A program made the translations under genes and the position numbers. 47,713 nucleotides of DNA from a virus. Its lineage: Duplodnaviria > Heunggongvirae > Uroviricota > Caudoviricetes. Below the pieces are notes generated by a model, which was given only the letters and a program-made list of their open reading frames with translations, searched no databases and was not told where the DNA came from. The DNA lies in IMG/VR virus record IMGVR_UViG_2541047774_000010; one strand, 5' to 3'. Of this stretch, positions 1-47,713 are shown one piece after another. Positions within the stretch are counted from its first letter, which is position 1. Each line of letters begins with the position of its first letter.

Positions 1-14
1 GACAAGGTGGAATA

Positions 15-692
15 ATGAAGTGGGACTGGATTTTCTTTGATGCCGATGAAACGCTGTTTACCTTTGACTCATTCACCGGCCTGCAGCGGATGTTTCTTGA
101 TTACAGCGTCACCTTTACCGCTGAAGATTTTCAGGACTATCAGGCCGTTAACAAGCCACTGTGGGTGGATTATCAAAACGGCGCGATCACTTCATTACAG
201 CTTCAGCACGGGCGGTTTGAGAGCTGGGCCGAACGGCTGAAAGTTGAAGCAGGCTTGCTTAACGATGCCTTTATTAATGCGATGGCGGAAATCTGTACGC
301 CGTTGCCGGGCGCGGTTTCTCTGCTTAACGCCATTCGTGGCAACGCTAAAATCGGCATCATCACCAACGGTTTTAGCGCCTTGCAGCAAGTGCGTCTGGA
401 ACGGACGGGCCTGCGTGATTACTTCGATTTGCTGGTGATTTCCGAAGAAGTTGGCGTTGCTAAACCGAATAAGAAAATTTTCGATTATGCGCTGGAACAG
501 GCGGGCAATCCTGACCGTTCACGCGTGCTGATGGTTGGCGACACTGCCGAGTCCGATATTCTCGGTGGCATCAACGCCGGGCTTGCGACCTGCTGGCTGA
601 ATGCACACCATCGCGAGCAACCAGAAGGCATCGCGCCCACCTGGACCGTTTCTTCGTTGCATGAACTGGAGCAGCTCCTGTGTAAACACTGA
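15..692 (+). CDS. yjjG: HAD-family pyrimidine 5'-nucleotidase YjjG (host gene)
   Basis: 225-aa ORF; N-terminus [15 protein letters not shown] with the HAD DxD motif and overall sequence match E. coli YjjG as recalled. Confidence 0.93.
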
Positions 693-782
693 TTGCCTCC
701 CCCCCGTTGATGGGTAAAATAGCCGCAATTTTTCGTTTTCAACAAGCGCGGCGCGATGCCGCTTACTCAAGAAGAAAGAATT

Positions 783-857
783 ATGACGTTGTCTCCTTAT
801 TTGCAAGAGGTGGCGAAGCGCCGCACTTTTGCCATTATTTCTCACCCCAATAATTAA
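783..857 (+). pseudogene. prfC: 5' fragment of peptide chain release factor 3 gene, cut by prophage integration
   Basis: ATG at 783 encodes [22 protein letters not shown], matching the RF3 N-terminus as recalled; the frame then reads NN-stop (855-857) where AT-rich phage DNA begins. Full prfC encodes about 529 aa. Confidence 0.85.
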
Positions 858-1007
858 GCCTAAATTAAAGCTCTTTTACTTTTTCAAAGTCCTTTCAGTT
901 AATTGATGTTTGGTTTTATAAGTCATTTAAATACAGTTAGTTATGTGGCTTCTTTAATTGAAAATTCTTTCATGTAACTTTAAATCGATCAGGTTGCTTT
1001 CATCAAA

Positions 1008-1070
1008 AATCTGTACATATGCTTGTACATAATGTACAAAGCAGCAGAGGTGTTTTGCGATTTGTACAAG
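1008..1070. promoter_or_regulatory. Cluster of four TGTACA palindromic hexamers upstream of int (candidate arm-type or regulator binding sites)
   Basis: TGTACA at 1012-1017, 1025-1030, 1033-1038 and 1063-1068 in AT-rich DNA directly upstream of the int RBS (AAGGTGAG). Confidence 0.4.
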
Positions 1071-1077
1071 GTGAGTA

Positions 1078-2313
1078 ATGGCGCTGTCTGATGCGTGGTT
1101 GCGTTCAGTCGTTGGAAAGGAACGTGATAAGGTTTTGGTTAAATCCGATCGTGATGGTCTGTCTGTCAGAGTATCACCGAAAGGTCGCGTAGTGTTCCAA
1201 TATCGTTATCAATGGGCAGGGAAAGGTGAGCGCCTTGATATCGGAACTTACCCGGCAACTGGATTAAAAGAGGCCAGAGAAGAAGTTATCCGTCTCCGTG
1301 GTGAACTCGAGTCAAACCGCAATCCACGATTAGTCAAGCAGGCTGAAAAACGAAAAGCTACTGAAGCCATGACGGTAGAGTCTGTGATCCGTGCCTGGTA
1401 TGAAGCATATTGTGTAAAAAATAAAAAAGGTTCTGAACAGATACTCCGCTCGTTTGAGCTGCACCTGTTCTCTAAAATCGGGAATATCCCTCACGATGCA
1501 GCTACATTGCATGATTGGTTAGAAGTCCTGGAGCCTCTTAGCACCAAGACTCCAGCAATAGTAGACCGATTGCTAATTAACGCAAAGCAGGCTCATGTCT
1601 GGGCGTATAAGAGAAAGCTCATTGAAACTCGCCCACTGTCGGATATCACGGGTAAAGATATGGATATCCGTAAAGGTCAGAAAAAACGGTTTCTGACACA
1701 TGATGAAATTAACATCCTTTATGCTGCGATCGATGGTTCTCGAATGGTTCCTAAATACCGAGCCTTCATTAAACTATTGCTGCATTTTGGTTGCCGTAGT
1801 TCAGAGCTAATTACTGCTAGGGTGGATGATTTTGATTTCATAAATAAGGTATGGACTGTACCACCAGAACGACATAAGACTGGGGACATAACAGGCGAAC
1901 CGCTAAAGCGGCCCATTATTGAACCGGTTGAAGAGCTTATAAAATACGTTATCTCTATGAACAACGGTTCCGATATGCTTTTTACTAAGGAAGGAAGCAG
2001 GGAGCCAGTTGGTCGGACATCATTGCAGTCGCTGCCTTACAATTTAATGCAGTTCGCATGGCGACGTTTGGGGTATCAATTTCCTCATTGGTCTCTTCAT
2101 GATTTGAGACGAACAGCACGAACAAACTTTTCTGATCTTACTGCTCCTCATATTGCTGAAATAATGCTTGGTCATAAACTGCCAGGTGTATGGCAAGTTT
2201 ATGATAAGAGCGATTATCTAGAAGAACAGCGTAAAGCTTACTGGGCATGGTGGGAGAGGGTTGAATCGATCGTTACTTGTACTGACTTAATCTCCAACGG
2301 ACAGTTTGCGTAG
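1078..2313 (+). CDS. int: Phage tyrosine integrase (P4/CP4-57 type, N-terminal arm-binding domain)
   Basis: 411-aa ORF; N-terminal LSVRVSPKGRVVFQYRYQWAGKGERLDIGTYP is typical of the DUF4102 arm-binding domain; C-terminal HDLRRTARTNF catalytic region; position immediately inside the attL junction. Confidence 0.93.
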   Translation: MALSDAWLRSVVGKERDKVLVKSDRDGLSVRVSPKGRVVFQYRYQWAGKGERLDIGTYPATGLKEAREEVIRLRGELESNRNPRLVKQAEKRKATEAMTVESVIRAWYEAYCVKNKKGSEQILRSFELHLFSKIGNIPHDAATLHDWLEVLEPLSTKTPAIVDRLLINAKQAHVWAYKRKLIETRPLSDITGKDMDIRKGQKKRFLTHDEINILYAAIDGSRMVPKYRAFIKLLLHFGCRSSELITARVDDFDFINKVWTVPPERHKTGDITGEPLKRPIIEPVEELIKYVISMNNGSDMLFTKEGSREPVGRTSLQSLPYNLMQFAWRRLGYQFPHWSLHDLRRTARTNFSDLTAPHIAEIMLGHKLPGVWQVYDKSDYLEEQRKAYWAWWERVESIVTCTDLISNGQFA

Positions 2314-2471
2314 CCAGAGCGTAATCATATCTGCCAGTCCGCTGCGGATACCTTGTGTACTGGGTTTTTAGCCAGACTACGTTAACCGGTAGCTTCAGTA
2401 TTTGGGGTGTCGGCAGGAGTTTGATGGTTTATTGGGTTACTGTGGGACTAAGGATGTAGGGATGCCAATCG

Positions 2472-3605
2472 ATGAATTATGAAAAATATCATAGCACAAA
2501 CAGAAGCAAGGGTTTGCGAACCTTCTGCTACTTAATTTATTATGTGCAGGTGATTTTTAATGTGATGAAGTGTTTTATGACTCGCGGAAACTTTGATTTT
2601 ATAAACTCTAACGTGGTTTTCTCAGAAGCCGATAAGTCATTGTGGATTGATCTCATTAACACCGATTGTATTTGGTATGATATGATAATTAATCCTCCTG
2701 ATGATATAAGAACAAATAAGATAATAAAGAACTATCTCAGAATTATGGAAAAATATACGAGGGAAAGCTGTGAAAAGAGATTTATTTATTTCTTAGGTTC
2801 AAGAAAAAAAGTGAGGTTTTCAACCAAGAAACAGCCTAGGTATAACCCATTCACAAAAAATATAGTATTCACTCTGTTGATTGGCAAAGAAGAGCGAAAG
2901 CTTCGGATAAAATATTCCTTTTGCACGTTTACGCAGAATGGGGTAGTGAAGGTAACTCCAAATGTTAGAGTAACTGAGAAGTTTCTCTACATTGAATATG
3001 AAAATGGCAATTTATGTGTGATGTCAGTTCATGATTTCGTAAACGGACATTATATTGATTTAGGAATTCATACAGAAGTGCATTACGTAGGATATACACG
3101 TCATCCGCATCGGCGCCCTGTTGATTTTATTCACCGTGGCTTATCAAAGATGCTGTATAGCGTTTCAAATGACGATAATGATTTTTTTGTTTGTTTTAGT
3201 ATATTTAATCCAAGGATTATATCTCTGAATAATAAATGTAATGTGGTCTTTAATATTTCAAATTCTCTACTGGATGAAATTGATGTTGATAATGAGGGGA
3301 GAATTATTGAAAACTGCTTAATACGTTACTTTGATCCTAAGCTTCAAGATGATGACAAGGAAAGTAAAAGGTCAGATTTAAATAAAATGTTTATGGACCT
3401 GGTGGAAAATAAAAAAATTAAAAAAATATACGTTAATTTTCAATATGAAAGGAATAATGAGTATTTCTGCTTTTACTCTAAAGTTGTTCCGCCGAAATTT
3501 CATCATTTCTTTGTGTTGGATTTTTCTGATGGCAAGATAAATATTGATAGAGACCAGGATATGATGACTCAGATGGCATTGTGCATGGGGTATTATAATT
3601 ATTAA
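2472..3605 (+). CDS. Hypothetical protein, AT-rich cargo gene of unknown function (start may be internal, near 2562-2577)
   Basis: 377-aa ORF in visibly AT-rich DNA (not quantified) unlike flanking phage genes; Lys/Asn/Ile/Tyr/Phe-rich; no family recognised; possible N-terminal hydrophobic stretch CYLIYYVQVIFNV; AGGGA 10 nt upstream of ATG 2472. Confidence 0.6.
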   Translation: MNYEKYHSTNRSKGLRTFCYLIYYVQVIFNVMKCFMTRGNFDFINSNVVFSEADKSLWIDLINTDCIWYDMIINPPDDIRTNKIIKNYLRIMEKYTRESCEKRFIYFLGSRKKVRFSTKKQPRYNPFTKNIVFTLLIGKEERKLRIKYSFCTFTQNGVVKVTPNVRVTEKFLYIEYENGNLCVMSVHDFVNGHYIDLGIHTEVHYVGYTRHPHRRPVDFIHRGLSKMLYSVSNDDNDFFVCFSIFNPRIISLNNKCNVVFNISNSLLDEIDVDNEGRIIENCLIRYFDPKLQDDDKESKRSDLNKMFMDLVENKKIKKIYVNFQYERNNEYFCFYSKVVPPKFHHFFVLDFSDGKINIDRDQDMMTQMALCMGYYNY

Positions 3606-3814
3606 TATTTCGCCTGATGCCAACTCAAAATCTTTTTTGTCGCATCCATTGTGGATTAATATTCAGAGGTAAGGGGTATCTGCGGAATTTATATTTTGCA
3701 GGATGAGCATACAATACATGATATAACATCTGTTTTTGGCACAGAGCATATAGTCAGATTATGTTTAGTTCTGTGCCATAGATGGATATTATCTCACCTC
3801 TTGGCTAACTCTCA

Positions 3815-4009
3815 TTACTCAATAACTCCAGCAAATCTGTATATTTTGCGTGATGCCCATTTATTTGGGCAGGATTTAATATCAGGATCTGGAAAATCTG
3901 GCCTGTATTTCTGGCCTGTCCTCCTGTTTACGCTGTTCCAGCGAAGCACCGTCGATATTGAAACGCCACAGAATTCGGCGACTTGTTTTGTTGTCATTAA
4001 GTTGCTCAT
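3815..4009 (-). CDS. AlpA/excisionase-family HTH DNA-binding protein (putative Xis or regulator)
   Basis: 64-aa ORF with strong RBS (GGAGGGG); TKQVAEFCGVSISTVLRW helix-turn-helix followed by YRPDFPDPDIK...KIYRF, resembling the AlpA/Xis pattern. Confidence 0.5.
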   Translation of the reverse strand: MSNLMTTKQVAEFCGVSISTVLRWNSVNRRTGQKYRPDFPDPDIKSCPNKWASRKIYRFAGVIE

Positions 4010-4043
4010 TGCTACCCCTCCAGCGGTTGTTCAGTTGAAAGAC

Positions 4044-4580
4044 TCATGCGCATGTGCGTAACTCCGATAACTCGTTAAAGCGTTCCATAAACATCCCGTA
4101 GGCATGGCCTGGCGACAGTGGAATAACTTTGAACATCTCTGTGGCAGAGATGCCTTCCAGTACTGGCCAGAAAGAGCCATCATCAAGCCCGAGATCGCGG
4201 CGTTCGGTTGCCAGCATGATGAGATCGGCATATTTCACGGGTGTACTCATAACCGGGGGTAACCCGTATTTCTCACGGATTACTGTGTCTATTTTTTCTT
4301 CCATCCGTTTATAGTCAGGAAGAAAGCGTTTCAGTGGTGCGGGGATGTCCTGGCAATACGCTTCTGTTGCATCATGCATTAACGCTTCAAAAGCAAATTC
4401 CTGCGGTACCAGCTGGCTGCAAAGCACCGCATGTTGGGCGACGCTGTAGAAGTGTGAAAGATGACCGGCAAAGCGACAGATATTTGAAAGGGAAACCGCG
4501 ATATCGTTAATATCGATGTCGTCTTTATTTATCCTGTCATAATAAAAATGCTTCCCGGAAAAAGTTTTAATAAATGACAT
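4044..4580 (-). CDS. yfdR: HD-domain phosphohydrolase, YfdR-like
   Basis: 178 aa from MSFIKTF with RBS GGAGAA; H...HD motif (SVAQHA...ALMHDATEAY); length and sequence resemble CPS-53 YfdR as recalled. Confidence 0.75.
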   Translation of the reverse strand: MSFIKTFSGKHFYYDRINKDDIDINDIAVSLSNICRFAGHLSHFYSVAQHAVLCSQLVPQEFAFEALMHDATEAYCQDIPAPLKRFLPDYKRMEEKIDTVIREKYGLPPVMSTPVKYADLIMLATERRDLGLDDGSFWPVLEGISATEMFKVIPLSPGHAYGMFMERFNELSELRTCA

Positions 4581-4707
4581 TTTGTTCTCCACGTATATGC
4601 GTTGCACCGTGCTGAATTCTGGTAAAAGGAAGCCCTCACCATCTGGCGATTATTGGGTAAATTATGTTGACATAAATGCCCCCGCAGGGGCATTTGCAGT
4701 AATGAAA

Positions 4708-5532
4708 TCAGGCGGTGAAAGTACCAATAAAGGTTTCTACTTTGCTGTCTTTGAATTTCTCAACAAGCAGATCACGAAATTCGTTAGCCATTTCTTCCTG
4801 CACCGCTTCCAGCTGAATAATGCGCAGAACCAGTACAGGACGATCGCCAGTGATAATGCTGAGGCGTAATTTAAACGGACGTTCTTTCAGACCTTCAAAC
4901 GGAACGCATTTAAATTCAAATGCCACTGGCATAATGTCTTTGGTCTTCGCTTCGACAGACTCCATCAGGGAGCGTTTGCCGCTGAAGTCATTATCTTCAA
5001 AATCAGCGGTCTGGTTCGCTTCAATTGTGATTTTACGGATCGCCGCAGCCGCTTTGGTTGCCTGAATGGCGTCACCATTAGCATCAAAGCCCACAAGGTA
5101 GTCGGCCCAGTCTTCAATCCATTCTGCCAGTGACTTCTGGGAGTTACGCTCGCCGTTAACAGACAACAGGGCAGAGAACGGTGCTGTCTTTTTCAGTTTG
5201 AGAGTGGCGGTGTTATCTGCGTGACCTGGTTCATCAATAGTACCCAGGTTAAGCACACTGACTGCTCGCATATTATCGGCATCGATAAAGCAGCGGGTGC
5301 CTTCATCTGCAAGATCTTTAGAATAACGGGTAAAGTCATCGATGCTGGCAGTGGAAAGCGCACCACGGAAACGGAAGCGATTTAAATTAAATTTTTCCAG
5401 ATCATGAATGCGGAAATTCTCAGGCAATGCCACAGCATCGGCACCAATCTTACTGATAATTTCATTAACACCCTGAGCAGAAATAAGGGCATGGATTTGA
5501 TTAATTGCGGTTGCGTCTAAGTTCTGAGACAT
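4708..5532 (-). CDS. yfdQ: DUF2303-family protein, YfdQ-like
   Basis: 274-aa ORF; length and sequence resemble CPS-53 YfdQ as recalled; same gene order as yfdP-yfdQ-yfdR. Confidence 0.75.
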
Positions 5533-5597
5533 AATAAGTCCTCACTATATAAAGATATTCAGTGATGAGATAAATAATCGGTTAATTAAGAACGATA

Positions 5598-5960
5598 TTA
5601 ATGACCTGCTGCGCGGAGTTTTCCGTCAGGTTCACCGGCAAGAGTCAGTAATTGTCCCTGGTCTTCCTGCAGAATAGTCAGGCGACCACCGCGATTGACA
5701 TACATCGGCGTTTCGGTGGTGTCTTCTTCGGAAATTTTCCCGCGGTTAGTCGGGCGAACATATGAGAGTTTGTGTTTGATTTTCACACGGTTCTCATCAA
5801 ATGGTTCGATTTCCAGGTTGAGTGAGACCTTACCTTTGGTTTTCGTGTTCATCACACCTGAAGCGACTTCACTGAGAACTGCGCCGATTTTGGTTTCAAA
5901 TACGCCGCCGTCCAGCTCCCCGATAAATGCCTGCACATCAGTACTGCGTTCGCTAGCCAT
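5598..5960 (-). CDS. yfdP: YfdP-like hypothetical protein
   Basis: 120 aa from MASERST with AGGAG 8 nt upstream; the track ORF extends further 5' from a TTG; position and size as for CPS-53 yfdP. Confidence 0.65.
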   Translation of the reverse strand: MASERSTDVQAFIGELDGGVFETKIGAVLSEVASGVMNTKTKGKVSLNLEIEPFDENRVKIKHKLSYVRPTNRGKISEEDTTETPMYVNRGGRLTILQEDQGQLLTLAGEPDGKLRAAGH

Positions 5961-6096
5961 TTTGCTGCTCCTCATCATATCGACCCTGCAAGGTCGGTTG
6001 GTTTCTCCACAAAACAGAGAAGAACACCTGCGGTGGCAGCCGCCCGGATGGATTGGGTTATGAGCCCGTCGTCCGGTGATGCTCTTCTCTGTTTTG

Positions 6097-6175
6097 TAAA
6101 AAGAGCGGTACCAGCCGGAAGCAAGTGTACAAACTGGTACCGCCAAAGCAGTGGCTGTTGTGGTGACCGGTGCTG
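6097..6175 (-). ncRNA. dicF: Candidate DicF-like sRNA ending in an intrinsic terminator
   Basis: Minus-strand stem GCGGTACCAG / CTGGTACCGC (plus 6133-6142 and 6106-6115) followed by a U-run; the segment TTTGGCGGTACCAGTTTGTAC matches the DicF core as I recall it (TTTGGCGGTATCAGTTTTAC) at about 18 of 20 positions. Recall-based, not verified. Confidence 0.35.
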
Positions 6176-6584
6176 ATCTCCGGCTTGCGGTTATTTCAGA
6201 CTCTCACGGGTGTTTAATTGCCCCGCCGAACAGCTCTTTTCCGCAATAGCTGCAATGTCTTTCGCGCATCAGCCTGCGCATTCACCACAACGCTGAGAGC
6301 ACTTAGCCAGTTACGGCACCACACTTTGTCGCGGTTCCATAAATGCCCTCATCGTTGCACCCTGGTCTCTTCCCAGGTGTCAAACCGAACCGCCACGCTG
6401 GTTAGGCGTCTTATCAGCATCATCATTGACTTGCACATTCCGGCTACCTGGTTTGTTTGCCCGAGCAAGGAGTGGATTGTCCCCTTTAACGTCCCCAGAC
6501 CGCTAACGACGCATGTGCCATACGCCGTGTTACAACCAAATTTTGTTAGTACCTTGTTTGTTGGTCTGGAAAGAAAGATAAAAT

Positions 6585-6630
6585 GAAGTTGCGCATTATG
6601 CAAGTGTTTTTGTTGCGAGATATGCAATTT
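6585..6630. promoter_or_regulatory. OL-like operator repeats and putative leftward early promoter
   Basis: Two 15-bp sites of form TTGCG-N5-TGCAA (TTGCGCATTATGCAA at 6589-6603, TTGCGAGATATGCAA at 6613-6627), similar to the sites between cI and cro; located just beyond the cI terminator. Confidence 0.4.
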
Positions 6631-6637
6631 GATGGGT

Positions 6638-6662
6638 AATGAAAAGCCACCTTCGGGTGGCT
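6638..6662 (-). terminator. Intrinsic terminator downstream of cI
   Basis: GCCACC-TTCG-GGTGGC hairpin followed on the minus strand by a T-run, about 20 nt after the cI stop. Confidence 0.6.
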
Positions 6663-6682
6663 AATTGATGAGGAGGTAAGGG

Positions 6683-7375
6683 TTAATTGTGTCGCTTAAG
6701 GGTTTGTGACTGGCTGATTAAGACCTTTCCAAAGACCATAAACCGGTGTTCATTTTCGCTGGTAATTCCCCATTCACGGTAAATCTGGTTATCAGAAATC
6801 ACCAGTAGTTTGTCAGGTATCATTTGCAGTCGTTTGACATAAATTTTATCATCAAAACCAAATACATAGATACCATCTCCATCAAACTGATTGATACTGA
6901 CATCAACGAAGATGAGATCTCCTGGCTCAATGGTTGGACACATACTGTCCCCACGAACGTTGATTACTTTAATGTGATTTGCTGGCCGTCCGCCAAACAT
7001 CGATACAGCATTATCAGTTCTGTATTCAATGGCATGAATCACATCAATGACATCACCGCCCTGGATAAGGCCATTTCCCGCACTGGCACTGATATCCAGC
7101 ATTTCAATACGGAATACATCCTTCACCTGCGCAACATCCTCACTAATACTGTTTTTACATACAGTATTACTTTTGAAGTCTGAGGTAAAGAGATCAGCAA
7201 TATCAACACCTAAGCTCCTGGCAATATTACTCAGGGCTTGTTCAGTGAATTGTTTCTGCTTACCTGTTTCCAGGCGCGAGATATTTGCCGCATCCACTCC
7301 TATTGCTTCAGCGAGATCGGCGATTTTCATGTTCTTCGCTTGGCGAAGTTGTCTGACTCGATTTCCTATGTTCAT
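6683..7375 (-). CDS. cI: CI-like prophage repressor (XRE HTH plus S24 LexA-type peptidase domain)
   Basis: 230 aa; N-terminal HTH (VRQLRQAKNMKIADLAEAIGVDAANISRLETG); Ala-Gly cleavage site (SASAG); C-terminal GDSMCPTIEPGDLIFVD with the Lys of the catalytic dyad; divergent from cro. Confidence 0.93.
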   Translation of the reverse strand: MNIGNRVRQLRQAKNMKIADLAEAIGVDAANISRLETGKQKQFTEQALSNIARSLGVDIADLFTSDFKSNTVCKNSISEDVAQVKDVFRIEMLDISASAGNGLIQGGDVIDVIHAIEYRTDNAVSMFGGRPANHIKVINVRGDSMCPTIEPGDLIFVDVSINQFDGDGIYVFGFDDKIYVKRLQMIPDKLLVISDNQIYREWGITSENEHRFMVFGKVLISQSQTLKRHN

Positions 7376-7395
7376 GCGTTTATTACATTTCTTTA

Positions 7396-7458
7396 TTGCG
7401 CGTTAAGCAAATCAACTTGCGCAAAATATTTGCGTGAAATAATATGCTCATCACGCAA
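7396..7458. promoter_or_regulatory. OR operator/promoter region between cI and cro
   Basis: Inverted repeats TTGCGC-N17-GCGCAA (7396-7424) and TTGCGTGA-N13-TCACGCAA (7430-7458); rightward promoter candidate TTGCGC (7417-7422), 17-nt spacer, TAATAT (7440-7445), then cro RBS GGAGG. Confidence 0.6.
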
Positions 7459-7472
7459 TATGTGGAGGTTAT

Positions 7473-7733
7473 ATGCAATCACCATTACGGAATGTGCGTA
7501 AAGCGCACGGATTTACTTTGCAGCATGTTGCTGCTGGCGTTCAGGTCAATCCAGCGACGCTGAGTCGTATTGAAAGACTGGAACAAATTCCATCTATCGA
7601 GCTTGCAGAACGTCTGGCCAATTTTTTTAAGGGTGAAATCAGCGAAATGCAGATTCTTTATCCGGCACGTTTTCAATCTAGCCAAAACCAGAATGGGTTT
7701 AAACCACAGGAACAGGAGATAAGCCGTGGGTAA
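7473..7733 (+). CDS. cro: Cro-like HTH repressor
   Basis: 86 aa; XRE-type HTH (LQHVAAGVQVNPATLSRIER); divergent from cI across the operator region. Confidence 0.85.
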   Translation: MQSPLRNVRKAHGFTLQHVAAGVQVNPATLSRIERLEQIPSIELAERLANFFKGEISEMQILYPARFQSSQNQNGFKPQEQEISRG

Positions 7734-8277
7734 GCATCACTGGAAAGTGGAAAAACAGCCTGAGTGGTACGTGAAAGCTGTCAGAAAAACTATCGCGGCG
7801 TTGCCGGGGGGTTACGCTGAAGCTGCTGAGTGGCTGGATGTAACAGAGAACGCTTTATTCAACCGCCTTCGTGCAGATGGCGATCAGATTTTCCCGCTGG
7901 GATGGGCAATGATTTTACAGCGCGCTGCTGGCACTCACTACATTGCGGATGCTGTCGCACAGTCTGCTGGTGGGGTGTTTGTATCGCTTCCTGAAATTGA
8001 GGAAGTAGAGAACGCCGATATAAACCAGCGCCTGCTGGAAGTCATCGAACAAATCGGGAGTTACTCAAAGCAGATTCGTTCGGCAATCGAAGATGGGGTA
8101 GTGGAGCCACACGAGCAGACAGCAATTAATGATGAGTTGTATCTGTCGATTTCGAAGCTCCAGGAGCATGCGGCACTGGTCTACAAAATTTTCTGCGCTC
8201 CAGAAAAGAGTGACGCCCGCGAGTGTGCAGCTCCGGGCGTCGTGGCGTTTTGTGTCTGTGGAGAAACTAACGCATGA
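7726..8277 (+). CDS. Early regulatory protein in the CII position (YdaT/CII-like); GTG start
   Basis: 183-aa ORF beginning at a GTG with AGGAG 8 nt upstream, overlapping the cro stop; the call rests mainly on position. Confidence 0.45.
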   Translation: MGKHHWKVEKQPEWYVKAVRKTIAALPGGYAEAAEWLDVTENALFNRLRADGDQIFPLGWAMILQRAAGTHYIADAVAQSAGGVFVSLPEIEEVENADINQRLLEVIEQIGSYSKQIRSAIEDGVVEPHEQTAINDELYLSISKLQEHAALVYKIFCAPEKSDARECAAPGVVAFCVCGETNA

Positions 8278-8602
8278 ACAGTTTAACGGCAAATAACCGT
8301 TTGTCGCAACAGCTGGTGGTCAGCGTCTCTGAACACCTGTTGTTACGGCATGAATGCAGATTACCAAATCACCAGGCTGTAAGTAACCACAGAGAACTTT
8401 ACCTGACTGTGGGGGGCGAGTTGTGCAGGAACTTAACCGCTGGTTTCGTGACGGAAGAGGGCTTTATGTTCATGTTATTCGTTGGGAACCAGAAACACAG
8501 CGCGTTATCTATCTTCGCAAAGACTACCCGCATGAGTGCTTTAGTCCTTTGTGGAAATTCAGGCGTGATTTTGTTGAGTGTGACGGACCACCAACACATT
8601 GA
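8274..8602 (+). pseudogene. Small early gene split by a G6 homopolymer (frame disrupted in this sequence)
   Basis: ATG 8274 with good RBS (GGAGA); frame 0 runs through G6 at 8411-8416 into non-coding-looking sequence; the protein-like continuation VQELNRWFRDGRGLYVHVIRWEPETQRVIYLRKDYPHECFSPLWKFRRDFVECDGPPTH (8423-8602) lies in the +1 frame. Confidence 0.4.
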
Positions 8603-8687
8603 TTCTGCCATTCCGGGACGTTACACTGTTCAGGCACCTTATAAAACGGGTGCCGGGCGTGGAAACCCGGAATTCACCAAAGCGCAC

Positions 8688-8711
8688 AACCGCGCTCTTG
8701 CGGTTTTTTTG
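8688..8711 (+). terminator. Intrinsic terminator (tR1-like position)
   Basis: AACCGC-GCTCTT-GCGGTT hairpin followed by T7; it lies inside the track's 8274..9425 ORF, arguing that region is not coding. Confidence 0.45.
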
Positions 8712-8879
8712 TGTCATGAGCAGCATTACGCCCAAATTATGGTGGGGCGTGCAGGGCCAACTTCGGTTGGGCCGGGTTCTTTGGTGACCGGTATTTCCAC
8801 CCCTGTACGTCTCACCACCAATAAGGTCGTGGAAAGCCTTGGTGGTGAGTTATTAAAAATCACCAAAGAGGCTGCCATC

Positions 8880-9425
8880 ATGGCTACGATCCCAACCCTC
8901 ACTCAACCTGAAATTGCCATCGTTGATGGTCAGGTTGTTACTTCATCCCTGGCTGTTGCCAACTTCTTCTCCAAACGTCATGACGATGTACTGAAAAAGA
9001 TCCGCACGCTTGAATGCTCAGCATCATTCACTGCCCGCAATTTTTCGGTGAGTGATTACACTGATTGCACAGGTCGCAAACTTCATTGCTACCAAATCAC
9101 ACGCGATGGTTTTGCGTTTCTTGCTATGGGTTTCACGGGTAAACGTGCTGCCCAGTTCAAAGAGGCATATATCAATGCCTTTAACCAGATGGAGAAACAG
9201 CTTTCAAAGCCCGCTGTACCGAGCGACGTTGCACATAACGCCAGCGTTCTCTGTTCCTACATTTCATCAATTCATCAGGTCTGGCTGCAGCAGCTTTATC
9301 CTATGTTGGCAAAAGCCGAATCTCCGCTGGCTGTTAGCTTATATGATTATATTAATGATGCTTCGGCGCTGGCCTGCCTCATAAATTTGTCGCTGAACCC
9401 TTCAGAGGTAAGGGGGCGCAAATGA
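8880..9425 (+). CDS. rha: Rha-family phage regulatory protein (antirepressor-like)
   Basis: 181 aa from MATIPTLTQPEIAIVDGQVVTSS with RBS AAGAGG; motif GFAFLAMGFTGKRAAQFKEAYINAFNQME is typical of Phage_pRha. Confidence 0.8.
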   Translation: MATIPTLTQPEIAIVDGQVVTSSLAVANFFSKRHDDVLKKIRTLECSASFTARNFSVSDYTDCTGRKLHCYQITRDGFAFLAMGFTGKRAAQFKEAYINAFNQMEKQLSKPAVPSDVAHNASVLCSYISSIHQVWLQQLYPMLAKAESPLAVSLYDYINDASALACLINLSLNPSEVRGRK

Positions 9426-9646
9426 TCCGGAATATTTTCAAACGTTTTACCAATCAGACTTTCCGTTGTCCTCGTCCGGGTCAGTGGTACACCACGCCTG
9501 CAGGGCATGTTCTACGTGTTAGCCTGGTTGACCGTGAATGTCAGAAGGTGGTTTGTGAACCGCTGGGCCGTAATTACCGCGTCAGTATGCCGCTTATAGC
9601 CTTTTGCTCCGGAAAAAACATGAAGCATCTCGGAGGTGCAGCATGA
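9422..9646 (+). CDS. Hypothetical protein
   Basis: 74-aa ORF translationally coupled to rha (ATGA overlap) with RBS AGGGGG; no family recognised. Confidence 0.4.
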   Translation: MIRNIFKRFTNQTFRCPRPGQWYTTPAGHVLRVSLVDRECQKVVCEPLGRNYRVSMPLIAFCSGKNMKHLGGAA

Positions 9647-10461
9647 GTATGGAGCTGATGGTTAAAGCGATGAAAATTCGAGTGGGTAATCCATTGCGAA
9701 AACTGGTTCTGATCAAGCTGGCTGATAATGCCAGCGATCAGGGTGAGTGCTGGCCCAGCTACCAGCATATTGCTGACCAGTGCGAGATTAGCAAACGTTC
9801 TGTGATGAATCATATTGCGGCCCTTTGTGATTCCGGGCTGGTAAAAAAAGTCACCCGGAAAAGTGAAAAAGGTAACTCAAGTAATATCTATCTCCTTCAT
9901 CTGGATGGTGCAGGAGATTCACTAGGGGGTAGTGCAAATAATTCACTATCTGGTGCAGCAAATTCACCAGGTAGTGCAGGAGTTGCACCAGGGGGTGGTG
10001 CAGGAGATTCACCCAGAACCAGTCACTCTTTTGAACCAGTCAAAGAACCAGTCAATGAACCAATAGCTGTTGGTGCATCTGCTGATGAGTCTGTGCGAGT
10101 TCGTTCAAACCGACCGGAATACTCTCCGGAGTTTGAGCAGGCATGGCTGGCATACCCCAAACGTGCTGGTGGCAATTCAAAATCTGCAGCCTTCAAAGCC
10201 TGGAAAGCCCGTTTGAATGAGGGGGTAAAACCCGAAACCATGCTGGAAGGTGTGAAACGCTACGCGGGCTGGGTATCTGCGATGGGTAACAGCGGCACAC
10301 AATTTGTGAAACAGGCTGTCACGTTCTTTGGTCCGGATCGTCATTTCGAAGAATCCTGGGAAGTTCCTGCGGTATCTGCAGCCAGACGCGAGGACCCGTA
10401 CTTCAAAGCCAGTTACGACAACGTGGACTACAGCCAGATCCCGGCAGGATTCAGGGGGTAA
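9643..10461 (+). CDS. O: Replication initiator, lambda O-like (N-terminal HTH, iteron-encoded linker, C-terminal domain)
   Basis: Start MSMELMV with RBS GGAGGTG; N-terminal HTH (LIKLADNASDQGECWPSYQHIADQCEISKRSVMNHIAAL); Gly/Ser/Ala linker encoded by the iterons; C-terminal EFEQAWLAYPKR...AFKAWK resembles the lambda O C-terminus. Confidence 0.7.
   Translation: MSMELMVKAMKIRVGNPLRKLVLIKLADNASDQGECWPSYQHIADQCEISKRSVMNHIAALCDSGLVKKVTRKSEKGNSSNIYLLHLDGAGDSLGGSANNSLSGAANSPGSAGVAPGGGAGDSPRTSHSFEPVKEPVNEPIAVGASADESVRVRSNRPEYSPEFEQAWLAYPKRAGGNSKSAAFKAWKARLNEGVKPETMLEGVKRYAGWVSAMGNSGTQFVKQAVTFFGPDRHFEESWEVPAVSAARREDPYFKASYDNVDYSQIPAGFRG
9907..10068 (+). repeat. Putative origin of replication: five ~20-bp iterons plus three 12-bp tandem repeats inside the O-like gene
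   Basis: Five direct repeats of consensus GGTGCAGGAGATTCAC starting near 9907, 9928, 9952, 9970 and 9994; then GAACCAGTCAAA, GAACCAGTCAAT, GAACCAATAGCT at 10033-10068. Confidence 0.55.
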
Positions 10462-10463
10462 TC

Positions 10464-10952
10464 ATGAGTCTTTTGAATGAAGTTCAGAAATTCATTGAAG
10501 CCCATCCGGGGTGTACTTCCGGAGACATTGCAGATGCTTTTGCAGGTTACTCACGGCAGCGCGTTCTGCAGTCAGCAAGCAAGTTACGTCAGAGTGGGCG
10601 TGTGGCTCACCGTTGTGAAGGAGATACACGCAGACATTTCCCGCGCCTGACTGAGAGAGCGCAGGAGCCGGAACCACAACCAGTTCGTGAAACCAGACCT
10701 GTGCGCAATTTCTATGTCGGCACTAACGATCCCCGGGTAATTTTGTGCCTGACCCGCCAGGCTGAAGAACTGGAGTCCAGGGGCTTATACCGTCGTGCTG
10801 CAACCGTGTGGATGGCGGCATTCCGTGAAAGCCACTCCCAGTCAGAACGAAACAATTTTCTGGCGCGCCGTGAGCGGTGCTTACGGAAAAGCAGCAAGCG
10901 CGCTGTATCGGGTGATGAGTGGTATCTGTCAGGGAATTACGTGTGGGCTTAA
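10464..10952 (+). CDS. Hypothetical protein with C-terminal PerC-like motif
   Basis: 162 aa; C-terminal AEELESRGLYRRAATVWMAAF...SERNNFLARRERC resembles the PerC/Pch regulator signature (GLYRRAA) as recalled. Confidence 0.45.
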   Translation: MSLLNEVQKFIEAHPGCTSGDIADAFAGYSRQRVLQSASKLRQSGRVAHRCEGDTRRHFPRLTERAQEPEPQPVRETRPVRNFYVGTNDPRVILCLTRQAEELESRGLYRRAATVWMAAFRESHSQSERNNFLARRERCLRKSSKRAVSGDEWYLSGNYVWA

Positions 10953-11278
10953 TGACGACGTTAACTCAATGCCAGCAGCAGGTGCTGGATATGCTGATTT
11001 CTTATCAGAAAGAACGTGGTTTCCCGCCAACCAATCAGGAGGTGGCAGCCATGCTGGGATACCGTTCGGTGAATGCAGCGGTGGAGCATCTTCGCGCACT
11101 GGAGAAAAAAGGCGTCATCACGATAAAGCGTGGCGTGGCCCGGGGTATCACGCTTCATACCACAGTGAAGGACGACGACAGCGAGGCAGCCGGGATTATC
11201 CGCGCACTGCTTGCCGGTGAGGAAAACGCCAGACTGCGTGCAGCCCACTGGTTACATGAGAGGGGCCTGAAAGTATGA
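10952..11278 (+). CDS. LexA DNA-binding-domain-like protein lacking a peptidase domain
   Basis: Start MTTLTQCQQQV (TAATG coupling to the upstream gene); LTQCQQQVLDMLISYQKERGFPPTNQEVAAMLGYRSVNAAVEHLRALEKKGVI resembles the LexA N-terminal winged helix; no S24 domain follows. Confidence 0.55.
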   Translation: MTTLTQCQQQVLDMLISYQKERGFPPTNQEVAAMLGYRSVNAAVEHLRALEKKGVITIKRGVARGITLHTTVKDDDSEAAGIIRALLAGEENARLRAAHWLHERGLKV

Positions 11279-11664
11279 AGCTGATCCTGCCTTTCCCGCC
11301 CAGCGTGAACACGTACTGGCGACACCCCAACAAAGGGGCGTTTGCTGGTAAGAGCCTGATAAGCGCGGCGGGGCGCAAATTCCAGAGCGCGGCGTGTGCA
11401 GCAATATTTGAGCAGTTACGTCGTCTGCCAAAACCAACGTCGGCACCTGCTTCAGTGGAGATCGTGTTGTTTCCTCCGGATAACCGGATCCGCGATCTGG
11501 ACAACTATAACAAGGCGCTGTTTGACGCCCTGACCCACGCGGGTGTGTGGGAAGACGACAGTCAGGTGAAAAGAATGCTGGTGGAGTGGGGACCGGTTAT
11601 CCCGGAAGGGAAGGTCGAGATCACTATCAGTAAGTACGAGAAAACGGCGGGTGCAGCCGCCTGA
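11275..11664 (+). CDS. rusA: Holliday junction resolvase RusA
   Basis: 129 aa; LPFPPSVNTYWRH...RDLDNYNKALFDALTHAGVWEDDSQV matches the RusA family. Confidence 0.88.
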   Translation: MKLILPFPPSVNTYWRHPNKGAFAGKSLISAAGRKFQSAACAAIFEQLRRLPKPTSAPASVEIVLFPPDNRIRDLDNYNKALFDALTHAGVWEDDSQVKRMLVEWGPVIPEGKVEITISKYEKTAGAAA

Positions 11665-11683
11665 TTAAGAGGAGAAACGAAGT

Positions 11684-12481
11684 ATGAATAATCTGATGGT
11701 TATTGATGGTATTGAAGTTCGTCGTGATGCTTATGGGCGTTACAGCCTGAACGATCTGCACAGGGCTGCTGGTTCTCTGGATAAGCATAAGCCCGCATTC
11801 TGGCTCCGCAATGAGCAAACTGAGCGTTTAATAAGCGAGTTGCAGATTTGCAACTCGGTCAATATAGAGCCAGTTAACGTTATTCGTGGCGGAAATAACC
11901 AGGGGACGTATGTCTGCAAAGAACTGGTGTATGCCTATGCAATGTGGATCAGCCCGTCATTCCATCTGAAGGTGATCCGTACTTTCGACATGGTAACCAG
12001 CGCACCGGAAAAATTATCCGGACAGGCTGCTGACAAGATGCAGGCTGGTGTGATTCTGCTGGACTTTATGCGCCGGGAATTAAACCTGTCTAACTCTTCA
12101 GTGCTTGGTGCCTGCCAGAAACTCCAGGAGGCTGTTGGCTTACCGAATCTGGCACCGCGCTATGCCATTGATGCTCCTGCTGATGCACACGATGGCTCAA
12201 GTCGCCCCACGCTGTCTCTGAGTGCACTGCTGAGGCAGTATGGTATCCGCCTGACGGCTAATCAGGCATATCACCAGATGGTGAAGCTGGGGATCGTTGA
12301 ACAACGCGAACGATACAGCCGTACCGCGATTAACAACATCAAAAAATTCTGGTCGCTGACGGCGAAAGGCTGCATGTTCGGCAAGAACATCACCAGTCCT
12401 GCAAATCCGCGCGAGACGCAGCCGCATTTCTTCGAATCCCGATTCCCTGAGCTGTTAAAGCTGCTCGATACCGTTCATTGA
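11684..12481 (+). CDS. KilA-N domain protein (antirepressor-like)
   Basis: 265 aa with strong RBS (AAGAGGAGAAA); N-terminal KilA-N signature (YSLNDLHRAAG...KPAFWLRNEQT...GTYVCKELVYAYAMWISPSFHLKVI). Confidence 0.8.
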   Translation: MNNLMVIDGIEVRRDAYGRYSLNDLHRAAGSLDKHKPAFWLRNEQTERLISELQICNSVNIEPVNVIRGGNNQGTYVCKELVYAYAMWISPSFHLKVIRTFDMVTSAPEKLSGQAADKMQAGVILLDFMRRELNLSNSSVLGACQKLQEAVGLPNLAPRYAIDAPADAHDGSSRPTLSLSALLRQYGIRLTANQAYHQMVKLGIVEQRERYSRTAINNIKKFWSLTAKGCMFGKNITSPANPRETQPHFFESRFPELLKLLDTVH

Positions 12482-12482
12482 G

Positions 12483-13430
12483 GTGACCGTGAGAGCACTA
12501 CTGACCCCTGAAATTGCCCCGCGTATGGGGATTGTATTGTTCAGGCCAGGTTCAGAGCTGATGCCCCTGTTTATGCAGGGGCGTGTCCTGCTGGAGCCTG
12601 AGCCGGAACGTTATTCATCTTTCGCCAGTGGTGCCGTTCCGGCGGCATCACAACCGCTGGCGGATGATCCTGCCGTTCGGGCCGTGTTCCGCAATGAGGC
12701 AGTGATCCGTCGTGCTGGTGGCGTGGAATGTCTTGAAAGCTGGTTACTTCGTGAAAAGGGCTGTCAGTGGCCTCATTCCGACTGGCACAGCGAGAACATG
12801 ACCACAATGCGGCACGCTCCGGGAGCAATTCGTCTGTGCTGGCACTGCGATAACCAGCTGCGTGACCAGTTCACGGAACGGCTGGAATCAATGGCAACGG
12901 ATAACTGTGCCCGCTGGGTGTTGTCTGTCGTGCGTCGGGATCTCGGTTTTGATGACAGTCACGTTGTGACAATGCCGGAACTGTGCTGGTGGCTGGTTCG
13001 TAATGATTTGGCGGATGCCTTACCGGAAAGTGCAGCCCGTAAGGCACTGAGATTACCGAAGCCTGTTGTGCCATCTGTCACCCGGGAAAGTGACCTTGTG
13101 CCTTCGGTTCCTGCCACCAGCATCATCCAGGATAAAGCGAAAAAGGTGCTGGCGCTGAAAGTGGATCCGGAGTCGCCGGAGTCTTTTATGTTACGCCCCA
13201 AACGTCGCCGCTGGGTTAATGAAAAGTACACGCGCTGGGTTAAGACGCAGCCGTGCGCATGTTGTGGAAAGCCAGCTGATGATCCCCACCACCTGATAGG
13301 CCACGGTCAGGGTGGAATGGGTACAAAAGCGCATGATCTCTTTGTGTTGCCTTTGTGCAGAAAGCATCACGACGAGCTGCATGCGGATACCGTGACATTT
13401 GAAGAGAAGTATGGCTCCCAACTGGAGTAA
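12483..13430 (+). CDS. ydfU: DUF968-family protein, YdfU-like, C-terminally truncated by IS4
   Basis: 315-aa ORF with Cys/His cluster (CACCGKPADDPHHL...CRKHHDELH); the stop TAA at 13428-13430 is supplied by the first bases of IS4; the original last ~20 codons sit after the IS (14854-14917). Confidence 0.75.
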   Translation: MTVRALLTPEIAPRMGIVLFRPGSELMPLFMQGRVLLEPEPERYSSFASGAVPAASQPLADDPAVRAVFRNEAVIRRAGGVECLESWLLREKGCQWPHSDWHSENMTTMRHAPGAIRLCWHCDNQLRDQFTERLESMATDNCARWVLSVVRRDLGFDDSHVVTMPELCWWLVRNDLADALPESAARKALRLPKPVVPSVTRESDLVPSVPATSIIQDKAKKVLALKVDPESPESFMLRPKRRRWVNEKYTRWVKTQPCACCGKPADDPHHLIGHGQGGMGTKAHDLFVLPLCRKHHDELHADTVTFEEKYGSQLE

Positions 13431-14853
13431 TGCCAGTCAGTTAAGCAACTGACTGGCTCTTTTTCGGGGCTGTGGGGTATTTCCAGGGCCTCTCCTTTAC
13501 CACTCTCGGGAAGGCCCTTTCCCTTCTTGTCGGTAATTTCACAAGTTGTCCCATACTTGCAAGATCGTGCATCAGCTCCGGTATACGTCCCGGTGAAGCG
13601 CCCTGCAATGTCATCAGCATTCTCATCACCATTCCGCATGATTCTGAGAAACTCAGTTGATTCGGCCAGTAACCTTTCAGATGTTCCGCCATTTTAATCA
13701 TCTGATATCTCACCAGATTATAAGCCAGTAAGACACCCCACAGCTCTTGCTCCACAAGCTCCGGCTTTTTACTTCTCAGCGTCAGCCTGCTCAGTTGCAT
13801 CGTCTGTTTTATCTCCCTGTATCCCAGTTCGATTTCCCAGCGATGACTGTACAGATCCGCCATTTCTCCTCCGGGGAAGCGCATGGCGTCCGTCATCGAC
13901 GTCAGCAGATGGCAGACTTTTCCTTTGCGCGTCACGGTCAGCAGGCGGGCTGTCACCTCATTTCCCAGTCCCGGCCACTTTTTTCGTGCCTGCGGGCTGG
14001 TTTTCAGCTTCACCAGATGATCGCCTTTACCCAGTTTTCTGATCTCTTCATATTGCGCTCCCTTTCTGAGAGGGATCATCCAGTGGCGGTGTTCTCCCGC
14101 CAGGCTCCAGGCATTTAACAGTCCCAGTGAGTAATAACCTTTGTCCATTAACGTCAGAGTGTTATCGCCGGTTTGTTCTATAAGTTGCTCAGCAAGCTCA
14201 TTTTCGCTGTTCTTCATCGTGCCGAAGGCTGCAGCCGTCAGCAGATGGCTGGTCAGTTCCATCTGGCAGACCATTTTGACCTGCGGGTAGAGCGCCGGGT
14301 TCCCGGCATGTGTCTGGCGGGGGAAGGCTGCATCGTTCTCTGGTGTATCCGGTGTGCGCCAGAACACACCATCGATGGCCAGCAGGGTCAGGCCGCACCA
14401 TTGCGGATGCGGCGTGGCGTTATGCCAGAGCTGCGCTGTTTTCGTGAACACGCGGCGGACAGCCTCACTTCCCAAGCGCTGGCGGGCCTGAATAACGGCA
14501 CTGGGGGCAACGAAGGGGCGATTGCCCGGCAGCATGATGTCCAGGCGATTCACAATCTGGTGAAGAGGTTCTTTACGCTCAAGCGCCATGCCAACAATAC
14601 ACCAGACCATCATTTCGAGGGGAAGACGGCGCTTGCGTAGCGTTACAGTACCTGATTCGGCAAGGCAACGAGAGATGAGTTCGGGGTCGAGGTAATCCCC
14701 CAGAGAAGTCAGTGGGTTACGCAGAGAATCGTAACGGGATACCAAATCAAGGGCCTGTCCAATGTGCATAAAAAAATCCGGAAACGAGTGAGCGTTTCCG
14801 GATTCTTACACAGCCACTGGATCGGTCAACTGATCCTTAACTGATCGGCATTA
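13428..14853 (-). mobile_element. IS4 insertion sequence, complete, with 13-bp target site duplication
   Basis: 1426 bp, the canonical IS4 length; terminal inverted repeats TAATGCCAGTCAGTTAAGC (left) and reverse complement of TAATGCCGATCAGTTAAGG (right); flanking direct repeats CTCCCAACTGGAG at 13415-13427 and 14854-14866. Confidence 0.92.
13441..14769 (-). CDS. insG: IS4 transposase
   Basis: 442-aa ORF matching the IS4 transposase in length and sequence as recalled. Confidence 0.93.
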
Positions 14854-14930
14854 CTCCCAACTGGAGCTGATATTTCGTTTTATCGATCGTGCGCTGGCAA
14901 TTGGCGTACTGGCGTAAGTGGAGAACGAGC

Positions 14931-15683
14931 ATGAACCTTGAAGCCTTACCAAAATATTACTCCCCAAAATCTCCAAAATTGAGTGATGCCGCACCGGCGA
15001 CAGGCTCAGGTGGTTTAACGATTACGGATGTGATGGCTGCGCAGGGGATGGTGCAGTCGAAAGCACCGCTTGGGTTTGCCTTATTCCTGGCAAAAGCTGG
15101 CGTTCAGGATCCTCAGTTTGCGATTGAAGGTCTGCTCAATTACGCGATGGCACTGGATAACCCGACATTGAACAAATTGAGTGAAGAAATCCGGTTACAG
15201 ATCATCCCTTACCTTGTGAGTTTTGCCTTTGCTGATTATTCCAGGTCTGCGGCAAGTAAGGCTCGCTGTGAGCCTTGTGCTGGTACTGGATTTCATAATG
15301 TATTGCGCGAAGTGGTGAAATACTCCAGAAGCGGGGAGTCTGTTATCAAGGAAGAGTGGGTGAAGGAACTATGTCAGCATTGTCATGGTAAGGGAGAAGT
15401 CAGCACAGCGTGCAGAGGGTGTAAGGGTAAAGGTATTGTCCTGGATGAAAAAAGGACCCGGCTTCATGGCGCGCCTGTTTATAAGATTTGTGGGCGTTGC
15501 AATGGAAACCGGTTTAGTCGTTTACCAACGACACTGGCGCGGCGTCATGTCCAGAAGCTGGTACCAGACCTGACTGATTATCAGTGGTACAAAGGATATG
15601 CAGATGTCATTGATAAACTGGTTACAAAGTGCTGGCAGGAAGAAGCATATGCTGAGGTGCAATTAAGAAAAGTGACGAGATAA
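14931..15683 (+). CDS. Late-gene antiterminator Q-like protein (zinc-binding)
   Basis: Start MNLEALPKYY with RBS GTGGAGAA; three CxxCxGxG-type motifs (CEPCAGTGF, CQHCHGKGEV, CRGCKGKG); sits between the nin-like genes and a strong promoter/terminator pair. Confidence 0.6.
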   Translation: MNLEALPKYYSPKSPKLSDAAPATGSGGLTITDVMAAQGMVQSKAPLGFALFLAKAGVQDPQFAIEGLLNYAMALDNPTLNKLSEEIRLQIIPYLVSFAFADYSRSAASKARCEPCAGTGFHNVLREVVKYSRSGESVIKEEWVKELCQHCHGKGEVSTACRGCKGKGIVLDEKRTRLHGAPVYKICGRCNGNRFSRLPTTLARRHVQKLVPDLTDYQWYKGYADVIDKLVTKCWQEEAYAEVQLRKVTR

Positions 15684-15714
15684 ATGATTTTCGCCGAAGA
15701 TGGCGACGTAATGC

Positions 15715-15743
15715 TTGCATTTTTCAAAAAATATGGATAAAAT
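15715..15743 (+). promoter_or_regulatory. Putative late promoter pR'
   Basis: TTGCAT (15715-15720), 17-nt spacer, TAAAAT (15738-15743), about 30 nt downstream of the Q stop. Confidence 0.5.
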
Positions 15744-15790
15744 TTTTTCAACGATGGGCTTTATATACCCGACGTTAAGAAAAAGTAGAA

Positions 15791-15820
15791 AACCCGCTGA
15801 TGAGCGGGTTTTTGTGCTTT
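15791..15820 (+). terminator. Putative tR' intrinsic terminator
   Basis: AACCCGCT-GATG-AGCGGGTT 8-bp stem followed by TTTTGTGCTTT, about 45 nt downstream of the putative pR' -10. Confidence 0.6.
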
Positions 15821-16098
15821 AAATAGGGTAATAGAGATGTTGAATCTCATTCCGGGATTCATGTTTGTTTACTTATTATTTATCGGGTGACTTTGCCTGA
15901 TGTTTAAAATGTTTTCTTCCAGTACTATGTCCCTAGATACAATGAGTCTGCATATTACATTATTAGCAGAGCTATTACGGTCAAAGTACAGCATAAGCTT
16001 TTAAAGCCAATCAACCAGTCATCAAGACAGACGGGGTTATTCATGAAAACTCTCCATGTTTGATTCGATGGGGCCTGAAATTAAAGCTTTAATATAGC

Positions 16099-16311
16099 TC
16101 ATGAAAGGTAAACATTGGCAGCTGAAGGGCCACGCAGACCATTTATCCGGCAAAATTCCACGCGTAATCCGGTGGTAATTTCTTCTGCATCGCGGAGATT
16201 GAGCGCTGAAACATGAAGCTGGACATCGATACGACCATCGGATGGGGTGATAAGACCCTTGCCGCTTTTGCCGTCAAAGGTTTTGACAATTCCTGTCATT
16301 TTACGGGACAA
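16099..16311 (-). CDS. cspF: Cold shock protein paralog, CspF/CspH-like
   Basis: 70 aa [27 protein letters not shown]...[19 protein letters not shown], matching CspF/CspH as recalled. Confidence 0.88.
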
Positions 16312-16611
16312 AAAAATTCCTTAATACTGATAACTGGGCGCACTATACACACGTTCCTGAAGAAAGCTATAGTTTTTTGATGGGGTTGAAGATGGCTGGA
16401 TGTCTAAAATAAACATTGCTTCATATGTTCAACTATGCGTTAATGATTGCGTCGGTTTGAAGAACAGACGATATACGAAGTAGTTTACTAAAGCAGTTCT
16501 CATTTCAGGTGTTATTCACTTATTCCTTCTTTGAGTCTCTCCAATTAAGTACGAAGTCGTTTCTGTTATACAAGCCATTTATGCCGAAAGGCTCAAGTTA
16601 AGGAATGTAGA

Positions 16612-16827
16612 ATGTCAAATAAAATGACTGGTTTAGTAAAATGGTTTAACGCTGATAAAGGTTTTGGCTTTATTTCTCCTGTTGATGGTAGTAAAGATGT
16701 GTTTGTGCATTTTTCTGCGATTCAGAATGATAATTTTCGAACCTTATTTGAAGGTCAAAAGGTTACCTTCTCTGTAGAGAGTGGTGCTAAAGGTCCTGCA
16801 GCAGCAAATGTCATAATTACTGATTAA
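16612..16827 (+). CDS. cspB: Cold shock protein CspB-like
   Basis: 71 aa [38 protein letters not shown], a CspA-family protein matching CspB as recalled. Confidence 0.88.
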
Positions 16828-17108
16828 AATTCATAGTTTGTCTGTATACGATAACGAAGAAGGCTGATGCCTGAGTGGAGATACAGACAGAGTGGTGAAT
16901 ATTGGATCTCTTTAATAAATAGTAAGGAGGTCCAATACATGAAACAATGGCCAGCATATTTGGCAATAACTTAATCAGGAAAAGTATGCTAACCATTGTG
17001 GTGAAGTGCAGGTTTGCTGCATGAATAGTTTTACAGCAGAAGCTAACTGCTGGCATAGCAAAACAAAGTGCGTAAGTGGATGACTCCCACAAAAAGTACC
17101 ACAATATT

Positions 17109-17134
17109 AAACCCGCTCAGGCGGGTTTTTTATT
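17109..17134. terminator. Intrinsic terminator, possibly bidirectional
   Basis: ACCCGC-TCAG-GCGGGT hairpin followed by TTTTTTATT on the plus strand; lies between cspB and the convergent zinc-ribbon gene. Confidence 0.6.
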
Positions 17135-17190
17135 ATCTGCTTTAAATATGTTATTAAAATATAAAAAATACTTGTTACGAATAAAATCAA

Positions 17191-17361
17191 TCAAGCTACA
17201 GCTTTAAGATTTGTCTGGAATACTTTGTTGCAATGAGGGCAGATCAAAAGGGCACCTTTTTGTACTCTTGAAAAACTGTGTTCTGACTCTTGGGTGCAGT
17301 TTGGGCAGGAACATTTAACGAGATAATTACGGCGTGATTTTGAGTCTTTACGTTCTGACAT
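17191..17361 (-). CDS. Small zinc-ribbon protein
   Basis: 56 aa from MSERKDSK with RBS AGGAAAA; two CxxC pairs (CSCPNC...CPHC). Confidence 0.45.
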   Translation of the reverse strand: MSERKDSKSRRNYLVKCSCPNCTQESEHSFSRVQKGALLICPHCNKVFQTNLKAVA

Positions 17362-17579
17362 AGGCTTTTCCTGTATAAATGGCCGTATACAGTACACTAA
17401 ATATGAAAACATATCTCGTATTATTATTTAATATATGATTTTCTTTTAAAATAATTACCCACATTTTTAATGTGTCTGTTTTTTAGCGCCGTTGAGAACA
17501 ACGTTTGCTATAAAAACTAACCCATAGACTCCGATCTTTTCAAACATATTGCACCATCTGTGTACATCGGGGTGAGGAT

Positions 17580-17795
17580 ATGAAATCAATGGATAAGTTA
17601 ACAACAGGTATCGCCTATGGCACATCGGCTGGTAATGCTGGTTTCTGGGCATTGCAGTTACTCGATAAAGTAACTCCGTCACAGTGGGCTGCAATCGGTG
17701 TGCTGGGTAGTCTGGTTTTTGGCCTGCTGACGTATCTGACAAACCTTTATTTCAAGATTAAAGAAGACAGGCGTAAGGTTGCGAGAAGAGAGTAA
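17580..17795 (+). CDS. Holin, EssD/EssQ-like
   Basis: 71 aa [26 protein letters not shown]...[33 protein letters not shown] matches the E. coli prophage holin EssD/EssQ as recalled; RBS GGGGTGAGGA. Confidence 0.88.
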
Positions 17796-17799
17796 TCCA

Positions 17800-18351
17800 A
17801 TGACACAAGACTATGAACTGGTTGTGAAAGGAGTCCGCAATTTTGAGAATAAAGTGGCGGTAACTGTAGCCTTACGGGACAAAAAACGCTTTGACGGTGA
17901 AATTTTTGACCTGGACATCTCGCTGGACCGTGTTGAAGGTGCCGCGCTGGAGTTTTATGAGGCAGCAGCCAGAATGAGAATCAGACAGGTATTCCTGGAT
18001 GTTGCTGCCGGGTTATGTGTAGGGGATGAGCAGTCGCCGGAAAAGCGCCCCATAATTTTAGAGGCGCAGAATGTGTGGATAACCTACAAAGGAAAGCTAC
18101 CGGGAAGAATTACTGGTTCTCTGAAGACGCCACCGACGGCATTGCGGTCAGAAAAAGATGATATTGAATCGCCCATTGAAAAACTGGAGGGCAGCGTCGC
18201 TGATCTGAATAAAAAATTGTCGGTGCTGATCCCTTCTGAAGATGAAAAAAAACGCCGCGATGAGCAGTTTGCGGCGTTTTACGATTATTGCATTGAAGTT
18301 ACTCGCAGGAATTTTGTGAAGATTTTTGAGGAGGGTAAATCTCTTCAGTAA
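17800..18351 (+). CDS. ydfR: YdfR-like protein (N-terminal similarity), with extended C-terminus
   Basis: Start MTQDYELVVKGVRNFENKV matches YdfR as recalled; this ORF is longer (183 aa) than the recalled K-12 YdfR (about 103 aa). Confidence 0.65.
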   Translation: MTQDYELVVKGVRNFENKVAVTVALRDKKRFDGEIFDLDISLDRVEGAALEFYEAAARMRIRQVFLDVAAGLCVGDEQSPEKRPIILEAQNVWITYKGKLPGRITGSLKTPPTALRSEKDDIESPIEKLEGSVADLNKKLSVLIPSEDEKKRRDEQFAAFYDYCIEVTRRNFVKIFEEGKSLQ

Positions 18352-18559
18352 GCTTAATGGCGGACGCTGCAATTAATTCAGGAAGGTCCGCAAGGTCATC
18401 TGTCAGTGGATATGATGAAAAATCGGCGGCAGTTCTGTTAAGAAGCGCTTTAACTAATTCCTTTTCCTTCTCCGGCAACAAGTTGATTAGAGCTACGACT
18501 GCTTGCCTGAGTGCGATTAAATCAGCAAAAGTTTGTTTTGGTAGATTTGTGTAATCCAT
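18299..18559 (-). CDS. Hypothetical protein encoded antisense within the lysis cassette
   Basis: 86 aa from MDYTNLPKQTF with strong RBS GAGGTGA 5 nt upstream; acidic, protein-like composition; overlaps the 3' end of the ydfR-like ORF on the opposite strand. Confidence 0.35.
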   Translation of the reverse strand: MDYTNLPKQTFADLIALRQAVVALINLLPEKEKELVKALLNRTAADFSSYPLTDDLADLPELIAASAIKLTEEIYPPQKSSQNSCE

Positions 18560-18672
18560 AGTCACCTCTGTGTTTATCAGATTGACATCCTCCTCCCGCC
18601 AGTGCCCATCACTGGTGAGGTAAGATTTAACATATCCGGGGATTTGAAGCCGATAAATCCTGATAAATATCC

Positions 18673-19700
<1,028 letters not shown>

Positions 19701-20060
19701 ATTAATATTAAATCGGATTATTTTTAGCGCTGAATGTGAAATTTAAATAAAAAGGACTCTTCCATGAGTCAAAATCCTTGAAATCTTAAGGGTAAGATAA
19801 AAGGTCATTAGACAGAATGACACGTTTTATTAATAAATAAAGCTATTGTTTCATTCGTGTGTTTTTCTTTACAAAAGTAATCCTTGCTATGGTTGGTTAA
19901 TCATGCGTTAATGGTGTTCTGGTTTGTTACAAAATTATCTGAAGCAGTCATTGTTATAATTTTATTATTTGTACCTCTTGAGATCTCCTTGTTGGTTTTT
20001 CTCTCTGATATTTTTTTTCGGACCATTCTGCCCAAGGGCTAACTTCTTCAAAAGGTAATA

Positions 20061-20276
20061 ATGATGTCTAACAAAATGACTGGTTTAGTGAAATGGTTTA
20101 ACCCTGAAAAAGGTTTTGGTTTCATCACGCCGAAAGATGGTAGCAAAGATGTGTTTGTCCATTTCTCAGTTATTCAGAGCAACGATTTCAAAACGTTAAC
20201 TGAGAATCAGGAAGTCGAATTTGGTATTGAGAACGGACCTAAAGGCCCCGCGGCTGTTCATGTAGTGGCACTTTGA
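20061..20276 (+). CDS. cspI: Cold shock protein CspI-like
   Basis: [70 protein letters not shown] matches CspI as recalled. Confidence 0.88.
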
Positions 20277-20480
20277 GGTAGAAAATATTACAAACCATAT
20301 TCACTTTAGATGCCCGTGTTGCCATGGTTCTCAGTATAGAACATCATCTTTTGATGTTTCTGACAGGAATCCTTTCGGGGCAAAATGTATCTTTTGTAAA
20401 TCAATGATGATTACATTTGATAATATTTCACAATACTTAAATGTTAGCCGTCTGTCGTTAGATTTAAGAAAGTGAAAATG

Positions 20481-20505
20481 AAGGCTCCTTCGGGAGCTTT
20501 TTTGC
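20481..20505 (+). terminator. Intrinsic terminator
   Basis: GGCTCC-TTCG-GGAGC hairpin followed by TTTTTTG. Confidence 0.55.
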
Positions 20506-20547
20506 TTAGTGTCTAGTCGATGGATACTCACATATTACGGTAACATT

Positions 20548-20778
20548 ATGAAAAAAATAATAGTTTTTTTTAACTCTGAACCAGCAATGGTAGTGCCAGT
20601 GATGACCGGAGTTAACACCATCATGCGTGAATATCCAAATGGCGAAACAACACACCTCACTGTAATGGCTGCAGGGTTTCCATCTCTGACCGGAGATCAT
20701 AAAGTCATTTATGTAGCAGCGGATCGACATGTAACTTCAGAAGAAATTCTGGAAGCAGCAATGAGACTCTTGAATTGA
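20548..20778 (+). CDS. Hypothetical small protein
   Basis: 76 aa from MKKIIVFFNSEPA; no family recognised. Confidence 0.4.
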   Translation: MKKIIVFFNSEPAMVVPVMTGVNTIMREYPNGETTHLTVMAAGFPSLTGDHKVIYVAADRHVTSEEILEAAMRLLN

Positions 20779-20950
20779 TTTGATTCTAATGCATTGATAA
20801 TAAATGATAATCATCTTTATCTGTTTGTGTGAAATTTAGACCGTCGTATGTTGATTATTGCGATGTTTCATCTTATCTTTTATACGTTTGCTCCATATAA
20901 TTGACACTACTGTGTACCAGGAAAGTCATAACAGACTAAAAGAGGAAATG

Positions 20951-21124
20951 ATGAACATTGAAGAGTTAAAAACAAAAACAGAAGCAGATATTTCTGAATA
21001 TATAACAAAAAAAATCATTGAGCTTAAGAAAAAGACCGGGAAAGAAGTTACCAGTATCCAGTTTACTGCACGGGAAAAAATGACTGGTCTTGAAAGCTAT
21101 GATATCAAGATTGATTTAATCTAG
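20951..21124 (+). CDS. gnsB: GnsA/GnsB-family small protein
   Basis: 57 aa MNIEELKTKTEADISEYITKKIIELKKKTGKEVTSIQFTAREKMTGLESYDIKIDLI matches GnsB as recalled; RBS AAGAGGAA. Confidence 0.8.
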   Translation: MNIEELKTKTEADISEYITKKIIELKKKTGKEVTSIQFTAREKMTGLESYDIKIDLI

Positions 21125-21419
21125 TATGTTTATAGTATTAGCATCAATTTCTCATCAGATGCTATTCAACAATACAAATTACCCATAAACCTCGTTTTTA
21201 CGGGGTTTTGTTATATTTAAACATTACCGAATAGATATAAATCTCGATTGTCGATGGTATTGGTTGTGTGACAATACCTAGTCTTTCCGGTATGCCTGAA
21301 GAGAATACAAACGACAGATTATGTAAGGGAAACGCGCTGAAACTTTCACTCTTTCATGCTGAGTGATTTGACGTTATATTTTTAGCCGCAAGTGAAGAGC
21401 AAACGCATGGAGCGACAAA

Positions 21420-21626
21420 ATGCATAAAGATCAATACACTGATGCCCCCTCCCAGGAGCAGGTTCGTGTAAAAACTATGCTTAATAGCACCATTTCGATG
21501 GGTTACCCGGATGTTGTAATTGCATGTATAGAACATCAAGTATCTCTGGAAGCATTCAGGGCAATTGAGGCCGCGTTAGTAAAGCACGATAAGAATACGA
21601 AGGATTATTCCCTGGTGGTTGACTGA
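21420..21626 (+). CDS. Hypothetical protein, homolog of the small lambda ORF near cos
   Basis: 68 aa; ...[38 protein letters not shown]...DYSLVVD matches the lambda right-end ORF as recalled, and the downstream DNA continues lambda-like up to the IS3 insertion. Confidence 0.6.
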
Positions 21627-21779
21627 TCACCATAACTGCTAACCATTCTGACCATTTCACAAGTGACAGAGTCAATATCGTATTCTGTCACTGTCAGGCT
21701 AATACAGTACTGCAATTCAACTACAGCAATGCCTCGTATTTAGGTGAATTGATCCTACCCACGTAATATGGACACAGGC

Positions 21780-22646
21780 CTAAGCGAGGTTCTGGTTTTC
21801 AAATTGTTCCGGACTGAGGCCGCCACACCAACTGTGCCGCCGCCACCGATTGTAATCACATTCGATATAATTAAACACCGTTGCCCGCATTATTTCCCGG
21901 CTGATAAAGTGTTCTCCATGGATACATTCCACTTTCAGCGAATGAAAGAAGCTTTCCACGCAGGCATTATCGTAGCAGCAACCTTTTGCGCTCATACTTC
22001 CACGCAGATTATGCCGCTTCAGTTGCGCCTGATAATCTGCTGAACAGTACTGGCCTCCACGGTCCGTGTGAACGATAACGTTCCGGGGCCTCTTACGCCG
22101 CCACAGCGCCATCTGCAGGGCATCGCAGGCCAGTTGCGCCGTCATGCGTGGCGACATTGACCAGCCAATAACGGCACGTGACCACAGGTCAATGACCACT
22201 GCCAGATACAGCCAGCCTTCATCTGTACGTAAGTACGTGATGTCTCCTGCCCACTTCTGGTTCGGGCCACTGGCGTAAAAATCCTGCTCCAACAGATTTT
22301 CTGACACAGGCAGGCCGTGTGCGCGGTAGCTGACCGGGCTGAACTTCCGGGAGGCCTTTGCCCTCAGTCCCTGACGGCGCAGGCTTGCCGCCACGGTTTT
22401 TACGTTAAAGGGGTAACCCTGAGCACGCAGTTCATCCGTCAGGCGTGGGGCACCGTAACGCTGTTTTGACCGGGTAAAAGCCGCGAGGACAACGCTGTCG
22501 CAGTGTTGGCGGAACTGCTGACGCGTGCTTATCCTTGTCCGCCGCTGACACCACGTATACCAGCCGCTGCGGGCCACCCGGAGCACGCGGCACATTGCTT
22601 TGATGCTGAACTCAGCCTGATGTTTTTCAATAAAGACATACTTCAT
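21780..22646 (-). CDS. insF: IS3 transposase OrfB (expressed as OrfAB by -1 frameshift)
   Basis: 288 aa [21 protein letters not shown]..., matching IS3 InsF as recalled. Confidence 0.93.
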
Positions 22647-22942
22647 TTCAGACGATTCGCAAAGTATGTCGCGGCCTTTTGGAGGATAGCCAGCTCTTCA
22701 TCCCGTTCTGCCAGCTGGCGTTTGAGACGTGCAATCTCGGTAGACATCTCCAGTTCACGTTCAGAAGACGTCTGCTGATTTTGCTGTTTACTGCGCCAGT
22801 TGTAGAGCTGTGATTCATACAGGCTGAGTTCACGGGCTGCGGCAGTAACACCGATGCGTTCAGCAAGCTTCAGGGCTTCACTGCGAAATTCAGGCGAATG
22901 CTGTTTACGGGGTTTTTTACTGGTTGATACTGTTTTTGTCAT
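22643..22942 (-). CDS. insE: IS3 transposase OrfA
   Basis: 99 aa from [19 protein letters not shown], matching IS3 InsE as recalled; overlaps orfB at a frameshift window. Confidence 0.9.
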
Positions 22943-23239
22943 GTGAGTCACCTCTGACTGAGAGTTTACTCACTTAGCCGCGTGTCCACTATTGCTGGGT
23001 AAGATCAAATTTACAATATCGTCCAGTTCGGATGCCGGCTGCATTTCTGAAGATAAGGCATTTCGGTTCGCGTATTTTCCCCTCATGCTCGTCAGTCCTG
23101 CGCGTAGTAAGAAACAGGACACTCACACTAATTTGTGTGGGCATGCTGTGATGTCCTTCTGAATTATCCCCACGCCATTATGTAAAGCTCTGTTTCAGAT
23201 GCTCGTCACGGTTGTCAGGCTGTCGGGTCCTCCCTGGGG

Positions 23240-23275
23240 GGGGCCCTGCCACGGGGCGGGAGCGTCGCGGAAAAA
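23240..23275. other. Putative cos site (cosN-like) upstream of the terminase genes
   Basis: ACGGGGCGGGAGCGTCGCGG resembles lambda cosN ACGGGGCGGCGACCTCGCGG as recalled; about 170 bp upstream of the small terminase start. Confidence 0.5.
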
Positions 23276-23439
23276 GGCTAGTTTTTGCATTTTTATCGGC
23301 CACCATCATCTTTGCATCTTATTGATTATTAATGGTTGTTTGTTTTTTGTATGTCGAATTGAGTGTTTTTTGTTCGACATCGAACGCGTTTTCTTAAAGT
23401 TGTTCGCACGATGCATGTTTAAAGCTCTCCGGAGGAAAT

Positions 23440-23931
23440 ATGGATCATGAGTTGAAAAACCTGGTGCTGAATATTAATCAACTGGCGGCTTTATCTGGTC
23501 TGCACCGCCAGACTGTCGTGGCAAGACTGAAAAACATTCGTCCCGCTGGTGGACATGACAAACTCAAGCTATACCGCTTGACCGATATTCTGACTGAATT
23601 TATGGGGTTACCACCGCCGGTTGCTGAGGGCGAAATGGATCCACATGAACGCAAAGCCTGGTATCAGTCTGAACGTGAGCGTCTTAAGTTCGAACAGGAA
23701 ACGGCACAACTCATTCCGGCCAGTGATGTCAGACGGGAGTTTGCCATCTGGGCAAAAGCGGTCGTGCAGGTGCTGGAGACATTACCGGATATTCTGGAAC
23801 GTGACTGCGGCCTGCAGCCTGCCGCTGTGAGCCGTGTTCAGTCCATTATTGATGATCTGCGCGATCAGATAGCCCTGCGGGTGACCGAAGCAGGTGCGGA
23901 TGATGAGGAGGAATTACAGCAGGAGGAGTAA
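23440..23931 (+). CDS. Terminase small subunit (Nu1-position, HTH at N-terminus)
   Basis: 163 aa; N-terminal HTH-like INQLAALSGLHRQTVVARLKN; immediately upstream of, and overlapping, the large terminase gene. Confidence 0.7.
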   Translation: MDHELKNLVLNINQLAALSGLHRQTVVARLKNIRPAGGHDKLKLYRLTDILTEFMGLPPPVAEGEMDPHERKAWYQSERERLKFEQETAQLIPASDVRREFAIWAKAVVQVLETLPDILERDCGLQPAAVSRVQSIIDDLRDQIALRVTEAGADDEEELQQEE

Positions 23932-26033
23932 TGCTGAATCAGGAAACCGCAAAGGCAGCACGAACCGATTCAGGTTATATCCTTCGCGCACCGAGACGAA
24001 TGCGGGTTGCTGATGCCGTTGCTCAGTATATGCGGGTGCCCATGGGGGCCGGGAACTCAGTCCCGTGGGATCCGCTGGTGGCACCGTATGTTATTGAGCC
24101 GATGAACTGCCTGGCCTCGCGTGAATACGACGCAGTGATATTTGTTGGCCCGGCACGAACTGGCAAGACTATCGGCCTGATTGACGGCTGGGTGATTTAC
24201 AACGTGATTTGCGATCCTGCTGATATGCTGATCATTCAGATGACGGAGGAAAAAGCCCGCGAACACTCCAAAAAACGACTTGCCAGAACGTTTCGCGTCA
24301 GCCCGGAAGTGGTCAGTCGCCTGAGTCCGAACAAAAATGACAACAACGTTTATGACAGAACATTCCTTGCTGGCAACTACCTGAAAATCGGCTGGCCGTC
24401 AGTCAATATCATGTCCTCATCAGATTATAAATGCGTGGCGCTGACGGATTATGACCGTTTTCCGGAAGATATTGATGGCGAGGGGGATGCCTTCTCTCTT
24501 GCCTCAAAACGTACCACCACATTTATGTCCAGTGGTATGACGCTGGTGGAGAGTTCCCCCGGCAGGGATGTGAAGGATGTGAAATGGCGACGGACTTCAC
24601 CGCATGAGGCTCCACCAACCACGGGGATACTGTCGCTCTATAACCGTGGCGATCGCCGTCGCTGGTACTGGCCCTGTCCACACTGTGGTGAGTATTTTCA
24701 GCCCTGCGGCGATGTGGTTGCTGGTTTCCGTGATATTGCCGATCCCGTGCTGGCAAGTGAGGCGGCTTATATTCAGTGTCCTTCCTGTTCAGGACGGATT
24801 ATGCCTGAACAAAAACGTGAGCTGAACGGACGTGGGGTCTGGTTGCGGGATGGTGAATCCATCAATGCGGATGGCAGTCGTTATGGTGATCCCCGACGCT
24901 CACGTATTGCGTCATTCTGGATGGAGGGTCCGGCAGCTGCTTACCAGACACTCTCGCAACTCGTTTACAAACTGCTTGCTGCAGAACAGGAATACGAGAC
25001 AACCGGAAGTGAAGAAACACTCAAGACGGTTATCAATACCGACTGGGGATTACCTTATCTTCCCCGTGCCAGCATGGAGCAACGAAAAAGTGAACTGCTT
25101 GAGCAGCGGGCAGAGCCAGTTCCTTCCCGCAGTGTGCCGGATGGCGTTAATTTCCTGGTGGCGACAGTTGATGTGCAGGCGGGACGTCATCGCCGTTTTG
25201 TGGTTCAGGTAACGGGCTATGGCAGCCGTGGCGAACGCTGGATTATTGATCGTTACAACATCACGCAGTCATTGCGCGGTGACAGCGACGGGGAGAGCCA
25301 GCGAATTGATCCGGCCAGCTATCCGGAAGACTGGGATGTCCTGCTGACGGATGTTTTTCATAAAAGCTGGCCGCTGGCCTCCGATCCTTCTCAACAAATG
25401 CGACTGATGGCAATGGCGGTGGACTCCGGCGGTGAAGACGGAGTCACTGATAATGCCTATAAATTCTGGCGTCGTTGCCGTCGTGATGGCCTTGGTAAAC
25501 GTATTTACCTGTTTAAGGGCGACAGCATCCGGCGCGCAAAACTGATCACCCGTACATTCCCTGATAACACCGGACGAACGGGCCGACGGGCGCAGGCCGC
25601 AGGTGATGTACCGCTCTGGCTTCTTCAGACGGATGCCCTGAAAGACCGGGTGAATAACGCGTTATGGCGTGACTCGCCAGGTCCCGGCTATGTGCATTTC
25701 CCTGACTGGCTGGGGAGCTGGTTTTACGACGAACTGACGTATGAAGAGCGGAGCAGTGACGGGAAATGGAGTAAGCCGGGTCGCGGTGCCAACGAAGCTT
25801 TTGACCTGATGGTGTATGCCGAGGCTCTGGTCATTCTGCATGGATACGAAAAGATCCGCTGGCCGGATGCACCGGAGTGGGCGAGCCGGGAAACCTGGCT
25901 GGAGTGTGTCCCGGACAGTACCGAACCGTCACCCACACCGGAACCGGTATCCACGCCTGTTAAAAAACAAAAACGGAAGAAAACAGTAACTGACGATGTT
26001 AACCCCTGGCTGACTTCCGGAGGATGGTTATGA
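23931..26033 (+). CDS. A: Terminase large subunit, lambda gpA family
   Basis: 700 aa; Walker A-like GPARTGKT; gpA-family size and conserved C-terminal nuclease region. Confidence 0.92.
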   Translation: MLNQETAKAARTDSGYILRAPRRMRVADAVAQYMRVPMGAGNSVPWDPLVAPYVIEPMNCLASREYDAVIFVGPARTGKTIGLIDGWVIYNVICDPADMLIIQMTEEKAREHSKKRLARTFRVSPEVVSRLSPNKNDNNVYDRTFLAGNYLKIGWPSVNIMSSSDYKCVALTDYDRFPEDIDGEGDAFSLASKRTTTFMSSGMTLVESSPGRDVKDVKWRRTSPHEAPPTTGILSLYNRGDRRRWYWPCPHCGEYFQPCGDVVAGFRDIADPVLASEAAYIQCPSCSGRIMPEQKRELNGRGVWLRDGESINADGSRYGDPRRSRIASFWMEGPAAAYQTLSQLVYKLLAAEQEYETTGSEETLKTVINTDWGLPYLPRASMEQRKSELLEQRAEPVPSRSVPDGVNFLVATVDVQAGRHRRFVVQVTGYGSRGERWIIDRYNITQSLRGDSDGESQRIDPASYPEDWDVLLTDVFHKSWPLASDPSQQMRLMAMAVDSGGEDGVTDNAYKFWRRCRRDGLGKRIYLFKGDSIRRAKLITRTFPDNTGRTGRRAQAAGDVPLWLLQTDALKDRVNNALWRDSPGPGYVHFPDWLGSWFYDELTYEERSSDGKWSKPGRGANEAFDLMVYAEALVILHGYEKIRWPDAPEWASRETWLECVPDSTEPSPTPEPVSTPVKKQKRKKTVTDDVNPWLTSGGWL

Positions 26034-26242
26034 ACCAGAATGATATCGAAGCCATGATTCAGCGTTATACGGAAGCTGAAATGGCGGTGCTGGACGGAAA
26101 ATCCGTCACCTTTAATGGTCAGCAGATGACCATGGAAAACTTATCTGAGATCCGGCAGGGACGGCAGGAGTGGGAGCGCCGCCTTGCGGCTCTGATTACA
26201 CGACGACGGGGGCATCCCGGGTACCGGCTTGCGAGGTTCTGA
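26024..26242 (+). CDS. W: Head-tail joining protein, gpW-like
   Basis: 72 aa between terminase and portal; C-terminal RRRGHPGY resembles the lambda W C-terminus. Confidence 0.6.
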   Translation: MVMNQNDIEAMIQRYTEAEMAVLDGKSVTFNGQQMTMENLSEIRQGRQEWERRLAALITRRRGHPGYRLARF

Positions 26243-27750
26243 TGGCAATTCTTGATGATGTGATTGGCGTTTTTTCACCAGGATGGAAAGCGGCAAGGCT
26301 GCGTTCCCGTGCGGTGATCCAGGCTTATGAGGCCGTAAAAACGACGCGGACACACAAAGCCCGGCGGGAAAACCGAACTGCCGACCAGTTAAGCCAGTAC
26401 GGGGCCGTGTCGTTACGTGAGCAGGCCCGTTACCTTGATAACAACCACGATCTGGTCATTGGTGTATTTGACAAGCTGGAAGAACGGGTGGTGGGGAAAA
26501 ACGGGATTATTGTCGAGCCACATCCGGTATTACGCAATGGGGCCATTGCCCGTGATCTGGCAGCGGAGATACGCACCCGATGGAGTGAATGGTCTGTCAG
26601 TCCGGAAGTCACCGGGCAGTTTACCCGTCCGATGCTGGAACGTCTGATGTTGCGTACCTGGCTGCGCGATGGTGAGGTGTTTGCCCAGATGGTTTCCGGG
26701 CGCATAAACAGCCTGACGCCTTCTGCCGGTGTTCATTTCTGGCTGGAGGCGCTCGAGCCGGACTTTATTCCCATGACCAGTGATGAGAGCAACAGGCTGA
26801 ATCAGGGCGTGTTTGTTGATGACTGGGGGCGTCCCGAAAAATATCTGGTGTATAAAAGCCGTCCCGTATCCGGACGGCAGATGGAAACCAAAGAAGTGGA
26901 TGCAGAGCGAATGCTGCATCTTAAATTTGTTCGCCGTCTGCACCAGATGCGCGGGACGTCTTTGTTGTCCGGTGTGCTGATCCGCCTCAGTGCCCTGAAA
27001 GAGTATGAAGATTCTGAGCTGACTGCAGCAAGGATCGCCGCTGCTCTGGGGATGTACATCCGGAAAGGCGACGGGCAGAGCTATGAACCGGATGGTAATG
27101 GCAGCAAGGATAAGGAACGCGAGCTTACCATTCAGCCAGGCATTATTTACGACGATCTGAAACCCGGCGAAGAAATCGGAATGGTGAAGTCGGATCGCCC
27201 CAATCCTAATCTTGAAACTTTTCGTAATGGTCAGTTGCGTGCCGTGGCGGCGGGCAGTCGTCTGAGTTTTTCCAGTACAGCGCGCAACTATAACGGCACT
27301 TACAGCGCCCAGCGTCAGGAGCTGGTTGAATCCACTGATGGCTACCTGATCCTGCAGGACTGGTTTATTGGTGCCGTCACCCGCCCGATGTATCGTGCCT
27401 GGCTGAAACAGGCTGTGGCATCCGGTGTTATCAGGCTACCCCGCGATCTTGATCGTTCTTCACTGTATACCGCGGTGTATTCCGGACCGGTGATGCCGTG
27501 GATTGACCCTGTTAAGGAGGCTGAGGCCTGGAAAATTCAGATTCGTGGTGGAGCGGCGACAGAATCAGACTGGGTACGTGCAGGTGGTCGTAATCCGGAT
27601 GATGTCAAACGTCGGCGCAAGGCCGAAATTGATGAAAACCGCAAGCTGGATCTGGTATTTGATACCGATCCGGCCAGTGATAAAGGAGGCAGCAGTGCCG
27701 CAACGAAACGACAGGAGCCGCAGCACACCGACGACCAGTCCGAAGAATAA
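26242..27750 (+). CDS. B: Portal protein, lambda gpB family
   Basis: About 500 aa from MAILDDVIGVF (ATGA overlap with the W stop); size and position as for lambda B. Confidence 0.88.
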   Translation: MAILDDVIGVFSPGWKAARLRSRAVIQAYEAVKTTRTHKARRENRTADQLSQYGAVSLREQARYLDNNHDLVIGVFDKLEERVVGKNGIIVEPHPVLRNGAIARDLAAEIRTRWSEWSVSPEVTGQFTRPMLERLMLRTWLRDGEVFAQMVSGRINSLTPSAGVHFWLEALEPDFIPMTSDESNRLNQGVFVDDWGRPEKYLVYKSRPVSGRQMETKEVDAERMLHLKFVRRLHQMRGTSLLSGVLIRLSALKEYEDSELTAARIAAALGMYIRKGDGQSYEPDGNGSKDKERELTIQPGIIYDDLKPGEEIGMVKSDRPNPNLETFRNGQLRAVAAGSRLSFSSTARNYNGTYSAQRQELVESTDGYLILQDWFIGAVTRPMYRAWLKQAVASGVIRLPRDLDRSSLYTAVYSGPVMPWIDPVKEAEAWKIQIRGGAATESDWVRAGGRNPDDVKRRRKAEIDENRKLDLVFDTDPASDKGGSSAATKRQEPQHTDDQSEE

Positions 27751-27763
27751 TTCCTGGTTCAGG

Positions 27764-29722
27764 ATGCAGGCAGGTCACCAGAGTGACGCGGATATTTATA
27801 TTTATGACGAGATTGGTTTCTGGGGTGTTACGGCGAAGCAGTTTATCAGTGATCTGAATGCACTGGGCGATATCACCCACATTAATCTCCATATTAATTC
27901 ACCGGGTGGCGATGTCTTTGAAGGCATCGCCATTTTTAATGCACTGAAAACACATGGTGCGTCCATTACCGTTTATGTCGACGGTGTGGCGGCGTCAATG
28001 GCGTCGGTCATTGCGATGGTGGGAAACCCGGTCATTATGCCGGAAAACTCCTTCATGATGATTCATAAACCATTTGGCTTTACGGGCGGTGATGCGGAGG
28101 ACATGCGCACCTATGCCGACCTGCTCGATAAAGTTGAGGCGGTTCTGTTACCCGCTTATGCACAGAAAACCGGGAAAACCACCGATGAAATTGCTGCCAT
28201 GCTGGCGGATGAGACCTGGATGTCCGGTGCCGAATGTCTGGCACAGGGATTTGCTGATCAGGTGACACCAGCCGTTAAGGCAATGGCATGTATTCAGTCA
28301 AAACGTACAGAGGAATTTAAAAAGATGCCGGAATCCATTCGAAATATGATTACTCCGCCACGCAACAGTGCTCCACGCGTACAGGATGATGGACCTGCAG
28401 CCTCCCGGACGCCAGTGCAGGCAGCAGCACCCGTGGTGGATGAAAACAGCATCCGTGCGCAGGTCCTGGCAGAGCAAAAAGCGCGTGTAAACGGTATTAA
28501 TGATCTGTTTGCCATGTTTGGTGGGCGTTATCAGTCGCTGCAGGCTCAGTGTCTTGCCGATCCTGAATGTTCGCTGGAGCAGGCCCGCGAAAAGCTGTTG
28601 AACGAGATGGGGCGCGAGTCCACGCCATCCAATAAAAATACCCCGGCTCATATTTATGCCGGTAACGGTAATTTTGTGGGGGACGGGATCCGCCAGGCGC
28701 TGATGGCGCGCGCCGGGTTTGAAAAAACCGAACGTGATAATGTCTACAACGGGATGACCCTGCGTGAATATGCCCGTATGTCACTGACTGAACGTGGTAT
28801 TGGTGTTTCCAGTTATAACCCGATGCAGATGGTCGGTGCGGCGTTCACACACAGTACGTCTGACTTCGGTAATATTCTGCTGGATGTTGCGAACAAAGCC
28901 ATTCTGCAGGGCTGGGAAGATGCCCCTGAAACCTATGAACAGTGGACGCGGAAAGGTCAGTTGTCTGATTTTAAAATTGCCCATCGTGTGGGTATGGGGG
29001 GCTTCAGTGCTCTGCGTCAGGTGCGTGAAGGGGCAGAATATAAATACGTCACCACCGGAGATAAACAGGCCACTATTGCACTGGCGACCTATGGCGAGCT
29101 GTTCAGTATCACCCGTCAGGCCATTATCAATGATGATCTGAATATGCTGACCGATGTCCCGATGAAGCTGGGCCGTGCGGCGAAATCCACTATTGCCGAT
29201 CTGGTTTATGCCATTCTGACGTCTAACCCGAAAATCTCCACAGATAATGTAAGTCTGTTCGATAAAGCGAAACATGCAAACGTACTGGAGAGCGCGGCAA
29301 TGGACGTGGCATCGCTGGATAAAGCCCGCCAGTTGATGCGCGTTCAGAAAGAGGGTGAGCGTCATCTGAATATTCGTCCTGCGTTCGTACTGGTACCGAC
29401 GGCGATGGAGTCTGTTGCTAACCAGGTCATTCGCTCCTCAAGTGTCAAGGGGGCTGACATTAACGCCGGTATTATTAACCCGGTGAAAGATTTTGCGACC
29501 GTTATTGCAGAGCCTCGTCTTGATGATAACAGCCAGACCACCTTCTACCTGGCTGCGTCCAAAGGCTCCGATACGATTGAAGTGGCTTATCTCAACGGTG
29601 TGGATACGCCATATATTGATCAGATGGAGGGCTTCAGTGTGGATGGCGTGACAACGAAAGTACGTATTGACGCTGGTGTTGCGCCAGTTGATCACCGCGG
29701 CCTGGTGAAATGTACGGCGTAA
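27764..29722 (+). CDS. Prohead protease (ClpP/S49-like) fused to major capsid protein
   Basis: N-terminal ClpP-like region (INSPGGDVFEGIAIFNALK...MMIHKPFGFTGGDAEDM) followed by about 450 aa of capsid-like sequence; the track ORF start at 27503 overlaps the portal and is probably not used (ATG at 27764). Confidence 0.78.
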   Translation: MQAGHQSDADIYIYDEIGFWGVTAKQFISDLNALGDITHINLHINSPGGDVFEGIAIFNALKTHGASITVYVDGVAASMASVIAMVGNPVIMPENSFMMIHKPFGFTGGDAEDMRTYADLLDKVEAVLLPAYAQKTGKTTDEIAAMLADETWMSGAECLAQGFADQVTPAVKAMACIQSKRTEEFKKMPESIRNMITPPRNSAPRVQDDGPAASRTPVQAAAPVVDENSIRAQVLAEQKARVNGINDLFAMFGGRYQSLQAQCLADPECSLEQAREKLLNEMGRESTPSNKNTPAHIYAGNGNFVGDGIRQALMARAGFEKTERDNVYNGMTLREYARMSLTERGIGVSSYNPMQMVGAAFTHSTSDFGNILLDVANKAILQGWEDAPETYEQWTRKGQLSDFKIAHRVGMGGFSALRQVREGAEYKYVTTGDKQATIALATYGELFSITRQAIINDDLNMLTDVPMKLGRAAKSTIADLVYAILTSNPKISTDNVSLFDKAKHANVLESAAMDVASLDKARQLMRVQKEGERHLNIRPAFVLVPTAMESVANQVIRSSSVKGADINAGIINPVKDFATVIAEPRLDDNSQTTFYLAASKGSDTIEVAYLNGVDTPYIDQMEGFSVDGVTTKVRIDAGVAPVDHRGLVKCTA

Positions 29723-29745
29723 ACGTCGCAGACAACAACTCTGAT

Positions 29746-29766
29746 GGCCCGTAAGGGCTTTTTTTG
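29746..29766 (+). terminator. Intrinsic terminator or attenuator after the capsid gene
   Basis: GCCC-GTAA-GGGC hairpin followed by T7; a second hairpin CAGCCCC-TGAA-CGGGGCTG at 29778-29796. Confidence 0.5.
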
Positions 29767-29808
29767 TACCTGAAATCAGCCCCTGAACGGGGCTGTGCGG
29801 AGACAGTT

Positions 29809-30132
29809 ATGGCAAAGAATTTTGTAGAAGAAGGAAAAACGGTGGCGATTGTTGCCAGTGCAGCCATCAGCAGCGGAGATCTGGTGCAGGTGGGTGATGT
29901 TTTTGCGGTGGCGCTGACCGATATTCCACAGGGAGAAACAGGCGACGGCATAACCGAAGGTGTGTTTATGCTGCCTAAGCTGAAAACGGATGACATGAAA
30001 ACGGGTAAGAAGGTTTATATGAAGTCAGGAAAAGTTCAGCTGACTAACAGCGGCTCTGATCCGCTGGTCGGGGTTGTCTGGGCAGATGCCGGAACCAGTG
30101 CAGAAGAAGTGCCGGTAAAACTCAATGTCTGA
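29809..30132 (+). CDS. Small head protein (DUF2190-like, FI position)
   Basis: 107 aa from MAKNFVEEGKT with RBS GGAGA; directly follows the capsid gene. Confidence 0.5.
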   Translation: MAKNFVEEGKTVAIVASAAISSGDLVQVGDVFAVALTDIPQGETGDGITEGVFMLPKLKTDDMKTGKKVYMKSGKVQLTNSGSDPLVGVVWADAGTSAEEVPVKLNV

Positions 30133-30400
30133 TCCCTTTTCCCGGCTGGCAGCGCGTATGGATGCGATCACGGTCAGAAAGATGGGAAAGACAGCCTCGA
30201 TTAATGATGTCGATATGACTGTGATCCCGGGAGAAACACTGGCAGAGCTGAATGCTCTGTCCGGACCTGCGGTCTCTCTGGTGGTGTTTTCTTCGGGATA
30301 CCGCCCACGGCGCGGGGATCGCGTTGTTTATGACGGACAACAATGGACGGTCACACGGCATGAACGCTTTAACGGTAAGCCAATGATCTTTATTGAGTAA
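30125..30400 (+). CDS. Head completion / head-tail joining protein, gpFII-like
   Basis: 91 aa; RRGDRVVYDGQQWTV resembles the lambda FII region RRGDTLTIGEENFWV; located before Z. Confidence 0.55.
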   Translation: MSDPFSRLAARMDAITVRKMGKTASINDVDMTVIPGETLAELNALSGPAVSLVVFSSGYRPRRGDRVVYDGQQWTVTRHERFNGKPMIFIE

Positions 30401-30411
30401 AGAGGTGTGGG

Positions 30412-30990
30412 ATGAAGGGGCTTGAGAATGCCATCCGCAATCTGAACAGCCTTGATACCCGTATGGTGCCACAGGCCAGCGCATGGGCGATAAACCGTGT
30501 GGCACAGAAAGCGGTCTCGGTTGCCACCCGGCAGGTTGCCGGGAATACCGTTGCGGGAGATAACCAGGTGAAAGGGATCCCCCTGAAACTGGTACGTCAG
30601 CGTGTCCGGGTGTTTAAAGCCAGTCCGTCAGGAAAAATGACGGCCAGGATCCGCGTTAACCGAGGCAATCTGCCCGCCATTAAGCTGGGGACAGCCCGGG
30701 TCAGACTGGCCCGGCGTGGTGGAAAACTGCAGTACCGTGGCAGTGTGCTGAAGGTGGGTAAATATCTTTTCCGGGATGCGTTTATTCAGCAACTGGCGAA
30801 TGGTCGCTGGCATGTGATGCGACGTATTGATGGCAAAAATCGTTACCCCATTGATGTGGTGAAAATCCCGCTGTCCGGACCGCTGACACAGGCATTTGAA
30901 GATGCCCGCGACCACATCATTGCTGCGGAAATGCCGAAACAGCTGGGGTATGCACTGAAACAACAACTGAGGTTATGGCTGACCCGATGA
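30412..30990 (+). CDS. Z: Minor tail protein Z
   Basis: 192 aa (lambda Z is 192 aa); MKGLENAIRNL...IKLGTARV...NGRWHVMRRIDGKNRYPIDVVKIP matches lambda gpZ as recalled. Confidence 0.88.
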   Translation: MKGLENAIRNLNSLDTRMVPQASAWAINRVAQKAVSVATRQVAGNTVAGDNQVKGIPLKLVRQRVRVFKASPSGKMTARIRVNRGNLPAIKLGTARVRLARRGGKLQYRGSVLKVGKYLFRDAFIQQLANGRWHVMRRIDGKNRYPIDVVKIPLSGPLTQAFEDARDHIIAAEMPKQLGYALKQQLRLWLTR

Positions 30991-31388
30991 ACCGACATAC
31001 ACAAATCCGCCAGGCCGTACTGGCACGCCTTCGGGAACAGTGTGGAGACAGCGCCACGTTTTTTGACGGGCTTCCGGCATTTATTGATGCGCAGGAACTG
31101 CCTGCCGTGGCGGTGTGGCTGAGTGATGCTCAGTACACCGGAAAAATGACGGATGAAGATGACTGGCAGGCTGTTCTGCATATTGCCGTCTTCATCCGGG
31201 CACAGGCACCGGATTCAGAGCTGGATATGTGGATGGAGAGCACCATTTTCCCTGCCCTGAATGATGTACCGGCACTTTCCGGACTCATCGACACCCTGAT
31301 CCCACTCGGTTTTAACTATCAACGTGATAATGAGATGGCCACCTGGGCGATGGCGGAAATCACGTACCAGATCACGTACACGAATTAA
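30975..31388 (+). CDS. U: Minor tail protein U (tail terminator)
   Basis: 137 aa; ATFFDGLPAF...LPAVAVWLSDAQYTG...DSELDMWMES matches lambda gpU as recalled. Confidence 0.88.
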   Translation: MADPMNRHTQIRQAVLARLREQCGDSATFFDGLPAFIDAQELPAVAVWLSDAQYTGKMTDEDDWQAVLHIAVFIRAQAPDSELDMWMESTIFPALNDVPALSGLIDTLIPLGFNYQRDNEMATWAMAEITYQITYTN

Positions 31389-31398
31389 GGAGGTGGTA

Positions 31399-32142
31399 AT
31401 GACCACACCAAATCCACTGGCAAAGACGAAAGGTGCGGGGACGACGTTCTGGATGTATACCGGCAATGGCGATGCGTTTGCGAACCCTTTGTCGGACACT
31501 GACTGGCTGCGTCTTGCGATGGTGAAGGATCTGCAACCTGGCGAAATGACCGCTGATGCAGAAGATGACACTTATCTCGATGATGAAGATGCAGACTGGA
31601 AAACGACAACCCAGGGGCAGAAATCCGTCGGTGATACTTCGGCGACGCTGGCCTGGCGTCCGGGTGACAGCGGGCAGAAAAAACTGGTTCAGTTGTTCGA
31701 CTCCGGTGAAGTCTGCGCGTTTCGTATCAAATATCCCAACGGTACTGTTGATGTTTTCCGTGGCTGGCTGAGTTCACTGGGTAAAACCATTGCCTCAAAA
31801 GACGTGATGACCCGCACAGTGAAAATCAGCGGTGTGGGGCGTCCGTATCTGGCAGAAGAAGGCACTGAAACCGTGGGCGTTACCGGGCTGACGGTGGCAC
31901 CGGCATCTGCCAGTGTAAAAGTGGGAGCAACCACCACGCTGACCTTTACAGTAAAACCTGACGGAGCCAGTGACAAAGCGATCAGTGTGCATTCGACAGA
32001 TCCACAGACTGCCACGGTGACCCTGAACGGGCTTGTGGCCACGGTGAAAGGCGTGAAGCAGGGCAGTGTCAGCATTGTGGGCATGACTTCTGACGGCGAT
32101 TTTGTGGCAGTGGCTACGGTGGCTGTCAGCGCCGCAGGTTAA
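31399..32142 (+). CDS. V: Major tail protein V with C-terminal Ig-like (Big_2) domain
   Basis: Start MTTPNPLAKTKGAGTTFW with RBS AAGGAGGTGG; close match to lambda gpV throughout (YLDDEDADW, FRGWLSS). Confidence 0.92.
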   Translation: MTTPNPLAKTKGAGTTFWMYTGNGDAFANPLSDTDWLRLAMVKDLQPGEMTADAEDDTYLDDEDADWKTTTQGQKSVGDTSATLAWRPGDSGQKKLVQLFDSGEVCAFRIKYPNGTVDVFRGWLSSLGKTIASKDVMTRTVKISGVGRPYLAEEGTETVGVTGLTVAPASASVKVGATTTLTFTVKPDGASDKAISVHSTDPQTATVTLNGLVATVKGVKQGSVSIVGMTSDGDFVAVATVAVSAAG

Positions 32143-32162
32143 CAGGACGATACTCATCATTT

Positions 32163-32186
32163 GCCCCGATTATCCGGGGCTTTTTT
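32163..32186 (+). terminator. Intrinsic terminator or attenuator after V
   Basis: GCCCCG-loop-CGGGGC hairpin followed by T6. Confidence 0.55.
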
Positions 32187-32202
32187 GCAGGTGGAGAACA
32201 TG

Positions 32203-32589
32203 ATGTTTCTGAAACAGGGCACGTTTAATTATGAAAAGCAGTCCGTGGTGCTCAGTGAGCTGTCCGGGCTGCAGAGAATTGAATATCTGGCGTTTGTTCA
32301 GCAGCGAACGGCAAAGTTTGATGCCGAAGAGGGAGAACTGCCGGAGGCTGAACGACAGATTGCTTTTCTGCGGATGGGGATGGATATCAATGCCTGGCTG
32401 GTTTCCCGCTCACTGTGGAATGCGGATCAGTCTAAGGATGTAGAGACGCTTTGCGCATCCGTTATTACAACATGGTCGTATGATGCCCTGGGTGCGGGGG
32501 CGGAGATGGTTCTGTCGCTGAGCGGTATGGGGACCATTGATAATGCCGGGGATGATGAGCATGAGGCGCTGACGCCGGAAAAGTCCTGA
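32203..32589 (+). CDS. G: Tail assembly chaperone G
   Basis: MFLKQGTFNYEKQSVVLSELSGLQRIEYLAF matches the lambda gpG N-terminus as recalled. Confidence 0.85.
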   Translation: MFLKQGTFNYEKQSVVLSELSGLQRIEYLAFVQQRTAKFDAEEGELPEAERQIAFLRMGMDINAWLVSRSLWNADQSKDVETLCASVITTWSYDALGAGAEMVLSLSGMGTIDNAGDDEHEALTPEKS

Positions 32590-32597
32590 CGCGGGAA

Positions 32598-32927
32598 ATG
32601 CAGTTTGTCATGCGGCTTGCCCGGGAGTTCCGACGGGCAGACTGGCGGCGGATGCTGTCGGAAATGTCGGCCACTGAGCTTGGTGAGTGGGGCGATTATT
32701 TCCGGATGCAGAGCTTCAGTGATGTGTGGATGGATGCGCAGTTTGCCTCGCTGAAGGCATTGATCGTGAGAATGGTGTCCGGTAGCAGTGATGCTGCGGT
32801 GGCTGATTTCAGCCTTTTACCGGAAGAGAACGGGATACCGGAGCGAACGGACGAAGAACTGATGCATCTTGGGGAAGGTATTTCCGGAGGTGTGCGTTAT
32901 GGACCAGATAGCCAACCTGGTCATTGA
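32598..32927 (+). CDS. T: T portion of the G-T tail assembly chaperone (made by -1 frameshift from G; fusion spans 32203-32927)
   Basis: -1 frame relative to G stays open from about 32571; candidate slip site GGAAAAG at 32577-32583, just before the G stop (TGA 32587-32589). Confidence 0.7.
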   Translation: MQFVMRLAREFRRADWRRMLSEMSATELGEWGDYFRMQSFSDVWMDAQFASLKALIVRMVSGSSDAAVADFSLLPEENGIPERTDEELMHLGEGISGGVRYGPDSQPGH

Positions 32928-35900
32928 TTTGGGGATTGATGCGGCAGAGTTTAAAAATGAAATTCCCCGTATCAAAAACCTTCTGAATGGTGCAGCCAGC
33001 GATGCAGAACGGTCTTCTGCCCGTATGCAGCGTTTTATGGAGCGTCAGACTCAGGCCGCCCGGCAGACAATGCAGGCGGCTTCTTCGGCTGCAACAGCCG
33101 CATCCGTCCATGCGCAGACGGTGGAGAAGAGCGCACAGGCTCATGAACGCATGGCCCGCGAGGTGGAGCAAACCCGCCAGCGTATGGAGGCACTGAGCCA
33201 GAAAATGCGTGAGGAACAGGCGCAGGCCATGGCTCTGGCGGAGGCTCAGGATAAAGCGGCTGCCGCGTTTTATCGTCAGATTGACAGTGTGAAACAGGCC
33301 AGTGCGGGGCTGCAGGAATTACAGCGTATTCAGCAGCAGATCCGACAGGCCAGAAACAGTGGCGGGATTGGTCAGCAGGATTATCTGGCGCTGATTTCTG
33401 AGGTTACGGCGAAAACCCGTGTTCTTACGCAGGCTGAGGCAGAGGCTACCCGACAGAAAGTGGCGTTTATCCGTCAGCTTAAAGAGCAGGCAACCCGCCA
33501 GAATCTTTCTTCTTCTGAGTTGCTTCGTGCTAAGGCTGCCCAGCTGGGGGTAAGCAGAGCTGCAGAAGTGTATATCCGCAAAATGGAGCAGGCAGGAAAA
33601 GCCACGCATTCGCTGGGTCTGAAAAGTGCAGCGGCCCGCCAGGAGATAGGCGTTCTGATAGGTGAACTGGTTCGCGGCAATTTAGGTGCGCTGAGGGGAT
33701 CCGGGATAACGCTGGCTAACCGTGCCGGATGGATAGACACACTGATGTCACCGAAAGGCATGATGCTGGGCGGGGTTATTGGCGGTATTGCCGCGGCCGT
33801 CTATGGTCTGGGTAAAGCCTGGTATGATGGTCAGAAGGAGGGGGAAGAATTTAACCGCCAGTTGTCGCTGACGGGGCATTATGCCGGAGTCACTGCCGGG
33901 CAGCTGTGGACGCTCAGTCGTGCTATTTCCGGGAATGGTATCACGCAACATGCTGCAGCCGGTGCGCTGGCTCAGGTGGTGGGGAGTGGCGCATTTCGTG
34001 GAAACGATATCGGTATGGTGGCGAGAGCTGCCGCACAGATGGAGCGATCGGTTGGCCAGTCGGTCAGCGATACCATAAGTCAGTTTAAGCGGCTGAAGGA
34101 TGATCCTGTAAATGCCGCGAAGGCTCTGGACAATGAGCTGCATTTTCTTACTGCCACTCAGCTTGAGCAGATACGTGTCCTTGGGGATCAGGGACGGTCC
34201 AGTGATGCTGCACGGATAGCCATGTCTGCACTGGCAGAGGAAACCGGTCGGCGTACTGCGGATATTGATAATAACCTCAATGCGCTTGGCAGTACGCTGA
34301 AGTATCTGTCTGATTTGTGGAGTCGTTTCTGGGATGCGGCCATTAATATTGGTCGTGAAGACTCGCTGGATGAACAGATTGCCGCTTTACAGGAGAAAGT
34401 GTCGCGGGCGAAAAGACTCCCCTGGACGGCATCATCTTCTCAGGTTGAATACGATCAGCAGCGTCTTAACGATCTTCAGGAGAAAAAACGCCAGAAGGAT
34501 TTGCAGGATGCAAAAGAGCAGGCAGAGCGGAATTATCAGGAGCAACAGAAACGACGTAATGCTGAAAATGCTGCACTGAACCGGATGAATGAATCGGAAG
34601 CAGCACGACATCAGCGTGAAATTGCGCGTATTAATTCCATGCAGTACGCCGATCAGGCTGTCAGGGATGCAGCGATACAACGTGAAAATGAACGTTACGA
34701 GAAAGCCCTGGCATCCGGTAAGAAAAAAACACGCGAAACCCGTAATGATGAGGCCACCCGGTTATTGCTGCAGTACAGTCAGCAACAGGCACAGGTGGAA
34801 GGACAGATTGCTGCTGCAAGACAGTCAGCAGGCATTGCCACTGAAAAGATGACAGAAGCGCATAAACAGCTTCTGGCTCTGCAGCAGCGCATCAGCGATC
34901 TGGACGGGAAAAAACTGACGACAGATGAAAAGAGTGTGCTGGCCCGTAAAGATGAACTGATTCAGGCACTGATGCTGCTGGATGTAAAACAGCAGGAGCT
35001 TCAGAAACAGACGGCACTCAACGATCTGAAGAAAAAAACAATTCAGCTGACCAGTCAACTGGCTGAAGAAGAGCGCGCTCAGCGTCAGCAACATGACCTG
35101 GATATCGCCACGGTGGGTATGGGTGATCAGCAGCGGCAGCGATATCAGGTACAACTGAGTCTTCGCCAGAAAAACCAGCAACAGCTGGAGCAGTTGAGGC
35201 GGGATAGTGAGCAGAAAGGGACATATAACACGGATGACTACAGAAAGGCCGAGCAGGCGCTGACGGAGAGCCTGAACCGACAACTGAATGAGAATCGCCG
35301 TTACTGGCAACAGCTTGAAGTTGTGCAGGGTAACTGGAAAAACGGAGTCCTGCGTGCATTTCAGGATTTTACCGTGGATGCAGACAATACGGCAGGAACA
35401 GCAGAACAGGTGTTCTCGTCAGCCTTCAGCAACATGGGAAATGGCCTGGCAACTTTTGTCACTACCGGCAAACTCAACTTCAAATCCTTCACCTCTTCGG
35501 TGCTGTCAGATATGGCGAAAATCCTGGCGCAGGCAACCATGATGAAATCGATAAAAGGGATTGGCAGTGTACTGGGATTTGATCTCAGCAGCCTTTCCCT
35601 GAATGCCAATGGGGGGATTTATCAGTCTGCTGATTTGAGTCGTTACAGTGGCACGGTGGTTAACCGTCCGACGTTTTTTGCTTTTGCAAAAGGCGCGGGT
35701 GTGATGGGGGAAGCTGGACCTGAAGCCATTCTGCCACTGCGTCGTGGTGCTGACGGTAAGCTGGGGGTTGTGGCGGATATTGGTGGTTCAGGTATGGCGA
35801 TGTTTGCCCCGCAGTACAACATCGAGATCAATAACGATGGCACGAACGGGCAGATAGGTCCGGCTGCCCTGAAGGTGGTTTATGACCTTGGGAAAAAAGC

Positions 35901-35964
35901 GGCAGCGGATTTTATGCAACAGCAGGCCCGTGATGGTGGTCGGTTAAGTGGAGCATATCGGTAA
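32899..35964 (+). CDS. H: Tail tape measure protein H
   Basis: About 1020 aa from MDQIANLVIDLGID with RBS GGAGGTG; long coiled-coil central region; position between G/T and M. Confidence 0.9.
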   Translation: MDQIANLVIDLGIDAAEFKNEIPRIKNLLNGAASDAERSSARMQRFMERQTQAARQTMQAASSAATAASVHAQTVEKSAQAHERMAREVEQTRQRMEALSQKMREEQAQAMALAEAQDKAAAAFYRQIDSVKQASAGLQELQRIQQQIRQARNSGGIGQQDYLALISEVTAKTRVLTQAEAEATRQKVAFIRQLKEQATRQNLSSSELLRAKAAQLGVSRAAEVYIRKMEQAGKATHSLGLKSAAARQEIGVLIGELVRGNLGALRGSGITLANRAGWIDTLMSPKGMMLGGVIGGIAAAVYGLGKAWYDGQKEGEEFNRQLSLTGHYAGVTAGQLWTLSRAISGNGITQHAAAGALAQVVGSGAFRGNDIGMVARAAAQMERSVGQSVSDTISQFKRLKDDPVNAAKALDNELHFLTATQLEQIRVLGDQGRSSDAARIAMSALAEETGRRTADIDNNLNALGSTLKYLSDLWSRFWDAAINIGREDSLDEQIAALQEKVSRAKRLPWTASSSQVEYDQQRLNDLQEKKRQKDLQDAKEQAERNYQEQQKRRNAENAALNRMNESEAARHQREIARINSMQYADQAVRDAAIQRENERYEKALASGKKKTRETRNDEATRLLLQYSQQQAQVEGQIAAARQSAGIATEKMTEAHKQLLALQQRISDLDGKKLTTDEKSVLARKDELIQALMLLDVKQQELQKQTALNDLKKKTIQLTSQLAEEERAQRQQHDLDIATVGMGDQQRQRYQVQLSLRQKNQQQLEQLRRDSEQKGTYNTDDYRKAEQALTESLNRQLNENRRYWQQLEVVQGNWKNGVLRAFQDFTVDADNTAGTAEQVFSSAFSNMGNGLATFVTTGKLNFKSFTSSVLSDMAKILAQATMMKSIKGIGSVLGFDLSSLSLNANGGIYQSADLSRYSGTVVNRPTFFAFAKGAGVMGEAGPEAILPLRRGADGKLGVVADIGGSGMAMFAPQYNIEINNDGTNGQIGPAALKVVYDLGKKAAADFMQQQARDGGRLSGAYR

Positions 35965-36293
35965 TGGAGACGTTTCACTGGAAAGTGCGCCCGGATATGA
36001 ATGTGGTATCAGAGCCGAAAGTGGTGACAGTGAAGCTGGGCGATGGTTATGAACAGCGTCGTGCGGCGGGACTGAATAACCAGTTGTCGATTTACAGCGT
36101 GACGATACGTGTTCGTAAATGTGAACACCCATCTTTAAAAGCCTTTCTGGAACGGCACGGTGGCGTCCGCGCATTTCAGTGGACGCCACCTTATGACTGG
36201 AAGCCGATCAGGGTGGTTTGTCGTAAATGGTCGGCAAGCGTGGGGGCGTTGTGGGTAACCATAACGGCAGATTTTGAACAGGTCGTGGCATAG
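35964..36293 (+). CDS. M: Minor tail protein M
   Basis: 109 aa (same as lambda M); METFHWKVRPDM...GDGYEQR...WTPPYDW...FEQVV. Confidence 0.9.
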   Translation: METFHWKVRPDMNVVSEPKVVTVKLGDGYEQRRAAGLNNQLSIYSVTIRVRKCEHPSLKAFLERHGGVRAFQWTPPYDWKPIRVVCRKWSASVGALWVTITADFEQVVA

Positions 36294-36302
36294 GAGTCTC
36301 TG

Positions 36303-37001
36303 ATGCAGGATATTCCACAGGAAACACATCATGAGACGACACGCCTCACTCAGTCAGCCCAGATGGTGCTCTGGGAAATCGATCTGACAGAGGTCGGTGG
36401 AGAACGTTATTTTTTCTGTAATGAGCAGAACGAAAAAAGTGAGCCGGTCACCTGGCAGGGGCGACAGTATCAGGCGTATCCCATTCAGGGGACGGGATTT
36501 GAACTGAACGGCAAGGGCAGTGCTGCCCGTCCGACTCTGACGGTTTCTAACCTGCACGGCATGGTCACCGGGATGGCGGAAGATCTGCAGAGTCTGGTCG
36601 GCGGAACGGTGGTCCGGCGTAAGGTTTACGCCCGTTTTCTGGATGCGGTGAACTTCGTCAACGGAAACAGTGACGCCGACCCGGAGCAGGAGGTGATCAG
36701 CCGCTGGCGCATCGAGCAGTGCAGCGAACTGAGCGCGGTCAGTGCCTCTTTTGTACTGGCCACGCCGACGGAAACGGACGGCGCTGTTTTTCCGGGACGT
36801 ATCATGCTGGCCAACACCTGCACCTGGACCTATCGCGGCGATGAGTGCGGTTATCACGGTCCGGCGGTCGCGGATGAATATGACCAGCCAACGTCCGATA
36901 TCACGAAGGATAAATGCAGCAAATGCCTGAGCGGTTGTAAGTTCCGCAATAACGTCGGCAACTTTGGCGGCTTCCTTTCCATTAACAAACTTTCGCAGTA
37001 A
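36303..37001 (+). CDS. L: Minor tail protein L
   Basis: 232 aa (same as lambda L); near-identical to lambda L as recalled (VLWEIDLTEVGGERYFFCNEQNEK...). Confidence 0.95.
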   Translation: MQDIPQETHHETTRLTQSAQMVLWEIDLTEVGGERYFFCNEQNEKSEPVTWQGRQYQAYPIQGTGFELNGKGSAARPTLTVSNLHGMVTGMAEDLQSLVGGTVVRRKVYARFLDAVNFVNGNSDADPEQEVISRWRIEQCSELSAVSASFVLATPTETDGAVFPGRIMLANTCTWTYRGDECGYHGPAVADEYDQPTSDITKDKCSKCLSGCKFRNNVGNFGGFLSINKLSQ

Positions 37002-37005
37002 ACCC

Positions 37006-37749
37006 ATGACACAGACAGAATCAGCGATTCTGGCGCACGCCCGGCGATGTGCGCCAGCGGAGTCGTGCGGCTTCGTGGTAAGCACGCCGGAGGGGGAAAG
37101 ATATTTCCCCTGCGTGAATATCTCCGGTGAGCCGGAGGCGTATTTCCGTATGTCGCCGGAAGACTGGCTGCAGGCAGAAATGCAGGGTGAGGTGGTGGCG
37201 CTGGTCCACAGCCACCCCGGTGGTCTGCCCTGGCTGAGTGAGGCCGACCGGCGGCTGCAGGTGCAGAGTGATTTGCCGTGGTGGCTGGTCTGCCGGGGGA
37301 CGATTCATAAGTTCCGCTGTGTGCCGCATCTCACCGGGCGGCGCTTTGAGCACGGGGTGACGGACTGTTACACGCTGTTCCGGGATGCTTATCATCTGGC
37401 GGGGATTGAGATGCCGGATTTTCATCGCGAGGATGACTGGTGGCGTAACGGTCAGAATCTCTATCTGGATAATATGGAGGCAACGGGGCTGTATCAGGTG
37501 CCGTTGTCAGCGGCCCAGCCGGGCGATGTGCTGCTGTGCTGTTTTGGTTCATCGGTGCCGAATCATGCCGCCATTTACTGCGGCGACGGCGAGCTGTTGC
37601 ACCATATTCCTGAACAACTGAGCAAACGAGAGAGGTATACCGACAAATGGCAGCGACGCACACACTCCCTCTGGCGTCACCGGGCATGGCACGCATCTGC
37701 CTTTACGGGGATTTACAACGATTTGGCCGCCGCATCGACCTTCGAGTGA
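37006..37749 (+). CDS. K: Tail assembly protein K (JAB/MPN plus NlpC/P60-like)
   Basis: Start MTQTESAILAHARRCAPAESCGFVVS; HSHPGG metal-binding motif; conserved lambda position. Confidence 0.88.
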   Translation: MTQTESAILAHARRCAPAESCGFVVSTPEGERYFPCVNISGEPEAYFRMSPEDWLQAEMQGEVVALVHSHPGGLPWLSEADRRLQVQSDLPWWLVCRGTIHKFRCVPHLTGRRFEHGVTDCYTLFRDAYHLAGIEMPDFHREDDWWRNGQNLYLDNMEATGLYQVPLSAAQPGDVLLCCFGSSVPNHAAIYCGDGELLHHIPEQLSKRERYTDKWQRRTHSLWRHRAWHASAFTGIYNDLAAASTFE

Positions 37750-38294
37750 AAACGGGGTCCGAAGCCATCCGGGCGCTGGCCATGCAGATCCCGGCGTTTC
37801 GTCAGAAACTGAGCGACGGCTGGTATCAGGTACGCATTGCCGGGCGTGATGCTGGTGAAACCGAATTGTCTGCCCGTCTTAATGAGCCGCTGGCAAATGG
37901 TGCCGTGATCCACATCGTGCCGCGTCTGGTGGGAGCTAAAAGTGGCGGTGTGTTTCAGGTGGTGCTTGGGGCGGCGCTGATGGCGGTGGCATGGTGGAAC
38001 CCTGTGGGCTGGCTGGGTGCCGCGGCTGTATCGGGCATGTATGCGGCAGGGGCCAGTATGGTCCTGGGCGGAGTGGCGCAGATGCTGGCACCGAAAGCCC
38101 GGACGCCCACAGCGACCAGCACGGATAACGGCAAACAGAACACCTATTTTTCTTCGCTAGATAATATGGTTGCACAGGGTAATTCGCTGCCGGTGCTGTA
38201 TGGCGAAATGCGCGTGGGGTCCCGGGTGGTATCTCAGGAGATCAGCACGGCAGATGAAGGTGATGGTGGTCAGGTTGTGGTGATTGGTCGCTGA
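37647..38294 (+). CDS. I: Tail assembly protein I
   Basis: 215 aa overlapping the end of K; ubiquitin-like N-terminus and Gly/Ala-rich hydrophobic middle, as in lambda I. Confidence 0.85.
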   Translation: MAATHTLPLASPGMARICLYGDLQRFGRRIDLRVKTGSEAIRALAMQIPAFRQKLSDGWYQVRIAGRDAGETELSARLNEPLANGAVIHIVPRLVGAKSGGVFQVVLGAALMAVAWWNPVGWLGAAAVSGMYAAGASMVLGGVAQMLAPKARTPTATSTDNGKQNTYFSSLDNMVAQGNSLPVLYGEMRVGSRVVSQEISTADEGDGGQVVVIGR

Positions 38295-38316
38295 TGAAAA
38301 ACGTTTTATGTGAAAC

Positions 38317-38340
38317 CGCCTCCGGGCGGTTTTGTCGTTT
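38317..38340 (+). terminator. Hairpin between I and J (possible attenuator)
   Basis: CCGCC-TCCG-GGCGG hairpin followed by TTTTGTCGTTT. Confidence 0.35.
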
Positions 38341-38351
38341 ATGGAGCGTGA

Positions 38352-41753
<3,402 letters not shown>

Positions 41754-41770
41754 ATTTTATAACCCATAAC

Positions 41771-41796
41771 GGGCGTCAGAAATGACGCCTTTTTTA
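41771..41796 (+). terminator. Intrinsic terminator after J
   Basis: GGCGTCA-GAAA-TGACGCC hairpin followed by T6. Confidence 0.65.
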
Positions 41797-41819
41797 TTGC
41801 AGAAAAGCGAGAGGTAATT

Positions 41820-42419
41820 ATGCGTAAACTTTATGCCACCATTTTGTCCGCAGCCATCTGTCTGGCCGTATCCGGTGCGCCTGCATGGGCGTCTGAACAT
41901 CAGTCCACGCTGAGCGCGGGCTATCTTCATGCCTCGACGAACGTTTCCGGCAGCGATGATCTGAACGGGATTAACGTGAAATACCGTTATGAGTTTACGG
42001 ACACACTGGGGCTGGTGACGTCATTCAGCTATGCAGGAGACAAGAATCGCCAGCTTACCCGTTACAGCGATACCCGCTGGCATGAAGATTCAGTGCGTAA
42101 CCGCTGGTTCAGCGTGATGGCGGGGCCGTCTGTACGCGTGAATGAATGGTTCAGCGCGTATGCGATGGCGGGTGTGGCTTACAGCCGTGTGTCGACTTTC
42201 TCCGGGGATTATCTCCGCGTAACTGACAACAAGGGGAAAACGCACGATGTGCTGACCGGAAGTGATGACGGTCGCCACAGCAACACGTCTCTGGCGTGGG
42301 GGGCTGGCGTGCAGTTTAACCCGACCGAATCCGTGGCCATTGATATTGCTTATGAAGGCTCCGGCAGTGGTGACTGGCGCACTGACGGTTTCATCGTGGG
42401 TGTCGGTTATAAATTCTGA
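41820..42419 (+). CDS. lom: Lom outer membrane protein (Ail/Lom family moron)
   Basis: 199 aa; signal peptide [24 protein letters not shown]; matches lambda Lom as recalled; flanked by its own terminators. Confidence 0.9.
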
Positions 42420-42445
42420 TTAGCCAGGTAACACAGTGTTATGAC

Positions 42446-42472
42446 AGCCCGCCGGTTCAGGCGGGCTTTTTT
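42446..42472 (+). terminator. Intrinsic terminator after lom
   Basis: AGCCCGCC-GGTTCA-GGCGGGCT hairpin followed by T6. Confidence 0.7.
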
Positions 42473-42483
42473 GTGGGGTGAAT

Positions 42484-45400
42484 ATGGCAGTAAAGATTTC
42501 AGGTGTACTGAAAGACGGCACAGGAAAACCGGTACAGAACTGCACAATCCAGCTGAAAGCAAAACGTAACAGTACCACGGTGGTGGTGAACACGCTGGCC
42601 TCAGAAAATCCGGATGAAGCCGGGCGTTACAGTATGGACGTTGAGTACGGTCAGTACAGCGTTATTCTGTTGGTGGAGGGATTCCCGCCGTCACATGCCG
42701 GGACCATCACCGTGTATGAAGATTCTCAACCCGGTACGCTGAATGATTTTCTCGGTGCCATGACGGAGGATGATACCCGTCCGGAGGCACTGCGACGTTT
42801 TGAACTGATGGTGGAAGAGGTGGCGCGTAACGCGTCCGCGGTGGCACAGAACACAGCAGCCGCGAAGAAGTCAGCCAGCAATGCCAGCACATCAGCCCGT
42901 GAGGCGGCAACCCATGCGACTGATGCTGCAGGCTCAGCACGCGCAGCCAGCACGTCAGCCGGACAGGCCGCGTCATCGGCTCAGTCAGCGTCTTCCAGCG
43001 CAGGAACGGCATCAGCAAAGGCCACTGAAGCATCAAAAAGTGCTGCCGCTGCAGAGTCCTCAAAAAGCGCGGCGGCTACCAGTGCCGGTGCGGCGAAAAC
43101 GTCAGAAACGAATGCGGCAGCGTCACAACAATCAGCAGCCACTTCTGCATCCACCGCGACCACGAAAGCGTCAGAAGCAGCCACTTCAGCACGGGATGCG
43201 TCGGCTTCAAAAGAGGCGGCAAAATCATCAGAAACGAACGCAGCCTCGAGCGCCAGCAGCGCAGCTTCCTCGGCAACGGCGGCAGGAAATTCCGCGAAGG
43301 CGGCAAAAACGTCCGAGACGAACGCCAGGTCTTCTGAGACGGCAGCGGGACAGAGCGCCTCAGCTGCGGCAGGCTCAAAAACAGCGGCTGCGTCGTCTGC
43401 CAGTGCCGCGTCAACAAGTGCCGGGCAGGCCTCAGTCAGTGCCACCGCCGCCGGAAAATCGGCAGAAAGCGCCGCATCATCCGCTTCAACAGCCACAACG
43501 AAGGCTGGCGAAGCCACTGAGCAGGCCACGGCAGCAGCGAGGTCAGCTTCCGCAGCGAAGACATCCGAAACGAACGCGAAAGCGTCGGAAACCCGTGCAG
43601 AATCCTCAAAAACGGCAGCGGCATCGTCCGCCAGTTCGGCGGCGTCATCGGCCTCATCGGCGTCTGCTTCAAAAGATGAGGCGACCAGACAGGCGTCAGC
43701 AGCGAAGGGCAGCGCCACGACGGCATCCACGAAGGCGACAGAGGCTGCTGGTAGTGCGACGGCAGCAGCTCAGAGCAAAAGTACGGCGGAATCTGCAGCA
43801 ACGCGCGCTGAGACAGCGGCAAAACGGGCAGAGGATATTGCATCCGCCGTGGCGCTTGAGGATGCGAGCACGACGAAAAAGGGGATAGTACAGCTCAGCA
43901 GTGCGACCAACAGTACGTCTGAAACGCTGGCGGCAACGCCAAAGGCAGTAAAATCAGCCTATGACAATGCAGAGAAACGTCTGCAGAAAGACCAGAACGG
44001 CGCTGATATACCCGATAAGGGACGCTTCCTGAACAACATTAACGCGGTCAGTAAAACAGACTTTGCTGATAAGCGTGGTATGCGTTATGTGCGGGTTAAC
44101 GCTCCTGCAGGTGCAACATCTGGAAAATATTACCCTGTTGTTGTTATGCGTTCTGCTGGCTCAGTAAGCGAACTGGCATCAAGGGTCATTATCACCACGG
44201 CAACGCGAACCGCAGGCGATCCGATGAATAACTGCGAGTTTAACGGATTTGTTATGCCTGGTGGCTGGACTGACAGGGGGCGTTATGCTTATGGAATGTT
44301 CTGGCAATATCAAAACAATGAACGAGCCATCCACTCAATAATGATGAGTAATAAGGGCGATGATTTGCGCTCTGTGTTCTATGTTGATGGCGCTGCTTTC
44401 CCTGTTTTTGCGTTTATCGAAGATGGCCTGTCAATATCCGCACCTGGTGCTGATCTCGTTGTTAATGATACGACCTATAAGTTTGGGGCAACAAATCCAG
44501 CGACTGAATGTATCGCGGCGGACGTTATCCTTGATTTTAAGAGTGGGCGTGGTTTTTATGAGTCTCATTCGTTAATCGTTAACGATAACTTGTCGTGCAA
44601 AAAACTTTTTGCCACAGACGAAATTGTAGCGCGTGGTGGTAATCAGATTCGAATGATAGGTGGGGAGTATGGTGCATTATGGCGTAATGATGGCGCTAAA
44701 ACTTACCTGCTGCTTACCAATCAAGGTGATGTTTATGGTGGCTGGAATACATTAAGACCGTTTGCTATTGATAACGCAACCGGCGAGCTGGTTATTGGAA
44801 CCAAACTGTCCGCAAGTCTGAACGGTAATGCATTAACAGCAACAAAGCTGCAAACGCCAAGACGGGTTTCTGGGGTTGAGTTTGATGGTTCCAAAGATAT
44901 TACTTTAACCGCCGCGCATGTGGCTGCTTTTGCCAGAAGAGCAACGGATACGTATGCCGATGCGGATGGGGGCGTTCCATGGAATGCCGAATCAGGCGCT
45001 TACAATGTCACCCGCTCTGGCGACAGCTATATTCTGGTTAACTTCTATACCGGAGTCGGAAGTTGCCGGACCCTGCAGATGAAGGCGCATTACAGAAATG
45101 GAGGTCTGTTCTACCGTTCCTCAAGAGATGGCTATGGTTTTGAGGAAGACTGGGCAGAAGTTTATACCTCGAAAAATCTTCCACCAGAAAGCTACCCAGT
45201 CGGCGCACCAATCCCGTGGCCATCAGATACCGTTCCGTCTGGTTATGCCCTGATGCAGGGGCAGACTTTTGACAAATCTGCATACCCGAAACTTGCAGCC
45301 GCTTATCCGTCAGGCGTGATCCCTGATATGCGTAGCTGGACGATTAAGGGCAAACCTGCCAGTGGTCGGGCCGTATTGTCTCAGGAACAGGACGGCATTA

Positions 45401-45837
45401 AATCGCACACCCACAGCGCCAGCGCATCCAGTACGGATTTGGGGACGAAAACCACATCGTCGTTTGATTACGGCACTAAATCCACGAATAACACCGGGGC
45501 GCATACGCACAGTGTGAGCGGTACAGCCGCAAGTGCCGGAAACCATACTCATAGTGTCACAGGCGCATCAGCAGTCAGCCAGTGGTCACAAAATGGGTCA
45601 GTACATAAGGTAGTGTCTGCGGCCAGTGTGAATACAAGTGCTGCAGGAGCGCACACTCATAGTGTTAGCGGCACAGCCGCATCTGCAGGTGCTCACGCAC
45701 ATACTGTCGGTATTGGTGCTCATACGCACTCTGTTGCGATTGGCTCACATGGACACACTATCACCGTTAACGCTGCTGGTAACGCGGAAAACACCGTCAA
45801 AAACATCGCATTTAACTACATTGTGAGGCTTGCATAA
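42484..45837 (+). CDS. stf: Side tail fibre protein Stf (repeat-rich shaft, HxH-repeat tip)
   Basis: Start [26 protein letters not shown] as in lambda Stf; long Ala/Ser/Thr repeat shaft; C-terminal run of HTHS/HAHT repeats typical of gp37-like tips. Confidence 0.9.
42840..43850 (+). repeat. Low-complexity Ala/Ser/Thr tandem repeat region inside stf
   Basis: Reiterated units such as AAKTSETNA and ASSAASS in GC-rich DNA; this region generates the spurious ORFs on both strands in the track. Confidence 0.75.
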
Positions 45838-46412
45838 TGGCATTCAGAATGAGTGAACAACCACGGACCATAAAAATTTATAATCTGCTGGCCGGAACTA
45901 ATGAATTTATTGGTGAAGGTGACGCATATATTCCGCCTCATACAGGTCTGCCAGCAAACAGTACCGATATTGCACCGCCAGATATTCCGGCAGGCTTCGT
46001 GGCTGTTTTCAACAGTGATGAGGCATCGTGGCATCTCGTTGAAGACCATCGGGGTAAAACGGTTTATGACGTAGCGTCAGGGGACGCGTTATTTATTTCT
46101 GAACTCGGTCCGTTACCGGAAAATGTTACCTGGTTATCGCCGGAAGGGGAGTTTCAGAAGTGGAACGGCACAGCCTGGGTGAAAGATGCAGAAGCAGAAA
46201 AACTGTTCCGGATCCGGGAGGCGGAAGAAACAAAAAACAGCCTGATGCAGGTAGCCAGTGAGCATATTGCGCCGCTTCAGGATGCTGCAGATCTGGAAAT
46301 TGCAACGGAGGAAGAAATCTCGTTGCTGGAAGCATGGAAAAAGTATCGGGTATTGCTGAACCGTGTTGATACGTCAACTGCACAGGATATTGAATGGCCA
46401 GCACTGCCGTAG
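45837..46412 (+). CDS. tfa: Tail fibre assembly protein Tfa
   Basis: 191 aa, translationally coupled to stf (TAATG); typical Tfa N-terminus ([36 protein letters not shown]). Confidence 0.85.
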
Positions 46413-46509
46413 GGTAAAACATATAAATTCTATAATTAGATGTATCTTTCCATTTACGGCAAGGAAGGGGGCTTGGAAGACGTAAAGCATCTCACACCAA
46501 GATTATTTT

Positions 46510-47100
46510 TTATATGTCAGGTGTCTGAAGTTTTGCTTTGGCTCTTAAAATGGTTTGCCGCGAGGTTTTGAATTCCCGGGCAATGGCACTTATACTTACA
46601 CCTGACTTAATCCGTTCGAATACCACCTGTTTCTGTTCTTCATTTAACACAGGTGGTCGACCAAAACGTTTCCCTGCGCCCCGGGCTCTTACTATCCCGG
46701 AATGAGTGCGTTCAAGTAAAAGGTCTCGTTCAAATTCAGCGACTGCTGAAATTACTTGCATCATCATTTTTCCTGTTGGACTGGTCAGGTCAATGCCCCC
46801 CAATGCTAAGCAATGCACTCTGATACCTGTTTCGGTCAGTTGTTCCACTGTTTTCCTGATATCCATTGCATTACAACCAAGGCGATCCAGTTTTGTCACA
46901 ATCAATTGATCACCACATTTCAGGCGAGCAAGCAACCGGTTAAAACCAGGACGCTCACTGGTTGCTGCTGAGCCGCTAATGTGTTCTTCGATTATTTGCT
47001 GAGGTTTGATTTTAAAACCTGCACTTTCGATTTCCCGGCGTTGATTTTCGGTGGTCTGATCCAGCGTTGATATCCGACAGTAAGCAAAAATTCGAGACAT
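46510..47100 (-). CDS. pin: Serine recombinase / DNA invertase, PinQ/PinR-like
   Basis: 196 aa; catalytic Ser in [10 protein letters not shown]-terminal HTH; matches the K-12 prophage invertases PinQ/PinR as recalled. Confidence 0.9.
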
Positions 47101-47479
47101 AGTGAGACTCTATACGAAATTGGTGTACATATCATAATGCATATCCAAAAATTATTTCGCTTATTATTGTACATATTTGTATGTATACGTTCGAAAATAA
47201 ACGAATTCGGATGCAGTCCCGTAATTTTGGTGTAACCAAAAATCGATTTTTTGAAAAATGGCTTTAACTCGGTTTGTTTTTCGAACTCCGGGCGGACTCG
47301 AGGAAGACGAATAATAGTGTTGTATGTTATTTCAACCAGATTTTAAGTTGTTTGGTCGTGGAAAAGTGGAGCAAAATGTTGTTAAAGTGGAAAAATGGTA
47401 AAAAAAGTAGGTTGTTGCGGAATAACGTAGTTGTTGATATTTTTTTAATGCATTGAAAAATTATTTTTCAGGGGGGGTA

Positions 47480-47713
47480 TTACACTTTACCATTTAAATT
47501 TTGGTTGTCTTTAAGAACTGATATCGCTGTTTGTAATAATTCTTTGTTATCCAGCCATGACTTTTTCTTTATGTTTCCTTCAATGTAATCAAGCAATGTT
47601 CTGGTATTGATAGGTCTTCCCTGTTTTGCTACTTCCACGACAGCATCTCCCAGGATAATTCTGACTTCAGGAAGCTGCGCAGGGAACCACTTTAGGGTGT
47701 CTTTTGATTTCAT
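47480..47713 (-). CDS. ydfK: Cold shock-induced small protein YdfK/YnaE-like
   Basis: 77 aa MKSKDTLKWFPAQLPEVRIILGDAVVEVAKQG matches YdfK/YnaE as recalled; the start codon is the last three bases of the window; long AT-rich leader upstream. Confidence 0.8.
   Translation of the reverse strand: MKSKDTLKWFPAQLPEVRIILGDAVVEVAKQGRPINTRTLLDYIEGNIKKKSWLDNKELLQTAISVLKDNQNLNGKV

Follow-up and report, generated by a model that had tools for sequence, protein, structure and literature searches.

A prophage-borne 5′ end probably rebuilds prfC at the right attachment site of a lambdoid prophage in Escherichia coli

The DNA analysed here is a 47,713-nt stretch (IMG/VR record IMGVR_UViG_2541047774_000010; hereafter the window) that begins in host sequence and passes into a prophage. 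We consider it very likely that the window contains attL of a lambdoid prophage of the cdtI/Stx1a-Stx2c ‘prfC-site’ type, and that prfC is rebuilt at attR rather than destroyed. The arrangement itself, a prophage in prfC combined with replacement of the 5′ end of the gene, has already been described. An earlier note on this DNA held that prfC is inactivated in the lysogen unless the far end of the prophage replaces its 5′ part. All of the relatives that we inspected have such a replacement together with an intact 528-aa ORF. Since prfC is rebuilt by phages of this type with a 5′ end of their own, inactivation of the gene is very improbable.

RESULTS

A 14-bp att core marks the junction of a prfC remnant with phage DNA

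The features of the left end of the window, and the extent of the prophage, are as follows.

15–692, + strand: yjjG (pyrimidine 5′-nucleotidase), the host gene upstream of prfC; an ORF annotated yjjG in matching genomes
693–720, + strand: promoter-like site of native prfC, TTGCCT-16-TAAAAT; a pattern match from a consensus scan
783–857, + strand: native prfC remnant, comprising the start and codons 1–22 (783–848) and then a phage-encoded Asn-Asn-stop
834–847: attL copy of the att core, the 14-bp ATTATTTCTCACCC, identical in attL, attB, attR and attP
848–1077: P′ arm of the attachment site, 30% G+C
1012, 1024, 1033 and 1063: four TGTACA boxes in the P′ arm, just upstream of int
1078–2313, + strand: tyrosine integrase, 411 aa, with Pfam domains Arm-DNA-bind_3, Phage_int_M and Phage_integrase
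3815–4009, − strand: candidate excisionase or AlpA-like small HTH protein, 64 aa
848–47713: lambdoid prophage body, which runs off the window

The prfC start codon is at 783, in agreement with the K-12 annotation, and RF3 residues 1–22 can be read to position 848, after which the frame continues with AAT AAT TAA. This remnant could encode a 24-aa peptide; its equivalent in APEC E123 is called by PGAP as an incomplete CDS without a C-terminus. The earlier note had recognized a prophage inside the prfC coding sequence past codon 22 with an integrase adjoining, and both the alignments and the integrase domains agree with that placement. Alignment with an uninterrupted prfC locus, which had been proposed as a means of defining the att core, was carried out with K-12 and yielded the 14-bp sequence at 834–847. 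When the window was aligned with K-12 attB and N51 attR, the switch from host to phage sequence fell at 847/848. The junction had previously been placed at 849, which is right to within one base; the offset arises because the C at 848 is already phage DNA, replacing G as the third base of codon 22 without changing the amino acid. The abrupt change to AT-rich, integrase-bearing phage DNA is equally clear, as G+C falls from 0.517 in 1–847 to 0.296 in 848–1077.

Copies of the 14-bp core were found in attB (K-12), attR (N51 and E123) and attP (phages cdtI and Ayreon), and GenBank records of Stx phages, e.g. LC727876, annotate the identical 14 bp as an insertion duplication. The core corresponds to prfC codons 18–22 (Ile-Ile-Ser-His-Pro), directly before the G1/P-loop motif of RF3. 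The yjjG-prfC′-integrase stretch was present at a coverage of at least 80% in 699 of 5,426 complete E. coli genomes, and the junction was also found in IMG/VR prophage contigs. Four matches to the yjjG-prfC region in the E. coli genome collection sit on plasmid-labelled records. Rfam, tRNA and repeat scans returned no feature in 783–1077, and the repeat scan of 700–1200 gave short, chance-level pairs only. The promoter-like site of native prfC faces int, and a scan for terminator-like sites between the two found none; this site could therefore add to int transcription.

The right junction of relatives carries an intact hybrid prfC

The last base of the window falls at the ydfK start codon, still within the prophage. 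Among complete genomes N51 is the nearest: 94% of window positions 1–25000 could be aligned with it, at 100% identity, the gap being an IS4 copy, and identity over 23000–47713 is 99.7%; absence of this one IS4 copy from N51 is the main difference, and the two sequences are collinear up to the final base of the window. A second copy of the att core is found in N51 at 1,125 bp past the position matching that base. The intervening segment contains ynaM, a dinI-like gene (− strand), a 220-bp intergenic region and a surrogate prfC 5′ end. By comparison with N51 the window would thus lack about 1.1 kb, consisting of ynaM, the dinI-like gene, the surrogate prfC 5′ end and the attR core, and the genome from which the window was derived presumably has the same attR as its relatives.

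At attR of N51 a ribosome-binding site, an ATG and 21 phage codons are joined in frame to prfC codon 23. The fusion reads ATG ACA AGC CTT TTG GCC GCA GAG GTA GCG AAA AGA AGA ACC TTT GCA ATT ATT TCT CAC CC/G GAC GCC GGT (the slash marks the end of the core) and continues into prfC. The hybrid product is a 528-aa RF3, WP_000202566.1, and an identical RF3 protein is encoded in APEC E123, where the prophage whose right end adjoins it is a different one but has the same integrase. The hybrid matched TIGR00503, the prfC equivalog model, over its full length with a score of 1087 bits (cut-off 467). We also examined contigs in which a tail-fibre or Pin protein identical to that of the window is encoded next to prfC; the 528-aa ORF was intact in 10 of 10. 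The phage::prfC right junction was identified in 700 of the 5,426 complete E. coli genomes, compared with 699 for the left junction plus int; among the matches listed in the right-junction search, the six with full coverage were annotated prfC.

The earlier note had suggested locating the other prophage end and looking there for an in-frame start followed by prfC codon 23. The relatives show exactly this arrangement, in sequence that the window does not reach, as the attR core is expected about 1,125 bp past its end. Likewise, the intact full-length prfC at this locus that the note had named as evidence against its own reading is found in the relatives, outside the window's own sequence.

The surrogate prfC start is part of the phage genome

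A predicted attP was composed of the N51 right arm, the core and the window left arm, and was queried against phage genome records. It was recovered as one contiguous stretch in phages 2H10 (98% coverage), cdtI (97%) and Ayreon (85%) with 96.5–96.8% identity, and it was 94% identical to Stx-phage records among the matches listed. The order of attP, read directly in cdtI and Ayreon, is dinI-like gene, intergenic region, mini-prfC 5′ end, core, AT-rich arm and int; the dinI-like gene is present in cdtI and 2H10, and the Ayreon match starts after it. As the surrogate is contiguous with the core in free phage genomes, we conclude that the imitation of the prfC 5′ end, 21 codons long, belongs to the phage itself and lies immediately left of the crossover.

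The only amino-acid differences between the host and phage versions are at residues 2–8, where the host has TLSPYLQ and the phage has TSLLAA, with one residue fewer. This segment is variable between genera too, as native prfC of Pantoea also differs here. Over the EVAKRRTFA codons, a small sample of about 10 codons from one surrogate lineage, the surrogate and native sequences differ in six codons (8 nucleotides), and every difference is synonymous. Such a synonymous-only pattern would be expected if the phage segment is translated within RF3 and preserved by selection. The native and surrogate starts have the ATG context AATTATGAC in common. The surrogate runs straight into the G1/P-loop motif (SHPDAGKT), which explains both the need for its preservation and how the site could be conserved enough to serve as an att site in many hosts.

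No + strand promoter upstream of the surrogate passed the consensus scan, and a relaxed scan identified only −10-like hexamers with poor −35 elements, e.g. an extended −10, TGcTATGCT. As the scans gave only weak candidates, we claim no promoter for the hybrid gene. The dinI-like gene, ynaM, ydfK and pin are all on the opposite strand, so that any promoter of hybrid prfC would have to lie in the 220-bp dinI-prfC′ intergenic region, from which the gene is presumably transcribed. An SOS-box-like sequence, CTGTATGAATAAACAG, was read by eye upstream of the dinI-like gene in the N51 attR arm (L002 16813–16828). Since the dinI-like gene is divergent from surrogate prfC, the 220-bp region also has a probable LexA site.

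An IMG/VR scan with integrase alignment, directed at divergent surrogate N-termini, gave no new attP variants; all 80 loci were E. coli prophages with 97–100% identity whose sequence is cut off at attL or close to it. When GTDB was scanned with one genome for each bacterial species, integrases with 82–83% identity were found in Trabulsiella guamensis and Pantoea stewartii. In these loci, which were followed on the attL side only, int comes after a prfC fragment that ends directly after codon 22 at the corresponding core, ATCATCTCCCACCC or ATTATCTCGCACCC, which is precisely the prfC position used in the window. Their AT-rich arms have diverged from that of E. coli except for an invariant block of TGTACA boxes just upstream of int.

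Integrase, arm boxes and prophage body

The window integrase is 98% identical at the protein level to the integrase of phage cdtI. It is of the P4/SXT type and would belong to the ‘SXT cluster’ that has been published for integrases directed at prfC. In that classification of tyrosine recombinases the cdt1 phage integrase and IntSXT belong to one cluster, all members of which insert at prfC (PMC8138268), and by this clustering the window integrase would be related to that of SXT/R391.

TGTACA occurs 10 times in the whole 47.7-kb window, with four of the 10 in the P′ arm. The reconstructed attP has eight such boxes in a segment of about 420 bp; four precede the surrogate ATG and the other four precede int. 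A tandem module, TGTACATATGnTTGTACATAAT, is present in both attP arms. The boxes are candidate arm-type integrase sites and/or operator elements, possibly including the promoter-operator of int. The product of 3815–4009 had weak, sub-threshold matches to HTH_17/MerR and Xis_Gifsy_1, and may be an excisionase or AlpA-like protein.

The prophage body comprises immunity (cI/cro), replication, Q, lysis, terminase, head, tail and tail-fibre genes, which include the lambdoid set, followed by the Pin invertase and ydfK. Just past int is a 377-aa ORF without a Pfam match (2472–3605, + strand; G+C 0.354 in 2314–4000), which may represent cargo, as its place beside int is one where morons are usually located. 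Several matches to RNA families were also observed. Matches to isrK and C4 antisense RNA at Rfam gathering score (8634–8710 and 8735–8822, + strand) fall inside a long ORF, 8274–9425, for a Rha-type regulator; some lambdoid prophages usually have this pair as a P1/P7-like module for antirepressor control. In the Q-to-lysis region, the cspA thermoregulator leader was matched twice (16451–16890 and 19917–20322, + strand), which indicates two phage-borne cold-shock protein genes. A match to the Rfam IS009 sRNA (46180–46378, + strand) is in the 3′ part of the tail-fibre assembly gene. The Pin invertase-ydfK module at the right end (46510–47713, − strand) is common to Qin/Rac-type prophages at other chromosomal sites, from which it follows that the att/integrase module and the right-end module are mosaic units.

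Two insertion sequences interrupt the prophage. An IS4 copy at about 13428–14853 (transposase ORF 13441–14769, − strand), flanked by a 13-bp target duplication, sits in the 3′ end of a phage DUF968/YdfU gene. This copy is absent from N51, APEC E123 and PhiR63_1, its junction was found in none of the 5,426 complete genomes of E. coli, and no recorded protein is an exact match to the DUF968 product truncated by IS4. An IS3 copy at about 21751–23010 (ORFs 21780–22646 and 22643–22951, − strand), which N51 has too, is flanked by the lysis/moron region on one side and by the gene for the small terminase subunit on the other. Together the IS3 and IS4 copies suggest that the prophage may be decaying. 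At 10952–10955 the window is without a phage N6-adenine methyltransferase gene of about 650 bp that APEC E123 and PhiR63_1 have at this position.

DISCUSSION

A model for exchange of the prfC 5′ end

Our preferred model is as follows. The integrase would recombine the 14-bp attP core with the identical sequence in prfC codons 18–22. To the left of its core, the phage attP would carry a ribosome-binding region, an ATG and 21 codons that mimic the prfC 5′ end. Integration would detach the native promoter, ribosome-binding site and codons 1–22 from the gene, all of which would stay at attL before int, and at attR the phage mimic would become joined in frame to prfC codon 23. Past position 47713 the chromosome of the lysogen would then hold ynaM, the dinI-like gene and CAATTATGACAAGCCTTTTGGCCGCAGAGGTAGCGAAAAGAAGAACCTTTGCAATTATTTCTCACCCGGACGCCGGT, running on as an uninterrupted prfC. 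The hybrid RF3 encoded by the lysogen would have 528 aa and depart from native RF3 in residues 2–8 only. We infer that the hybrid RF3 is active; as prfC is non-essential, the prevalence of lysogens is by itself no proof of function.

Insertional inactivation, in which prfC is split and RF3 is lost because the hybrid ORF is untranscribed or because its altered N-terminus is inactive, appears unlikely to us. Integration does cut the remaining prfC off from its native promoter, its ribosome-binding site and codons 1–22, and our scans upstream of the surrogate detected no sigma-70 promoter of consensus type. Moreover, Bobay et al. (2013) list prfC in a table of genes ‘disrupted’ by prophages, and Ogura et al. 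(2007; PMC2323221) left transcription and translation of prfC in such lysogens open and called the gene non-essential. However, in every relative inspected the 528-aa ORF is intact, in frame and provided with an ATG of its own, the surrogate is present in free phage genomes, and its start shares the ATG context of the native start. In addition, the synonymous-only differences in the conserved beta1/P-loop lead-in are hard to explain if this segment is never translated. The related SXT element is reported to supply both a promoter and a new N-terminus for prfC (PMC8409611); the effect of an altered N-terminus on activity was left open by Durand (2021).

It is considerably less probable that the right end was rearranged or deleted in the window's genome alone, for example by an IS-mediated event in a decaying prophage, leaving prfC truncated. 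The IS3 and IS4 copies, the latter unique to this prophage, and the missing methylase gene of the relatives would fit such a history, and attR falls outside the window. Against this, the window is collinear with N51 to its last base, all contigs with the same right-end proteins beside prfC have the intact fusion, and attL and attR are found in 699 and 700, respectively, of the 5,426 genomes. The chance that the 847/848 junction is an assembly artefact or chimera, which the earlier note had raised, is negligible, the same junction being present in 699 complete genomes and in IMG/VR contigs and annotated in GenBank Stx-phage records.

Relation to other elements at prfC and to other integration strategies

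Phage cdtI reportedly uses the prfC site, and SXT/R391 elements are likewise said to integrate at prfC. Reconstruction of prfC at attR, as we favour it for the window, agrees with published accounts of this site. prfC is an integration site of Stx1 phages with replacement of the N-terminus (Ogura et al. 2007, PMC2323221), and phages carrying Stx1a and Stx2c have been found there (Nakamura et al. 2023, PMC10132054); we assume that the Stx1a/Stx2c phage records LC7278xx are the deposits of the latter study. The cdtI/Stx1a-Stx2c prfC-site phages, 2H10, Ayreon and PhiR63_1 share the 14-bp core, the surrogate MTSLLAAEV... and the dinI-like right-end gene with the prophage described here. The int side of attP in PhiR63_1 (47,976 bp) is 100% identical to the window, but the phage as a whole has another mosaic make-up and contains no IS. 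Mosaicism affects the cargo and structural modules of prfC-site phages, and the window is without stx or cdt genes. Its head module is of the ClpP-protease/capsid-fusion kind, in contrast to the lambda-type heads of PhiR63_1, and it differs from the prfC-site phages compared in having the IS4 and IS3 insertions.

SXT/R391 ICEs also enter the 5′ end of prfC (PMC2791158), at a 17-bp site with the attP consensus ATcATcTCtCACCCtGA (PMC9058013). The E. coli version of this site is ATTATTTCTCACCCGGA, the first 14 of whose 17 bp are the prophage core. SXT/R391 elements are conjugative, with tra genes, SetCD/SetR control and an Int that is 99% identical to IntSXT, whereas the window holds a tailed lambdoid phage; we found no conjugation genes (tra, setCD/setR) in the window, and head, tail and lysis genes are present instead. 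The dusA-specific integrative elements (Farrugia 2015; Durand 2021) differ in target gene, integrase lineage and element type.

Replacement of a displaced gene end is also the strategy of e14 and phage 21 at icd and of elements that integrate in tRNA genes, which bring a copy of that end and keep the target intact (Bobay 2013). In the icd and tRNA cases it is the 3′ end that is swapped, for which no promoter or start codon is needed, whereas at prfC the 5′ end is exchanged, including the translation start. Truly disruptive integrations include those of phi10403S in comK and phi13 in hlb. Disruptive prophages also lie inside a coding sequence but bring no replacement, such that the gene stays split until excision, while prfC receives a replacement in frame. 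In gene-disrupting integration the target ORF is truncated at both junctions; in all of the relatives examined here, the 528-aa hybrid ORF is intact. The ompW-site prophage is a further disruptive case (Bobay 2013).

Implications

One extension of the model, which we regard as speculative and probably incorrect, is that the prophage controls the RF3 level of the lysogen, the TGTACA boxes being Int/Xis arm sites that overlap the sole promoter available to the surrogate. The 140 bp that lead up to the surrogate ATG are occupied by four of the boxes, which mirror the four upstream of int, and in the relatives the surrogate arm is back to back with the dinI-like gene, which is probably controlled by an SOS box. 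If the boxes did overlap the promoter, the fidelity of translation termination would be coupled to the lysogenic or induced state, and int would be driven by the host prfC promoter left orphaned at attL.

The prfC-site arrangement occurs in about 13% of complete E. coli genomes, and pathogen lineages such as O145:H28, APEC O1 and S88 are among the carriers. The apparent knockout of prfC is an easy misreading, and prfC has been tabulated as ‘disrupted’ (Bobay et al. 2013); annotation pipelines and pangenome studies should treat hybrid prfC as an intact allele. The underlying biology is established: a conserved, P-loop-coding att site is used by phages and by SXT/R391 elements, with replacement of the 5′ end. 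As the element brings a 21-codon replacement, about one in eight complete E. coli genomes would encode an RF3 with a phage-encoded N-terminus.

Follow-up and report, generated by a model that had tools for sequence, protein, structure and literature searches.

What is the element that combines, in one stretch of E. coli DNA, genes recalling cryptic K-12 prophages with a lambda-like gene order? A sequence-only reading of the window (the whole stretch analysed, 47,713 nucleotides, IMG/VR record IMGVR_UViG_2541047774_000010) described a mosaic prophage with a CPS-53-like left arm and a lambda-like virion module, perhaps an intact-looking relative of Qin and apparently already decaying. All the gene classes that it listed are present in the window. 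The comparisons presented here make it very probable that the element, an E. coli prophage residing in prfC, belongs to the mEp460/cdtI lineage of temperate lambdoid siphoviruses and that its genome is almost complete (Table 1). The hybrid description holds in that the modules are mosaic and the Qin-like and CPS-53-like segments are 91-97% identical to their counterparts, but no more than 44% of the element's nucleotide sequence is matched by Qin, CPS-53 and lambda taken together. Over the 44,182 prophage bases used as denominator, mEp460 covers 71.1%, PhiR63_1 62.6% and mEp460_ev081 60.8%, and the union of these three isolated phages, at a cut-off of at least 85% identity, reaches 96.2%.

The window matches the K-12 yjjG-prfC region identically up to position 847 and phage DNA begins at 848, immediately after a 14-bp attL core, ATTATTTCTCACCC. 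This core is present again at attR in N51 and A3, and Stx2c phage records annotate the same 14 bp as an insertion duplication. Comparison with N51, where ynaM/ynfT, dinI, attR and prfC follow, places the right prophage end outside the window, 1,138 bp (~1.14 kb) further. About 46.9 kb of a prophage of roughly 48.0 kb, inserted in the 5' end of prfC, thus lie inside the window; without both insertion sequences the prophage measures about 45.3 kb. Insertion would have occurred at codon ~22 of prfC through a tyrosine integrase of the SXT/cdtI cluster, the right end of the phage providing a replacement prfC 5' end.

Table 1. Features of the prophage in the window, with the basis of each assignment.
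Feature	Coordinates	Strand	Basis
Displaced original prfC 5' end, terminating in attL core ATTATTTCTCACCC (834-847)	783..847	+	K-12 yjjG-prfC identity
Tyrosine integrase, DUF4102/Arm-DNA-bind_3 type, IntSXT subgroup, prfC-targeting SXT/cdtI cluster	1078..2313	+	Pfam and identity
AT-rich cargo gene (342 aa, function unknown) between int and xis	2577..3605	+	phrog_7779 match
Excisionase candidate (64 aa)	3815..4009	-	cdtI gp34 identity and weak HTH
yfdR-yfdQ-yfdP, leftward early genes, CPS-53-like	4044..5960	-	DNA and protein identity
Immunity region (CI-like repressor, Cro-like, CII-like YmfL)	6683..8277		Pfam and protein identity
CI-like repressor, HTH and S24 peptidase domains	6683-7375	-	Pfam
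Cro-like HTH protein	7473-7733	+	Pfam
CII-like YmfL	7726-8277	+	Pfam
383-aa ORF annotated 'Rha'	8274..9425	+	Pfam, Rfam, codon-position test against cdtI
Replication/nin-like block	9422..12481	+	Pfam, mEp460 DNA identity
DUF968 (ydfU-family) gene interrupted by IS4	12489..14917	+	Pfam DUF968
IS4, 1,426 bp	13428..14853	-	Junction sequences; NCBIfam IS4 transposase
Late-gene antiterminator Q, YdfT type	14931..15683	+	Pfam Antiterm
Qin-type late region	16099..21626		DNA identity to K-12 Qin, REL606 Qin, PhiR63_1
IS3, 1,258 bp, between lysis/moron genes and cos	21750..23007	-	Junctions, K-12 IS3C identity
Probable cohesive-end site GGGCGGGAGCGT	23254..23265	+	Inferred from cdtI record ends only
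mEp460/cdtI-type packaging and head module	23440..30400	+	mEp460 DNA identity 97.3%; Pfam, NCBIfam
Siphovirus tail genes Z, U, V, G, T, H, M, L, K, I, J	30412..41753	+	lambda identity; NCBIfam lambda_TipJ
lom, side tail fibre stf, assembly protein tfa	41820..46412	+	Rac DNA identity; protein identity
pin serine invertase (46510-47100) and ydfK (47480-47713); prophage runs past window	46510..47713	-	Pfam Resolvase, HTH_7

The integrase gene had been correctly recognised, and its product displays the Pfam architecture Arm-DNA-bind_3 / Phage_int_M / Phage_integrase. It is 98.5% identical to the integrase of phage cdtI, as against 25% for P4 Int and 23% for CPS-53 IntS; in the classification followed here, prfC is the target of cdtI and SXT integrases (PMC8138268). 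The neighbouring cargo gene matches phrog_7779, a family of unknown function; searches of its product against Pfam, NCBIfam and PADLOC gave no match, and its confident AF2 model has no PDB fold match. The excisionase candidate is 93.8% identical to cdtI gp34 and carries a weak HTH_17/MerR-type helix-turn-helix at its N-terminus; the N51 and A3 annotations omit this gene. The CPS-53-like character of the left arm was borne out: yfdR-yfdQ-yfdP match the DNA of CPS-53 at 96.8% identity and that of mEp460 at 97.4% (proteins 95-100%), and yfdN (PerC) is 95.6% identical to its CPS-53 counterpart.

The immunity-region proteins are 98-100% identical to those of mEp460 and PhiR63_1, and comparison with Qin found no similarity to dicA/dicC. 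In the adjoining 'Rha' ORF, Pfam places Phage_ASH at residues 117-213 and Phage_pRha at 223-308; upstream of the Rha domain lie isrK-like (8634-8710) and C4-like (8735-8822) RNA elements, both Rfam matches exceeding the gathering score. Lysogeny would be maintained by the CI-like S24-peptidase repressor, together with the Cro-like and CII-like proteins and a Rha antirepressor under RNA control. The replication block, 94-97% identical in DNA to mEp460, encodes a hypothetical protein, a replication protein (HTH_36/DnaD_N), PerC/YfdN, a LexA-DNA-binding-like protein, RusA and a KilA-N protein. Neither an N-like antiterminator nor a helicase loader was identified in the element; the viable phage mEp460 has the same gene set.

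Downstream of Q (94% identical to K-12 Qin YdfT, 35% to lambda Q) the late region carries cspF, cspB, ynfU, the holin gene essQ, a ydfR-family gene (183 aa) and a small minus-strand ORF, followed by the endolysin gene rrrQ, the spanin gene rzpQ, cspI, ynfQ, ynfN, gnsB and a ybcW-like gene, with cspA thermoregulator matches at the leaders of cspB and cspI. Its DNA is 91-95% identical to K-12 Qin, 98.2% to PhiR63_1 and, from 17552 onward, 98.6% to the Qin-locus prophage of E. coli B REL606. The Qin-like nature of this segment was well seen, both for Q, cspF, cspB, ynfU and essQ (14854-18005, 94.7% identical to K-12 Qin) and for rrrQ, rzpQ, cspI, ynfN and gnsB (18663-21261, 91.1%). Lytic growth would depend on the Qin-type Q antiterminator, then on the holin/endolysin/spanin cassette and cos-type packaging.

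The virion genes run, as had been described, from terminase through J to lom, stf and tfa and then to pin and ydfK, and all these ORFs are open. Close similarity to lambda, however, is limited to the tail tip (L-J), Tfa and parts of stf. The lambda cos sequence GGGCGGCGACCT has no match in the window within two mismatches; the likely cos, judging from the sequence, is GGGCGGGAGCGT at 23254, which agrees with lambda cosN at 8 of 12 positions (4 differ). The cdtI record begins with GGGCGGGAGCGT, and its last bases are those that precede GGGCGGGAGCGT in the window. The following genes, which by sequence are of mEp460/cdtI type and not of lambda type, encode a DUF1441 TerS, TerL, an adaptor, a lambda-family portal, a ClpP-protease/major-capsid fusion, a decoration protein and a head closure protein. 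The proteins are 98-100% identical over full length to those of the mEp460 module, save TerS (86%, 93-95% coverage). Similarity to lambda does not exceed 25% in the head module (TerL 25% to A, portal 23% to B), and lambda Nu1, C, Nu3, D, E, FI and FII have no match in the window. Identity to lambda is 50-55% for Z, U, V and M, 25-38% for G, T and H, and 77-98% for L, K, I and J, with 90.3% DNA identity over 35826-41311. Stf is 96% identical to StfR over its full length and Tfa 95% identical to the lambda protein. The head, tail-shaft and tail-tip assembly proteins are 94-100% identical, full length, to proteins of phages reported viable, TerS (86%), J (90%) and Stf being more diverged. In the proposed virion, the head would be built from the ClpP-protease/capsid fusion, and the tail would have a lambda-like tip and side fibres.

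Could such a mosaic be an assembly artefact, or an IS-mediated chimera of two prophages joined at IS3? Similarity to PhiR63_1 and lambda breaks off precisely at the left boundary of IS3, and similarity to mEp460 begins on the right of the insertion. However, the 3-bp target duplication (AAT) of IS3 is intact, A3 is continuous over the empty site with the same flanks, and collinear copies exist: besides N51, at least 20 complete genomes are collinear over at least 80% of the left half, and 1,093 over the right half. We consider this explanation practically negligible, and the empty-site comparison with A3 rules it out. Near-identical copies of the whole element exist in public genomes, N51 lacking IS4 only and A3 lacking both insertion sequences; outside IS4, N51 differs from positions 1-28000 of the window by 11 substitutions.

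Three sequenced phages are among the closest known systems. The viable lambdoid mEp460 (NC_019716), whose lytic and lysogenic cycles are confirmed (PMC9836094), shares the cos-to-J module (97.3% DNA identity over 18 kb), including the DUF1441 TerS, the ClpP-protease/capsid fusion and gene order, as well as the yfdR-to-DUF968 early region (94-97%) and Q (95%). It differs in integrase, excisionase, attachment site and the distal part of stf, is only about 88-89% identical in the holin and lysozyme regions, lacks the cspF/cspB/cspI/gnsB morons and pin/ydfK, and carries a dam-like methylase missing in the element. PhiR63_1 (PV340573) is 97-99.7% identical from the left end to gnsB, except for Q (94.8%), and shares int, the cargo gene, the immunity and lysis regions, the pin-ydfK end (99.4%) and, at its record end, the prfC core. 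Unlike the element, it has true lambda-type packaging and head genes (Nu1, A, W, B, C/Nu3, D, E, FI, FII) and a methylase gene, and is devoid of IS elements. Phage cdtI (NC_009514), an inducible lambdoid EPEC prophage at prfC, shares Int and Xis at the identities given above, yfdPQR, the dinI-att-int arrangement, its record start at the proposed cos and the head/tail module (TerL 88%, other head and tail-shaft proteins 94-100%, but TerS 42% and J 83%). It differs in repressor, Cro, Q, lysis cassette and cargo (cdtABC, cif and an nleH-like gene), including the gene beside int.

Other resemblances are more partial. Lambda (NC_001416) shares the overall gene order, the 5.5-kb tail-tip segment, the Stf N-terminus (87%), and the portal and Q families, but its DNA covers only 21.5% of the element, in which Int, Xis, CI, Cro, O, P, S, R and Rz have no similarity. 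CPS-53 resembles the element in yfdP/Q/R and yfdN (96-97%) and its yfdO matches the 3' end of the replication gene; it differs in its argW site, IntS and gtr genes and lacks an immunity region. Rac is 94.5% identical over 5.5 kb (42230-47713), comprising the 3' end of lom, stfR, tfaR, pinR and ynaE, shows no other similarity, and differs in its ttcA site, recET and racR.

Is the element nevertheless the intact or ancestral form of K-12 Qin specifically? K-12 Qin and the Qin-locus prophages of REL606 and PK8276 share with the element, at 91-99% identity, Q, cspF/cspB, essQ, rrrQ, rzpQ, cspI, ynfN, gnsB, tfa, pin and ydfK, and the last two prophages also share the ydfR-fusion gene. These two prophages contain the same lysis module and the same IS3 at the identical site, PK8276 additionally the terS-terL start, at 97.4-98.6% identity. 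In each, a virion-gene deletion lies next to the shared segment, most virion genes having been lost, and the late half of the window is therefore their undeleted counterpart. To that extent the idea of an intact-looking Qin relative stands, but the match to K-12 Qin extends over no more than 19.1% of the element. Attachment site (prfC versus ydfJ/rspB), integrase and immunity region all differ, and dicA/dicC, dicB/dicF, rem, relBE and hokD are absent. The supposedly Qin-like YdfU is a DUF968 protein only 55% identical to its K-12 homolog, and tfa-pin-ydfK is equally similar to Rac and Qin (93.6% each; pin 99.3% to both pinQ and pinR), within an stf arm that is Rac-like throughout. Contrary to the sequence-only reading, K-12 Qin retains the morphogenesis genes nohA, stfQ and tfaQ; of these, nohA is a packaging remnant of the lambda cos-Nu1 type (98% identity) and not of the DUF1441/mEp460 type seen in the window. 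A fuller functional relative of Qin, mEp460_ev081, has already been published (PMC10448788) and covers 59.6% of Qin at 95.6% identity, versus 40.7% for the window. For K-12 Qin this reading is largely refuted and we consider it highly improbable.

The element, an mEp460/cdtI-lineage prophage, has recently received two real and simple IS insertions, each with a clean target duplication and with the corresponding site empty in relatives. IS3, 99.5% identical to K-12 IS3C, shares its left junction with 16 genomes; its location upstream of cos is common to this copy, N51 and the Qin-locus prophages, whereas IS4 is unique to this copy. IS4 is flanked by a 13-bp duplication (CTCCCAACTGGAG, 13415-13427 and 14854-14866) and interrupts, after nucleotide 939 of 990, a DUF968 gene that is whole in N51 and A3. 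Only these insertions support the suggested decay, and the frameshift invoked with them does not exist: no ORF is broken at any of the nine G6/C6 runs, and the sole indel relative to N51 (G7 versus G6 at 47471-47477) is non-coding, just 3' of the ydfK stop.

Whether the prophage is still fully inducible and makes infectious particles bears on what the insertions cost. The ORFs for structural proteins, lysis, integration and immunity are all intact, those of the virion being full length. No known-essential gene is inactivated, IS3 lying in non-coding DNA and IS4 costing DUF968 its last 17 codons. In its early and lysis regions the element is 98-99.7% identical to PhiR63_1, which was deposited as a complete phage genome. 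From established lambda biology, Q-modified transcription would be expected to pass through IS3. On the other hand, IS4 lies between the rightward early operon and Q, within the final 51 nt of DUF968 and 77 bp upstream of Q, with a terminator-like hairpin (13432-13457) at its left end facing rightward transcription, and no N-type antitermination system is recognised. Judged only by where it lies and by its match to a terminator consensus, IS4 probably stops or reduces transcription reaching Q, and late gene expression would be affected accordingly; Q could be expressed from another promoter. The genome is moreover enlarged to 48.0 kb, compared with 44.5-47.0 kb for mEp460 and cdtI, which may or may not be beyond head capacity. 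None of 5,426 complete E. coli genomes carries the same IS4 junction, which fits a recent change, possibly one that the phage cannot transmit. Full inducibility appears less likely than not.

The element is an ordinary lambda-family prophage whose modules were already known from the sequenced phages mEp460, cdtI and PhiR63_1. Its likeness to Qin, CPS-53, Rac and lambda goes back to a pool of modules that lambdoid phages share and recombine; the K-12 elements, as deletion remnants, retain pieces of modules that are whole in this prophage.

The prophage lies between yjjG and prfC, and its limits can be given to the base. The window reproduces the K-12 yjjG-prfC sequence without a single difference up to base 847, which falls within the first ~22 codons of prfC, and is foreign DNA thereafter; the element itself starts at 848, and position 1078, taken as its start by an earlier sequence-only reading, is the start codon of the integrase gene. 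The last host bases form a 14-bp core, ATTATTTCTCACCC, which is shared with the far prophage end in E. coli strains N51 and A3, carriers of near-identical prfC prophages. The core is also found at the end of the PhiR63_1 phage record, and Stx2c phage records annotate these 14 bp as a 'duplication due to insertion'. Comparison with N51 places the right end of the prophage (ynaM/ynfT, dinI and attR) outside the window, 1,138 bp beyond it, for a total of 48,004 bp, or 45,304 bp minus both insertion sequences (ISs); the IS-free copy of A3 measures 44,981 bp. At the N51 right junction, a diverged substitute 5' end of prfC comes from the phage, so that prfC stays open. Beside yjjG (window 783-851), the promoter and ~22 initial codons of the original prfC remain, cut off from the rest of the gene, and the functional 5' end is phage-encoded with other codons (33790-33851 of the N51 locus, L002). 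Phage-encoded prfC 5' ends with different codons have been described for SXT elements. The exact boundaries are now given by a 14-bp core within prfC and the exchange of its 5' end for phage DNA, a structure that does not support the listing of prfC as 'disrupted' by prophages in a survey (PMC3603311). Around the core, TTGTACAT and ATGTACAA motifs recur in both phage arms (window 1011-1040; L002 33654-33773), among them a 22-nt near-repeat, TGTACATATG(C/A)TTGTACATAAT; these repeats are plausible candidates for arm-type integrase binding sites.

Features of the window, with their positions and supporting matches
Feature	Position	Strand	Details
yjjG	15-692		window start
14-bp core	834-847		last host bases
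Excisionase candidate, 64-aa ORF	3815-4009	-	93.8% identical to cdtI excisionase
'Rha family' ORF, 383 aa	8274-9425		contains isrK and C4 matches
isrK	8634-8710	+	Rfam, 67.9 bits
C4 antisense RNA	8735-8822	+	Rfam, 83.6 bits
IS4	13428-14853		1,426 bp; 13-bp duplication CTCCCAACTGGAG; NCBIfam transpos_IS4_1, 303.9 bits
Qin-like Q to essQ	14854-18005		94.7%
cspA-type thermoregulator leaders	16451-16890, 19917-20322		upstream of cspB and cspI
Qin-like rrrQ to gnsB	18663-21261		91.1%
IS3	21750-23007		1,258 bp; AAT duplication; between ybcW-like gene and cos
Strong lambda similarity, H end through J	35826-41311		90.3% DNA identity
Qin-like stf 3' end with tfa, pin, ydfK	45161-47713		about 93%
Rfam IS009 match	46180-46378		221 bits; within tfa 3' part

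The integrase responsible for this location carries Arm-DNA-bind_3 (DUF4102), Phage_int_M and Phage_integrase domains (PF13356, 60.3 bits; PF22022; PF00589), the DUF4102-bearing arrangement of the IntSXT subgroup. It is 98.5% identical to the Int of phage cdtI (NC_009514), 25% to P4 Int and 23% to CPS-53 IntS, and shows no similarity to intQ; P4 Int was the best pairwise match (E = 1e-20) in a comparison of eight integrases. Within IntSXT, the cdtI and SXT integrases form a prfC-targeting cluster beside which stands the tRNA-targeting P4 cluster (Smyshlyaev et al., PMC8138268). The integration target here is the prfC coding sequence, the window contains no tRNA gene (members of the P4 cluster integrate downstream of such genes), and the enzyme groups with cdtI Int and the SXT cluster. 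The name 'P4-type integrase' is acceptable as a broad label because both clusters belong to IntSXT (PMC8138268); the precise label is 'SXT/cdtI cluster'. The candidate excisionase ORF, unrelated to TorI, is without annotation in N51 and A3, and PhiR63_1 has an opposite-strand ORF annotated there (3696-4061).

As to the origin of the whole element, the sequence-only reading had proposed a mosaic of the K-12 cryptic prophages Qin and CPS-53 with phage lambda. K-12 Qin, CPS-53, DLP12, Rac and e14 and phage lambda were aligned to the window, coverage being counted over 44,182 prophage bases with the ISs left out. Qin covered 19.1% of the prophage (mean identity 92.9%), CPS-53 5.7% (96.5%), lambda 21.5% (86.4%) and Rac 12.9% (94.6%); Qin, CPS-53 and lambda combined cover only 44%. 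The related lambdoid phages mEp460 (NC_019716), PhiR63_1 (PV340573) and mEp460_ev081 cover 71.1%, 62.6% and 60.8%, respectively, and their union reaches 96.2% at ≥85% identity. Phage mEp460 matches from cos to J (97.3% DNA identity over 17,964 bp, the virion module) and from yfdR to the DUF968 gene (94-97%), and PhiR63_1 from the left end to 10984 (99.66%) and in the lysis region (98.2%). PhiR63_1 has the early and lysis regions of the window but a genuine lambda-type head; mEp460 has its virion and early genes but another integrase and lysis region. On these alignments, the window is to be read as one more recombinant among the mEp460/PhiR63_1 set of phages. Its gene order, judged from the ORF map, the N51 annotation and domain matches, is lambdoid (int-xis, leftward early genes, repressor/cro, replication, nin-type genes, Q, lysis, cos, head, tail and fibres), and high-identity DNA stretches connect it to lambda (5.5 kb) and, at 94-99% for tens of kb, to mEp460 and PhiR63_1. 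Proteins of the head, of the tail shaft and for assembly of the tail tip align over their full length with those of these phages at 94-100% identity; TerS at 86%, J at 90% and Stf are more diverged. Both lytic and lysogenic cycles have been confirmed for mEp460 (PMC9836094); a literature search found no paper on PhiR63_1.

Between the N51 chromosome and window 1-28000 there are 11 substitutions, besides a 1.44-kb insertion (IS4) present only in the window, and identity over 15000-47713 is 99.78%; N51 has IS3 alone, and A3 carries the same prophage with neither IS. Since both copies are collinear with it, the structure of the window is real and an assembly artefact is ruled out. N51 is a cerebrospinal fluid (CSF) isolate. 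In E. coli K1 RS218, an ArcA-regulated 193-nt sRNA-17 encoded in an 'mEp460-type' prophage has been reported to influence meningitis models (PMC7719688). A 654-bp dam-like methyltransferase gene, located between the PerC/yfdN and LexA-like genes in PhiR63_1, mEp460 and cdtI, is gone from the window at 10952-10984, as it is from N51 and A3; the alignments flanking the missing gene overlap by 33 bp, which suggests loss by deletion between short direct repeats. The element is of a well-understood kind, with near-identical copies in public genomes and its modules in described phages; the observations of the sequence-only reading were mostly right and its interpretation partly so, and the element has little importance beyond annotation.

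Strong lambda similarity is limited to the H end through J, parts of lom and stf, and tfa: L, K, I and J are 77-98% identical to their lambda counterparts and Tfa 95%, G, T and H only 25-38%, TerL 25% to lambda A and the portal, partially aligned, 23% to lambda B. No blastp match to Nu1, C, Nu3, D, E, FI or FII was found among the window proteins. The module instead consists of a DUF1441 small terminase, a 700-aa TerL, a lambda-family portal, a ClpP-protease/major-capsid fusion (NCBIfam NF045540) and collinear tail genes; the one fusion stands in place of the separate C protease/Nu3 scaffold, D and E of lambda. Its head and tail-shaft proteins are 98-100% identical to those of mEp460 at full coverage, TerS 86% and K, I and J 90-97%, and the label 'lambda-like head' is corrected to mEp460/cdtI-type. 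The tail tip is lambda-type, J scoring 2340 bits with NCBIfam lambda_TipJ (cut-off 1950). The proposed lambda-like cos had to be replaced as well: lambda cosN, GGGCGGCGACCT, has no match in the window with up to 2 mismatches allowed. The cdtI record starts with GGGCGGGAGCGTCGCGG, equivalent to window 23254 onward, and ends with the bases found just before it; this layout makes a cohesive end starting GGGCGGGAGCGT at 23254 the likely cos. Compared with N51, window 15000-47713 shows 72 differences, and 55 of them fall within 1.1 kb of J (39740-40853); this looks like a patch of recombination in the host-range region, the two prophages being nearly identical elsewhere. The inverted repeats found are only weak (71-83% complementary), so no invertible segment served by pin is claimed.

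The Qin late module ydfT(Q)-cspF-cspB-essQ-rrrQ-rzpQ-cspI-gnsB is present (91.1-94.7% DNA and 90-99% protein identity). The tfa-pin-ydfK arm is 93.6% identical to Rac and to Qin alike, and pin 99.3% to both; Rac matches the entire 5.5 kb of the window from the lom 3' end on. The DUF968 protein, named YdfU from the sequence alone, is only 55% identical to K-12 YdfU. Neither blastn nor tblastn gave a match in the window to dicA, dicC, dicF, dicB, rem, relBE or hokD of Qin, Rfam found no DicF there, and the element does not occupy the Qin locus (between ydfJ and rspB, with an intQ remnant). K-12 Qin, credited with no morphogenesis genes in the sequence-only reading, keeps nohA, stfQ and tfaQ and is therefore not devoid of them; around nohA it matches lambda cos-Nu1 at 98% identity, a packaging type different from that of the window. 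The CPS-53-like genes are confirmed, yfdP-yfdQ-yfdR at 96.8% and yfdN at 95.6% DNA identity; the argW/IntS/TorI/yfdGHI (gtr) set of CPS-53 was not found in the window, with no gtr match. A single type of circulating phage carries in full the modules of which CPS-53, Qin and Rac each retain pieces.

The 'Rha family' ORF contains, in addition to isrK and C4, a weak c4-a1b1 Rfam match (RNA stretch 8621-8822, +). Pfam Phage_ASH covers aa 117-213 of the ORF, exactly the isrK/C4 stretch; phage P4 shows the same two signals, the Rfam matches in its immunity RNA region and the Pfam match in its conceptual 'cI protein'. Relative to cdtI, substitutions by codon position number 22/21/17 in the RNA stretch, with no third-position bias, and 32/23/65 in the Rha-domain part, with such a bias. 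The ORF has probably been drawn too long, running over an RNA-controlled antirepressor switch of the P1/P4/N15 type, and part of what Pfam Phage_ASH describes may be translated RNA genes.

The element had also been described as already decaying, from two IS insertions and a G6 frameshift. Both insertions are real and have target duplications. IS4 elements are about 1,426 bp long, encode a 442-aa DDE transposase and produce 11-13-bp duplications; IS3 measures 1,258 bp, with a frameshifted OrfAB and 3-bp duplications. Here, IS4 splits the DUF968 gene 51 nt short of its stop codon and 77 bp upstream of Q, and a search of 5,426 complete E. coli genomes did not return its junction. Because the IS4 left end presents a terminator-like hairpin to rightward transcription, a polar effect of IS4 on Q is plausible. 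The IS3 copy matches NCBIfam transpos_IS3 and is 99.5% identical to K-12 IS3C; its reading as a joint between two prophages fails on two counts: the 3-bp duplication is undamaged, and the empty site of A3 has the same flanks. The frameshift was not substantiated: none of the nine G6/C6 runs, each examined for ORF continuity and compared with N51 and the lambda frame, breaks any ORF, and the sole indel relative to N51 is a non-coding G7/G6 difference (47471-47477). The YdfR-family gene, 'incomplete' according to PGAP, matches phrog_2091 over 183/183 residues and is thus a recognised full-length variant. The only visible decay consists of the two recent IS insertions.

The IS3 site is shared with other prophages, its left junction being found in 16 genomes. 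In REL606 (E. coli B), IS3 occupies the same site in the same orientation within the Qin-locus prophage (L016, 20061-21318), where its right end adjoins the interior of J (= window 40531) and ~17.5 kb from cos to J are gone; window 17552-23012 is 98.6% identical to this prophage. The Qin-locus prophage of PK8276 (L017), 97.4% identical to window 17552-25452, retains both junctions of IS3. Beyond them come the same DUF1441 terS as in the window and the initial 1,522 nt of terL, joined to the 3' portion of J. The deletion directly abuts IS3 in REL606, and a separate one lies further downstream in PK8276. By this comparison the late half of the window appears as the undeleted version of what these two Qin variants keep, and in that restricted sense the idea of an intact-looking relative of Qin is supported. 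The published phage mEp460_ev081 (PMC10448788) is functional and a fuller relative of K-12 Qin, matching 59.6% of it with 95.6% identity.

We tentatively suggest, at a little below an even chance, that the late half including IS3 is the undeleted counterpart of the REL606 and PK8276 prophages through a single ancestral event. IS3 would have inserted once upstream of cos, the module bearing it would have passed between prophages at prfC and ydfJ by homologous recombination, and virion genes beside it would then have been deleted independently, from IS3 to J in REL606 and from terL to J in PK8276. The common position could possibly reflect instead a hotspot for IS3 insertion that was hit independently in the different prophages. 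Under the single-insertion reading, the shared IS3 site is a small, testable example of late-module exchange followed by virion-gene loss and, if true, would show prophages of the Qin type becoming cryptic in steps that can be dated.

Follow-up and report, generated by a model that had tools for sequence, protein, structure and literature searches.

A candidate stand-alone GIY-YIG-like nuclease carried as exchangeable cargo between int and xis of a prfC-integrated Escherichia coli prophage

The prophage and the genes around the cargo locus

The window, i.e., the whole stretch of 47,713 nucleotides (47.7 kb) that was analysed, begins in the E. coli chromosome and passes into a prophage that is inserted in prfC, just past yjjG (Table 1). 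A 5' fragment of prfC lies at attL, and a 69-nt partial prfC CDS is annotated by RefSeq in every sister genome. The prophage DNA in the window is identical to that of Escherichia phage PhiR63_1 (PV340573) and to that of prophages carried by 62 complete E. coli genomes out of 5426. Genes follow one another in the order int (+), cargo ORF (+), xis (-), yfdR, yfdQ, yfdP, cI, and cro; the element is a lambdoid prophage that integrates at prfC and has an early region (yfdPQR) resembling that of KplE1/CPS-53. The excisionase-like gene xis is convergent with the cargo gene and forms the conserved right border of the slot that the latter occupies; DNA homologous to xis in sister prophages is annotated as encoding an HTH or MerR-family regulator. 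In window positions 700-4200, neither Rfam nor repeat scans revealed anything relevant, and a terminator scan of the region found no terminator. A promoter-like site precedes the cargo gene, and in the same consensus scan such sites were no commoner in the region than in shuffled sequences.

Table 1. Features of the window around the cargo locus (positions counted from the first nucleotide of the window; residue numbers refer to the 342-aa form of the protein)
Feature	Position	Strand	Basis or remark
yjjG	15-692		E. coli chromosome, window start
prfC 5' fragment at attL	783..851	+	reading frame matches prfC, then diverges
Tyrosine integrase gene int	1078..2313	+	Pfam Phage_integrase, Arm-DNA-bind_3, Phage_int_M; conserved, marks the left edge of the slot
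Variable cargo cassette, approx. 1.4 kb	2344..3710	.	homology to sister prophages breaks here
5' extension of the ORF, non-coding (leader or promoter region)	2472..2576	+	frameshift and stops in relatives
Promoter-like site TTGCGA-18-TATTAT	2514..2543	+	consensus scan, 9/12 matches, weak; 34 nt before the start codon
Cargo gene, 342 aa, PHROG 7779, WP_225092812.1	2577..3605	+	unnamed family
N-terminal region, residues 1-145	2577..3011	+	helices and beta-rich module
Divergent GIY-YIG-like nuclease core (predicted), residues ~146-262	3012..3362	+
Y170-V-G172-x-T174-x-x-P177-x-x-R180...H186 motif	3084..3134	+	YIG strand and candidate catalytic Arg and His
E245 codon, candidate catalytic (metal-binding) glutamate	3309..3311	+	hhalign and conservation
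C-terminal alpha/beta domain, residues 263-342	3363..3602	+	model secondary structure
Excisionase-like HTH gene xis, 64 aa	3815..4009	-	HTH_17 and MerR N-terminal matches, E 4e-4

Base composition, start codon, and selection

The first-pass annotation of this DNA had drawn attention to a 377-codon ORF (2472-3605, + strand) next to the integrase gene and had described its DNA as far more AT-rich than that of the neighbouring phage genes. Both observations were borne out. The ORF exists, with int ending 158 nt upstream of it, and the CDS has a GC content of 0.321 (GC3 0.327), compared with 0.444 for int, 0.465 for yfdR, and 0.499 for the window. Among all 1029-bp segments of the 47.7 kb (mean 0.50, sd 0.064), the cargo CDS has the lowest GC content, approximately 2.8 sd under the mean.

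It had also been proposed that the true start is internal, at GTG 2562 or ATG 2565. The 5' end of the ORF is indeed not coding; nonetheless, the start is ATG 2577, and neither of these two codons is conserved. In Cronobacter, the corresponding position lacks a start codon, and AAGGAG immediately precedes the ATG that matches 2577. The 342-aa form from ATG 2577 is used by both PGAP and PHROG 7779 (phrog_7779 match, E 1e-246, spanning ORF residues 36-377), and an M-x-R-G start behind a Shine-Dalgarno sequence is common to all homologues. In one E. coli allele (L031), whose core shows 14 synonymous and 7 non-synonymous changes, a 1-nt deletion in the extension puts ATG 2472 out of frame, and in-frame stops are found in the extensions of two further relatives (L034, 82% identical, and L024, 78% identical). 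Because the conserved start is ATG 2577 and the extension is non-coding, the hydrophobic segment CYLIYYVQVIFNV, previously noted as a possible N-terminal part of the product, does not belong to the protein. A membrane anchor was accordingly rejected. Wherever dS is unsaturated, dN/dS amounts to 0.12-0.17; the cargo gene is real and under purifying selection.

An exchangeable cargo slot between int and xis

Of 5426 E. coli genomes, 700 encode the integrase (95-100% identity), and every locus that was inspected has it at prfC. The cargo gene is present in 62 of the 5426, essentially coinciding with the integrase class of at least 99% identity. When 12 sister prophages were aligned pairwise to the window, homology was lost at positions 2287-2343 and regained at 3711-3816. 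Since these breaks fall after the int stop codon and before xis, the cassette holds exactly one gene. Thus, the earlier suggestion of separately acquired AT-rich cargo in an int-proximal slot is corroborated by a single-gene variable cassette located between int and xis.

Slot contents were read in a sample of 13 sister prophages that share the prfC-targeting integrase. Six of them carry recognisable genes, namely Dsr1 (twice), dGTPase (twice; PADLOC E 3.5e-105), a split Borvo BovA/CHAT protein, and an AIPR protein. The remaining 7 of 13 hold cassettes of five types without Pfam or PADLOC annotation: a 413-aa protein (three times), a 331-aa protein, a 239-aa protein, a pair of 150 and 160 aa, and a trio comprising a 164-aa protein, a DUF4325 protein, and a 369-aa protein. 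The other slot occupants that were tested for homology to the cargo family gave no matches. The GC content of the measured occupants is 0.31-0.40, with the exception of Dsr1 (0.52). The presence of Dsr1, dGTPase, Borvo, and AIPR in sister slots lends support to the first-pass proposal that the cargo gene is a candidate for an undescribed defence function.

Exchangeable cassettes that include known defence systems and occupy a fixed position are the signature of a prophage defence hotspot. Defence hotspots of prophages and satellites (P2, P4) were reportedly also treated by Rousset in 2022. As in the P2 and P4 hotspots, the site is fixed between conserved phage genes, its cassettes are mutually exclusive and mostly AT-rich, and a fraction of them are known defence systems; here, however, the site lies at the junction of int and xis in a lambdoid prophage that integrates at prfC. 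The hotspot logic for P2 and P4 prophages was defined by Vassallo 2022 (PMC9519451). No description of an int-xis hotspot in prfC prophages was found in the searchable literature.

Of the 62 E. coli carrier genomes (60 listed and two not), at least 58 have an intact cargo gene. The exceptions comprise one copy disrupted by IS1, one interrupted by IS1 approximately 10 nt before the stop codon, and one with approximately 69% query coverage.

Protein family and predicted architecture

Searches of Pfam, NCBIfam, PADLOC, and PDB sequences gave no usable match to the protein. NNH2, its sole Pfam match, was dismissed (E 0.05), and PDB sequence and profile searches returned chance matches only. The previous view that the protein cannot be assigned to any family therefore holds for the standard libraries; it does not hold in general, as the protein can be linked to the GIY-YIG superfamily (see below).

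A word-indexed search yielded 47 homologue clusters (90% identity), and among 1.84 billion representatives there were 216 at the 50% identity level (E <= 1e-3). Full-length members have approx. 300-345 aa, with a few reaching 415 aa; shorter entries are fragments. Members share a single architecture without fusions, and all are labelled hypothetical. Their hosts include Enterobacterales, Robbsia, Arcobacter, Psychrobium, Pseudomonadales, and Acinetobacter. Overall identity within the wide family (alignment A3, 90 members, from which all conservation counts out of 90 are taken) amounts to no more than 19-36%.

AlphaFold2, supplied with the alignment of the family, gave a globular alpha/beta protein with confidence (pLDDT 90.8, pTM 0.88). 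When the whole multi-domain model was compared with PDB and BFVD, Foldseek returned only low-probability, high-rmsd matches and was thus uninformative. The N-terminal region contains a conserved basic motif, RFIY71F..SR76xK78VR80F. Within the C-terminal domain, S301 (80/90), H310 (79/90), and F312 are conserved, and this domain is a candidate sensor or oligomerisation module.

Relationship to the GIY-YIG superfamily

The lead to the central region is the segment HYVGYTKNPxxRPxxxxHRG, which resembles the YIG-Arg-His part of GIY-YIG nucleases; four tests that are independent of one another point the same way. The motif running from Y170 to H186 is invariant in the alignment termed A1 and is kept in 71-81 of the 90 members of the wide family (Y170 75/90, G172 79/90, T174 80/90, R180 73/90, H186 71/90); D202 (87/90) and E245 (74/90) are conserved as well. 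The YIG-Arg element of the superfamily is represented by Y170-V-G172-Y-T174-..-P177-..-R180, in which the Tyr-to-Arg spacing (Y170-R180) is 10, as in I-TevI (Y17/R27) and the canonical YIGxTxxLxxR. Y170...R180 aligns to vYIGKTKNLrKR of T4 EndoII, UvrC, and I-TevI. As for the superfamily's catalytic glutamate, which lies in the helix after beta3, hhalign places ..IIE245..L..YF..Q257 on EndoII ..LEE118P.F..LFNPPWN130, with E245 opposite E118, and the IIE context of E245 is the same as that around I-TevI E75. The modelled core is alpha/beta, with a three-stranded sheet and flanking helices, and superposes on solved GIY-YIG domains.

For profile comparison, a GIY-YIG reference alignment was built from the real EndoII, YhbQ, UvrC, and I-TevI sequences. 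Against it, the central domain of the wide family scored P 1.2e-4 to 2e-4 in hhalign (probability 46-55%), whereas the controls (N-domain, C-domain, and reversed profiles) scored P 0.2-0.7. PF01541 is the only Pfam family that matches more than two of the 90 relatives; it does so in nine divergent ones, at sub-threshold level (best E 1.8e-4). With a small custom GIY-YIG HMM, dozens of members are matched over residues 160-262. The cargo protein of the window, for its part, is not matched by PF01541 and does not reach the Pfam gathering score.

The protein departs from the canonical pattern in the first strand. A GIY strand located 10-11 residues before YIG is absent, and the profile alignments to GIY-YIG begin at the YIG strand. 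There are two candidates for the GIY tyrosine. One is V151-H/Y152 (H 68/90, Y 13/90), which lies 18 residues upstream and is helical in the model; the other is F69-I-Y71 (Y 80/90), which lies 99 residues upstream. If F69-I-Y71 is the GIY strand, a domain would therefore be inserted in the hairpin. The position of the Asn that follows the Glu may be taken by Q257 (56/90), at +12 from E245, the same offset as that of EndoII N130 from E118, or alternatively by N260 (46/90). Between 8 and 16 of the 90 relatives lack Y170 or E245. Judged from motif and modelled fold, the protein is related to the GIY-YIG superfamily, with an atypical GIY strand.

The R-x5-H spacing of RRPVDFIH had initially been considered a weak HEPN-like feature. 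The spacing is real, and both of its residues (R180 and H186) are conserved, a likeness shared with HEPN ribonucleases; the HEPN assignment nonetheless fails on the fold, which is all-alpha in HEPN proteins and alpha/beta in the model of the cargo protein.

Genomic neighbourhoods of homologues

Most homologues are located in non-phage chromosomal islands, and of 50,697 phage records only one contains the cargo gene. The homologues exceed their flanks in AT content in 10 of 10 loci. By plain counts, 6 of 13 homologue contexts contain recognised defence genes within 8 kb, and in four more, a Serratia conjugative plasmid among them, the setting is a toxin-antitoxin locus or a mobile element. In 4 of 13, no defence or mobile-element genes were seen.

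The neighbourhoods are diverse and often include RM, Bil, retron-like, and Wadjet genes. In Robbsia, BrxR and BilABCD precede the homologue, and two reverse-transcriptase genes follow it. The Klebsiella homologue has a type I RM system and a reverse transcriptase on one side and HNH-ScoMcrA on the other. In Salmonella, the homologue resides in an ICE with Dcm, DUF4928, and Vsr nearby, which form a separate unit 770 bp away. A metagenome contig encodes a second GIY-YIG protein, a giant MTase-PLD-helicase protein, and DUF3375, and an island carries HNH with MTase as well as SymE. CTD6/MC2 conflict-system domains are encoded next to the Proteus homologue, near smpB; another homologue has CcdAB and PIN neighbours, and the Acinetobacter homologue belongs to Tn7-like cargo. 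No partner gene is conserved across the 13 contexts, and as no neighbour is conserved, the gene probably works alone.

Proposed role of the cargo protein

Taken together, the gene probably encodes a stand-alone GIY-YIG-like nuclease, carried as exchangeable hotspot cargo, that protects the lysogen by cutting incoming phage or mobile-element DNA. Nuclease activity and an anti-phage role are what we infer for the protein, as is the mode of discrimination set out here. The product would be a cytoplasmic nuclease of 342 aa whose central catalytic core, comprising Y170-V-G, R180, H186, and E245, with Q257 or N260 in the Asn position, may be embedded between family-specific N- and C-terminal modules. 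DNA of an incoming phage or of another mobile element would be cut, and the lysogen would be protected. Given that no methyltransferase, immunity gene, or partner is conserved nearby, self-DNA would have to be spared by the protein itself. Two routes can be envisaged: the flanking domains might read a feature of foreign DNA in a type IV-like manner, as in CMoRE/PD-T4-3, or the enzyme might be autoinhibited and released on infection.

A bolder version, to which we assign a low but appreciable likelihood, holds that the protein represents a new family of single-protein immune nucleases in which the active site is built around an inserted DUF971-like beta module, and that this module together with the S301/H310 domain forms the sensor. 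The GIY strand would then be F69-I-Y71, with approximately 95 residues between it and the YIG strand, and the mode of discrimination or the specificity for phage DNA would be unlike that of every characterised GIY-YIG enzyme, CMoRE included.

The record of PhiR63_1, which has the identical gene, names ECOR13 as host, and ECOR13 is reported to be natively susceptible to T4, lambda-vir, and T7 (PMC9519451). If ECOR13 is the lysogen, the cargo gene does not block these three phages. The phage name PhiR63_1 suggests an origin from ECOR63, with ECOR13 serving as the indicator strain. The 60 carrier genomes (of 62) that were listed include no ECOR strain.

Alternative explanations

Each of the rival explanations is less consistent than a stand-alone defence nuclease with the exchangeable slot, the rarity in phage genomes, the lack of a partner, and the domain layout. 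It is unlikely, for example, that the GIY-YIG-like fold is kept in what is otherwise a non-defence accessory gene (moron) or a silenced passenger. Such a role would agree with the very AT-rich cargo DNA, as DNA of this kind would be a typical H-NS target in E. coli, and also with the non-canonical GIY motif, the loss of Y170 or E245 in some relatives, the four neighbourhoods in which neither defence nor mobile-element genes were seen, and the reported susceptibility of ECOR13 to T4, lambda-vir, and T7. It is difficult to reconcile, however, with the retention of Y170, R180, H186, and E245, each in more than 78% of so divergent a family (19-36% identity), and with the frequency of defence genes in the slot and in the neighbourhoods of homologues. 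The roles that come into question for a moron are, for example, DNA or nucleotide binding, regulation, or that of a fitness factor. The gene might instead encode a nuclease toxin, forming an addiction module that stabilises its element, or an orphan type II-like GIY-YIG restriction enzyme; this is distinctly improbable, as neither a methyltransferase nor an antitoxin is conserved alongside it, either in the window or in the 13 other contexts, and nearly all carriers keep the gene intact, although an orphan nuclease with constitutive activity would be lethal.

Two further possibilities would tie the protein to the phage itself. A nuclease of the phage life cycle, whether one that degrades host DNA like T4 EndoII or a recombination/repair endonuclease acting in lytic growth, would be expected neither outside the early and late operons, where the gene lies co-oriented with int and convergent with the early-left operon, nor in so few phage records, with most homologues in chromosomal islands that are not of phage origin. 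Moreover, approximately 640 sister prophages do without the gene, and those sampled carry unrelated cargo, which makes this explanation very improbable. A selfish free-standing GIY-YIG homing endonuclease inserted between int and xis deserves the least credence, being barely plausible: the catalytic domain is central and not N-terminal, no DNA-binding modules of the NUMOD, IENR1, or HTH type turned up in Pfam searches of the protein and its relatives, many unrelated cassettes, bona fide defence systems included, are found in the same slot, and the family is nearly absent from phage genomes and present in diverse bacterial islands.

Comparison with known GIY-YIG enzymes

The closest parallel to the proposed stand-alone nuclease is CMoRE/PD-T4-3 (PDB 9u75), a type IV restriction endonuclease of E. 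coli that consists of a single GIY-YIG protein with a C-terminal modification sensor (PMC12923530). CMoRE cleaves DNA in a 5hmC- or glucosyl-hmC-dependent manner and protects against T-even phages. On the best reading, the cargo protein would be analogous to CMoRE/PD-T4-3 and not a member of its family. The two show no detectable sequence relation (0 PADLOC families at E <= 10, and 9u75 not recovered by the profile search of PDB), and they differ in length (342 aa in the cargo protein vs. 248 aa). The GIY-YIG core is central in the cargo protein (residues ~146-262), whereas that of CMoRE/PD-T4-3 is N-terminal; the GIYxY-YIG motif that defines CMoRE/PD-T4-3 is lacking, and the flanking domains are unrelated.

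T4 endonuclease II (DenA; PDB 2wsh) is a single-domain enzyme of 136 aa, encoded by a lytic phage, that degrades host cytosine-DNA. The cargo protein has approximately 145 extra N-terminal and 80 extra C-terminal residues, and its gene occupies a lysogeny-side slot and has homologues mostly in bacterial islands. The GIY-YIG type II enzymes R.Eco29kI and R.Hpy188I are always accompanied by a cognate methyltransferase, whereas no methyltransferase lies adjacent to the cargo gene in the window and none is conserved across the 13 contexts. In I-TevI and the Seg homing endonucleases, which reside in phage genomes or introns, a linker connects the N-terminal catalytic domain to a C-terminal DNA-binding module; the cargo protein shares neither this domain layout nor this residence. 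Literature searches found no publication that names the cargo protein or describes its family.

If confirmed, these findings would define a new stand-alone nuclease family of approximately 216 clusters across Proteobacteria, one that is invisible to Pfam, NCBIfam, and PADLOC. The analysis also defines a previously undescribed defence hotspot at the int-xis junction of prfC-integrating prophages, with a frequency of approximately 13% among complete E. coli genomes. A GIY-YIG enzyme that acts as a single protein and has putative sensor modules could show a useful specificity for modified DNA, as CMoRE does. In addition, the int-xis slot offers at least five further unannotated cassettes as ready-made candidates.

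The int-xis slot and its cassettes

The slot that holds the cargo gene is occupied in sister prophages, which carry the same prfC-targeting integrase, by at least five further AT-rich cassettes (GC 0.31-0.40). Their products comprise a 413-aa protein, a pair of 150 and 160 aa, a 331-aa protein, a 239-aa protein, and a trio consisting of a 164-aa protein, a DUF4325 (STAS-like) protein and a 369-aa protein. Apart from the DUF4325/STAS-like domain in this one trio protein, no Pfam or PADLOC match was obtained for the five cassettes, all of which are additional candidate defence genes. In another sister prophage (L013), the slot contains a homologue of the known defence gene Borvo BovA as two ORFs. 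The 260-aa product matches the N-terminal part of the 720-position PADLOC model and the 396-aa product its C-terminal part; either the gene has been disrupted or this is a two-gene variant.

Damaged copies of the cargo gene itself were found in a few E. coli genomes. It is disrupted by IS1 in NZ_CP027340.1 (genome match H131), IS1 lies approximately 10 nt before its stop codon in NZ_CM128544.1 (H73/H138), and in NZ_CP148334.1 (H80) homology covers approximately 69% of the 2300-3800 query and ends inside the 3' part of the gene. These loci reflect occasional loss of function in a gene that is otherwise intact and at least 98% identical.

Within the putative nuclease core of the cargo protein, the acidic loop SNDDND (residues 197-202) immediately precedes strand β3 and includes D202, the most conserved residue of the family (87 of 90 wide-family members). 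It resembles an acidic loop described as autoinhibitory in CMoRE, a GIY-YIG type IV restriction endonuclease of E. coli, although its position differs between the two proteins; that this likeness is meaningful is speculation.

A family member that is 27% identical is present in A. baumannii CP040048.1 (L037). It stands at the end of a block annotated as endonuclease, transposase, transposase and "excisionase" and adjoins an antitoxin; a Tn7-like transposon appears to carry it as cargo. Among the Acinetobacter records labelled "plasmid", several with lengths of 0.6-3.9 Mb are evidently chromosomal.

Features of the window, sister prophages and the Acinetobacter locus
Feature	Location	Strand	Remark
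prfC fragment	window 783-851		69 nt, at attL
SNDDND loop	window 3165-3182
Excisionase-like HTH gene	window 3815-4009	-	unannotated in RefSeq genome ExPEC XM
PV340573 ORF	window 3696-4061	+	overlaps excisionase-like gene
Early-left junction	window 4027/4038
Second most AT-rich stretch	window ~20000-21650, 21780-22646		GC about 0.35
Cold-shock protein gene	window 20061-20276		within this stretch
Tail-fibre and tail-fibre-assembly genes	window 42478-46412
Pin/Hin-like serine DNA invertase gene	window 46510-47100	-	adjoins tail-fibre genes
Slot cassettes	L010/L014/L027 6409-7650; L011 6325-7301; L015 6591-7586; L017 6522-8431; L028 6010-6729		equivalent to window 2344-3710
Split BovA homologue	L013 6352-7134, 7293-8483
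DUF551 and 120-aa genes	L012 8267-9249; L015 8154-9136
Acinetobacter family member	L037 7001-8005		neighbours 8838-14630

Other regions of the prophage

The prophage is inserted in the 5' end of prfC, a fragment of which remains at attL. As prfC has to remain functional, a replacement 5' end for the gene presumably comes from the phage side of attR, which lies beyond the end of the window.

At the excisionase-like gene, the phage record PV340573 has a plus-strand ORF annotated instead, which is probably spurious. Between xis and yfdR, sister prophages have a DUF551 gene and a gene for a 120-aa hypothetical protein; both are absent from the window, so the early-left region has another indel-variable point besides the slot.

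The stretch that ranks second in AT-richness across the window lies downstream of the lysis genes. It contains the cold-shock gene and several small ORFs, after which comes a transposase gene of the IS3 family. Finally, the position of the invertase gene beside the tail-fibre genes suggests an invertible host-range segment.

Follow-up and report, generated by a model that had tools for sequence, protein, structure and literature searches.

The yfdP-yfdQ-yfdR cassette and a predicted excisionase gene in the early-left operon of a lambdoid prophage at prfC

[quoted passage not shown] The question that this locus raises is whether the trio is a host-takeover module acting on DnaA-dependent replication, as the earlier note proposed, and whether the small gene encodes the excisionase.

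Organisation of the early-left operon

The locus forms the early-left (pL) operon of a lambdoid prophage whose insertion site is the 5′ end of prfC. Its features are as follows.

783..851, plus strand: 5′ end of host prfC, truncated (PrfC residues 1-22, then a stop); from translation and a PGAP partial CDS
1078..2313, plus strand: P4-type tyrosine integrase, 411 aa, convergent with the early-left operon; Pfam Arm-DNA-bind_3, Phage_int_M and Phage_integrase
2472..3605 (PGAP start 2577), plus strand: low-GC cargo gene, PHROG 7779 (unknown function), in the slot between int and the xis-like gene
3815..4009, minus strand: 64-aa helix-turn-helix gene, the last of the operon; ORF, PHROG 1553 and ribosome-binding site
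4044..4580, minus strand: yfdR, HD-domain 5′-deoxynucleotidase-family protein, 178 aa; ORF, K-12 identity, PF12917 and PHROG 318
4708..5532, minus strand: yfdQ (DUF2303), 274 aa; ORF and PF10065
5598..5960, minus strand: yfdP, 120 aa from the ATG common to its homologues; ORF and K-12 identity
6004..6102, minus strand: long leader-RNA hairpin, 44 nt upstream of the yfdP start codon; inverted repeat with 25-nt arms
6334..6553, minus strand: conserved structured RNA at the 5′ end of the presumed pL transcript; own covariance model
6575..6627, minus strand: inferred pL promoter/operator region; read from the sequence
6662-6645: terminator-like hairpin by the CI-like repressor gene; terminator-like site in a scan
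6683..7375, minus strand: CI-like repressor (HTH and S24 peptidase), right boundary of the early-left arm; Pfam Peptidase_S24 and HTH_3

The identity of these operon parts is close to certain. From the structured leader RNA the order runs yfdP, yfdQ, yfdR and the 64-aa excisionase-like gene, facing the convergent P4-type integrase; the four genes are co-stranded with short gaps between them, and the interval from cI to int holds just these and the cargo gene. CI, Cro and CII lie directly to the right of the early-left arm (Pfam). The truncated prfC forms the left prophage junction, and the genome record of the active phage PhiR63_1, like its alignment, begins at 846 bp of the window. The window is a mosaic relative of PhiR63_1 and of a prophage of strain 06-00048, from which it departs beyond ~10.9 kb.

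As the earlier note had observed, the trio occupies the slot in which lambda carries exo-bet-gam, between the repressor and pL on one side and xis and int on the other. The lambda Red genes thus share its map position and its presumed early expression from pL, whereas no sequence or fold relation exists between them and yfdPQR.

We infer, from the sequence only, that pL lies at 6575..6627. The candidate consists of TTGCAT (6603-6598) and TATCTT (6580-6575) separated by a 17-nt spacer, and two 15-bp TTGCA-N5-CGCAA imperfect palindromes (6627-6613 and 6603-6589) are found in the same region; a consensus promoter scan missed it. The hairpin at 6004..6102 has a minimum free energy of -51.2 kcal/mol (z-score -7.4), and none of 200 shuffles folded as well. 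The structured RNA at 6334..6553 scored 166 bits (E 7e-46) against its own covariance model. Across 40 dereplicated homologues, 98.8% of cells were paired compared to 92.1% in shuffles (0/500), 9 of the 27 pairs contained compensatory changes, and the covariation score was 0.225 (≤0.039 in slid registers). It had no Rfam 15 match at the gathering score, nor any at E≤1 with permissive filters, and nothing on its invariant motif was found in the literature. The element is also present in P1-like, phiV10-like and P22-like phages beside tRNA genes; the leader holds a widespread structured RNA without an Rfam family. A tRNA or tRNA fragment was ruled out: ARAGORN and Rfam were negative, and an annotated tRNA-Arg merely abuts the match. 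HK022 put, an RNA structure likewise located at the start of the pL transcript in an N-less lambdoid phage, is a candidate analogue, and a put-like mechanism has been suggested for phage LLS (Zheng et al. 2025, PMC12315714). Unlike put, the element is shared with the P1-, phiV10- and P22-like phages; a two-copy, put-like arrangement was rejected, the window containing a single copy with none detected after pR.

The excisionase-like gene

The 64-aa gene starts 34 nt past the yfdR stop codon, with a GGAGG ribosome-binding site 7 nt upstream. PGAP left it unannotated, and GenBank PV340573 has an ORF on the opposite strand there. Homologues of the protein (68-97% identical) were found in E. coli, Citrobacter, Salmonella and Plesiomonas. 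The gene is under purifying selection: substitutions at first, second and third codon positions numbered 4, 3 and 24, 9, 6 and 34, and 1, 1 and 9 in three comparisons.

Residues 1-64 aligned with positions 1-63 of the 65 in PHROG 1553, 'excisionase' (1e-34). There were also weak matches to Xis_Gifsy_1 (Gifsy-1 Xis) and, below threshold, to TIGR01764. In every genus examined (four genera) the gene was int-proximal and convergent with int. In Salmonella the adjoining Int and 64-aa homologue are 81% and 80% identical to those of the window, and in Plesiomonas, where they adjoin in an operon that lacks yfdPQR, the values are 77% and 68%. Citrobacter has integrase remnants of 87–88% identity and a 64-aa homologue of 84%. 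The full-length PHROG match and the conserved linkage with a co-diverging integrase support the suggestion of the earlier note that this gene could be the excisionase, and we predict that it probably encodes the recombination directionality factor for the adjacent integrase.

The label 'AlpA-like', which came with that suggestion, had to be dropped. AlpA family membership was ruled out as PF05930 gave no match even at E≤10, and homology to TorI was likewise excluded (E 0.57). PHROG places the family with excisionases, to which factors of the TorI, AlpA, P4 Vis and Xis type also belong, whereas the protein lacks PF05930 and is unrelated to TorI. Its orientation also differs from that of lambda, where xis and int are co-directional. 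No solved excisionase matched the protein by sequence. Our literature search found no experimental report of excision activity for a PHROG 1553-type gene.

Alternatively, the protein could be mainly a transcriptional regulator, such as one that activates int in the way that AlpA activates intA, or a DNA binder resembling a terminase small subunit or MerR. The models that match its first helix are generic (HTH_23, LacI, and sub-threshold HTH_17 and MerR) and cover that helix only, and int, being oriented separately, must be expressed independently. Additionally, the Plesiomonas prophage (locus L009) encodes a separate, genuine AlpA (PF05930) directly beside the 64-aa homologue, which could be the true directionality factor there; since the two genes adjoin, the excisionase role is possibly split in that phage. 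We consider a mainly regulatory role unlikely, given the full-length 'excisionase' match, the weak Gifsy-1 Xis and TIGR01764 matches, and the strictly int-proximal position and integrase co-divergence retained in four genera whatever else the operon holds. Neither RefSeq nor GenBank annotates this conserved and selected gene of an excisionase family in prophages of this type, among them Stx1a- and Stx2c-converting phages at prfC, and this matters for predicting whether such prophages can excise.

The cassette and DnaA-dependent initiation

The earlier note had matched the three genes to the CPS-53 trio by order and size (120, 274 and 178 aa), and pairwise alignment bore this out. BLASTP against the K-12-derived MFDpir revealed 95–99.6% protein identity: 119/120 residues for YfdP (99%, 3e-90), 273/274 for YfdQ (99.6%) and 169/178 for YfdR (95%, 7e-133), the last with nine substitutions. 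The DNA match to K-12 spans 4044–5979 bp of the window at 96.8%, far above chance, with the gene order P-Q-R common to both. YfdP matched PHROG 204 (1.2e-49), PF27127 being precomputed on all of its homologues, and YfdQ matched PF10065 over profile positions 2-269 of 269 (311.4 bits, cut-off 26.6).

In CPS-53 (KplE1; yfdP-yfdQ-yfdR-yfdS-yfdT-torI) the trio likewise lies in the same order, on the same strand and downstream of the immunity region. CPS-53 then continues into yfdS (DUF551), yfdT and the TorI excisionase, whereas in the window yfdR is followed by the unrelated 64-aa gene. The integrases also differ, CPS-53 having IntS at argW and the window phage another integrase at prfC, and K-12 has lost the immunity region and leader, its match ending at window position 5979.

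More than half of the complete E. coli genomes (3137 of 5426) matched the cassette, 2073 of them over ≥80% of the 2.5-kb query. PhiR63_1 is 100% identical over 5.9 kb including the cassette, which is also carried by the active phages mEp460, cdtI, 2H10, SfV and Stx1a, Stx2a, Stx2c and Stx2k phages. yfdPQR is thus one of the accessory modules met most often in lambdoid phages of E. coli. The trio is real yet ordinary, its genes being named by PGAP; its re-identification by itself carries little weight, the cassette being common and its sole functional study transferring incompletely.

YfdR retains the HD phosphohydrolase motif that the earlier note had read in it, at H50, H69-D70 (codons 4376–4371) and D78. 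The H..HD..D residues aligned to those of the HD protein Atu1052 (PDB 2GZ4, E 2.4e-13) and weakly to YfbR. The match to PF12917 (YfbR-like) was a marginal pass (26.2 bits, cut-off 25.9), and PHROG 318, 'deoxyribonucleoside 5′ monophosphate phosphatase', was matched at 1.7e-108; PGAP names the protein 5′-deoxynucleotidase. YfdR is not an orthologue of YfbR, because its score against the NCBIfam YfbR equivalog (21 bits) is far below the cut-off of 122. It is a predicted HD-family 5′-dNMP phosphohydrolase. For K-12 YfdR, dNMP phosphatase activity of low affinity has been reported (PMC4776307).

The statement of the earlier note that the CPS-53 cluster interferes with initiation was accurate: raised copy number of the cluster inhibits DnaA-dependent initiation (Noguchi & Katayama 2016, PMC4776307). 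In that study K-12 YfdR bound DnaA domain I via Phe46, competing with DiaA and DnaB, and extra copies of yfdQRT or yfdQRS inhibited initiation in wild-type, hda-185, dnaAcos and seqA cells. The authors proposed a role like that of lambda P in an ancestral phage. These observations favour a reading in which the trio, as a host-takeover module, shuts off DnaA-dependent initiation on the chromosome in lytic growth and replaces the early-left functions of lambda; moreover, the window phage has no helicase loader, so interference at the DnaA-DnaB interface could help it. The minimal suppressing set was yfdQ and yfdR with yfdS or yfdT. A plasmid with yfdQR only did not suppress, and yfdP was dispensable in the assay (PMC4776307). 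While yfdQ and yfdR are present in the window, tblastn found no YfdS, YfdT or TorI homologue in the whole of it; the best match to K-12 YfdS or YfdT was a 12-residue fragment at E 0.068. The window thus has the yfdQ and yfdR of the initiation-inhibiting set and lacks its other component, and the function is not directly transferable because yfdS and yfdT are absent, yfdP is dispensable and yfdQR alone is insufficient. Further against takeover, the gene that proved dispensable is the tightest-linked partner of yfdQ, and most YfdPQ lineages lack YfdR (see below). Deletion of the CPS-53 genes gave no phenotype, and the effect rests on multicopy plasmids, for which the authors concede a possible overexpression artefact (PMC4776307). 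We therefore regard takeover as a doubtful account of the trio, and it is rather unlikely that the cassette in this phage measurably inhibits host replication initiation. The analogy with lambda P, drawn by Noguchi & Katayama (PMC4776307), holds insofar as both are phage proteins that bind DnaA and inhibit initiation at oriC. P, however, binds domain III and is a helicase loader, whereas YfdR binds domain I and is an HD phosphohydrolase for which loader activity is not known.

The YfdP-YfdQ pair and its neighbourhoods

A search for distant loci was seeded with single distant YfdQ sequences. The ORF immediately preceding yfdQ matched a YfdP profile at 81 of the 82 loci and, after clustering at 85% identity, in 28 of the 29 clusters. 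YfdR-like genes were found in just seven of the 29 clusters and were variable inside those. YfdP-YfdQ is apparently an obligate two-gene unit, to which YfdR is a facultative addition; the unit occurs in phages of Escherichia, Vibrio, Pseudomonas and Xanthomonas. In approximately 12 of 25 distant lineages a gene for RecT, a YqaJ-type exonuclease, Rad52, a DnaQ-type exonuclease or SSB lay ≤3 ORFs away, these neighbourhood counts being approximate and the lineages partly dependent because three seed lineages and simple ORF calling were used. The pair has RecT/YqaJ-exonuclease genes on one side and SSB genes on the other in Vibrio-type phages and on contig L090; it lies beside Gam-RecT-exonuclease-SSB in ArgO145, and near Erf and an exonuclease in Xanthomonas phage CP2. 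The comparison shifts the unit of study to YfdP-YfdQ, which is constant and tied to recombination/SSB neighbourhoods, with YfdR and YfdS/T variable.

The AlphaFold2 model of YfdQ had a pLDDT of 91.5, and neither it nor the YfdP model had informative fold neighbours. A YfdQ homologue (E 8e-45) has been solved (PDB 9O7M); a literature search found no accompanying paper, and the 36 chains in this single entry hint at a large oligomer.

In the window, Pfam and PHROG searches of the early-left operon revealed no Rec-module homologue (annealing protein, exonuclease, SSB or RecBCD inhibitor), and the replication module consists of one O-like HTH_36/DnaD_N protein. There are 11 GCTGGTGG Chi sites (1.58 ± 1.13 expected; 0 of 100 shuffles reached 11), 10 of them on the plus strand. 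Lambda, in contrast, has no Chi sites and inhibits RecBCD. By sequence criteria this is a lambdoid phage of the LLS type ('no Rec module, high Chi'). LLS, in which Zheng et al. named a yfbR/yfdQ/yfdP trio, resembles it, as do ST64B and SfV, in having the trio in the early-left operon, numerous Chi sites and O as the sole replication-module protein, and in having neither a Rec module nor an N homologue (PMC12315714). LLS differs in integrating at ssrA with another integrase and in its trio proteins, whose counterparts at 76–90% identity are those of ST64B and not those of K-12. Growth enhancement by RecBCD has been seen for LLS only (PMC12315714).

One reading is that YfdP-YfdQ takes the place of Red or Erf in Rec-less phages, as a recombination or ssDNA-handling function that has gone unrecognised (an annealing protein, mediator or end-binding factor). 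It would account for the neighbours in Vibrio-type phages, ArgO145 and CP2, and for the large oligomer that PDB 9O7M suggests. We consider it very unlikely: complete Rec modules are found alongside the pair, an argument against redundancy, the models resemble none of the folds of Rad52, RecT, Erf, Gp2.5 or Rad51, and Chi enrichment implies reliance on host RecBCD and RecA. Zheng et al. also argued that a hidden recombination system is an unlikely role for the trio, given that ArgO145 carries it plus a full Rec module (PMC12315714).

A second possibility is a counter-defence or nucleotide-pool module, in which YfdR, much like the dmp-type 5′-deoxynucleotidase of phage T5, would hydrolyse dNMPs or a defence nucleotide and YfdPQ would neutralise a host immune factor. 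Early-left operons often hold anti-defence genes. The PHROG 318 and PGAP names of YfdR agree with this, as do Acb2, which the corresponding Plesiomonas prophage operon contains, and Tad2-like anti-Thoeris genes, which follow the pair at a distance of two to three genes in two lineages of Vibrio type. YfdP, YfdQ and YfdR nevertheless match no known anti-defence family and had no PADLOC hit, and we regard this function as highly improbable.

The explanation that we prefer is as follows. On induction, the operon would be transcribed from pL. YfdP-YfdQ would serve phage DNA replication or recombination in an accessory role, and YfdR would trim dNMP pools and/or interfere with DnaA-dependent helicase loading, its K-12 orthologue binding DnaA domain I at the site that DiaA and DnaB contact. 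The 64-aa gene would supply the directionality factor with which the integrase excises the prophage. We give this reading as a whole about an even chance. Against it stand the roles of YfdP and YfdQ, proposed for proteins whose models lack informative fold neighbours, a DnaA effect that is multicopy-based, needs the absent yfdS or yfdT and comes without a deletion phenotype (PMC4776307), the presence in ArgO145 of the trio together with a full Rec module (PMC12315714), and the Plesiomonas AlpA, which could share the excisionase role. A more specific version, in which YfdP-YfdQ is an obligately paired DNA-transaction factor and, where a lambdoid is O-only, Rec-less and Chi-rich, joins YfdR in redirecting host DnaA/DnaB/DnaC to the phage origin, from an operon under an undescribed leader RNA, is speculative and quite unlikely.

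The cargo gene at 2472..3605 has a GC content of 34–39% and matched nothing in Pfam or PADLOC; the empty PADLOC result ruled out membership of known defence or anti-defence systems for it and for the trio. The slot that it occupies, between int and the xis-like gene, is variable, and sister prophages at the same site hold DUF4365 or AIPR genes there.

The yfdP-yfdQ-yfdR cassette and its prophage

Features of the prophage and its flank (window coordinates)
[quoted passage not shown]
783-851: 5′ end of prfC (PrfC residues 1-22, then a stop), the prophage insertion point
1078-2313, + strand: P4-type integrase
2472-3605, + strand: low-GC cargo gene separating int from the xis-like gene, function unknown (377 aa, GC 34-39%, PHROG 7779)
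3815-4009, - strand: xis-like 64-aa gene with a good ribosome-binding site, starting 34 nt past the yfdR stop codon
4044-4580, - strand: yfdR, 178-aa ORF, 169/178 identical to YfdR of the K-12 derivative MFDpir
4708-5532, - strand: yfdQ, 274-aa ORF, 273/274 identical to MFDpir YfdQ (Pfam DUF2303, 311 bits)
5598-5960, - strand: yfdP, 120-aa ORF, 119/120 identical to MFDpir YfdP
6004-6102, - strand: 25-bp hairpin lying 44 nt before the start codon of yfdP
6334-6553, - strand: structured and conserved RNA element of ~200-220 nt, located 5′-terminally in the presumed pL transcript
6683-7375: CI, right of the leader, followed by Cro and a CII-like gene
9643-10461: O-like protein (HTH_36/DnaD_N), the sole replication-module protein, with a PerC-like gene next
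13441-14769, - strand: IS4-family transposase (Nterm_IS4 and DDE_Tnp_1) within a ~1.43-kb insertion (~13428-14853)

Pairwise alignment of the three leftward ORFs with their K-12 counterparts revealed near-identity throughout, and the gene order P-Q-R was the same in the window and CPS-53, which confirmed an earlier note that had matched the trio to CPS-53 by order and size. YfdR scored narrowly above the Pfam YfbR-like cut-off (26.2 vs 25.9 bits) and could be aligned to the HD protein Atu1052 (PDB 2GZ4, E 2.4e-13). The H...HD...D residues were kept in this alignment (the HD dipeptide being residues 69-70), in agreement with the phosphohydrolase motif previously read from the sequence. Among 5426 complete E. 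coli genomes, 3137 contained a match to the 2.5-kb region, and in 2073 of these the match spanned 80% or more of it. The names yfdP, yfdQ and yfdR had already been assigned by PGAP, and the cassette was also present in mEp460, cdtI, 2H10, SfV and Stx1a-, Stx2a-, Stx2c- and Stx2k-converting phages. The trio, correctly identified at the outset, is a known and very common prophage cassette.

The same note had proposed a possible host-takeover module, on the ground that the overexpressed CPS-53 cluster is reported to hamper DnaA-dependent initiation. The literature bears this out: extra copies of the cluster inhibit initiation at oriC (Noguchi & Katayama 2016, PMC4776307), and YfdR contacts DnaA domain I via Phe46, with DiaA and DnaB as competitors (PMC4776307). 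In that study a plasmid carrying yfdQR alone gave no suppression, yfdP was not needed, a deletion mutant had no phenotype and an overexpression artefact was conceded as possible by the authors (PMC4776307). [quoted passage not shown] No homologue of YfdS, YfdT or TorI was found anywhere in the 47.7 kb, and yfdR is directly followed by the 64-aa gene. As YfdS and YfdT are absent, the module as present lacks part of the published set, and we consider it unlikely that the trio inhibits host replication initiation in this phage. Its proposed function can be transferred only in part; the region is of interest mainly for the YfdP-YfdQ pairing, the unannotated candidate excisionase and the RNA in the leader.

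The trio holds the map position of lambda exo-bet-gam, as previously proposed, and the operon order around CI and int agrees with this: the cargo gene is followed by the leftward operon (64-aa gene, yfdR, yfdQ, yfdP), a 720-nt leader without genes, and then CI, Cro and the CII-like gene. No recombination genes were found in the exo-bet-gam position, and neither a helicase loader nor a helicase in the replication module. An O-like protein without either is an unexplained arrangement noted for LLS, the phage for which the "no Rec module, high Chi" class was described, and for 34 other lambdoids (Zheng et al. 2025, PMC12315714). Eleven Chi sites (GCTGGTGG) were observed where 1.58 would be expected, and all but one were on the + strand (10 of 11); they were spread over 7966-24549, with none in the early-left arm. 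The window phage has the same features as the LLS-type class (PMC12315714), and its Chi excess fits such Rec-less, RecBCD-dependent lambdoids. That study names the yfbR/yfdQ/yfdP trio as common in early-left operons and considers a concealed recombination function unlikely for it (PMC12315714).

The leftmost 5.9 kb of the prophage showed 100% identity to the active phage PhiR63_1 (PV340573), and collinearity with PhiR63_1 and with the prophage of strain 06-00048 was lost at ~10.9 kb. Rather than being a copy of such phages, the window is related to them as a mosaic. The IS4 insertion, present in neither relative, sits between a DUF968 gene and the Q antiterminator and may cripple late-gene expression. 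Stx1a- and Stx2c-converting phages (LC7278xx records) have the prfC flank, integrase and xis-like gene in common with the window. The cargo gene had no match in Pfam or PADLOC. Its slot is variable: in sister prophages inserted at this prfC site it is filled by DUF4365 or AIPR (abortive-infection) genes and in a Plesiomonas relative by Fic, which gives it the look of a hotspot for defence or cargo genes.

Pairing of YfdP with YfdQ

Three distant YfdQ seeds (Vibrio, Xanthomonas and Pseudomonas) searched against IMG/VR, together with annotated phages, gave 82 loci. The ORF directly upstream of yfdQ matched the YfdP profile in 81 of these and, after dereplication at 85% identity, in 28/29 lineages, the sole exception being a truncated yfdQ. 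A YfdR-like gene lay downstream in only 7/29 lineages, and its presence varied within lineages. This suggests that YfdP-YfdQ is the constant unit and that YfdR, like YfdS and YfdT, is an optional passenger. Recombination or ssDNA genes were found within three ORFs of the pair in ~12 of 25 distant lineages; this and the pairing counts came from simple ORF calling with few independent seeds and are indicative only.

Example neighbourhoods of YfdP-YfdQ
RecT, YqaJ-type exonuclease, YfdP, YfdQ, SSB
Rad52, YqaJ-type exonuclease, DnaQ-type exonuclease, YfdP, YfdQ
ArgO145: Gam, RecT, exonuclease, SSB, YfdP, YfdQ
Xanthomonas CP2: Erf and exonuclease near YfdP-YfdQ

The predicted structure of YfdP (pLDDT 82) had a disordered tail and a long helix packed against three strands, also long, and that of YfdQ (pLDDT 91.5) a two-lobed alpha/beta protein; neither model had informative PDB neighbours. 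PDB 9O7M, "YfdQ Protein", contains 36 identical chains of a 274-aa YfdQ homologue in one entry (E 8e-45). The example chain given for YfdQ is C, which means that chains A and B belong to something else. A literature search found no paper describing the entry. This hint of a large assembly and the recombination and ssDNA neighbourhood point to a putative role of YfdP-YfdQ in DNA transactions.

A 64-aa gene linked to the integrase

The 64-aa gene has no PGAP or RefSeq annotation, and the PhiR63_1 record annotates instead an opposite-strand, TTG-start ORF of 121 aa (3696-4061, + strand). Substitutions between the 64-aa gene and its orthologues, by codon position (4, 3, 24; 9, 6, 34; 1, 1, 9), fell mostly at third positions, and the opposite-strand ORF was interrupted by stop codons in orthologues. 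Both observations indicate that the ORF on the - strand is a real, conserved gene under selection.

The earlier note had called this gene AlpA-like and a possible excisionase. The family name was wrong, as PF05930 gave no match at E≤10; TorI was also unrelated on sequence comparison. The excisionase guess was reasonable: the protein gave a full-length match (1e-34) to PHROG 1553 "excisionase", and homologues in Salmonella, Plesiomonas and Citrobacter rodentium were always the last gene ahead of a convergent integrase.

Homologues of the integrase and the 64-aa ORF (identity)
Salmonella: Int 81%, ORF 80%
Plesiomonas: Int 77%, ORF 68%
Citrobacter rodentium: Int 87-88% (remnants only), ORF 84%
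Plesiomonas prophage L009, 2516-2842 and 5697-5981: Acb2/Tad1-hairpin anti-CBASS gene, RdgC and true AlpA (PF05930) gene in the equivalent early-left operon

Integrase and 64-aa homologue diverged in parallel across the three hosts, and the Plesiomonas operon is otherwise different (Acb2, RdgC, AlpA gene) and without yfdPQR. Inheritance linked to int and independent of the cassette is the pattern expected of a directionality factor, and the 64-aa gene is probably an excisionase. A regulatory role is the main rival. In L009 the AlpA gene lies immediately upstream of the 64-aa homologue, so that this prophage would hold two candidate directionality or regulatory factors.

Structured RNA in the putative pL leader

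A putative pL (TTGCAT, 17-nt spacer, TATCTT) was read by eye at 6603-6575, with no credible ORF between it and yfdP. The hairpin at 6102-6004 (-51.2 kcal/mol, z-score -7.4) may gate the operon as a site of processing or termination.

The least ordinary feature of the region is the RNA element at 6334-6553, outside the 3815-5960 interval of the earlier note. Its invariant 19-mer, GGTAGCCGGAATGTGCAAG, was present in 120 or more IMG/VR contigs. BLAST found the element, nearly always unannotated, in 79 phage records. Carriers included yfdPQR-type lambdoids, P1/P7/D6-like, phiV10/TL-2011b-like and some P22-like phages. RNAalifold on 40 dereplicated copies gave 27 pairs in six helices, with compensatory changes in 9 of the 27. 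Across these copies paired cells amounted to 98.8% vs 92.1% in shuffles (0/500 reached the observed value), and the covariation score was 0.225 vs 0.105 in shuffles and ≤0.039 in slid registers. Nine of the 40 had a same-strand tRNA gene between -500 and +700 nt from the motif. The element had no match in Rfam 15 even at E≤1. A covariance model built from it found a single copy in the window, which speaks against a two-site put-like system; action in cis on the pL transcript is possible.

Additionally, Rfam identified on the + strand isrK (8634-8710) and C4 antisense RNA (8735-8822), inside or upstream of an Ash/Rha antirepressor-type gene (8532-9425). Together they form an antirepressor unit of the P1/P7 immI type, under RNA control, within the early-right operon. 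The low-GC lysis/cargo region contains two cspA-thermoregulator 5′ UTRs (16451-16890 and 19917-20322), and an IS009 sRNA (46180-46378) lies close to the right end of the window.

Follow-up and report, generated by a model that had tools for sequence, protein, structure and literature searches.

The gap between yfdP and cI

The question that we addressed is what occupies the 722 bp between the start codon of yfdP (5960, minus strand) and the stop codon of cI (6683) in a stretch of 47,713 nucleotides from a tailed phage, hereafter referred to as the window. An earlier note, made from the sequence, described this gap as structured noncoding DNA without a convincing ORF and proposed that it encodes a DicF-like small RNA, a cell-division inhibitor expressed from the early-left operon. 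The absence of a credible gene was confirmed by the ORF list and by Pfam searches. The longest ORFs in the gap are 122 aa (plus strand), 92 aa, and 49 aa (both minus strand), and Pfam yielded no match for the gap ORFs except for three sub-threshold zinc-ribbon words on a 25-aa ORF. The gap is present at full length in 800 complete E. coli genomes, and no annotation of it was found among the RefSeq rows listed.

The description of the sequence left of cI as structured and noncoding also held. The structured sequence is on the minus strand; OL-type operators and a pL-like promoter lie upstream of it, and it includes a strong intrinsic terminator (Table 1). However, the earlier note missed three conserved RNA modules, which fill most of the gap. 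Different segments of the gap are matched by unrelated phages (SfIV and mEp460, P1-like phages, phiV10, HK620, Klebsiella T1-like phages, and Ackermannviridae). The gap has an early-operon position next to the immunity region, as does dicF in Qin, and the genes downstream of it are yfdP, yfdQ, and yfdR. We conclude, with a probability of approximately 0.85, that the gap is the untranslated minus-strand leader of the early-left (pL) operon, that it is built of conserved structured RNA modules, and that its terminator is not DicF.

Table 1. Features of the yfdP-cI gap (window positions)
Feature	Position	Strand	Description
Leader 3' end	5961-6008	-	Small hairpin CGACCUUGCAGGGUCG (5996-5981) and Shine-Dalgarno GAGGAG before the yfdP start codon
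Second A-type long hairpin	6009-6097	-	15-bp perfect stem, ACAAAACAGAGAAGA / UCUUCUCUGUUUUGU
Intrinsic terminator	6098-6143	-	10-bp stem, 19-nt loop, UCUUUUU tail; the "DicF-like" hairpin of the earlier note
Module B, junction RNA	6157-6291	-	P1/P2/P3 with variable domain; sole copy in the window
Module A, long hairpin	6288-6357	-	CAACG-A-UGAGGGCA ... UGCUCUCA-G-CGUUG; 42-nt apical insert
Module C, conserved multi-stem RNA	6361-6527	-	28 predicted pairs, 8 with compensatory changes
Proposed pL promoter	6575-6603	-	-35 TTGCAT (6603-6598), 17-nt spacer, -10 TATCTT (6580-6575); read by eye
OL-type operator, proximal copy	6589-6603		TTGCGCATTATGCAA; exact match; overlaps the -35 hexamer and spacer of the proposed pL
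OL-type operator, distal copy	6613-6627		TTGCGAGATATGCAA; exact TTGCG-N5-TGCAA match
Intrinsic terminator of the cI transcript	6645-6662	-	AGCCACC-CGAA-GGTGGCT, then TTTCATT; terminator scan

Operators, promoter, and cI terminator

The cI terminator lies 21 nt past the cI stop codon, and SfII carries a terminator annotation at the same position. The two 15-bp TTGCG-N5-TGCAA sites that had been placed near 6589-6627 are both exact, and their counterpart in the cI-cro gap (TTGCGCGTTAAGCAA at 7396-7410) is a one-mismatch copy of them. This pattern shows no enrichment over the whole window (10 matches with one mismatch allowed vs 6.4 expected); the operators obtain their meaning from position rather than from count. 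Repeated palindromic repressor sites resembling those between cI and cro, which mark the OL/pL region of lambdoid phages, are thus present in the gap.

The overlap of the proximal operator with the promoter was read from the sequence. Since the consensus scan did not list the promoter, which was below the scan threshold, the proposed pL counts as inferred, and transcription from it would start near 6568. Relatives have a clear promoter at the place of pL (TTGACA, 17 nt, and TACATT in locus L100).

The terminator and its similarity to DicF

The strong minus-strand hairpin with a U-run that was reported earlier is a genuine terminator structure. Its stem consists of GCGGTACCAG (6143-6134) with CTGGTACCGC (6114-6105), followed by TCTTTTT (6104-6098), and the linker AGCCACUGCUUUG (6156-6144) directly precedes it. 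The consensus terminator scan missed this hairpin because the loop is 19 nt long. The GGCGGUACCAG...CUGGUACCGCC terminator hairpin is also present, with other loops, in SfII and three more loci.

The segment that the earlier note considered close to the DicF core does resemble DicF. In a local alignment with DicF nt 13-32, 20 of 21 nt are identical (TTTGGCGGTAYCAGTTT-TAC), and 1 of 300 shuffles equalled the score. However, the similarity is small and confined to the 5' arm of the terminator stem, and this terminator recurs downstream of module B in other phages. DicF pairs with xylR and pykA through its 5' end and with ftsZ through its 3' portion, and these target-pairing parts are not in common. 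The covariance-model check proposed in the earlier note was performed with the Rfam DicF model (RF00039), which had no match in the window at the gathering score (48 bits) and none at E<=10 over 5500-7500 with permissive filters. A dicB-like small ORF, which was also to be looked for, is not among the genes downstream of the gap.

These results bear on the possibility that the last 60-70 nt before the U-run form an Hfq-dependent RNA that, once the prophage is induced, represses ftsZ and stops cell division. The locus is of the same kind as dicF in Qin, namely, a lambdoid early operon by the immunity region; both have a GGCGGUAYCAG... terminator hairpin with a U-tail, which in the window follows a single-stranded linker; and a related terminator in locus L121 scored 19.4 bits against the DicF model. 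However, this score is far under the gathering score, and the shared stretch is a terminator arm that other phages combine with other loops. The duplex predicted between 6166-6098 and ftsZ (-70..+40; RNAduplex, -32.0 kcal/mol) was equalled by 68% of shuffles, in a crude test that did not separate real DicF either (15%). Moreover, the hairpin in the window closes a structured leader of approximately 470 nt, whereas DicF is a 53-nt sRNA. We consider a DicF-like inhibitor to be very unlikely, and the claim of the earlier note is not supported. This result corrects a tempting mis-annotation, in which terminators are named DicF-like from one common stem arm.

Structure of modules C, A, and B

The module C family is defined by the blocks GUAUGGCACAUGCG, GGUAGCCGGAAUGUGCAAG, and GGCGRUWCGGUKUGAC together with five covarying helices, and the window copy aligns with it at full length in alignment A2, with the pairs given in Table 1. 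Its parts are a hairpin with the loop GGCAC, a long-range helix (CGGUCYG/CRG..GCCG), the invariant stretch GGUAGCCGGAAUGUGCAAG, a hairpin loop YUCACCA that is able to pair with a downstream GGUG, and a last hairpin with the loop GAAGAGA. The loop pairing CACC/GGUG is replaced by AACC/GGUU in the window copy. The module C 19-mer is present in at least 120 viral contigs.

Module A is the local form of a common CACAAC-AGGUAAGAGCA ... UGCUCUUUCC-GUUGUG hairpin. Its two strands change together between phages (UGAGGGCA/UGCUCUCA in the window, and GGUAAGAGCA/UGCUCUUUCC, GGUAAGGGUA/UACCCUUACC, and GGGAAGGACACUGG/CCAGUGUUCUUCCC in others). The 3' strand (UGCUCUUU) was considered as a boxA and rejected; since it is variable and covaries with its partner, it is one side of a helix.

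Module B is defined by P1, AAU, P2 with the loop GGCUGA, an insert, P3 with a ..UCAGC.. loop, and the return strand of P1, with covarying helices, and the window copy has every one of these elements. P1 is formed by 6291-6283 with 6165-6157 (core of 7 bp) and is followed by AAU (6282-6280), P2 (6279-6264), a variable domain of 79 nt (6263-6185), and P3 (6184-6166, 5 bp), the loop of which, AGAUCAGCA, is complementary to the P2 loop. RNAfold of the window copy recovers this fold. The folding energies of single sequences are unremarkable for modules B (z = -1.93) and C (z = -0.20); the evidence for structure is thus the covariation seen in relatives and not thermodynamics.

This covariation is present in each helix of module B. 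In P1, 8 of 10 pairs show double changes, and the covariation score of 0.233 was reached by none of 500 shuffles (0.087) and exceeded the values for slid partners (at most 0.116); each of the inner 7 pairs is paired in at least 94% of 91 copies. For the 5 pairs of P3, pairing is 100%, and changes from CG to UA and from GC to AU occur. P2 covaries in the copies found from the 3' anchor (GAGCA/UGCUC, GCGUA/UACGC, GCACA/UGUGC, and others); P2 and loop L2 were preset by the first search pattern, and their conservation was judged from these smaller follow-up sets. The L2 and L3 loops are complementary (98.5% of cells can pair), and a U to C change in L2 is accompanied by an A to G change in L3 in 4 of 5 resolved copies. 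The copy in locus L485 has an uncompensated loop change, and that in locus L059 has a true T-arm-like P3 with which loop pairing is impossible. Modules B and C are thus RNA-level elements, the helices of which are kept by compensatory changes, as are those of the A hairpins.

The insert of module B ranges between 6 and 178 nt among 228 versions, and the minimal module is approximately 65 nt. A covariance model built from a spliced alignment (R1) served solely to establish that module B has no second copy in the window; owing to the 79-nt insert, it matched the window copy as two half-hits of 40.1 and 20 bits. The cargo at times looks captured, with a piece of 16S rRNA and T-arm fragments as examples. 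Captured host rRNA as a general rule for the cargo was rejected; only L121 stands out, and plus- and minus-strand scores are otherwise alike. An anticodon-loop decoy was similarly rejected because the variable domains show no enrichment of anticodon-like 7-nt loops (5 vs 2 in shuffles).

The exact 21-mer of module B is shared by at least 120 viral contigs and by at least 120 bacterial species and is identical across Gamma-, Beta-, and Alphaproteobacteria, from Enterobacterales to Rhizobiales. Its identity over this range, amid compensatory changes on all sides, suggests a partner that is itself conserved across bacteria.

The gap may alternatively encode small proteins, such as the 25-aa ORF with HCSYCGKEL or a 36-aa ORF on the minus strand. 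These ORFs are present, some phage records have a hypothetical protein annotated under the match, and the zinc-ribbon words had E values of 0.02-0.05. However, every Pfam score was sub-threshold, and the ATG of the 25-aa ORF lies inside the P2 helix, and this helix is conserved even in phages with unrelated downstream sequence of any length (6-178 nt). The substitutions compensate pairing and are not synonymous, and we give almost no credence to a coding role.

Sequence downstream of module B

A terminator follows within 110 nt of module B in 51 of 253 copies vs 11 of 400 random windows. Since only approximately one fifth of the copies closely precede a terminator, ending at one is particular to the window and its relatives. 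The 20 nt past module B are generally rich in C and A (C 34%, A 29%). In the window, the C/A-rich CACCACAACAGCC (6165-6153) includes CACAACA (6163-6157) just upstream of the terminator. CACAACA is the R1 target consensus of GcvB, and AgvB, an anti-sRNA from a prophage, uses CACAACA (PMC4104026). The leader may accordingly act as an AgvB-type sponge that mimics CACAACA and titrates GcvB. However, most of the motif is base-paired as the 3' strand of P1, and the Rfam models of AgvB and AsxR (RF02702 and RF02703) had no match. P1 is also quite different in other subfamilies (CAUCCAAUC and CAGAUCACAC); therefore, CACAACA is not a feature of the module B family. A sponge appears highly improbable.

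Distribution and genomic context

Module B is present in 845 of 5426 complete E. coli genomes (a sixth) and module C in 1832 of 5426 (a third), and neither is annotated among the RefSeq rows listed. Module B was found in 178 deposited phages, and its carriers include the classic phages P1, HK620, and Pseudomonas D3 as well as virulent T1-like, N4-like, and Ackermannviridae phages. Hundreds of quite dissimilar phages carry the modules, in many cases adjacent to tRNA genes. The modules sit only in heavily transcribed untranslated places, namely, pL leaders, leaders of late operons (between Q and the lysis genes), and tRNA arrays of phages. In lambda-like phages they are located between nutL and N, and in five loci boxA, boxB, module B, a ribosome-binding site, and an N-like protein follow each other in that order. 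Nearby tRNAs share the strand of module B in 45 of 47 cases and that of module C in 57 of 57. A cI-like repressor is encoded upstream on the same strand at 57 of 241 B loci and 23 of 109 C loci.

Rfam 15 contained no family that matched modules A, B, and C in the window, HK620, and L121, permissive thresholds included; the hits were chance hits, apart from the weak DicF match of the L121 terminator and an SSU-rRNA match that is explained by cargo. In Qin, the search for module remnants upstream of dicF found just one weak A-like word. A literature search by sequence words and topic, the scope of which did not include the P1 genome paper, found no description of the modules.

The modules move between unrelated proteobacterial phages as cassettes, each on its own. 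Their order varies (B alone, A-B, C-A-B, and B-C-A), and CACAAC recurs at their borders. These features would also be expected of selfish or neutral cassettes that spread by recombination at CACAAC/GUUGUG junctions into tolerant untranslated (moron) sites without benefit to phage or host. The mosaic distribution, the insertion sites, which are classic tolerant ones, and the occasional captured-looking cargo agree with this explanation, and a purely selfish cassette without function would yield much of this distribution. However, the 21-mer does not vary across three classes of Proteobacteria, and there are compensatory changes in four helices and one loop-loop pairing, which imply selection on the folded RNA beyond DNA mobility. 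Orientation with tRNAs and flanking genes is strict, and no transposase, integrase, or homing enzyme travels with the modules in the contexts of the module B loci. Cassettes without any function are, in our opinion, unlikely.

The placement of the modules also recalls put of HK022, in which structured RNA lies right after pL in a lambdoid phage without N and is followed by terminators. The modules may, as put-like cis antiterminators, attach to the very RNA polymerase that transcribed them and take it past the 6143-6098 terminator into yfdPQR-xis-int, which would explain the lack of an N gene in the leader of this phage. The order of promoter, structured RNA, strong terminator, and genes, without an N-like ORF, fits this possibility, as does the preference of the modules for leaders of operons controlled by antitermination. 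However, the HK022 pL-nun leader, which holds putL, has no module motif and shares just chance words with the modules; identity with put was rejected because the two are unrelated. The window contains a single copy of each module instead of two, and its early-right operon has no copy. The modules are also found at places already served by N or Q and in tRNA arrays of virulent phages without a terminator to pass, and the minimal module B is small. We regard a put-like activity as quite improbable.

A proposed mechanism for the leader

In the explanation that we favour, the cI terminator is followed by two repressor operators that overlap a proposed sigma-70 promoter. The resulting transcript of approximately 470 nt would link C, A, and B, in this order, into a chain of RNA modules, each of them independent, conserved, and structured. 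The chain ends at the strong intrinsic terminator, with the second A-type hairpin and the yfdP ribosome-binding site beyond it. Upon induction or infection, the leader would be made in bulk, and most transcripts would stop at the terminator, so that yfdPQR-xis-int would be throttled unless read through. RNase III may cut the long A-type and extended P1 stems, and RNase P or E may perhaps cut the tRNA-like junction; this processing would release stable structured RNAs, as for the neighbouring tRNAs.

With P1 stacked on P3, a D-arm-like P2, and an expendable domain at the place of the anticodon arm, module B has the topology of a tRNA. Our working model is that it may serve as a self-associating RNA scaffold, in which variable cargo is tolerated or displayed, and may act on a host component that is conserved. 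Self-association is suggested by a geometric argument, since 5-6 Watson-Crick loop pairs with short stems fit more easily between molecules than within one.

We lean towards this explanation as a whole (pL leader, modules, terminator, processing, and self-association), while its processing and self-association steps, taken by themselves, are doubtful. A bolder proposal, which we offer as speculation, is that modules B and C, with the A hairpins, represent undescribed classes of non-coding RNA that are widespread in phages of the Proteobacteria. In this proposal, module B would be a tRNA-shaped scaffold with interchangeable cargo that forms dimers, rings, or cages by intermolecular loop pairing and would be the proteobacterial equivalent of phi29 pRNA or of ROOL and GOLLD. 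Host enzymes that process tRNA and rRNA would release it from early and late leaders and tRNA arrays, and it would act on a universally conserved host component.

If our explanation of the leader is right, the much-studied stretch just downstream of pL in lambdoid phages holds conserved structured RNAs that nobody annotates. The location of the modules in tRNA arrays and in the slot of the lambda RNase III hairpin makes their processing directly testable. The modules may also serve in practice to mark leader regions and tRNA arrays in phages.

Comparison with known RNAs

In phi29 pRNA, a three-way junction, two loops are complementary to each other and pair between molecules. ROOL and GOLLD are carried by phages, lie beside tRNAs, and self-assemble (PMC12286853). 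The modules resemble these RNAs in being phage RNAs with a role that is structural or not clear. However, there was no sequence or model match to them (Rfam; window, HK620, and L121), the hosts of the modules are Proteobacteria and not Firmicutes, and self-association of the modules is putative. In some of the carrier families (lambda-like, P22-like, P1, and T1-like), DNA packaging is not known to need RNA.

The resemblance of module B to tRNA is in its shape. Its 7-bp P1 abuts the 5-bp P3 with no nucleotide between, which gives a 12-bp minihelix, and P2 is at the place of the D arm and the variable domain at that of the anticodon arm, as in tRNA-like RNAs (the tRNA-like domain of tmRNA, YrlA, and T4 species 1 and 2). 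Module B is also found inside phage tRNA arrays on the tRNA strand. In contrast to tRNA, it has no T-loop, D-loop sequences, anticodon loop, encoded CCA, or G3-U70 pair, and its elbow would be a Watson-Crick loop pairing of 5-6 bp. ARAGORN detected no tRNA or tmRNA in the window. A tmRNA-like identity of module B was rejected because the third P1 pair is not G-U and ARAGORN gave no tmRNA. T4 species 1 and 2 RNAs (rnaC and rnaD) have no similarity to module B and are unrelated; rnaC has a true T arm. Homology to RNase P RNA, suggested by the words GGUAAGAGC and GUGCAACAGAGAGCA, was also rejected, with only 7-10-nt words shared with E. coli rnpB (E 0.2-14) and no Rfam match.

RNase III regulates the lambda N mRNA (PMC8708148). 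Module B occupies the slot of the lambda N-leader RNase III hairpin in the lambda-like relatives L068, L127, L244, L191, and L082, and in L068 the extended closing stem of module B (GCUUUGGGGUGUGG/CCACACCACCAAAGC) is the lambda stem. However, the interior of the lambda hairpin is unrelated to module B, which is also found in late leaders and tRNA arrays. In the window phage, unlike in lambda, nutL, boxB, and N are missing, and P1 is just 9 bp long.

The second A-type hairpin

Beyond the terminator, the earlier note had recognized a long inverted repeat at 6029-6096. The repeat is real, and its 15-bp stem is perfect; however, its arms are at 6009-6023 and 6083-6097, and the left arm had been misplaced by 20 bp. 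A conserved 59-nt insert (GCAUCACCGG..GGCUCAUAACCCAAUC..) lies inside the stem, and homologues of this hairpin are present in SfII and in loci L030, L139, and L181.

Organization of the leader region

The window is an Escherichia coli lambdoid prophage of the CPS-53/SfII type. The gap between yfdP and the cI-like repressor gene is a non-coding minus-strand leader located downstream of operator sites and ending in an intrinsic terminator before yfdP. Three claims of the earlier note were borne out: the gap holds no convincing ORF, with none reaching the Pfam threshold; a minus-strand terminator is present (10-bp stem, 19-nt loop, UCUUUUU tail); and two 15-bp TTGCG-N5-TGCAA sites are exact. The terminator was skipped by the consensus scan only because of its loop size. 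The inverted repeat reported in the same note exists as a perfect 15-bp repeat, but does not start at 6029. The only Pfam resemblance among the gap ORFs was three sub-threshold zinc-ribbon words in a 25-aa ORF. The proposed pL was not called by the consensus promoter scan. The gap is carried, identical or nearly so, by 800 complete E. coli genomes, and no feature was annotated over it in RefSeq entries among the matches listed.

Features of the leader region and other RNA elements of the window
Feature	Position	Strand	Remarks
yfdR	4044-4607	-	
yfdQ	4708-5532	-	
yfdP	5598-5960	-	
Gap, 722 bp	5961-6682		between yfdP and cI-like repressor
Mosaic piece	5961-6146		relatives SfIV, mEp460 (BLAST)
Second A-type hairpin	6097-6009	-	the inverted repeat, arms 6009-6023 and 6083-6097; conserved insert
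Leader terminator	6143-6098	-	stem 6143-6134/6114-6105, tail 6104-6098
Mosaic piece	6156-6304		relative P1-like phage JL22, directly downstream of tRNA-Asn and tRNA-Thr (BLAST)
Module B	6291-6157	-	
Mosaic piece, ~44 bp	around 6260-6305		very diverse relatives: HK620, T1-like Klebsiella phages, an Ackermannviridae phage (BLAST)
Mosaic piece	6285-6528		relatives phiV10, TL-2011b (BLAST)
Module A	6357-6288	-	
Mosaic piece	6364-6541		relative P1 variant, directly upstream of ban (BLAST)
Module C	6527-6361	-	
Proposed pL	6603-6575	-	TTGCAT (6603-6598), 17 nt, TATCTT (6580-6575); read by eye, overlapped by proximal operator; plausible
TTGCG-N5-TGCAA sites	6589-6603, 6613-6627		exact
cI's own terminator	6662-6645	-	terminator scan
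cI-like repressor	6683-7375	-	
TTGCG-N5-TGCAA copy	7396-7410		one mismatch; cI-cro gap
cro	7473-7733	+	
ymfL	7726-8277	+	
isrK	8634-8710	+	Rfam, 67.9 bits
C4 antisense RNA	8735-8822	+	Rfam, 83.6 bits
cspA-type thermoregulator (two) and IS009 RNA	16451-16890, 19917-20322, 46180-46378	+	

Similarity to DicF

The earlier note had also proposed a DicF-like sRNA. The Rfam DicF model gave no match in the whole window at the gathering score or in 5500-7500 at E<=10 with permissive filters. The best local alignment with the real dicF of K-12, TTTGGCGGTAYCAGTTT-TAC, is identical at 20/21 positions and its score was equalled by 1/300 shuffles; the similarity stood, but was confined to the U-rich lead-in and the terminator 5' arm. 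The GGCGGUACCAG...CUGGUACCGCC hairpin, with other loops, closes comparable leaders in SfII and three more loci, and L121 (IMGVR_UViG_2681813308_000001) has a related terminator downstream of module B that scored 19.4 bits against the DicF model (gathering score 48). Because the match is to a stem arm, the hairpin recurs in other leaders, and the L121 score is low, we regard the DicF likeness, judging from these comparisons, as a common terminator type and not a DicF gene. The gap terminator and that of DicF possibly share a distant origin. In a crude duplex test, which did not set real DicF apart from shuffles either, RNA of the terminator segment (6166-6098) paired with the ftsZ leader no better than shuffles. 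The downstream genes are yfdPQR rather than a dicB-like ORF. Overall, a DicF-like sRNA is very unlikely.

A DicF match was also noted in the integrase gene, where TGGCGACGTTTGGGGTATCAATTT (2059-2083, plus strand) matches DicF nt 5-29 at 22/25 positions; it scores 33 versus 30 for the match in the gap and, lying in a coding region, is probably due to chance. At 6107-6094 (minus strand), the terminator 3' arm and U-tract read CGCUCUUUUUACAA, near the boxA consensus CGCUCUUUAACAA; the corresponding sequence in relatives is GCCCUUUUUACA, and the likeness is probably coincidental. In the compared loci L004, L181, and L030, a G/U-rich CUGUGUGUAGUC before the GGCGGUACCAG terminator is complementary to a C/A-rich CAACACACAAG after it, and their pairing could form an alternative structure around the terminator. 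Complementarity of this type is absent from the window.

Structure and covariation of the RNA modules

BLAST against deposited phages revealed that the gap is a mosaic of pieces with different relatives. Recurring modules became apparent once the matching pieces were read on the minus strand: module A (a long hairpin), module B (a junction RNA with helices P1, P2, and P3), and module C (a multi-stem RNA), the last of which emerged from BLAST of the remaining gap against loci already collected. They occur in the window in one copy each, all within the gap and on the minus strand. These three modules fill the leader, and their helices are under selection.

Module B consists of the P1 5' strand, AAU, the P2 hairpin (GCGCA-GGCUGA-UGCGC), a variable domain, the P3 hairpin (GCCGG-AGAUCAGCA-CCGGC), and the P1 3' strand, which follows P3 with no intervening nucleotide. 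When 91 distinct copies were aligned after splicing out the variable domain, 92.5% of cells paired versus 84.5% in shuffles. The covariation score was 0.233 versus 0.087 when shuffled; 0/500 shuffles reached this value, and slid controls gave <=0.116. Within P1, the inner 7 positions each pair in >=94% of copies and take as many as five pair types; beyond 7-8 bp, pairing declines. P3 is paired in all copies, with CG to UA and GC to AU exchanges.

The first set of copies was picked by a fixed 21-mer, which inflated the conservation seen for P2 and loop 2; follow-up sets were smaller. Since P2 was set by the search pattern, a second scan was run from the 3' side. It yielded the P2 variants GAGCA/UGCUC, GCGUA/UACGC, GCGAA/UUCGC, GCACA/UGUGC, GUGCA/UGCAC, GCUCA/UGAGC, and GCCCG/CGGGC, across which the loop GGCUGA was constant. 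Loop 2 is complementary to loop 3 (GCUGA with UCAGC). Across three scans, the loop-2 variant GGCCGA is accompanied by ..UCGGC.. or ..ACGGC.. in four loci (L486, L491, L493, and L496), and one locus (L485) has a loop-2 variant with no compensating loop-3 change. Watson-Crick loop-loop pairing is backed by this direct covariation. In the IMG/VR contig L059, P3 is a true T-arm-like hairpin (GCCGG-TTGGATT-CCGGC) that cannot form this pairing; this copy may have arisen by recombination with a tRNA gene.

The variable domain is 6-178 nt long and has 228 distinct versions. As the 6-nt form (L333) shows, a three-way junction of ~65 nt makes up the core. RNAfold reproduced the four-way fold of the window's copy, with an energy z-score of just -1.93. 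That the gap encodes small proteins, as the zinc-ribbon words might hint, is extremely improbable given sub-threshold Pfam scores and a domain of any length in this range. Anticodon-like hairpin loops in variable domains were no commoner than chance. In L121 (4600-4646), the domain has a 40-nt stretch identical at 33/40 positions to E. coli 16S rRNA nt ~242-282, which Rfam calls SSU rRNA (E 1.9e-7); no other variable domain stood out when compared with rRNA. The T-arm-like GGTTCGAATCC occurs in several of them.

In an alignment of 22 module C copies at <=90% identity, 8 of the 28 consensus pairs show compensatory changes. The module has a 9-bp hairpin with an invariant GGCAC loop, a long-range helix (CGGUCYG/CRG..GCCG) enclosing a variable hairpin, a hairpin with the loop YUCACCA, and a terminal hairpin with the loop GAAGAGA. 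Its loop CACC is able to pair with a downstream GGUG, and in the window and close relatives the two are changed jointly to AACC/GGUU. The case for this structure is comparative because the energy z-score of the window copy is -0.20. The two strands of module A also change together between phages.

Selfish cassettes would agree with the mosaic spread and recurring CACAAC junctions, but are unlikely in view of the compensatory changes and strict strand bias. A GcvB sponge is suggested by the CACAACA motif (PMC4104026); since the motif lies within the paired P1 and other module B subfamilies lack it, we consider this highly improbable.

Distribution and genomic context

As lower bounds, at least 120 IMG/VR contigs and at least 120 species genomes carry TGAATGCGCAGGCTGATGCGC, the 21-mer of module B, and at least 120 viral contigs carry GGTAGCCGGAATGTGCAAG, the 19-mer of module C. 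Hosts of TGAATGCGCAGGCTGATGCGC among the matches listed were Enterobacterales, Pseudomonas, Burkholderiales, Halomonas, Xanthomonadales, some Alphaproteobacteria, and a few odd MAGs. Module B with the window's variable domain is present in 845/5426 complete E. coli genomes and module C in 1832/5426, many copies being on P1-like plasmids of 90-100 kb; among the matches listed, both lacked annotation. The module B core was found in 178 deposited phages, including P1, D6, HK620, HK633, Pseudomonas D3, Stx2 phages, T1-like Klebsiella phages, Ackermannviridae, and ~72-kb phages such as IME11, which we take to be N4-like.

tRNA genes lie <=2 kb from 24/121 viral module B copies, with 45/47 on the module's strand and often abutting it. 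For module C, tRNAs occur <=2.5 kb from 39/109 copies; all 57 share the module's strand, and in 14 cases one lies directly 5'. In JL22 (2262-2594), a conserved module A-B array comes after tRNA-Thr, and plp, annotated as a lipoprotein gene, overlaps this array in the opposite orientation; the gene call may deserve rechecking.

Among protein neighbours of module B, an upstream same-strand cI-like repressor is the most frequent (57/241 loci, 130-2700 nt away); it is likewise upstream of module C (23/109, median 237 nt). In loci L100 and L110, module B starts ~10 nt past a clear TTGACA-17-TACATT promoter. Five lambda-like/Pantoea-type loci share the order cI, terminator, operators and promoter, boxA (TGCTCTTTAACAA), boxB hairpin, module B, Shine-Dalgarno, and an N-like arginine-rich protein. 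Other loci, including HK620, are late leaders with Q upstream and endolysin and spanin genes downstream; the HK620 match to the gap sits between qut and the late terminator. A terminator-like hairpin follows within 110 nt of 51/253 module B copies versus 11/400 random windows, typically 14 nt past P1. A put-like antiterminator agrees with the window's layout, but is quite unlikely because there is a single copy with no similarity to HK022, and the modules also occur in tRNA arrays and next to N and Q.

In locus L068, the module B flanks match the closing stem of the lambda N-leader hairpin (GCUUUGGGGUGUGG ... CCACACCACCAAAGC); this hairpin is the RNase III site of the lambda N leader. Lambda (35360-35490) and L068 have the closing stem and flanks in common, with unrelated interiors. 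The interior of the lambda-type N-leader hairpin acts as an exchangeable slot. RNase III regulates N mRNA (PMC8708148).

Possible functions of the modules

We infer that induction starts transcription at pL and that the majority of transcripts terminate at 6098. RNase III would cut the long A-type stems, and the extended P1 in relatives, as in lambda, and the modules would be freed as stable RNAs, like the neighbouring tRNAs. Module B resembles tRNA in that a 7-bp helix stacks on a 5-bp hairpin, another hairpin occupies the place of the D arm, and a dispensable domain takes that of the anticodon, whereas its loops differ. A topology of this kind would lend itself to RNase P and other enzymes that recognize the acceptor/T minihelix. 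The linkers between the two 5-bp hairpins measure 3 nt and, at the shortest, 6 nt, which would make it hard to close a 5-6 bp loop-loop helix intramolecularly. Intermolecular pairing into dimers or rings reminiscent of phi29 pRNA is therefore our preferred reading, as an argument rather than a result. That the module B core hardly varies between bacterial classes is suggestive of a conserved host partner.

No Rfam 15 family matched any of modules A, B, and C in three different phage contexts. Sequence and topic searches of non-subscription literature yielded no earlier description.

Other RNA elements in the window

The isrK and C4 RNAs are neighbours in the early-right operon, where a gene for a Rha-family regulator or antirepressor follows directly; they constitute an RNA-controlled antirepressor module of the P1/Gifsy kind. 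Further matches were to the cspA-type thermoregulator (two, at cold-shock-like genes of the late region) and to IS009 RNA (221 bits).

Follow-up and report, generated by a model that had tools for sequence, protein, structure and literature searches.

The segment from 9908 to 10066 of the DNA stretch analysed here (47,713 nt, referred to as the window) very probably serves as the origin of replication for a lambdoid prophage of SfV/Stx2c type (Eru6-like), whose only replication gene contains it within the part that codes for a linker. An iteron-type origin embedded in the initiator gene had been proposed in a first-pass annotation of the window, and all computational tests agree with this proposal. 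Initiator binding, the unwinding site, the helicase partner and the origin activity itself were inferred from these tests. The steps proposed beyond the identity of the origin, i.e. the nucleoprotein complex, the opening or loading step and the recruitment of the helicase, are put forward more cautiously, with chances that are even at best.

Prophage context and initiator gene

The window corresponds to a lambdoid prophage of the E. coli/Shigella type. A host HAD-hydrolase gene is followed by the integrase gene (1078-2313). The cI gene (6683-7375, minus strand) is followed by cro and a CP76-type cII gene, and an Ash/Rha gene and a 74-aa ORF lie between the latter and the initiator gene (9643..10461, plus strand). 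Downstream of the initiator gene are a PerC-like gene (10464-10952) and a LexA-DNA-binding-domain gene (LexA-DBD, 10919-11278), both on the plus strand and assigned with Pfam, then RusA (11275-11664, plus strand), assigned not by a Pfam scan but by its 98% identity to a gene annotated in SfV as crossover junction endodeoxyribonuclease, followed by KilA-N, DUF968 and an IS4-family insertion. Q (14889-15683) precedes the lysis genes and lambda-like head and tail genes. IS insertions are present in the window prophage, and the prophage itself may be defective.

The initiator gene encodes a 272-aa protein of the SfV Orf39 type, as identified from the ORF list, Pfam and PHROG. Its match to the Pfam domain HTH_36 spans aa 17-67 (E 2.8e-11) and, at 43.5 bits, exceeds the cut-off of 25; it also matches PHROG 270, "replication initiation protein" (E 2.8e-88). 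AlphaFold2 predicts an N-terminal winged helix (aa 1-87, encoded by 9643..9903 on the plus strand, pLDDT 82-92), a disordered linker (aa 91-157, pLDDT about 33) and a small helical C-terminal domain (aa 160-243, encoded by 10120..10371 on the plus strand), referred to below as "type 1". The putative recognition helix, CEISKRSVMNHI, lies at about aa 47-58. A sequence search against solved structures returned nothing for the initiator. With the N-terminal domain as query, Foldseek retrieved generic winged helix-turn-helix (wHTH) folds only, including the DnaD N-terminal domain 2v79 (E about 0.03), and the Pfam DnaD_N signal on the initiator was weak (24.3 bits).

The gene annotated as Orf39 or "replication protein" in SfV, ST64B, mEp460 and the Stx2c phages is the same gene, with no difference in kind. 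The 1.6 kb around the initiator gene is 97-99.6% identical at the DNA level to mEp460, 2H10, PhiR63_1, 1720a-02 and Stx2c phages, and over the first 87 aa the protein shares 97-99% identity with those of SfV (orf39, 97.7%), ST64B, 2H10, PhiR63_1 and Stx2c phages. In the Eru6 reference phage Stx2a_WGPS2, the N-terminal domain is 96.6% identical. The gene order of SfV is that of the window (cII-like, Rha, small orf, initiator, PerC-like, LexA-DBD, RusA), and its repeat architecture is identical.

An array of five iterons in the linker-coding region

A gapped motif search recovered five copies of GTGCA-N5-T[T/G]CAC, a 15-16-bp unit, within the initiator gene: iteron 1 (GTGCAGGAGATTCAC, 9908..9922), iteron 2 (GTGCAAATAATTCAC, 9932..9946), iteron 3 (GTGCAGCAAATTCAC, 9953..9967), iteron 4 (GTGCAGGAGTTGCAC, 9974..9988) and iteron 5 (again GTGCAGGAGATTCAC, 9998..10012), with start-to-start spacings of 24, 21, 21 and 24. 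These are the five direct repeats announced by the first-pass annotation. Iterons 1-3 and 5 lie on the plus strand, and iteron 4, whose outer arms are fully palindromic, matches on both strands. Iteron 5 occupies a position that, across the family, is always 24 bp past the preceding site. Throughout the 47.7-kb window the motif matched only at this array, where 0.38 matches were expected by chance. None of 100 shuffled sequences reached six matches, the sixth match being the palindromic iteron 4 read on the minus strand.

The spacers between units vary, but the gap within each unit is always 5 nt, which defines the unit as a 15-mer. Its two 5-bp arms are imperfect inverted copies of each other (GTGCA with TGCAC or TTCAC), as expected for the target of a dimeric binder. 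Folded as a single strand, the iteron region was more stable than shuffled sequences (z about -2.8), which is expected from the dyad symmetry. A tandem-repeat finder had been suggested as a check on the repeats. Tandem Repeats Finder and a generic repeat finder did detect both arrays, but only in part, since the middle of the units varies, and the gapped motif search was needed to recover the full iteron array.

The five iterons are all in frame and occupy codons 89-124, where they encode GAGDSL/GGSANNSL/SGAANSP/GSAGVAP/GGGAGDSP. This is a stretch rich in Gly, Ser, Ala and Pro, and both repeat sets fall within the segment predicted to be disordered, in line with the linker that the repeats had been said to encode. 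These same features could be taken to mean that the iterons are nothing but a low-complexity Gly/Ser/Ala/Pro linker grown by slippage, with the DNA repeats as a functionless by-product: the five units are in frame and specify similar peptides, the segment is predicted to be disordered, and near-identical E. coli genes differ in the number of copies, which would be typical of slippage-prone repeats. The comparison with relatives described below makes such an origin of the repeats extremely unlikely.

Conservation of the array at the DNA level

The protein family comprises 5,585 clusters at E <= 1e-5, and about 200 related loci were compared. A scan of one genome per species yielded 80 loci from Enterobacterales, Pseudomonas, Shewanella, Marinomonas, Aeromonas, Marinobacter, Vreelandella, Wohlfahrtiimonas and others. 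About 40 of the 80 loci, representing at least 15 genera, have a GTGCA-type array of 3-6 sites between +265 and +430 of the gene, and its spacing nearly always ends in 21, 21 and 24. An array of 4-5 sites is common to Escherichia, Pseudomonas, Shewanella and Marinomonas. The window bears the family signature, i.e. an array ending in 21/21/24 followed by an invariant 30-nt element.

The repeats are not tied to one peptide. In the Pseudomonas loci the spacing is 23/22/21/24, so that site 2 is read in another frame and encodes VVQEIHQG instead of G-A-G-D-S. Three loci (L031, L065 and L037) carry the asymmetric sites in flipped orientation (GTGAA..TGCAC), in which they code for E-S/N-S-A-P peptides. 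Among 26 representatives less than 85% identical, the mean pairwise identity at codon positions 1, 2 and 3 was 0.73, 0.80 and 0.41 in the N-terminal domain and 0.71, 0.70 and 0.79 in the last three iterons plus 41 nt, and it fell to about 0.30 at all codon positions just downstream. Third positions in the array are thus as conserved as first and second ones. Moreover, GC3 in the Pseudomonas loci drops from 0.75-0.80 to 0.26-0.37 in the iteron/element segment. The frame shift in Pseudomonas, the flipped sites and the codon-position identities together rule out a purely peptide-level repeat. Along with the local collapse of GC3 in GC-rich hosts and the 21/21/24 spacing kept across orders, they stand against the slippage explanation. 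As read from these alignments, this pattern shows that selection on the iteron region acts on the DNA rather than on the peptide.

Near-identical E. coli genes encode proteins of 242-302 aa and carry about 1 to 9 iterons, the length range being accounted for by gain or loss of complete iterons (21 or 24 nt each) or of a 12-nt GAACCAGTCAAA unit. If the prophages with 1-9 iterons are viable, the required number of sites would be loose. The commonest cluster by far (2,852 member sequences) is the five-iteron form. In relatives of the lambda type, the number of iterons likewise varies and alters the length of the protein (PMC7466680).

A conserved element adjoining the iterons

Directly abutting iteron 5 is a 30-nt element, CCAGAACCAGTCACTCTTTTGAACCAGTCA (10013..10042, plus strand), which is invariant family-wide and is a candidate unwinding or helicase-loading site. 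Three 12-bp repeats had been listed after the iterons. Exactly three exact copies of GAACCAGTCA do exist, at 10016, 10033 and 10045 on the plus strand, with a degenerate fourth copy at 10057 (region 10016..10066; spacing 17, 12 and 12), but they are part of a larger conserved element extending from 10013 to 10066. In the window these repeats encode EPVKEPVNEP, and elements of the family contain 2-4 copies of GAAYCAGTCA at spacings of 17, 12 and 12.

All 81 family sequences contain the 30-nt element with no more than 8 mismatches, and 73 of them with no more than 3; its position is constant and, in 79 of the 81, so is its reading frame. It is unaltered by iteron class, C-domain type or host, and no second copy was present on either strand in about 500 kb of loci. 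One E. coli variant lacks it. At least 120 IMG/VR contigs carry the element, and the N-terminal domain was encoded in frame upstream of it in 107 of the 111 usable ones.

The neighbourhood of the iterons was also searched for the usual components of an origin. The 60 nt past the last iteron are 57% A+T, and 30-bp segments at the element have stabilities of -37 to -39 kcal/mol. The regional mean is -41.5 (SD 2.9), so that the element is only about one SD less stable than this mean, and less stable stretches are present at 9331 and 9865. A lambda-style AT-rich unwinding region, or any marked low-stability tract, was not found beside the iterons, and the base composition and this small stability difference rule out a classical AT-rich unwinding region at the element. 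The DnaA box (TTWTNCACA) and the IHF consensus (WATCAANNNNTTR) had zero matches in 9400-10700, searches for promoters and terminators in the origin region gave no match, and GATC occurs there at five scattered sites only. As single-stranded DNA, the element region folds unremarkably (z -0.3 and +0.6), which indicates that it is not a hairpin-type priming signal.

The invariance of the element could have a different basis. The peptide motif PRTSHSFEPV might bind a host protein, or the DNA might serve as a patch of homology for recombination between N- and C-modules, the element then being neither an unwinding nor a loading site. It stands at the junction of a conserved N-module and at least 11 interchangeable C-modules and keeps its reading frame in nearly all sequences, and it is neither especially easy to melt nor endowed with unusual single-strand structure. 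Yet its synonymous positions are nearly invariant while the amino-acid changes P/S, T/I and F/L are tolerated, and the codons AGA, AGT, TCT and TTT, rare or disfavoured in GC-rich Pseudomonas, are retained there; a peptide motif alone is insufficient to account for this. Likewise, convenience for recombination would not normally keep a sequence nearly identical from one bacterial order to another. An explanation by peptide or recombination is hence considered unlikely, without being negligible.

For the role of the element as part of the origin, a precedent is provided by plasmid Rep proteins, which bind one strand of the repeats in the unwinding element (PMC4081077), as a sequence-specific, repeated flanking element might be bound here. 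A bolder proposal, which is offered tentatively and judged somewhat less than probable, is that the 30-nt element is a universal, sequence-recognised origin core, the site of opening or of loading onto the DNA, recognised by an invariant surface of the initiator or by a conserved gammaproteobacterial host factor (DnaB-DnaC or primase). If this were true, the origin would be a three-part plug-and-play system with the element as core, the iteron/helix pairs as replicon specificity and the C-terminal domains as helicase route. It would be common to phages of Enterobacterales, Pseudomonadales, Alteromonadales, Vibrionales and Aeromonadales, and melting would occur at a specific sequence rather than at an AT-rich tract.

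Pairing of recognition helices with iteron classes

Loci without GTGCA sites carry other 5-N5-5 dyad sites in the same layout (4-5 sites at 21/21/24), which were read at fixed offsets from the downstream element. In the loci set, each iteron class pairs with one type of recognition helix. The helix CEIS[K/R/E]RSV.. is associated with GTG[C/A]A..T[G/T]CAC, CEISKRSVMRH with GTGAC..GTCAC, and CEI[G/A/S]RSTVK with GGGC[A/G]..TGCCC, TGACC or TAACC. Similarly, CEIDRSTVR is found with TAGGC..GCCTA or AAGCA, CECSKSAVR with TGCC[A/G]..TGGCA, and CEIGHSTVRK with TGCCA..TAGCA. The iteron classes cut across hosts and C-domain types; sites of the GGGCA class, for instance, are found in Phytobacter, Enterobacter and Pseudomonas as well as in Min27, an Stx2a phage of E. 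coli.

A second, independent sample came from an IMG/VR scan in which the downstream DNA element, instead of the protein, was the query. The 107 element-anchored contigs displayed the identical helix-to-site pairing without exception. An initiator that recognises its own predicted binding sites would behave in this way. The O/ori pairs of lambda, 434, 21 and phi80 show comparable specificity pairing, and in this respect lambda-type origins and the window family are alike.

C-terminal domains and proposed helicase recruitment

In the proposed mechanism, dimers of the N-terminal winged helix would bind the five dyad-symmetric 15-bp iterons, which are about two helical turns apart and would therefore lie on one face of the DNA, to form an O-some-like complex. 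The adjoining invariant element of 30-45 nt (10013-10066) would serve in duplex opening and/or helicase placement, and the small C-terminal domain would recruit a DnaB-type helicase.

The N-terminal domain, the iterons and the element behave as one unit, which occurs in fusion with no fewer than 11 unrelated C-terminal domains. The C-terminus encoded at one locus (L018) aligns with residues 155-270 of lambda O at 37% identity (E 3e-22); this chimera indicates that the unit has been naturally exchanged for the lambda O N-terminal domain together with ori-lambda. The genes that follow the initiator in relatives, DnaB (PF03796), IstB/DnaC-like (PF01695) or lambda P (PF06992), depend on the type of C-terminal domain. 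In most of the 25 loci with "type 1", which is that of the window, the genes that come next encode an IstB/DnaC-like ATPase and/or a DnaB helicase. A lambda P homologue (PF06992, E 1.6e-66) comes after "type 3", and PF06992 follows the initiator in L009. The "type 1" domain, which the initiator has in common with PHROG 1701 ("DnaD-like helicase loader"), is a putative helicase-recruitment domain. It gave no informative structural match, and its partner is accordingly deduced from gene neighbourhoods only.

Only in the window, SfV and the Leclercia prophage L003 is the initiator followed by neither a loader nor a helicase, and PerC-like, LexA-DBD and RusA genes stand in this place; none of the three is a helicase or a loader. 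The earlier remark that no P-type loader gene follows the initiator is borne out, and no helicase, loader or primase domain was detected in the Pfam-scanned ORFs from the integrase (1078) to Q (14889), a scan in which the ORF at 2472-3605 had no match and which covered all but the ORFs at 3696-4061 and 6218-6586 and RusA (11275-11664). Since the phage of the window has lost, or never had, DnaB/DnaC-like genes, the DnaB of the host would have to serve, probably as DnaB-DnaC.

The iterons might be bound by the N-terminal domain for another purpose, i.e. autoregulation, copy control by handcuffing or an intragenic roadblock, with the origin elsewhere in the prophage. Plasmid iterons also mediate autorepression and handcuffing and thus provide a precedent, the array has no strong AT-rich flank, and covariation of helix and site speaks for binding specificity and not for origin firing. 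Against this, the window has neither a further repeat array nor a copy of the motif elsewhere, and in all relatives the array keeps its invariant neighbour element at a fixed relative place. Furthermore, the module replaces the lambda O N-terminal domain plus ori in the natural chimera, and lambda and phi80 have an identical layout with annotated initiator-binding sites. A purely regulatory array is consequently regarded as improbable, and the reading of the iterons as origin sites is retained.

Comparison with known origins

An iteron origin inside an initiator gene is a known kind of origin, here in a protein family different from lambda O. In lambda (ori within O), phi80 (gene 15) and P27/933W (O), the iterons are likewise located inside the initiator gene, in its linker-coding part, and the linker joins an N-terminal DNA-binding domain to a C-terminal recruitment domain, as in the window initiator. 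Lambda and phi80 have 4-6 dyad-symmetric sites 20-24 bp apart, comparable to the five sites of the window at 24/21/21/24. The four lambda iterons are annotated at 39034-39118, with spacings of 20/24/23, at +348 to +432 of O (codons 117-145), and the phi80 gp15 sites are annotated inside gene 15.

The initiator had been described as O-like and the arrangement as a mirror of lambda, which holds for the architecture but not for the sequence. The protein had no PF04492 match at E <= 0.01, and hhalign of the family alignment against lambda O gave a probability of 0.6%; these searches thus detected no homology to lambda O. Unlike lambda, the window has a different iteron sequence, no AT-rich tract, no P gene and a "type 1" C-terminal domain unrelated to that of lambda O. 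Conversely, lambda and phi80 do not have the 30-nt element (best 12-13 mismatches).

Iteron plasmids (pSC101 RepA, R6K pi, RK2 TrfA and F RepE) likewise combine a winged-helix initiator with phased direct repeats and take the helicase from the host without a dedicated plasmid loader. However, their origins are intergenic and contain DnaA boxes and clearly AT-rich 13-mers, whereas that of the window is intragenic and without a DnaA box; and their initiators have tandem WH1-WH2 domains, whereas a single winged helix followed by a linker is predicted by AlphaFold2 for the window protein. A third likeness is to the DnaD-like replisome organisers of phages such as SPP1 (G38P), the N-terminal wHTH resembling the DnaD N-terminal domain with a weak match. 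The SPP1 origin lies in the organiser gene 38.

Occurrence and significance

Carriers of this replicon include SfV, ST64B, mEp460 and Stx2c phages, with related forms in Min27-type Stx2a phages. Among lambdoid phages, 34 of 314 have an "O-only" replication module described as "not yet understood" and without experimental study (Casjens and colleagues, PMC12315714). HTH_36 proteins were reported in Stx phages of Eru types 5, 6, 8, 11 and 13, nothing being known of the replication proteins of Eru phages (Fagerlund et al., PMC8951638), and the type of replication protein correlates with Shiga-toxin output (PMC4645166). No described origin was found in the literature searched on SfV, ST64B and Stx2c phages, where an earlier mention in the SfV genome paper is possible. 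The present analysis offers a testable origin for a common phage replicon, in which the origin, the helix/half-site code and the flanking element are named and open to direct experiments. It also provides a natural set of orthogonal initiator/iteron pairs and poses the question of how a helicase is recruited without a loader gene.

Small plasmids composed of the initiator gene alone, which would show autonomous replication, were not encountered; the episomes carrying it are phage-sized circular records labelled "plasmid", which speak indirectly in favour of the origin reading. Of 5,426 complete E. coli genomes, 897 have a nearly full-length copy of the initiator gene, and half have fragments of it.

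Iteron number and symmetry

Near-identical E. coli copies of the initiator gene carry from about 1 to 9 iterons, and they differ from one another by whole iteron units. Examples of this variation over window 9900-10066 are the initiator proteins P0001, P0002, P0018, P0024, P0030, P0037 and P0042. One near-identical E. coli copy bears an additional GAACCAGTCAAA unit, and P0037 lacks the last iteron together with the 30-nt element. In three iteron classes, the sites with the highest symmetry read GTGCAG..CTGCAC, GGGCAG..CTGCCC and TGCCAG..CTGGCA, the examples considered including window 9974-9988 and iterons of the related loci L053, L060 and L081 (Min27). All of these have the inner core CAG-N3-CTG, and it is the outer 3 bp that vary from class to class. 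This suggests that the core would be read by invariant residues of the initiator and the outer triplet by variable residues of its recognition helix.

In the searched region 9000-11200, the two least stable 30-bp stretches are 9331-9360, at the end of the Rha gene, and 9865-9894, within the wing-coding part of the N-domain. Both are located upstream of the iterons and neither adjoins the last iteron.

Genes flanking the initiator gene

In all the versions that have no helicase-loader gene (the window, SfV and the Leclercia prophage), the initiator gene is followed by a common trio of genes that encodes a PerC-like protein, a protein with a LexA DNA-binding domain and RusA. The trio covers 10464-11664 in the window, 3822-5672 in L082 (SfV) and 3759-6134 in L003 (the Leclercia prophage). 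In many close relatives, a Dam methylase gene is inserted 3' of the PerC-like gene.

Upstream of the initiator gene, Rfam matches identify the Hfq-binding RNA isrK (8634-8710) and a C4 antisense RNA (8735-8822), and the Ash/Rha coding part lies directly downstream of this pair. The ORF at 8274-9425 is 383 aa long, and its first ~200 codons are therefore probably non-coding. The layout of the region 8634-8822 resembles an antisense-controlled antirepressor of the P1/P7 immI type, located between cII and the replication gene.

Plasmid records and possible genomic remnants

The same initiator type was found in ten phage-sized (28-104 kb) 'plasmids' of Arsenophonus nasoniae (H103-H112), several of them from one host strain, and in circular records of 39-45 kb (H88-H90, H93, H94) from E. 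coli, Salmonella, Klebsiella, Shewanella and Microbulbifer. These plasmid records may be phages kept as episomes, or phage-plasmids, replicating from this origin.

Roughly one in two complete E. coli genomes matches the initiator gene only over its last ~74 nt (H131-H136). These matches adjoin yfdN, a gene of the PerC family, and they look like remnants of the initiator gene in a widespread cryptic prophage, presumably the yfdO/yfdN region of CPS-53 in K-12.

Cold-shock leader matches, transposases and an IS009 match

The cspA thermoregulator 5' UTR is matched over its full length at 16451-16890 (156 bits) and again at 19917-20322 (117 bits), which points to two putative cold-shock-protein-like genes within the Q-to-lysis region.

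The prophage in the window may be defective. An IS4-family transposase of 442 aa (13441-14769), assigned by eye from the translation, is encoded between DUF968 and Q, and an rve-type (IS3-like) transposase is encoded in the late region (21780-22646). The Rfam family IS009 has a full-length match (221 bits) at 46180-46378, close to the tail-fibre end of the prophage.
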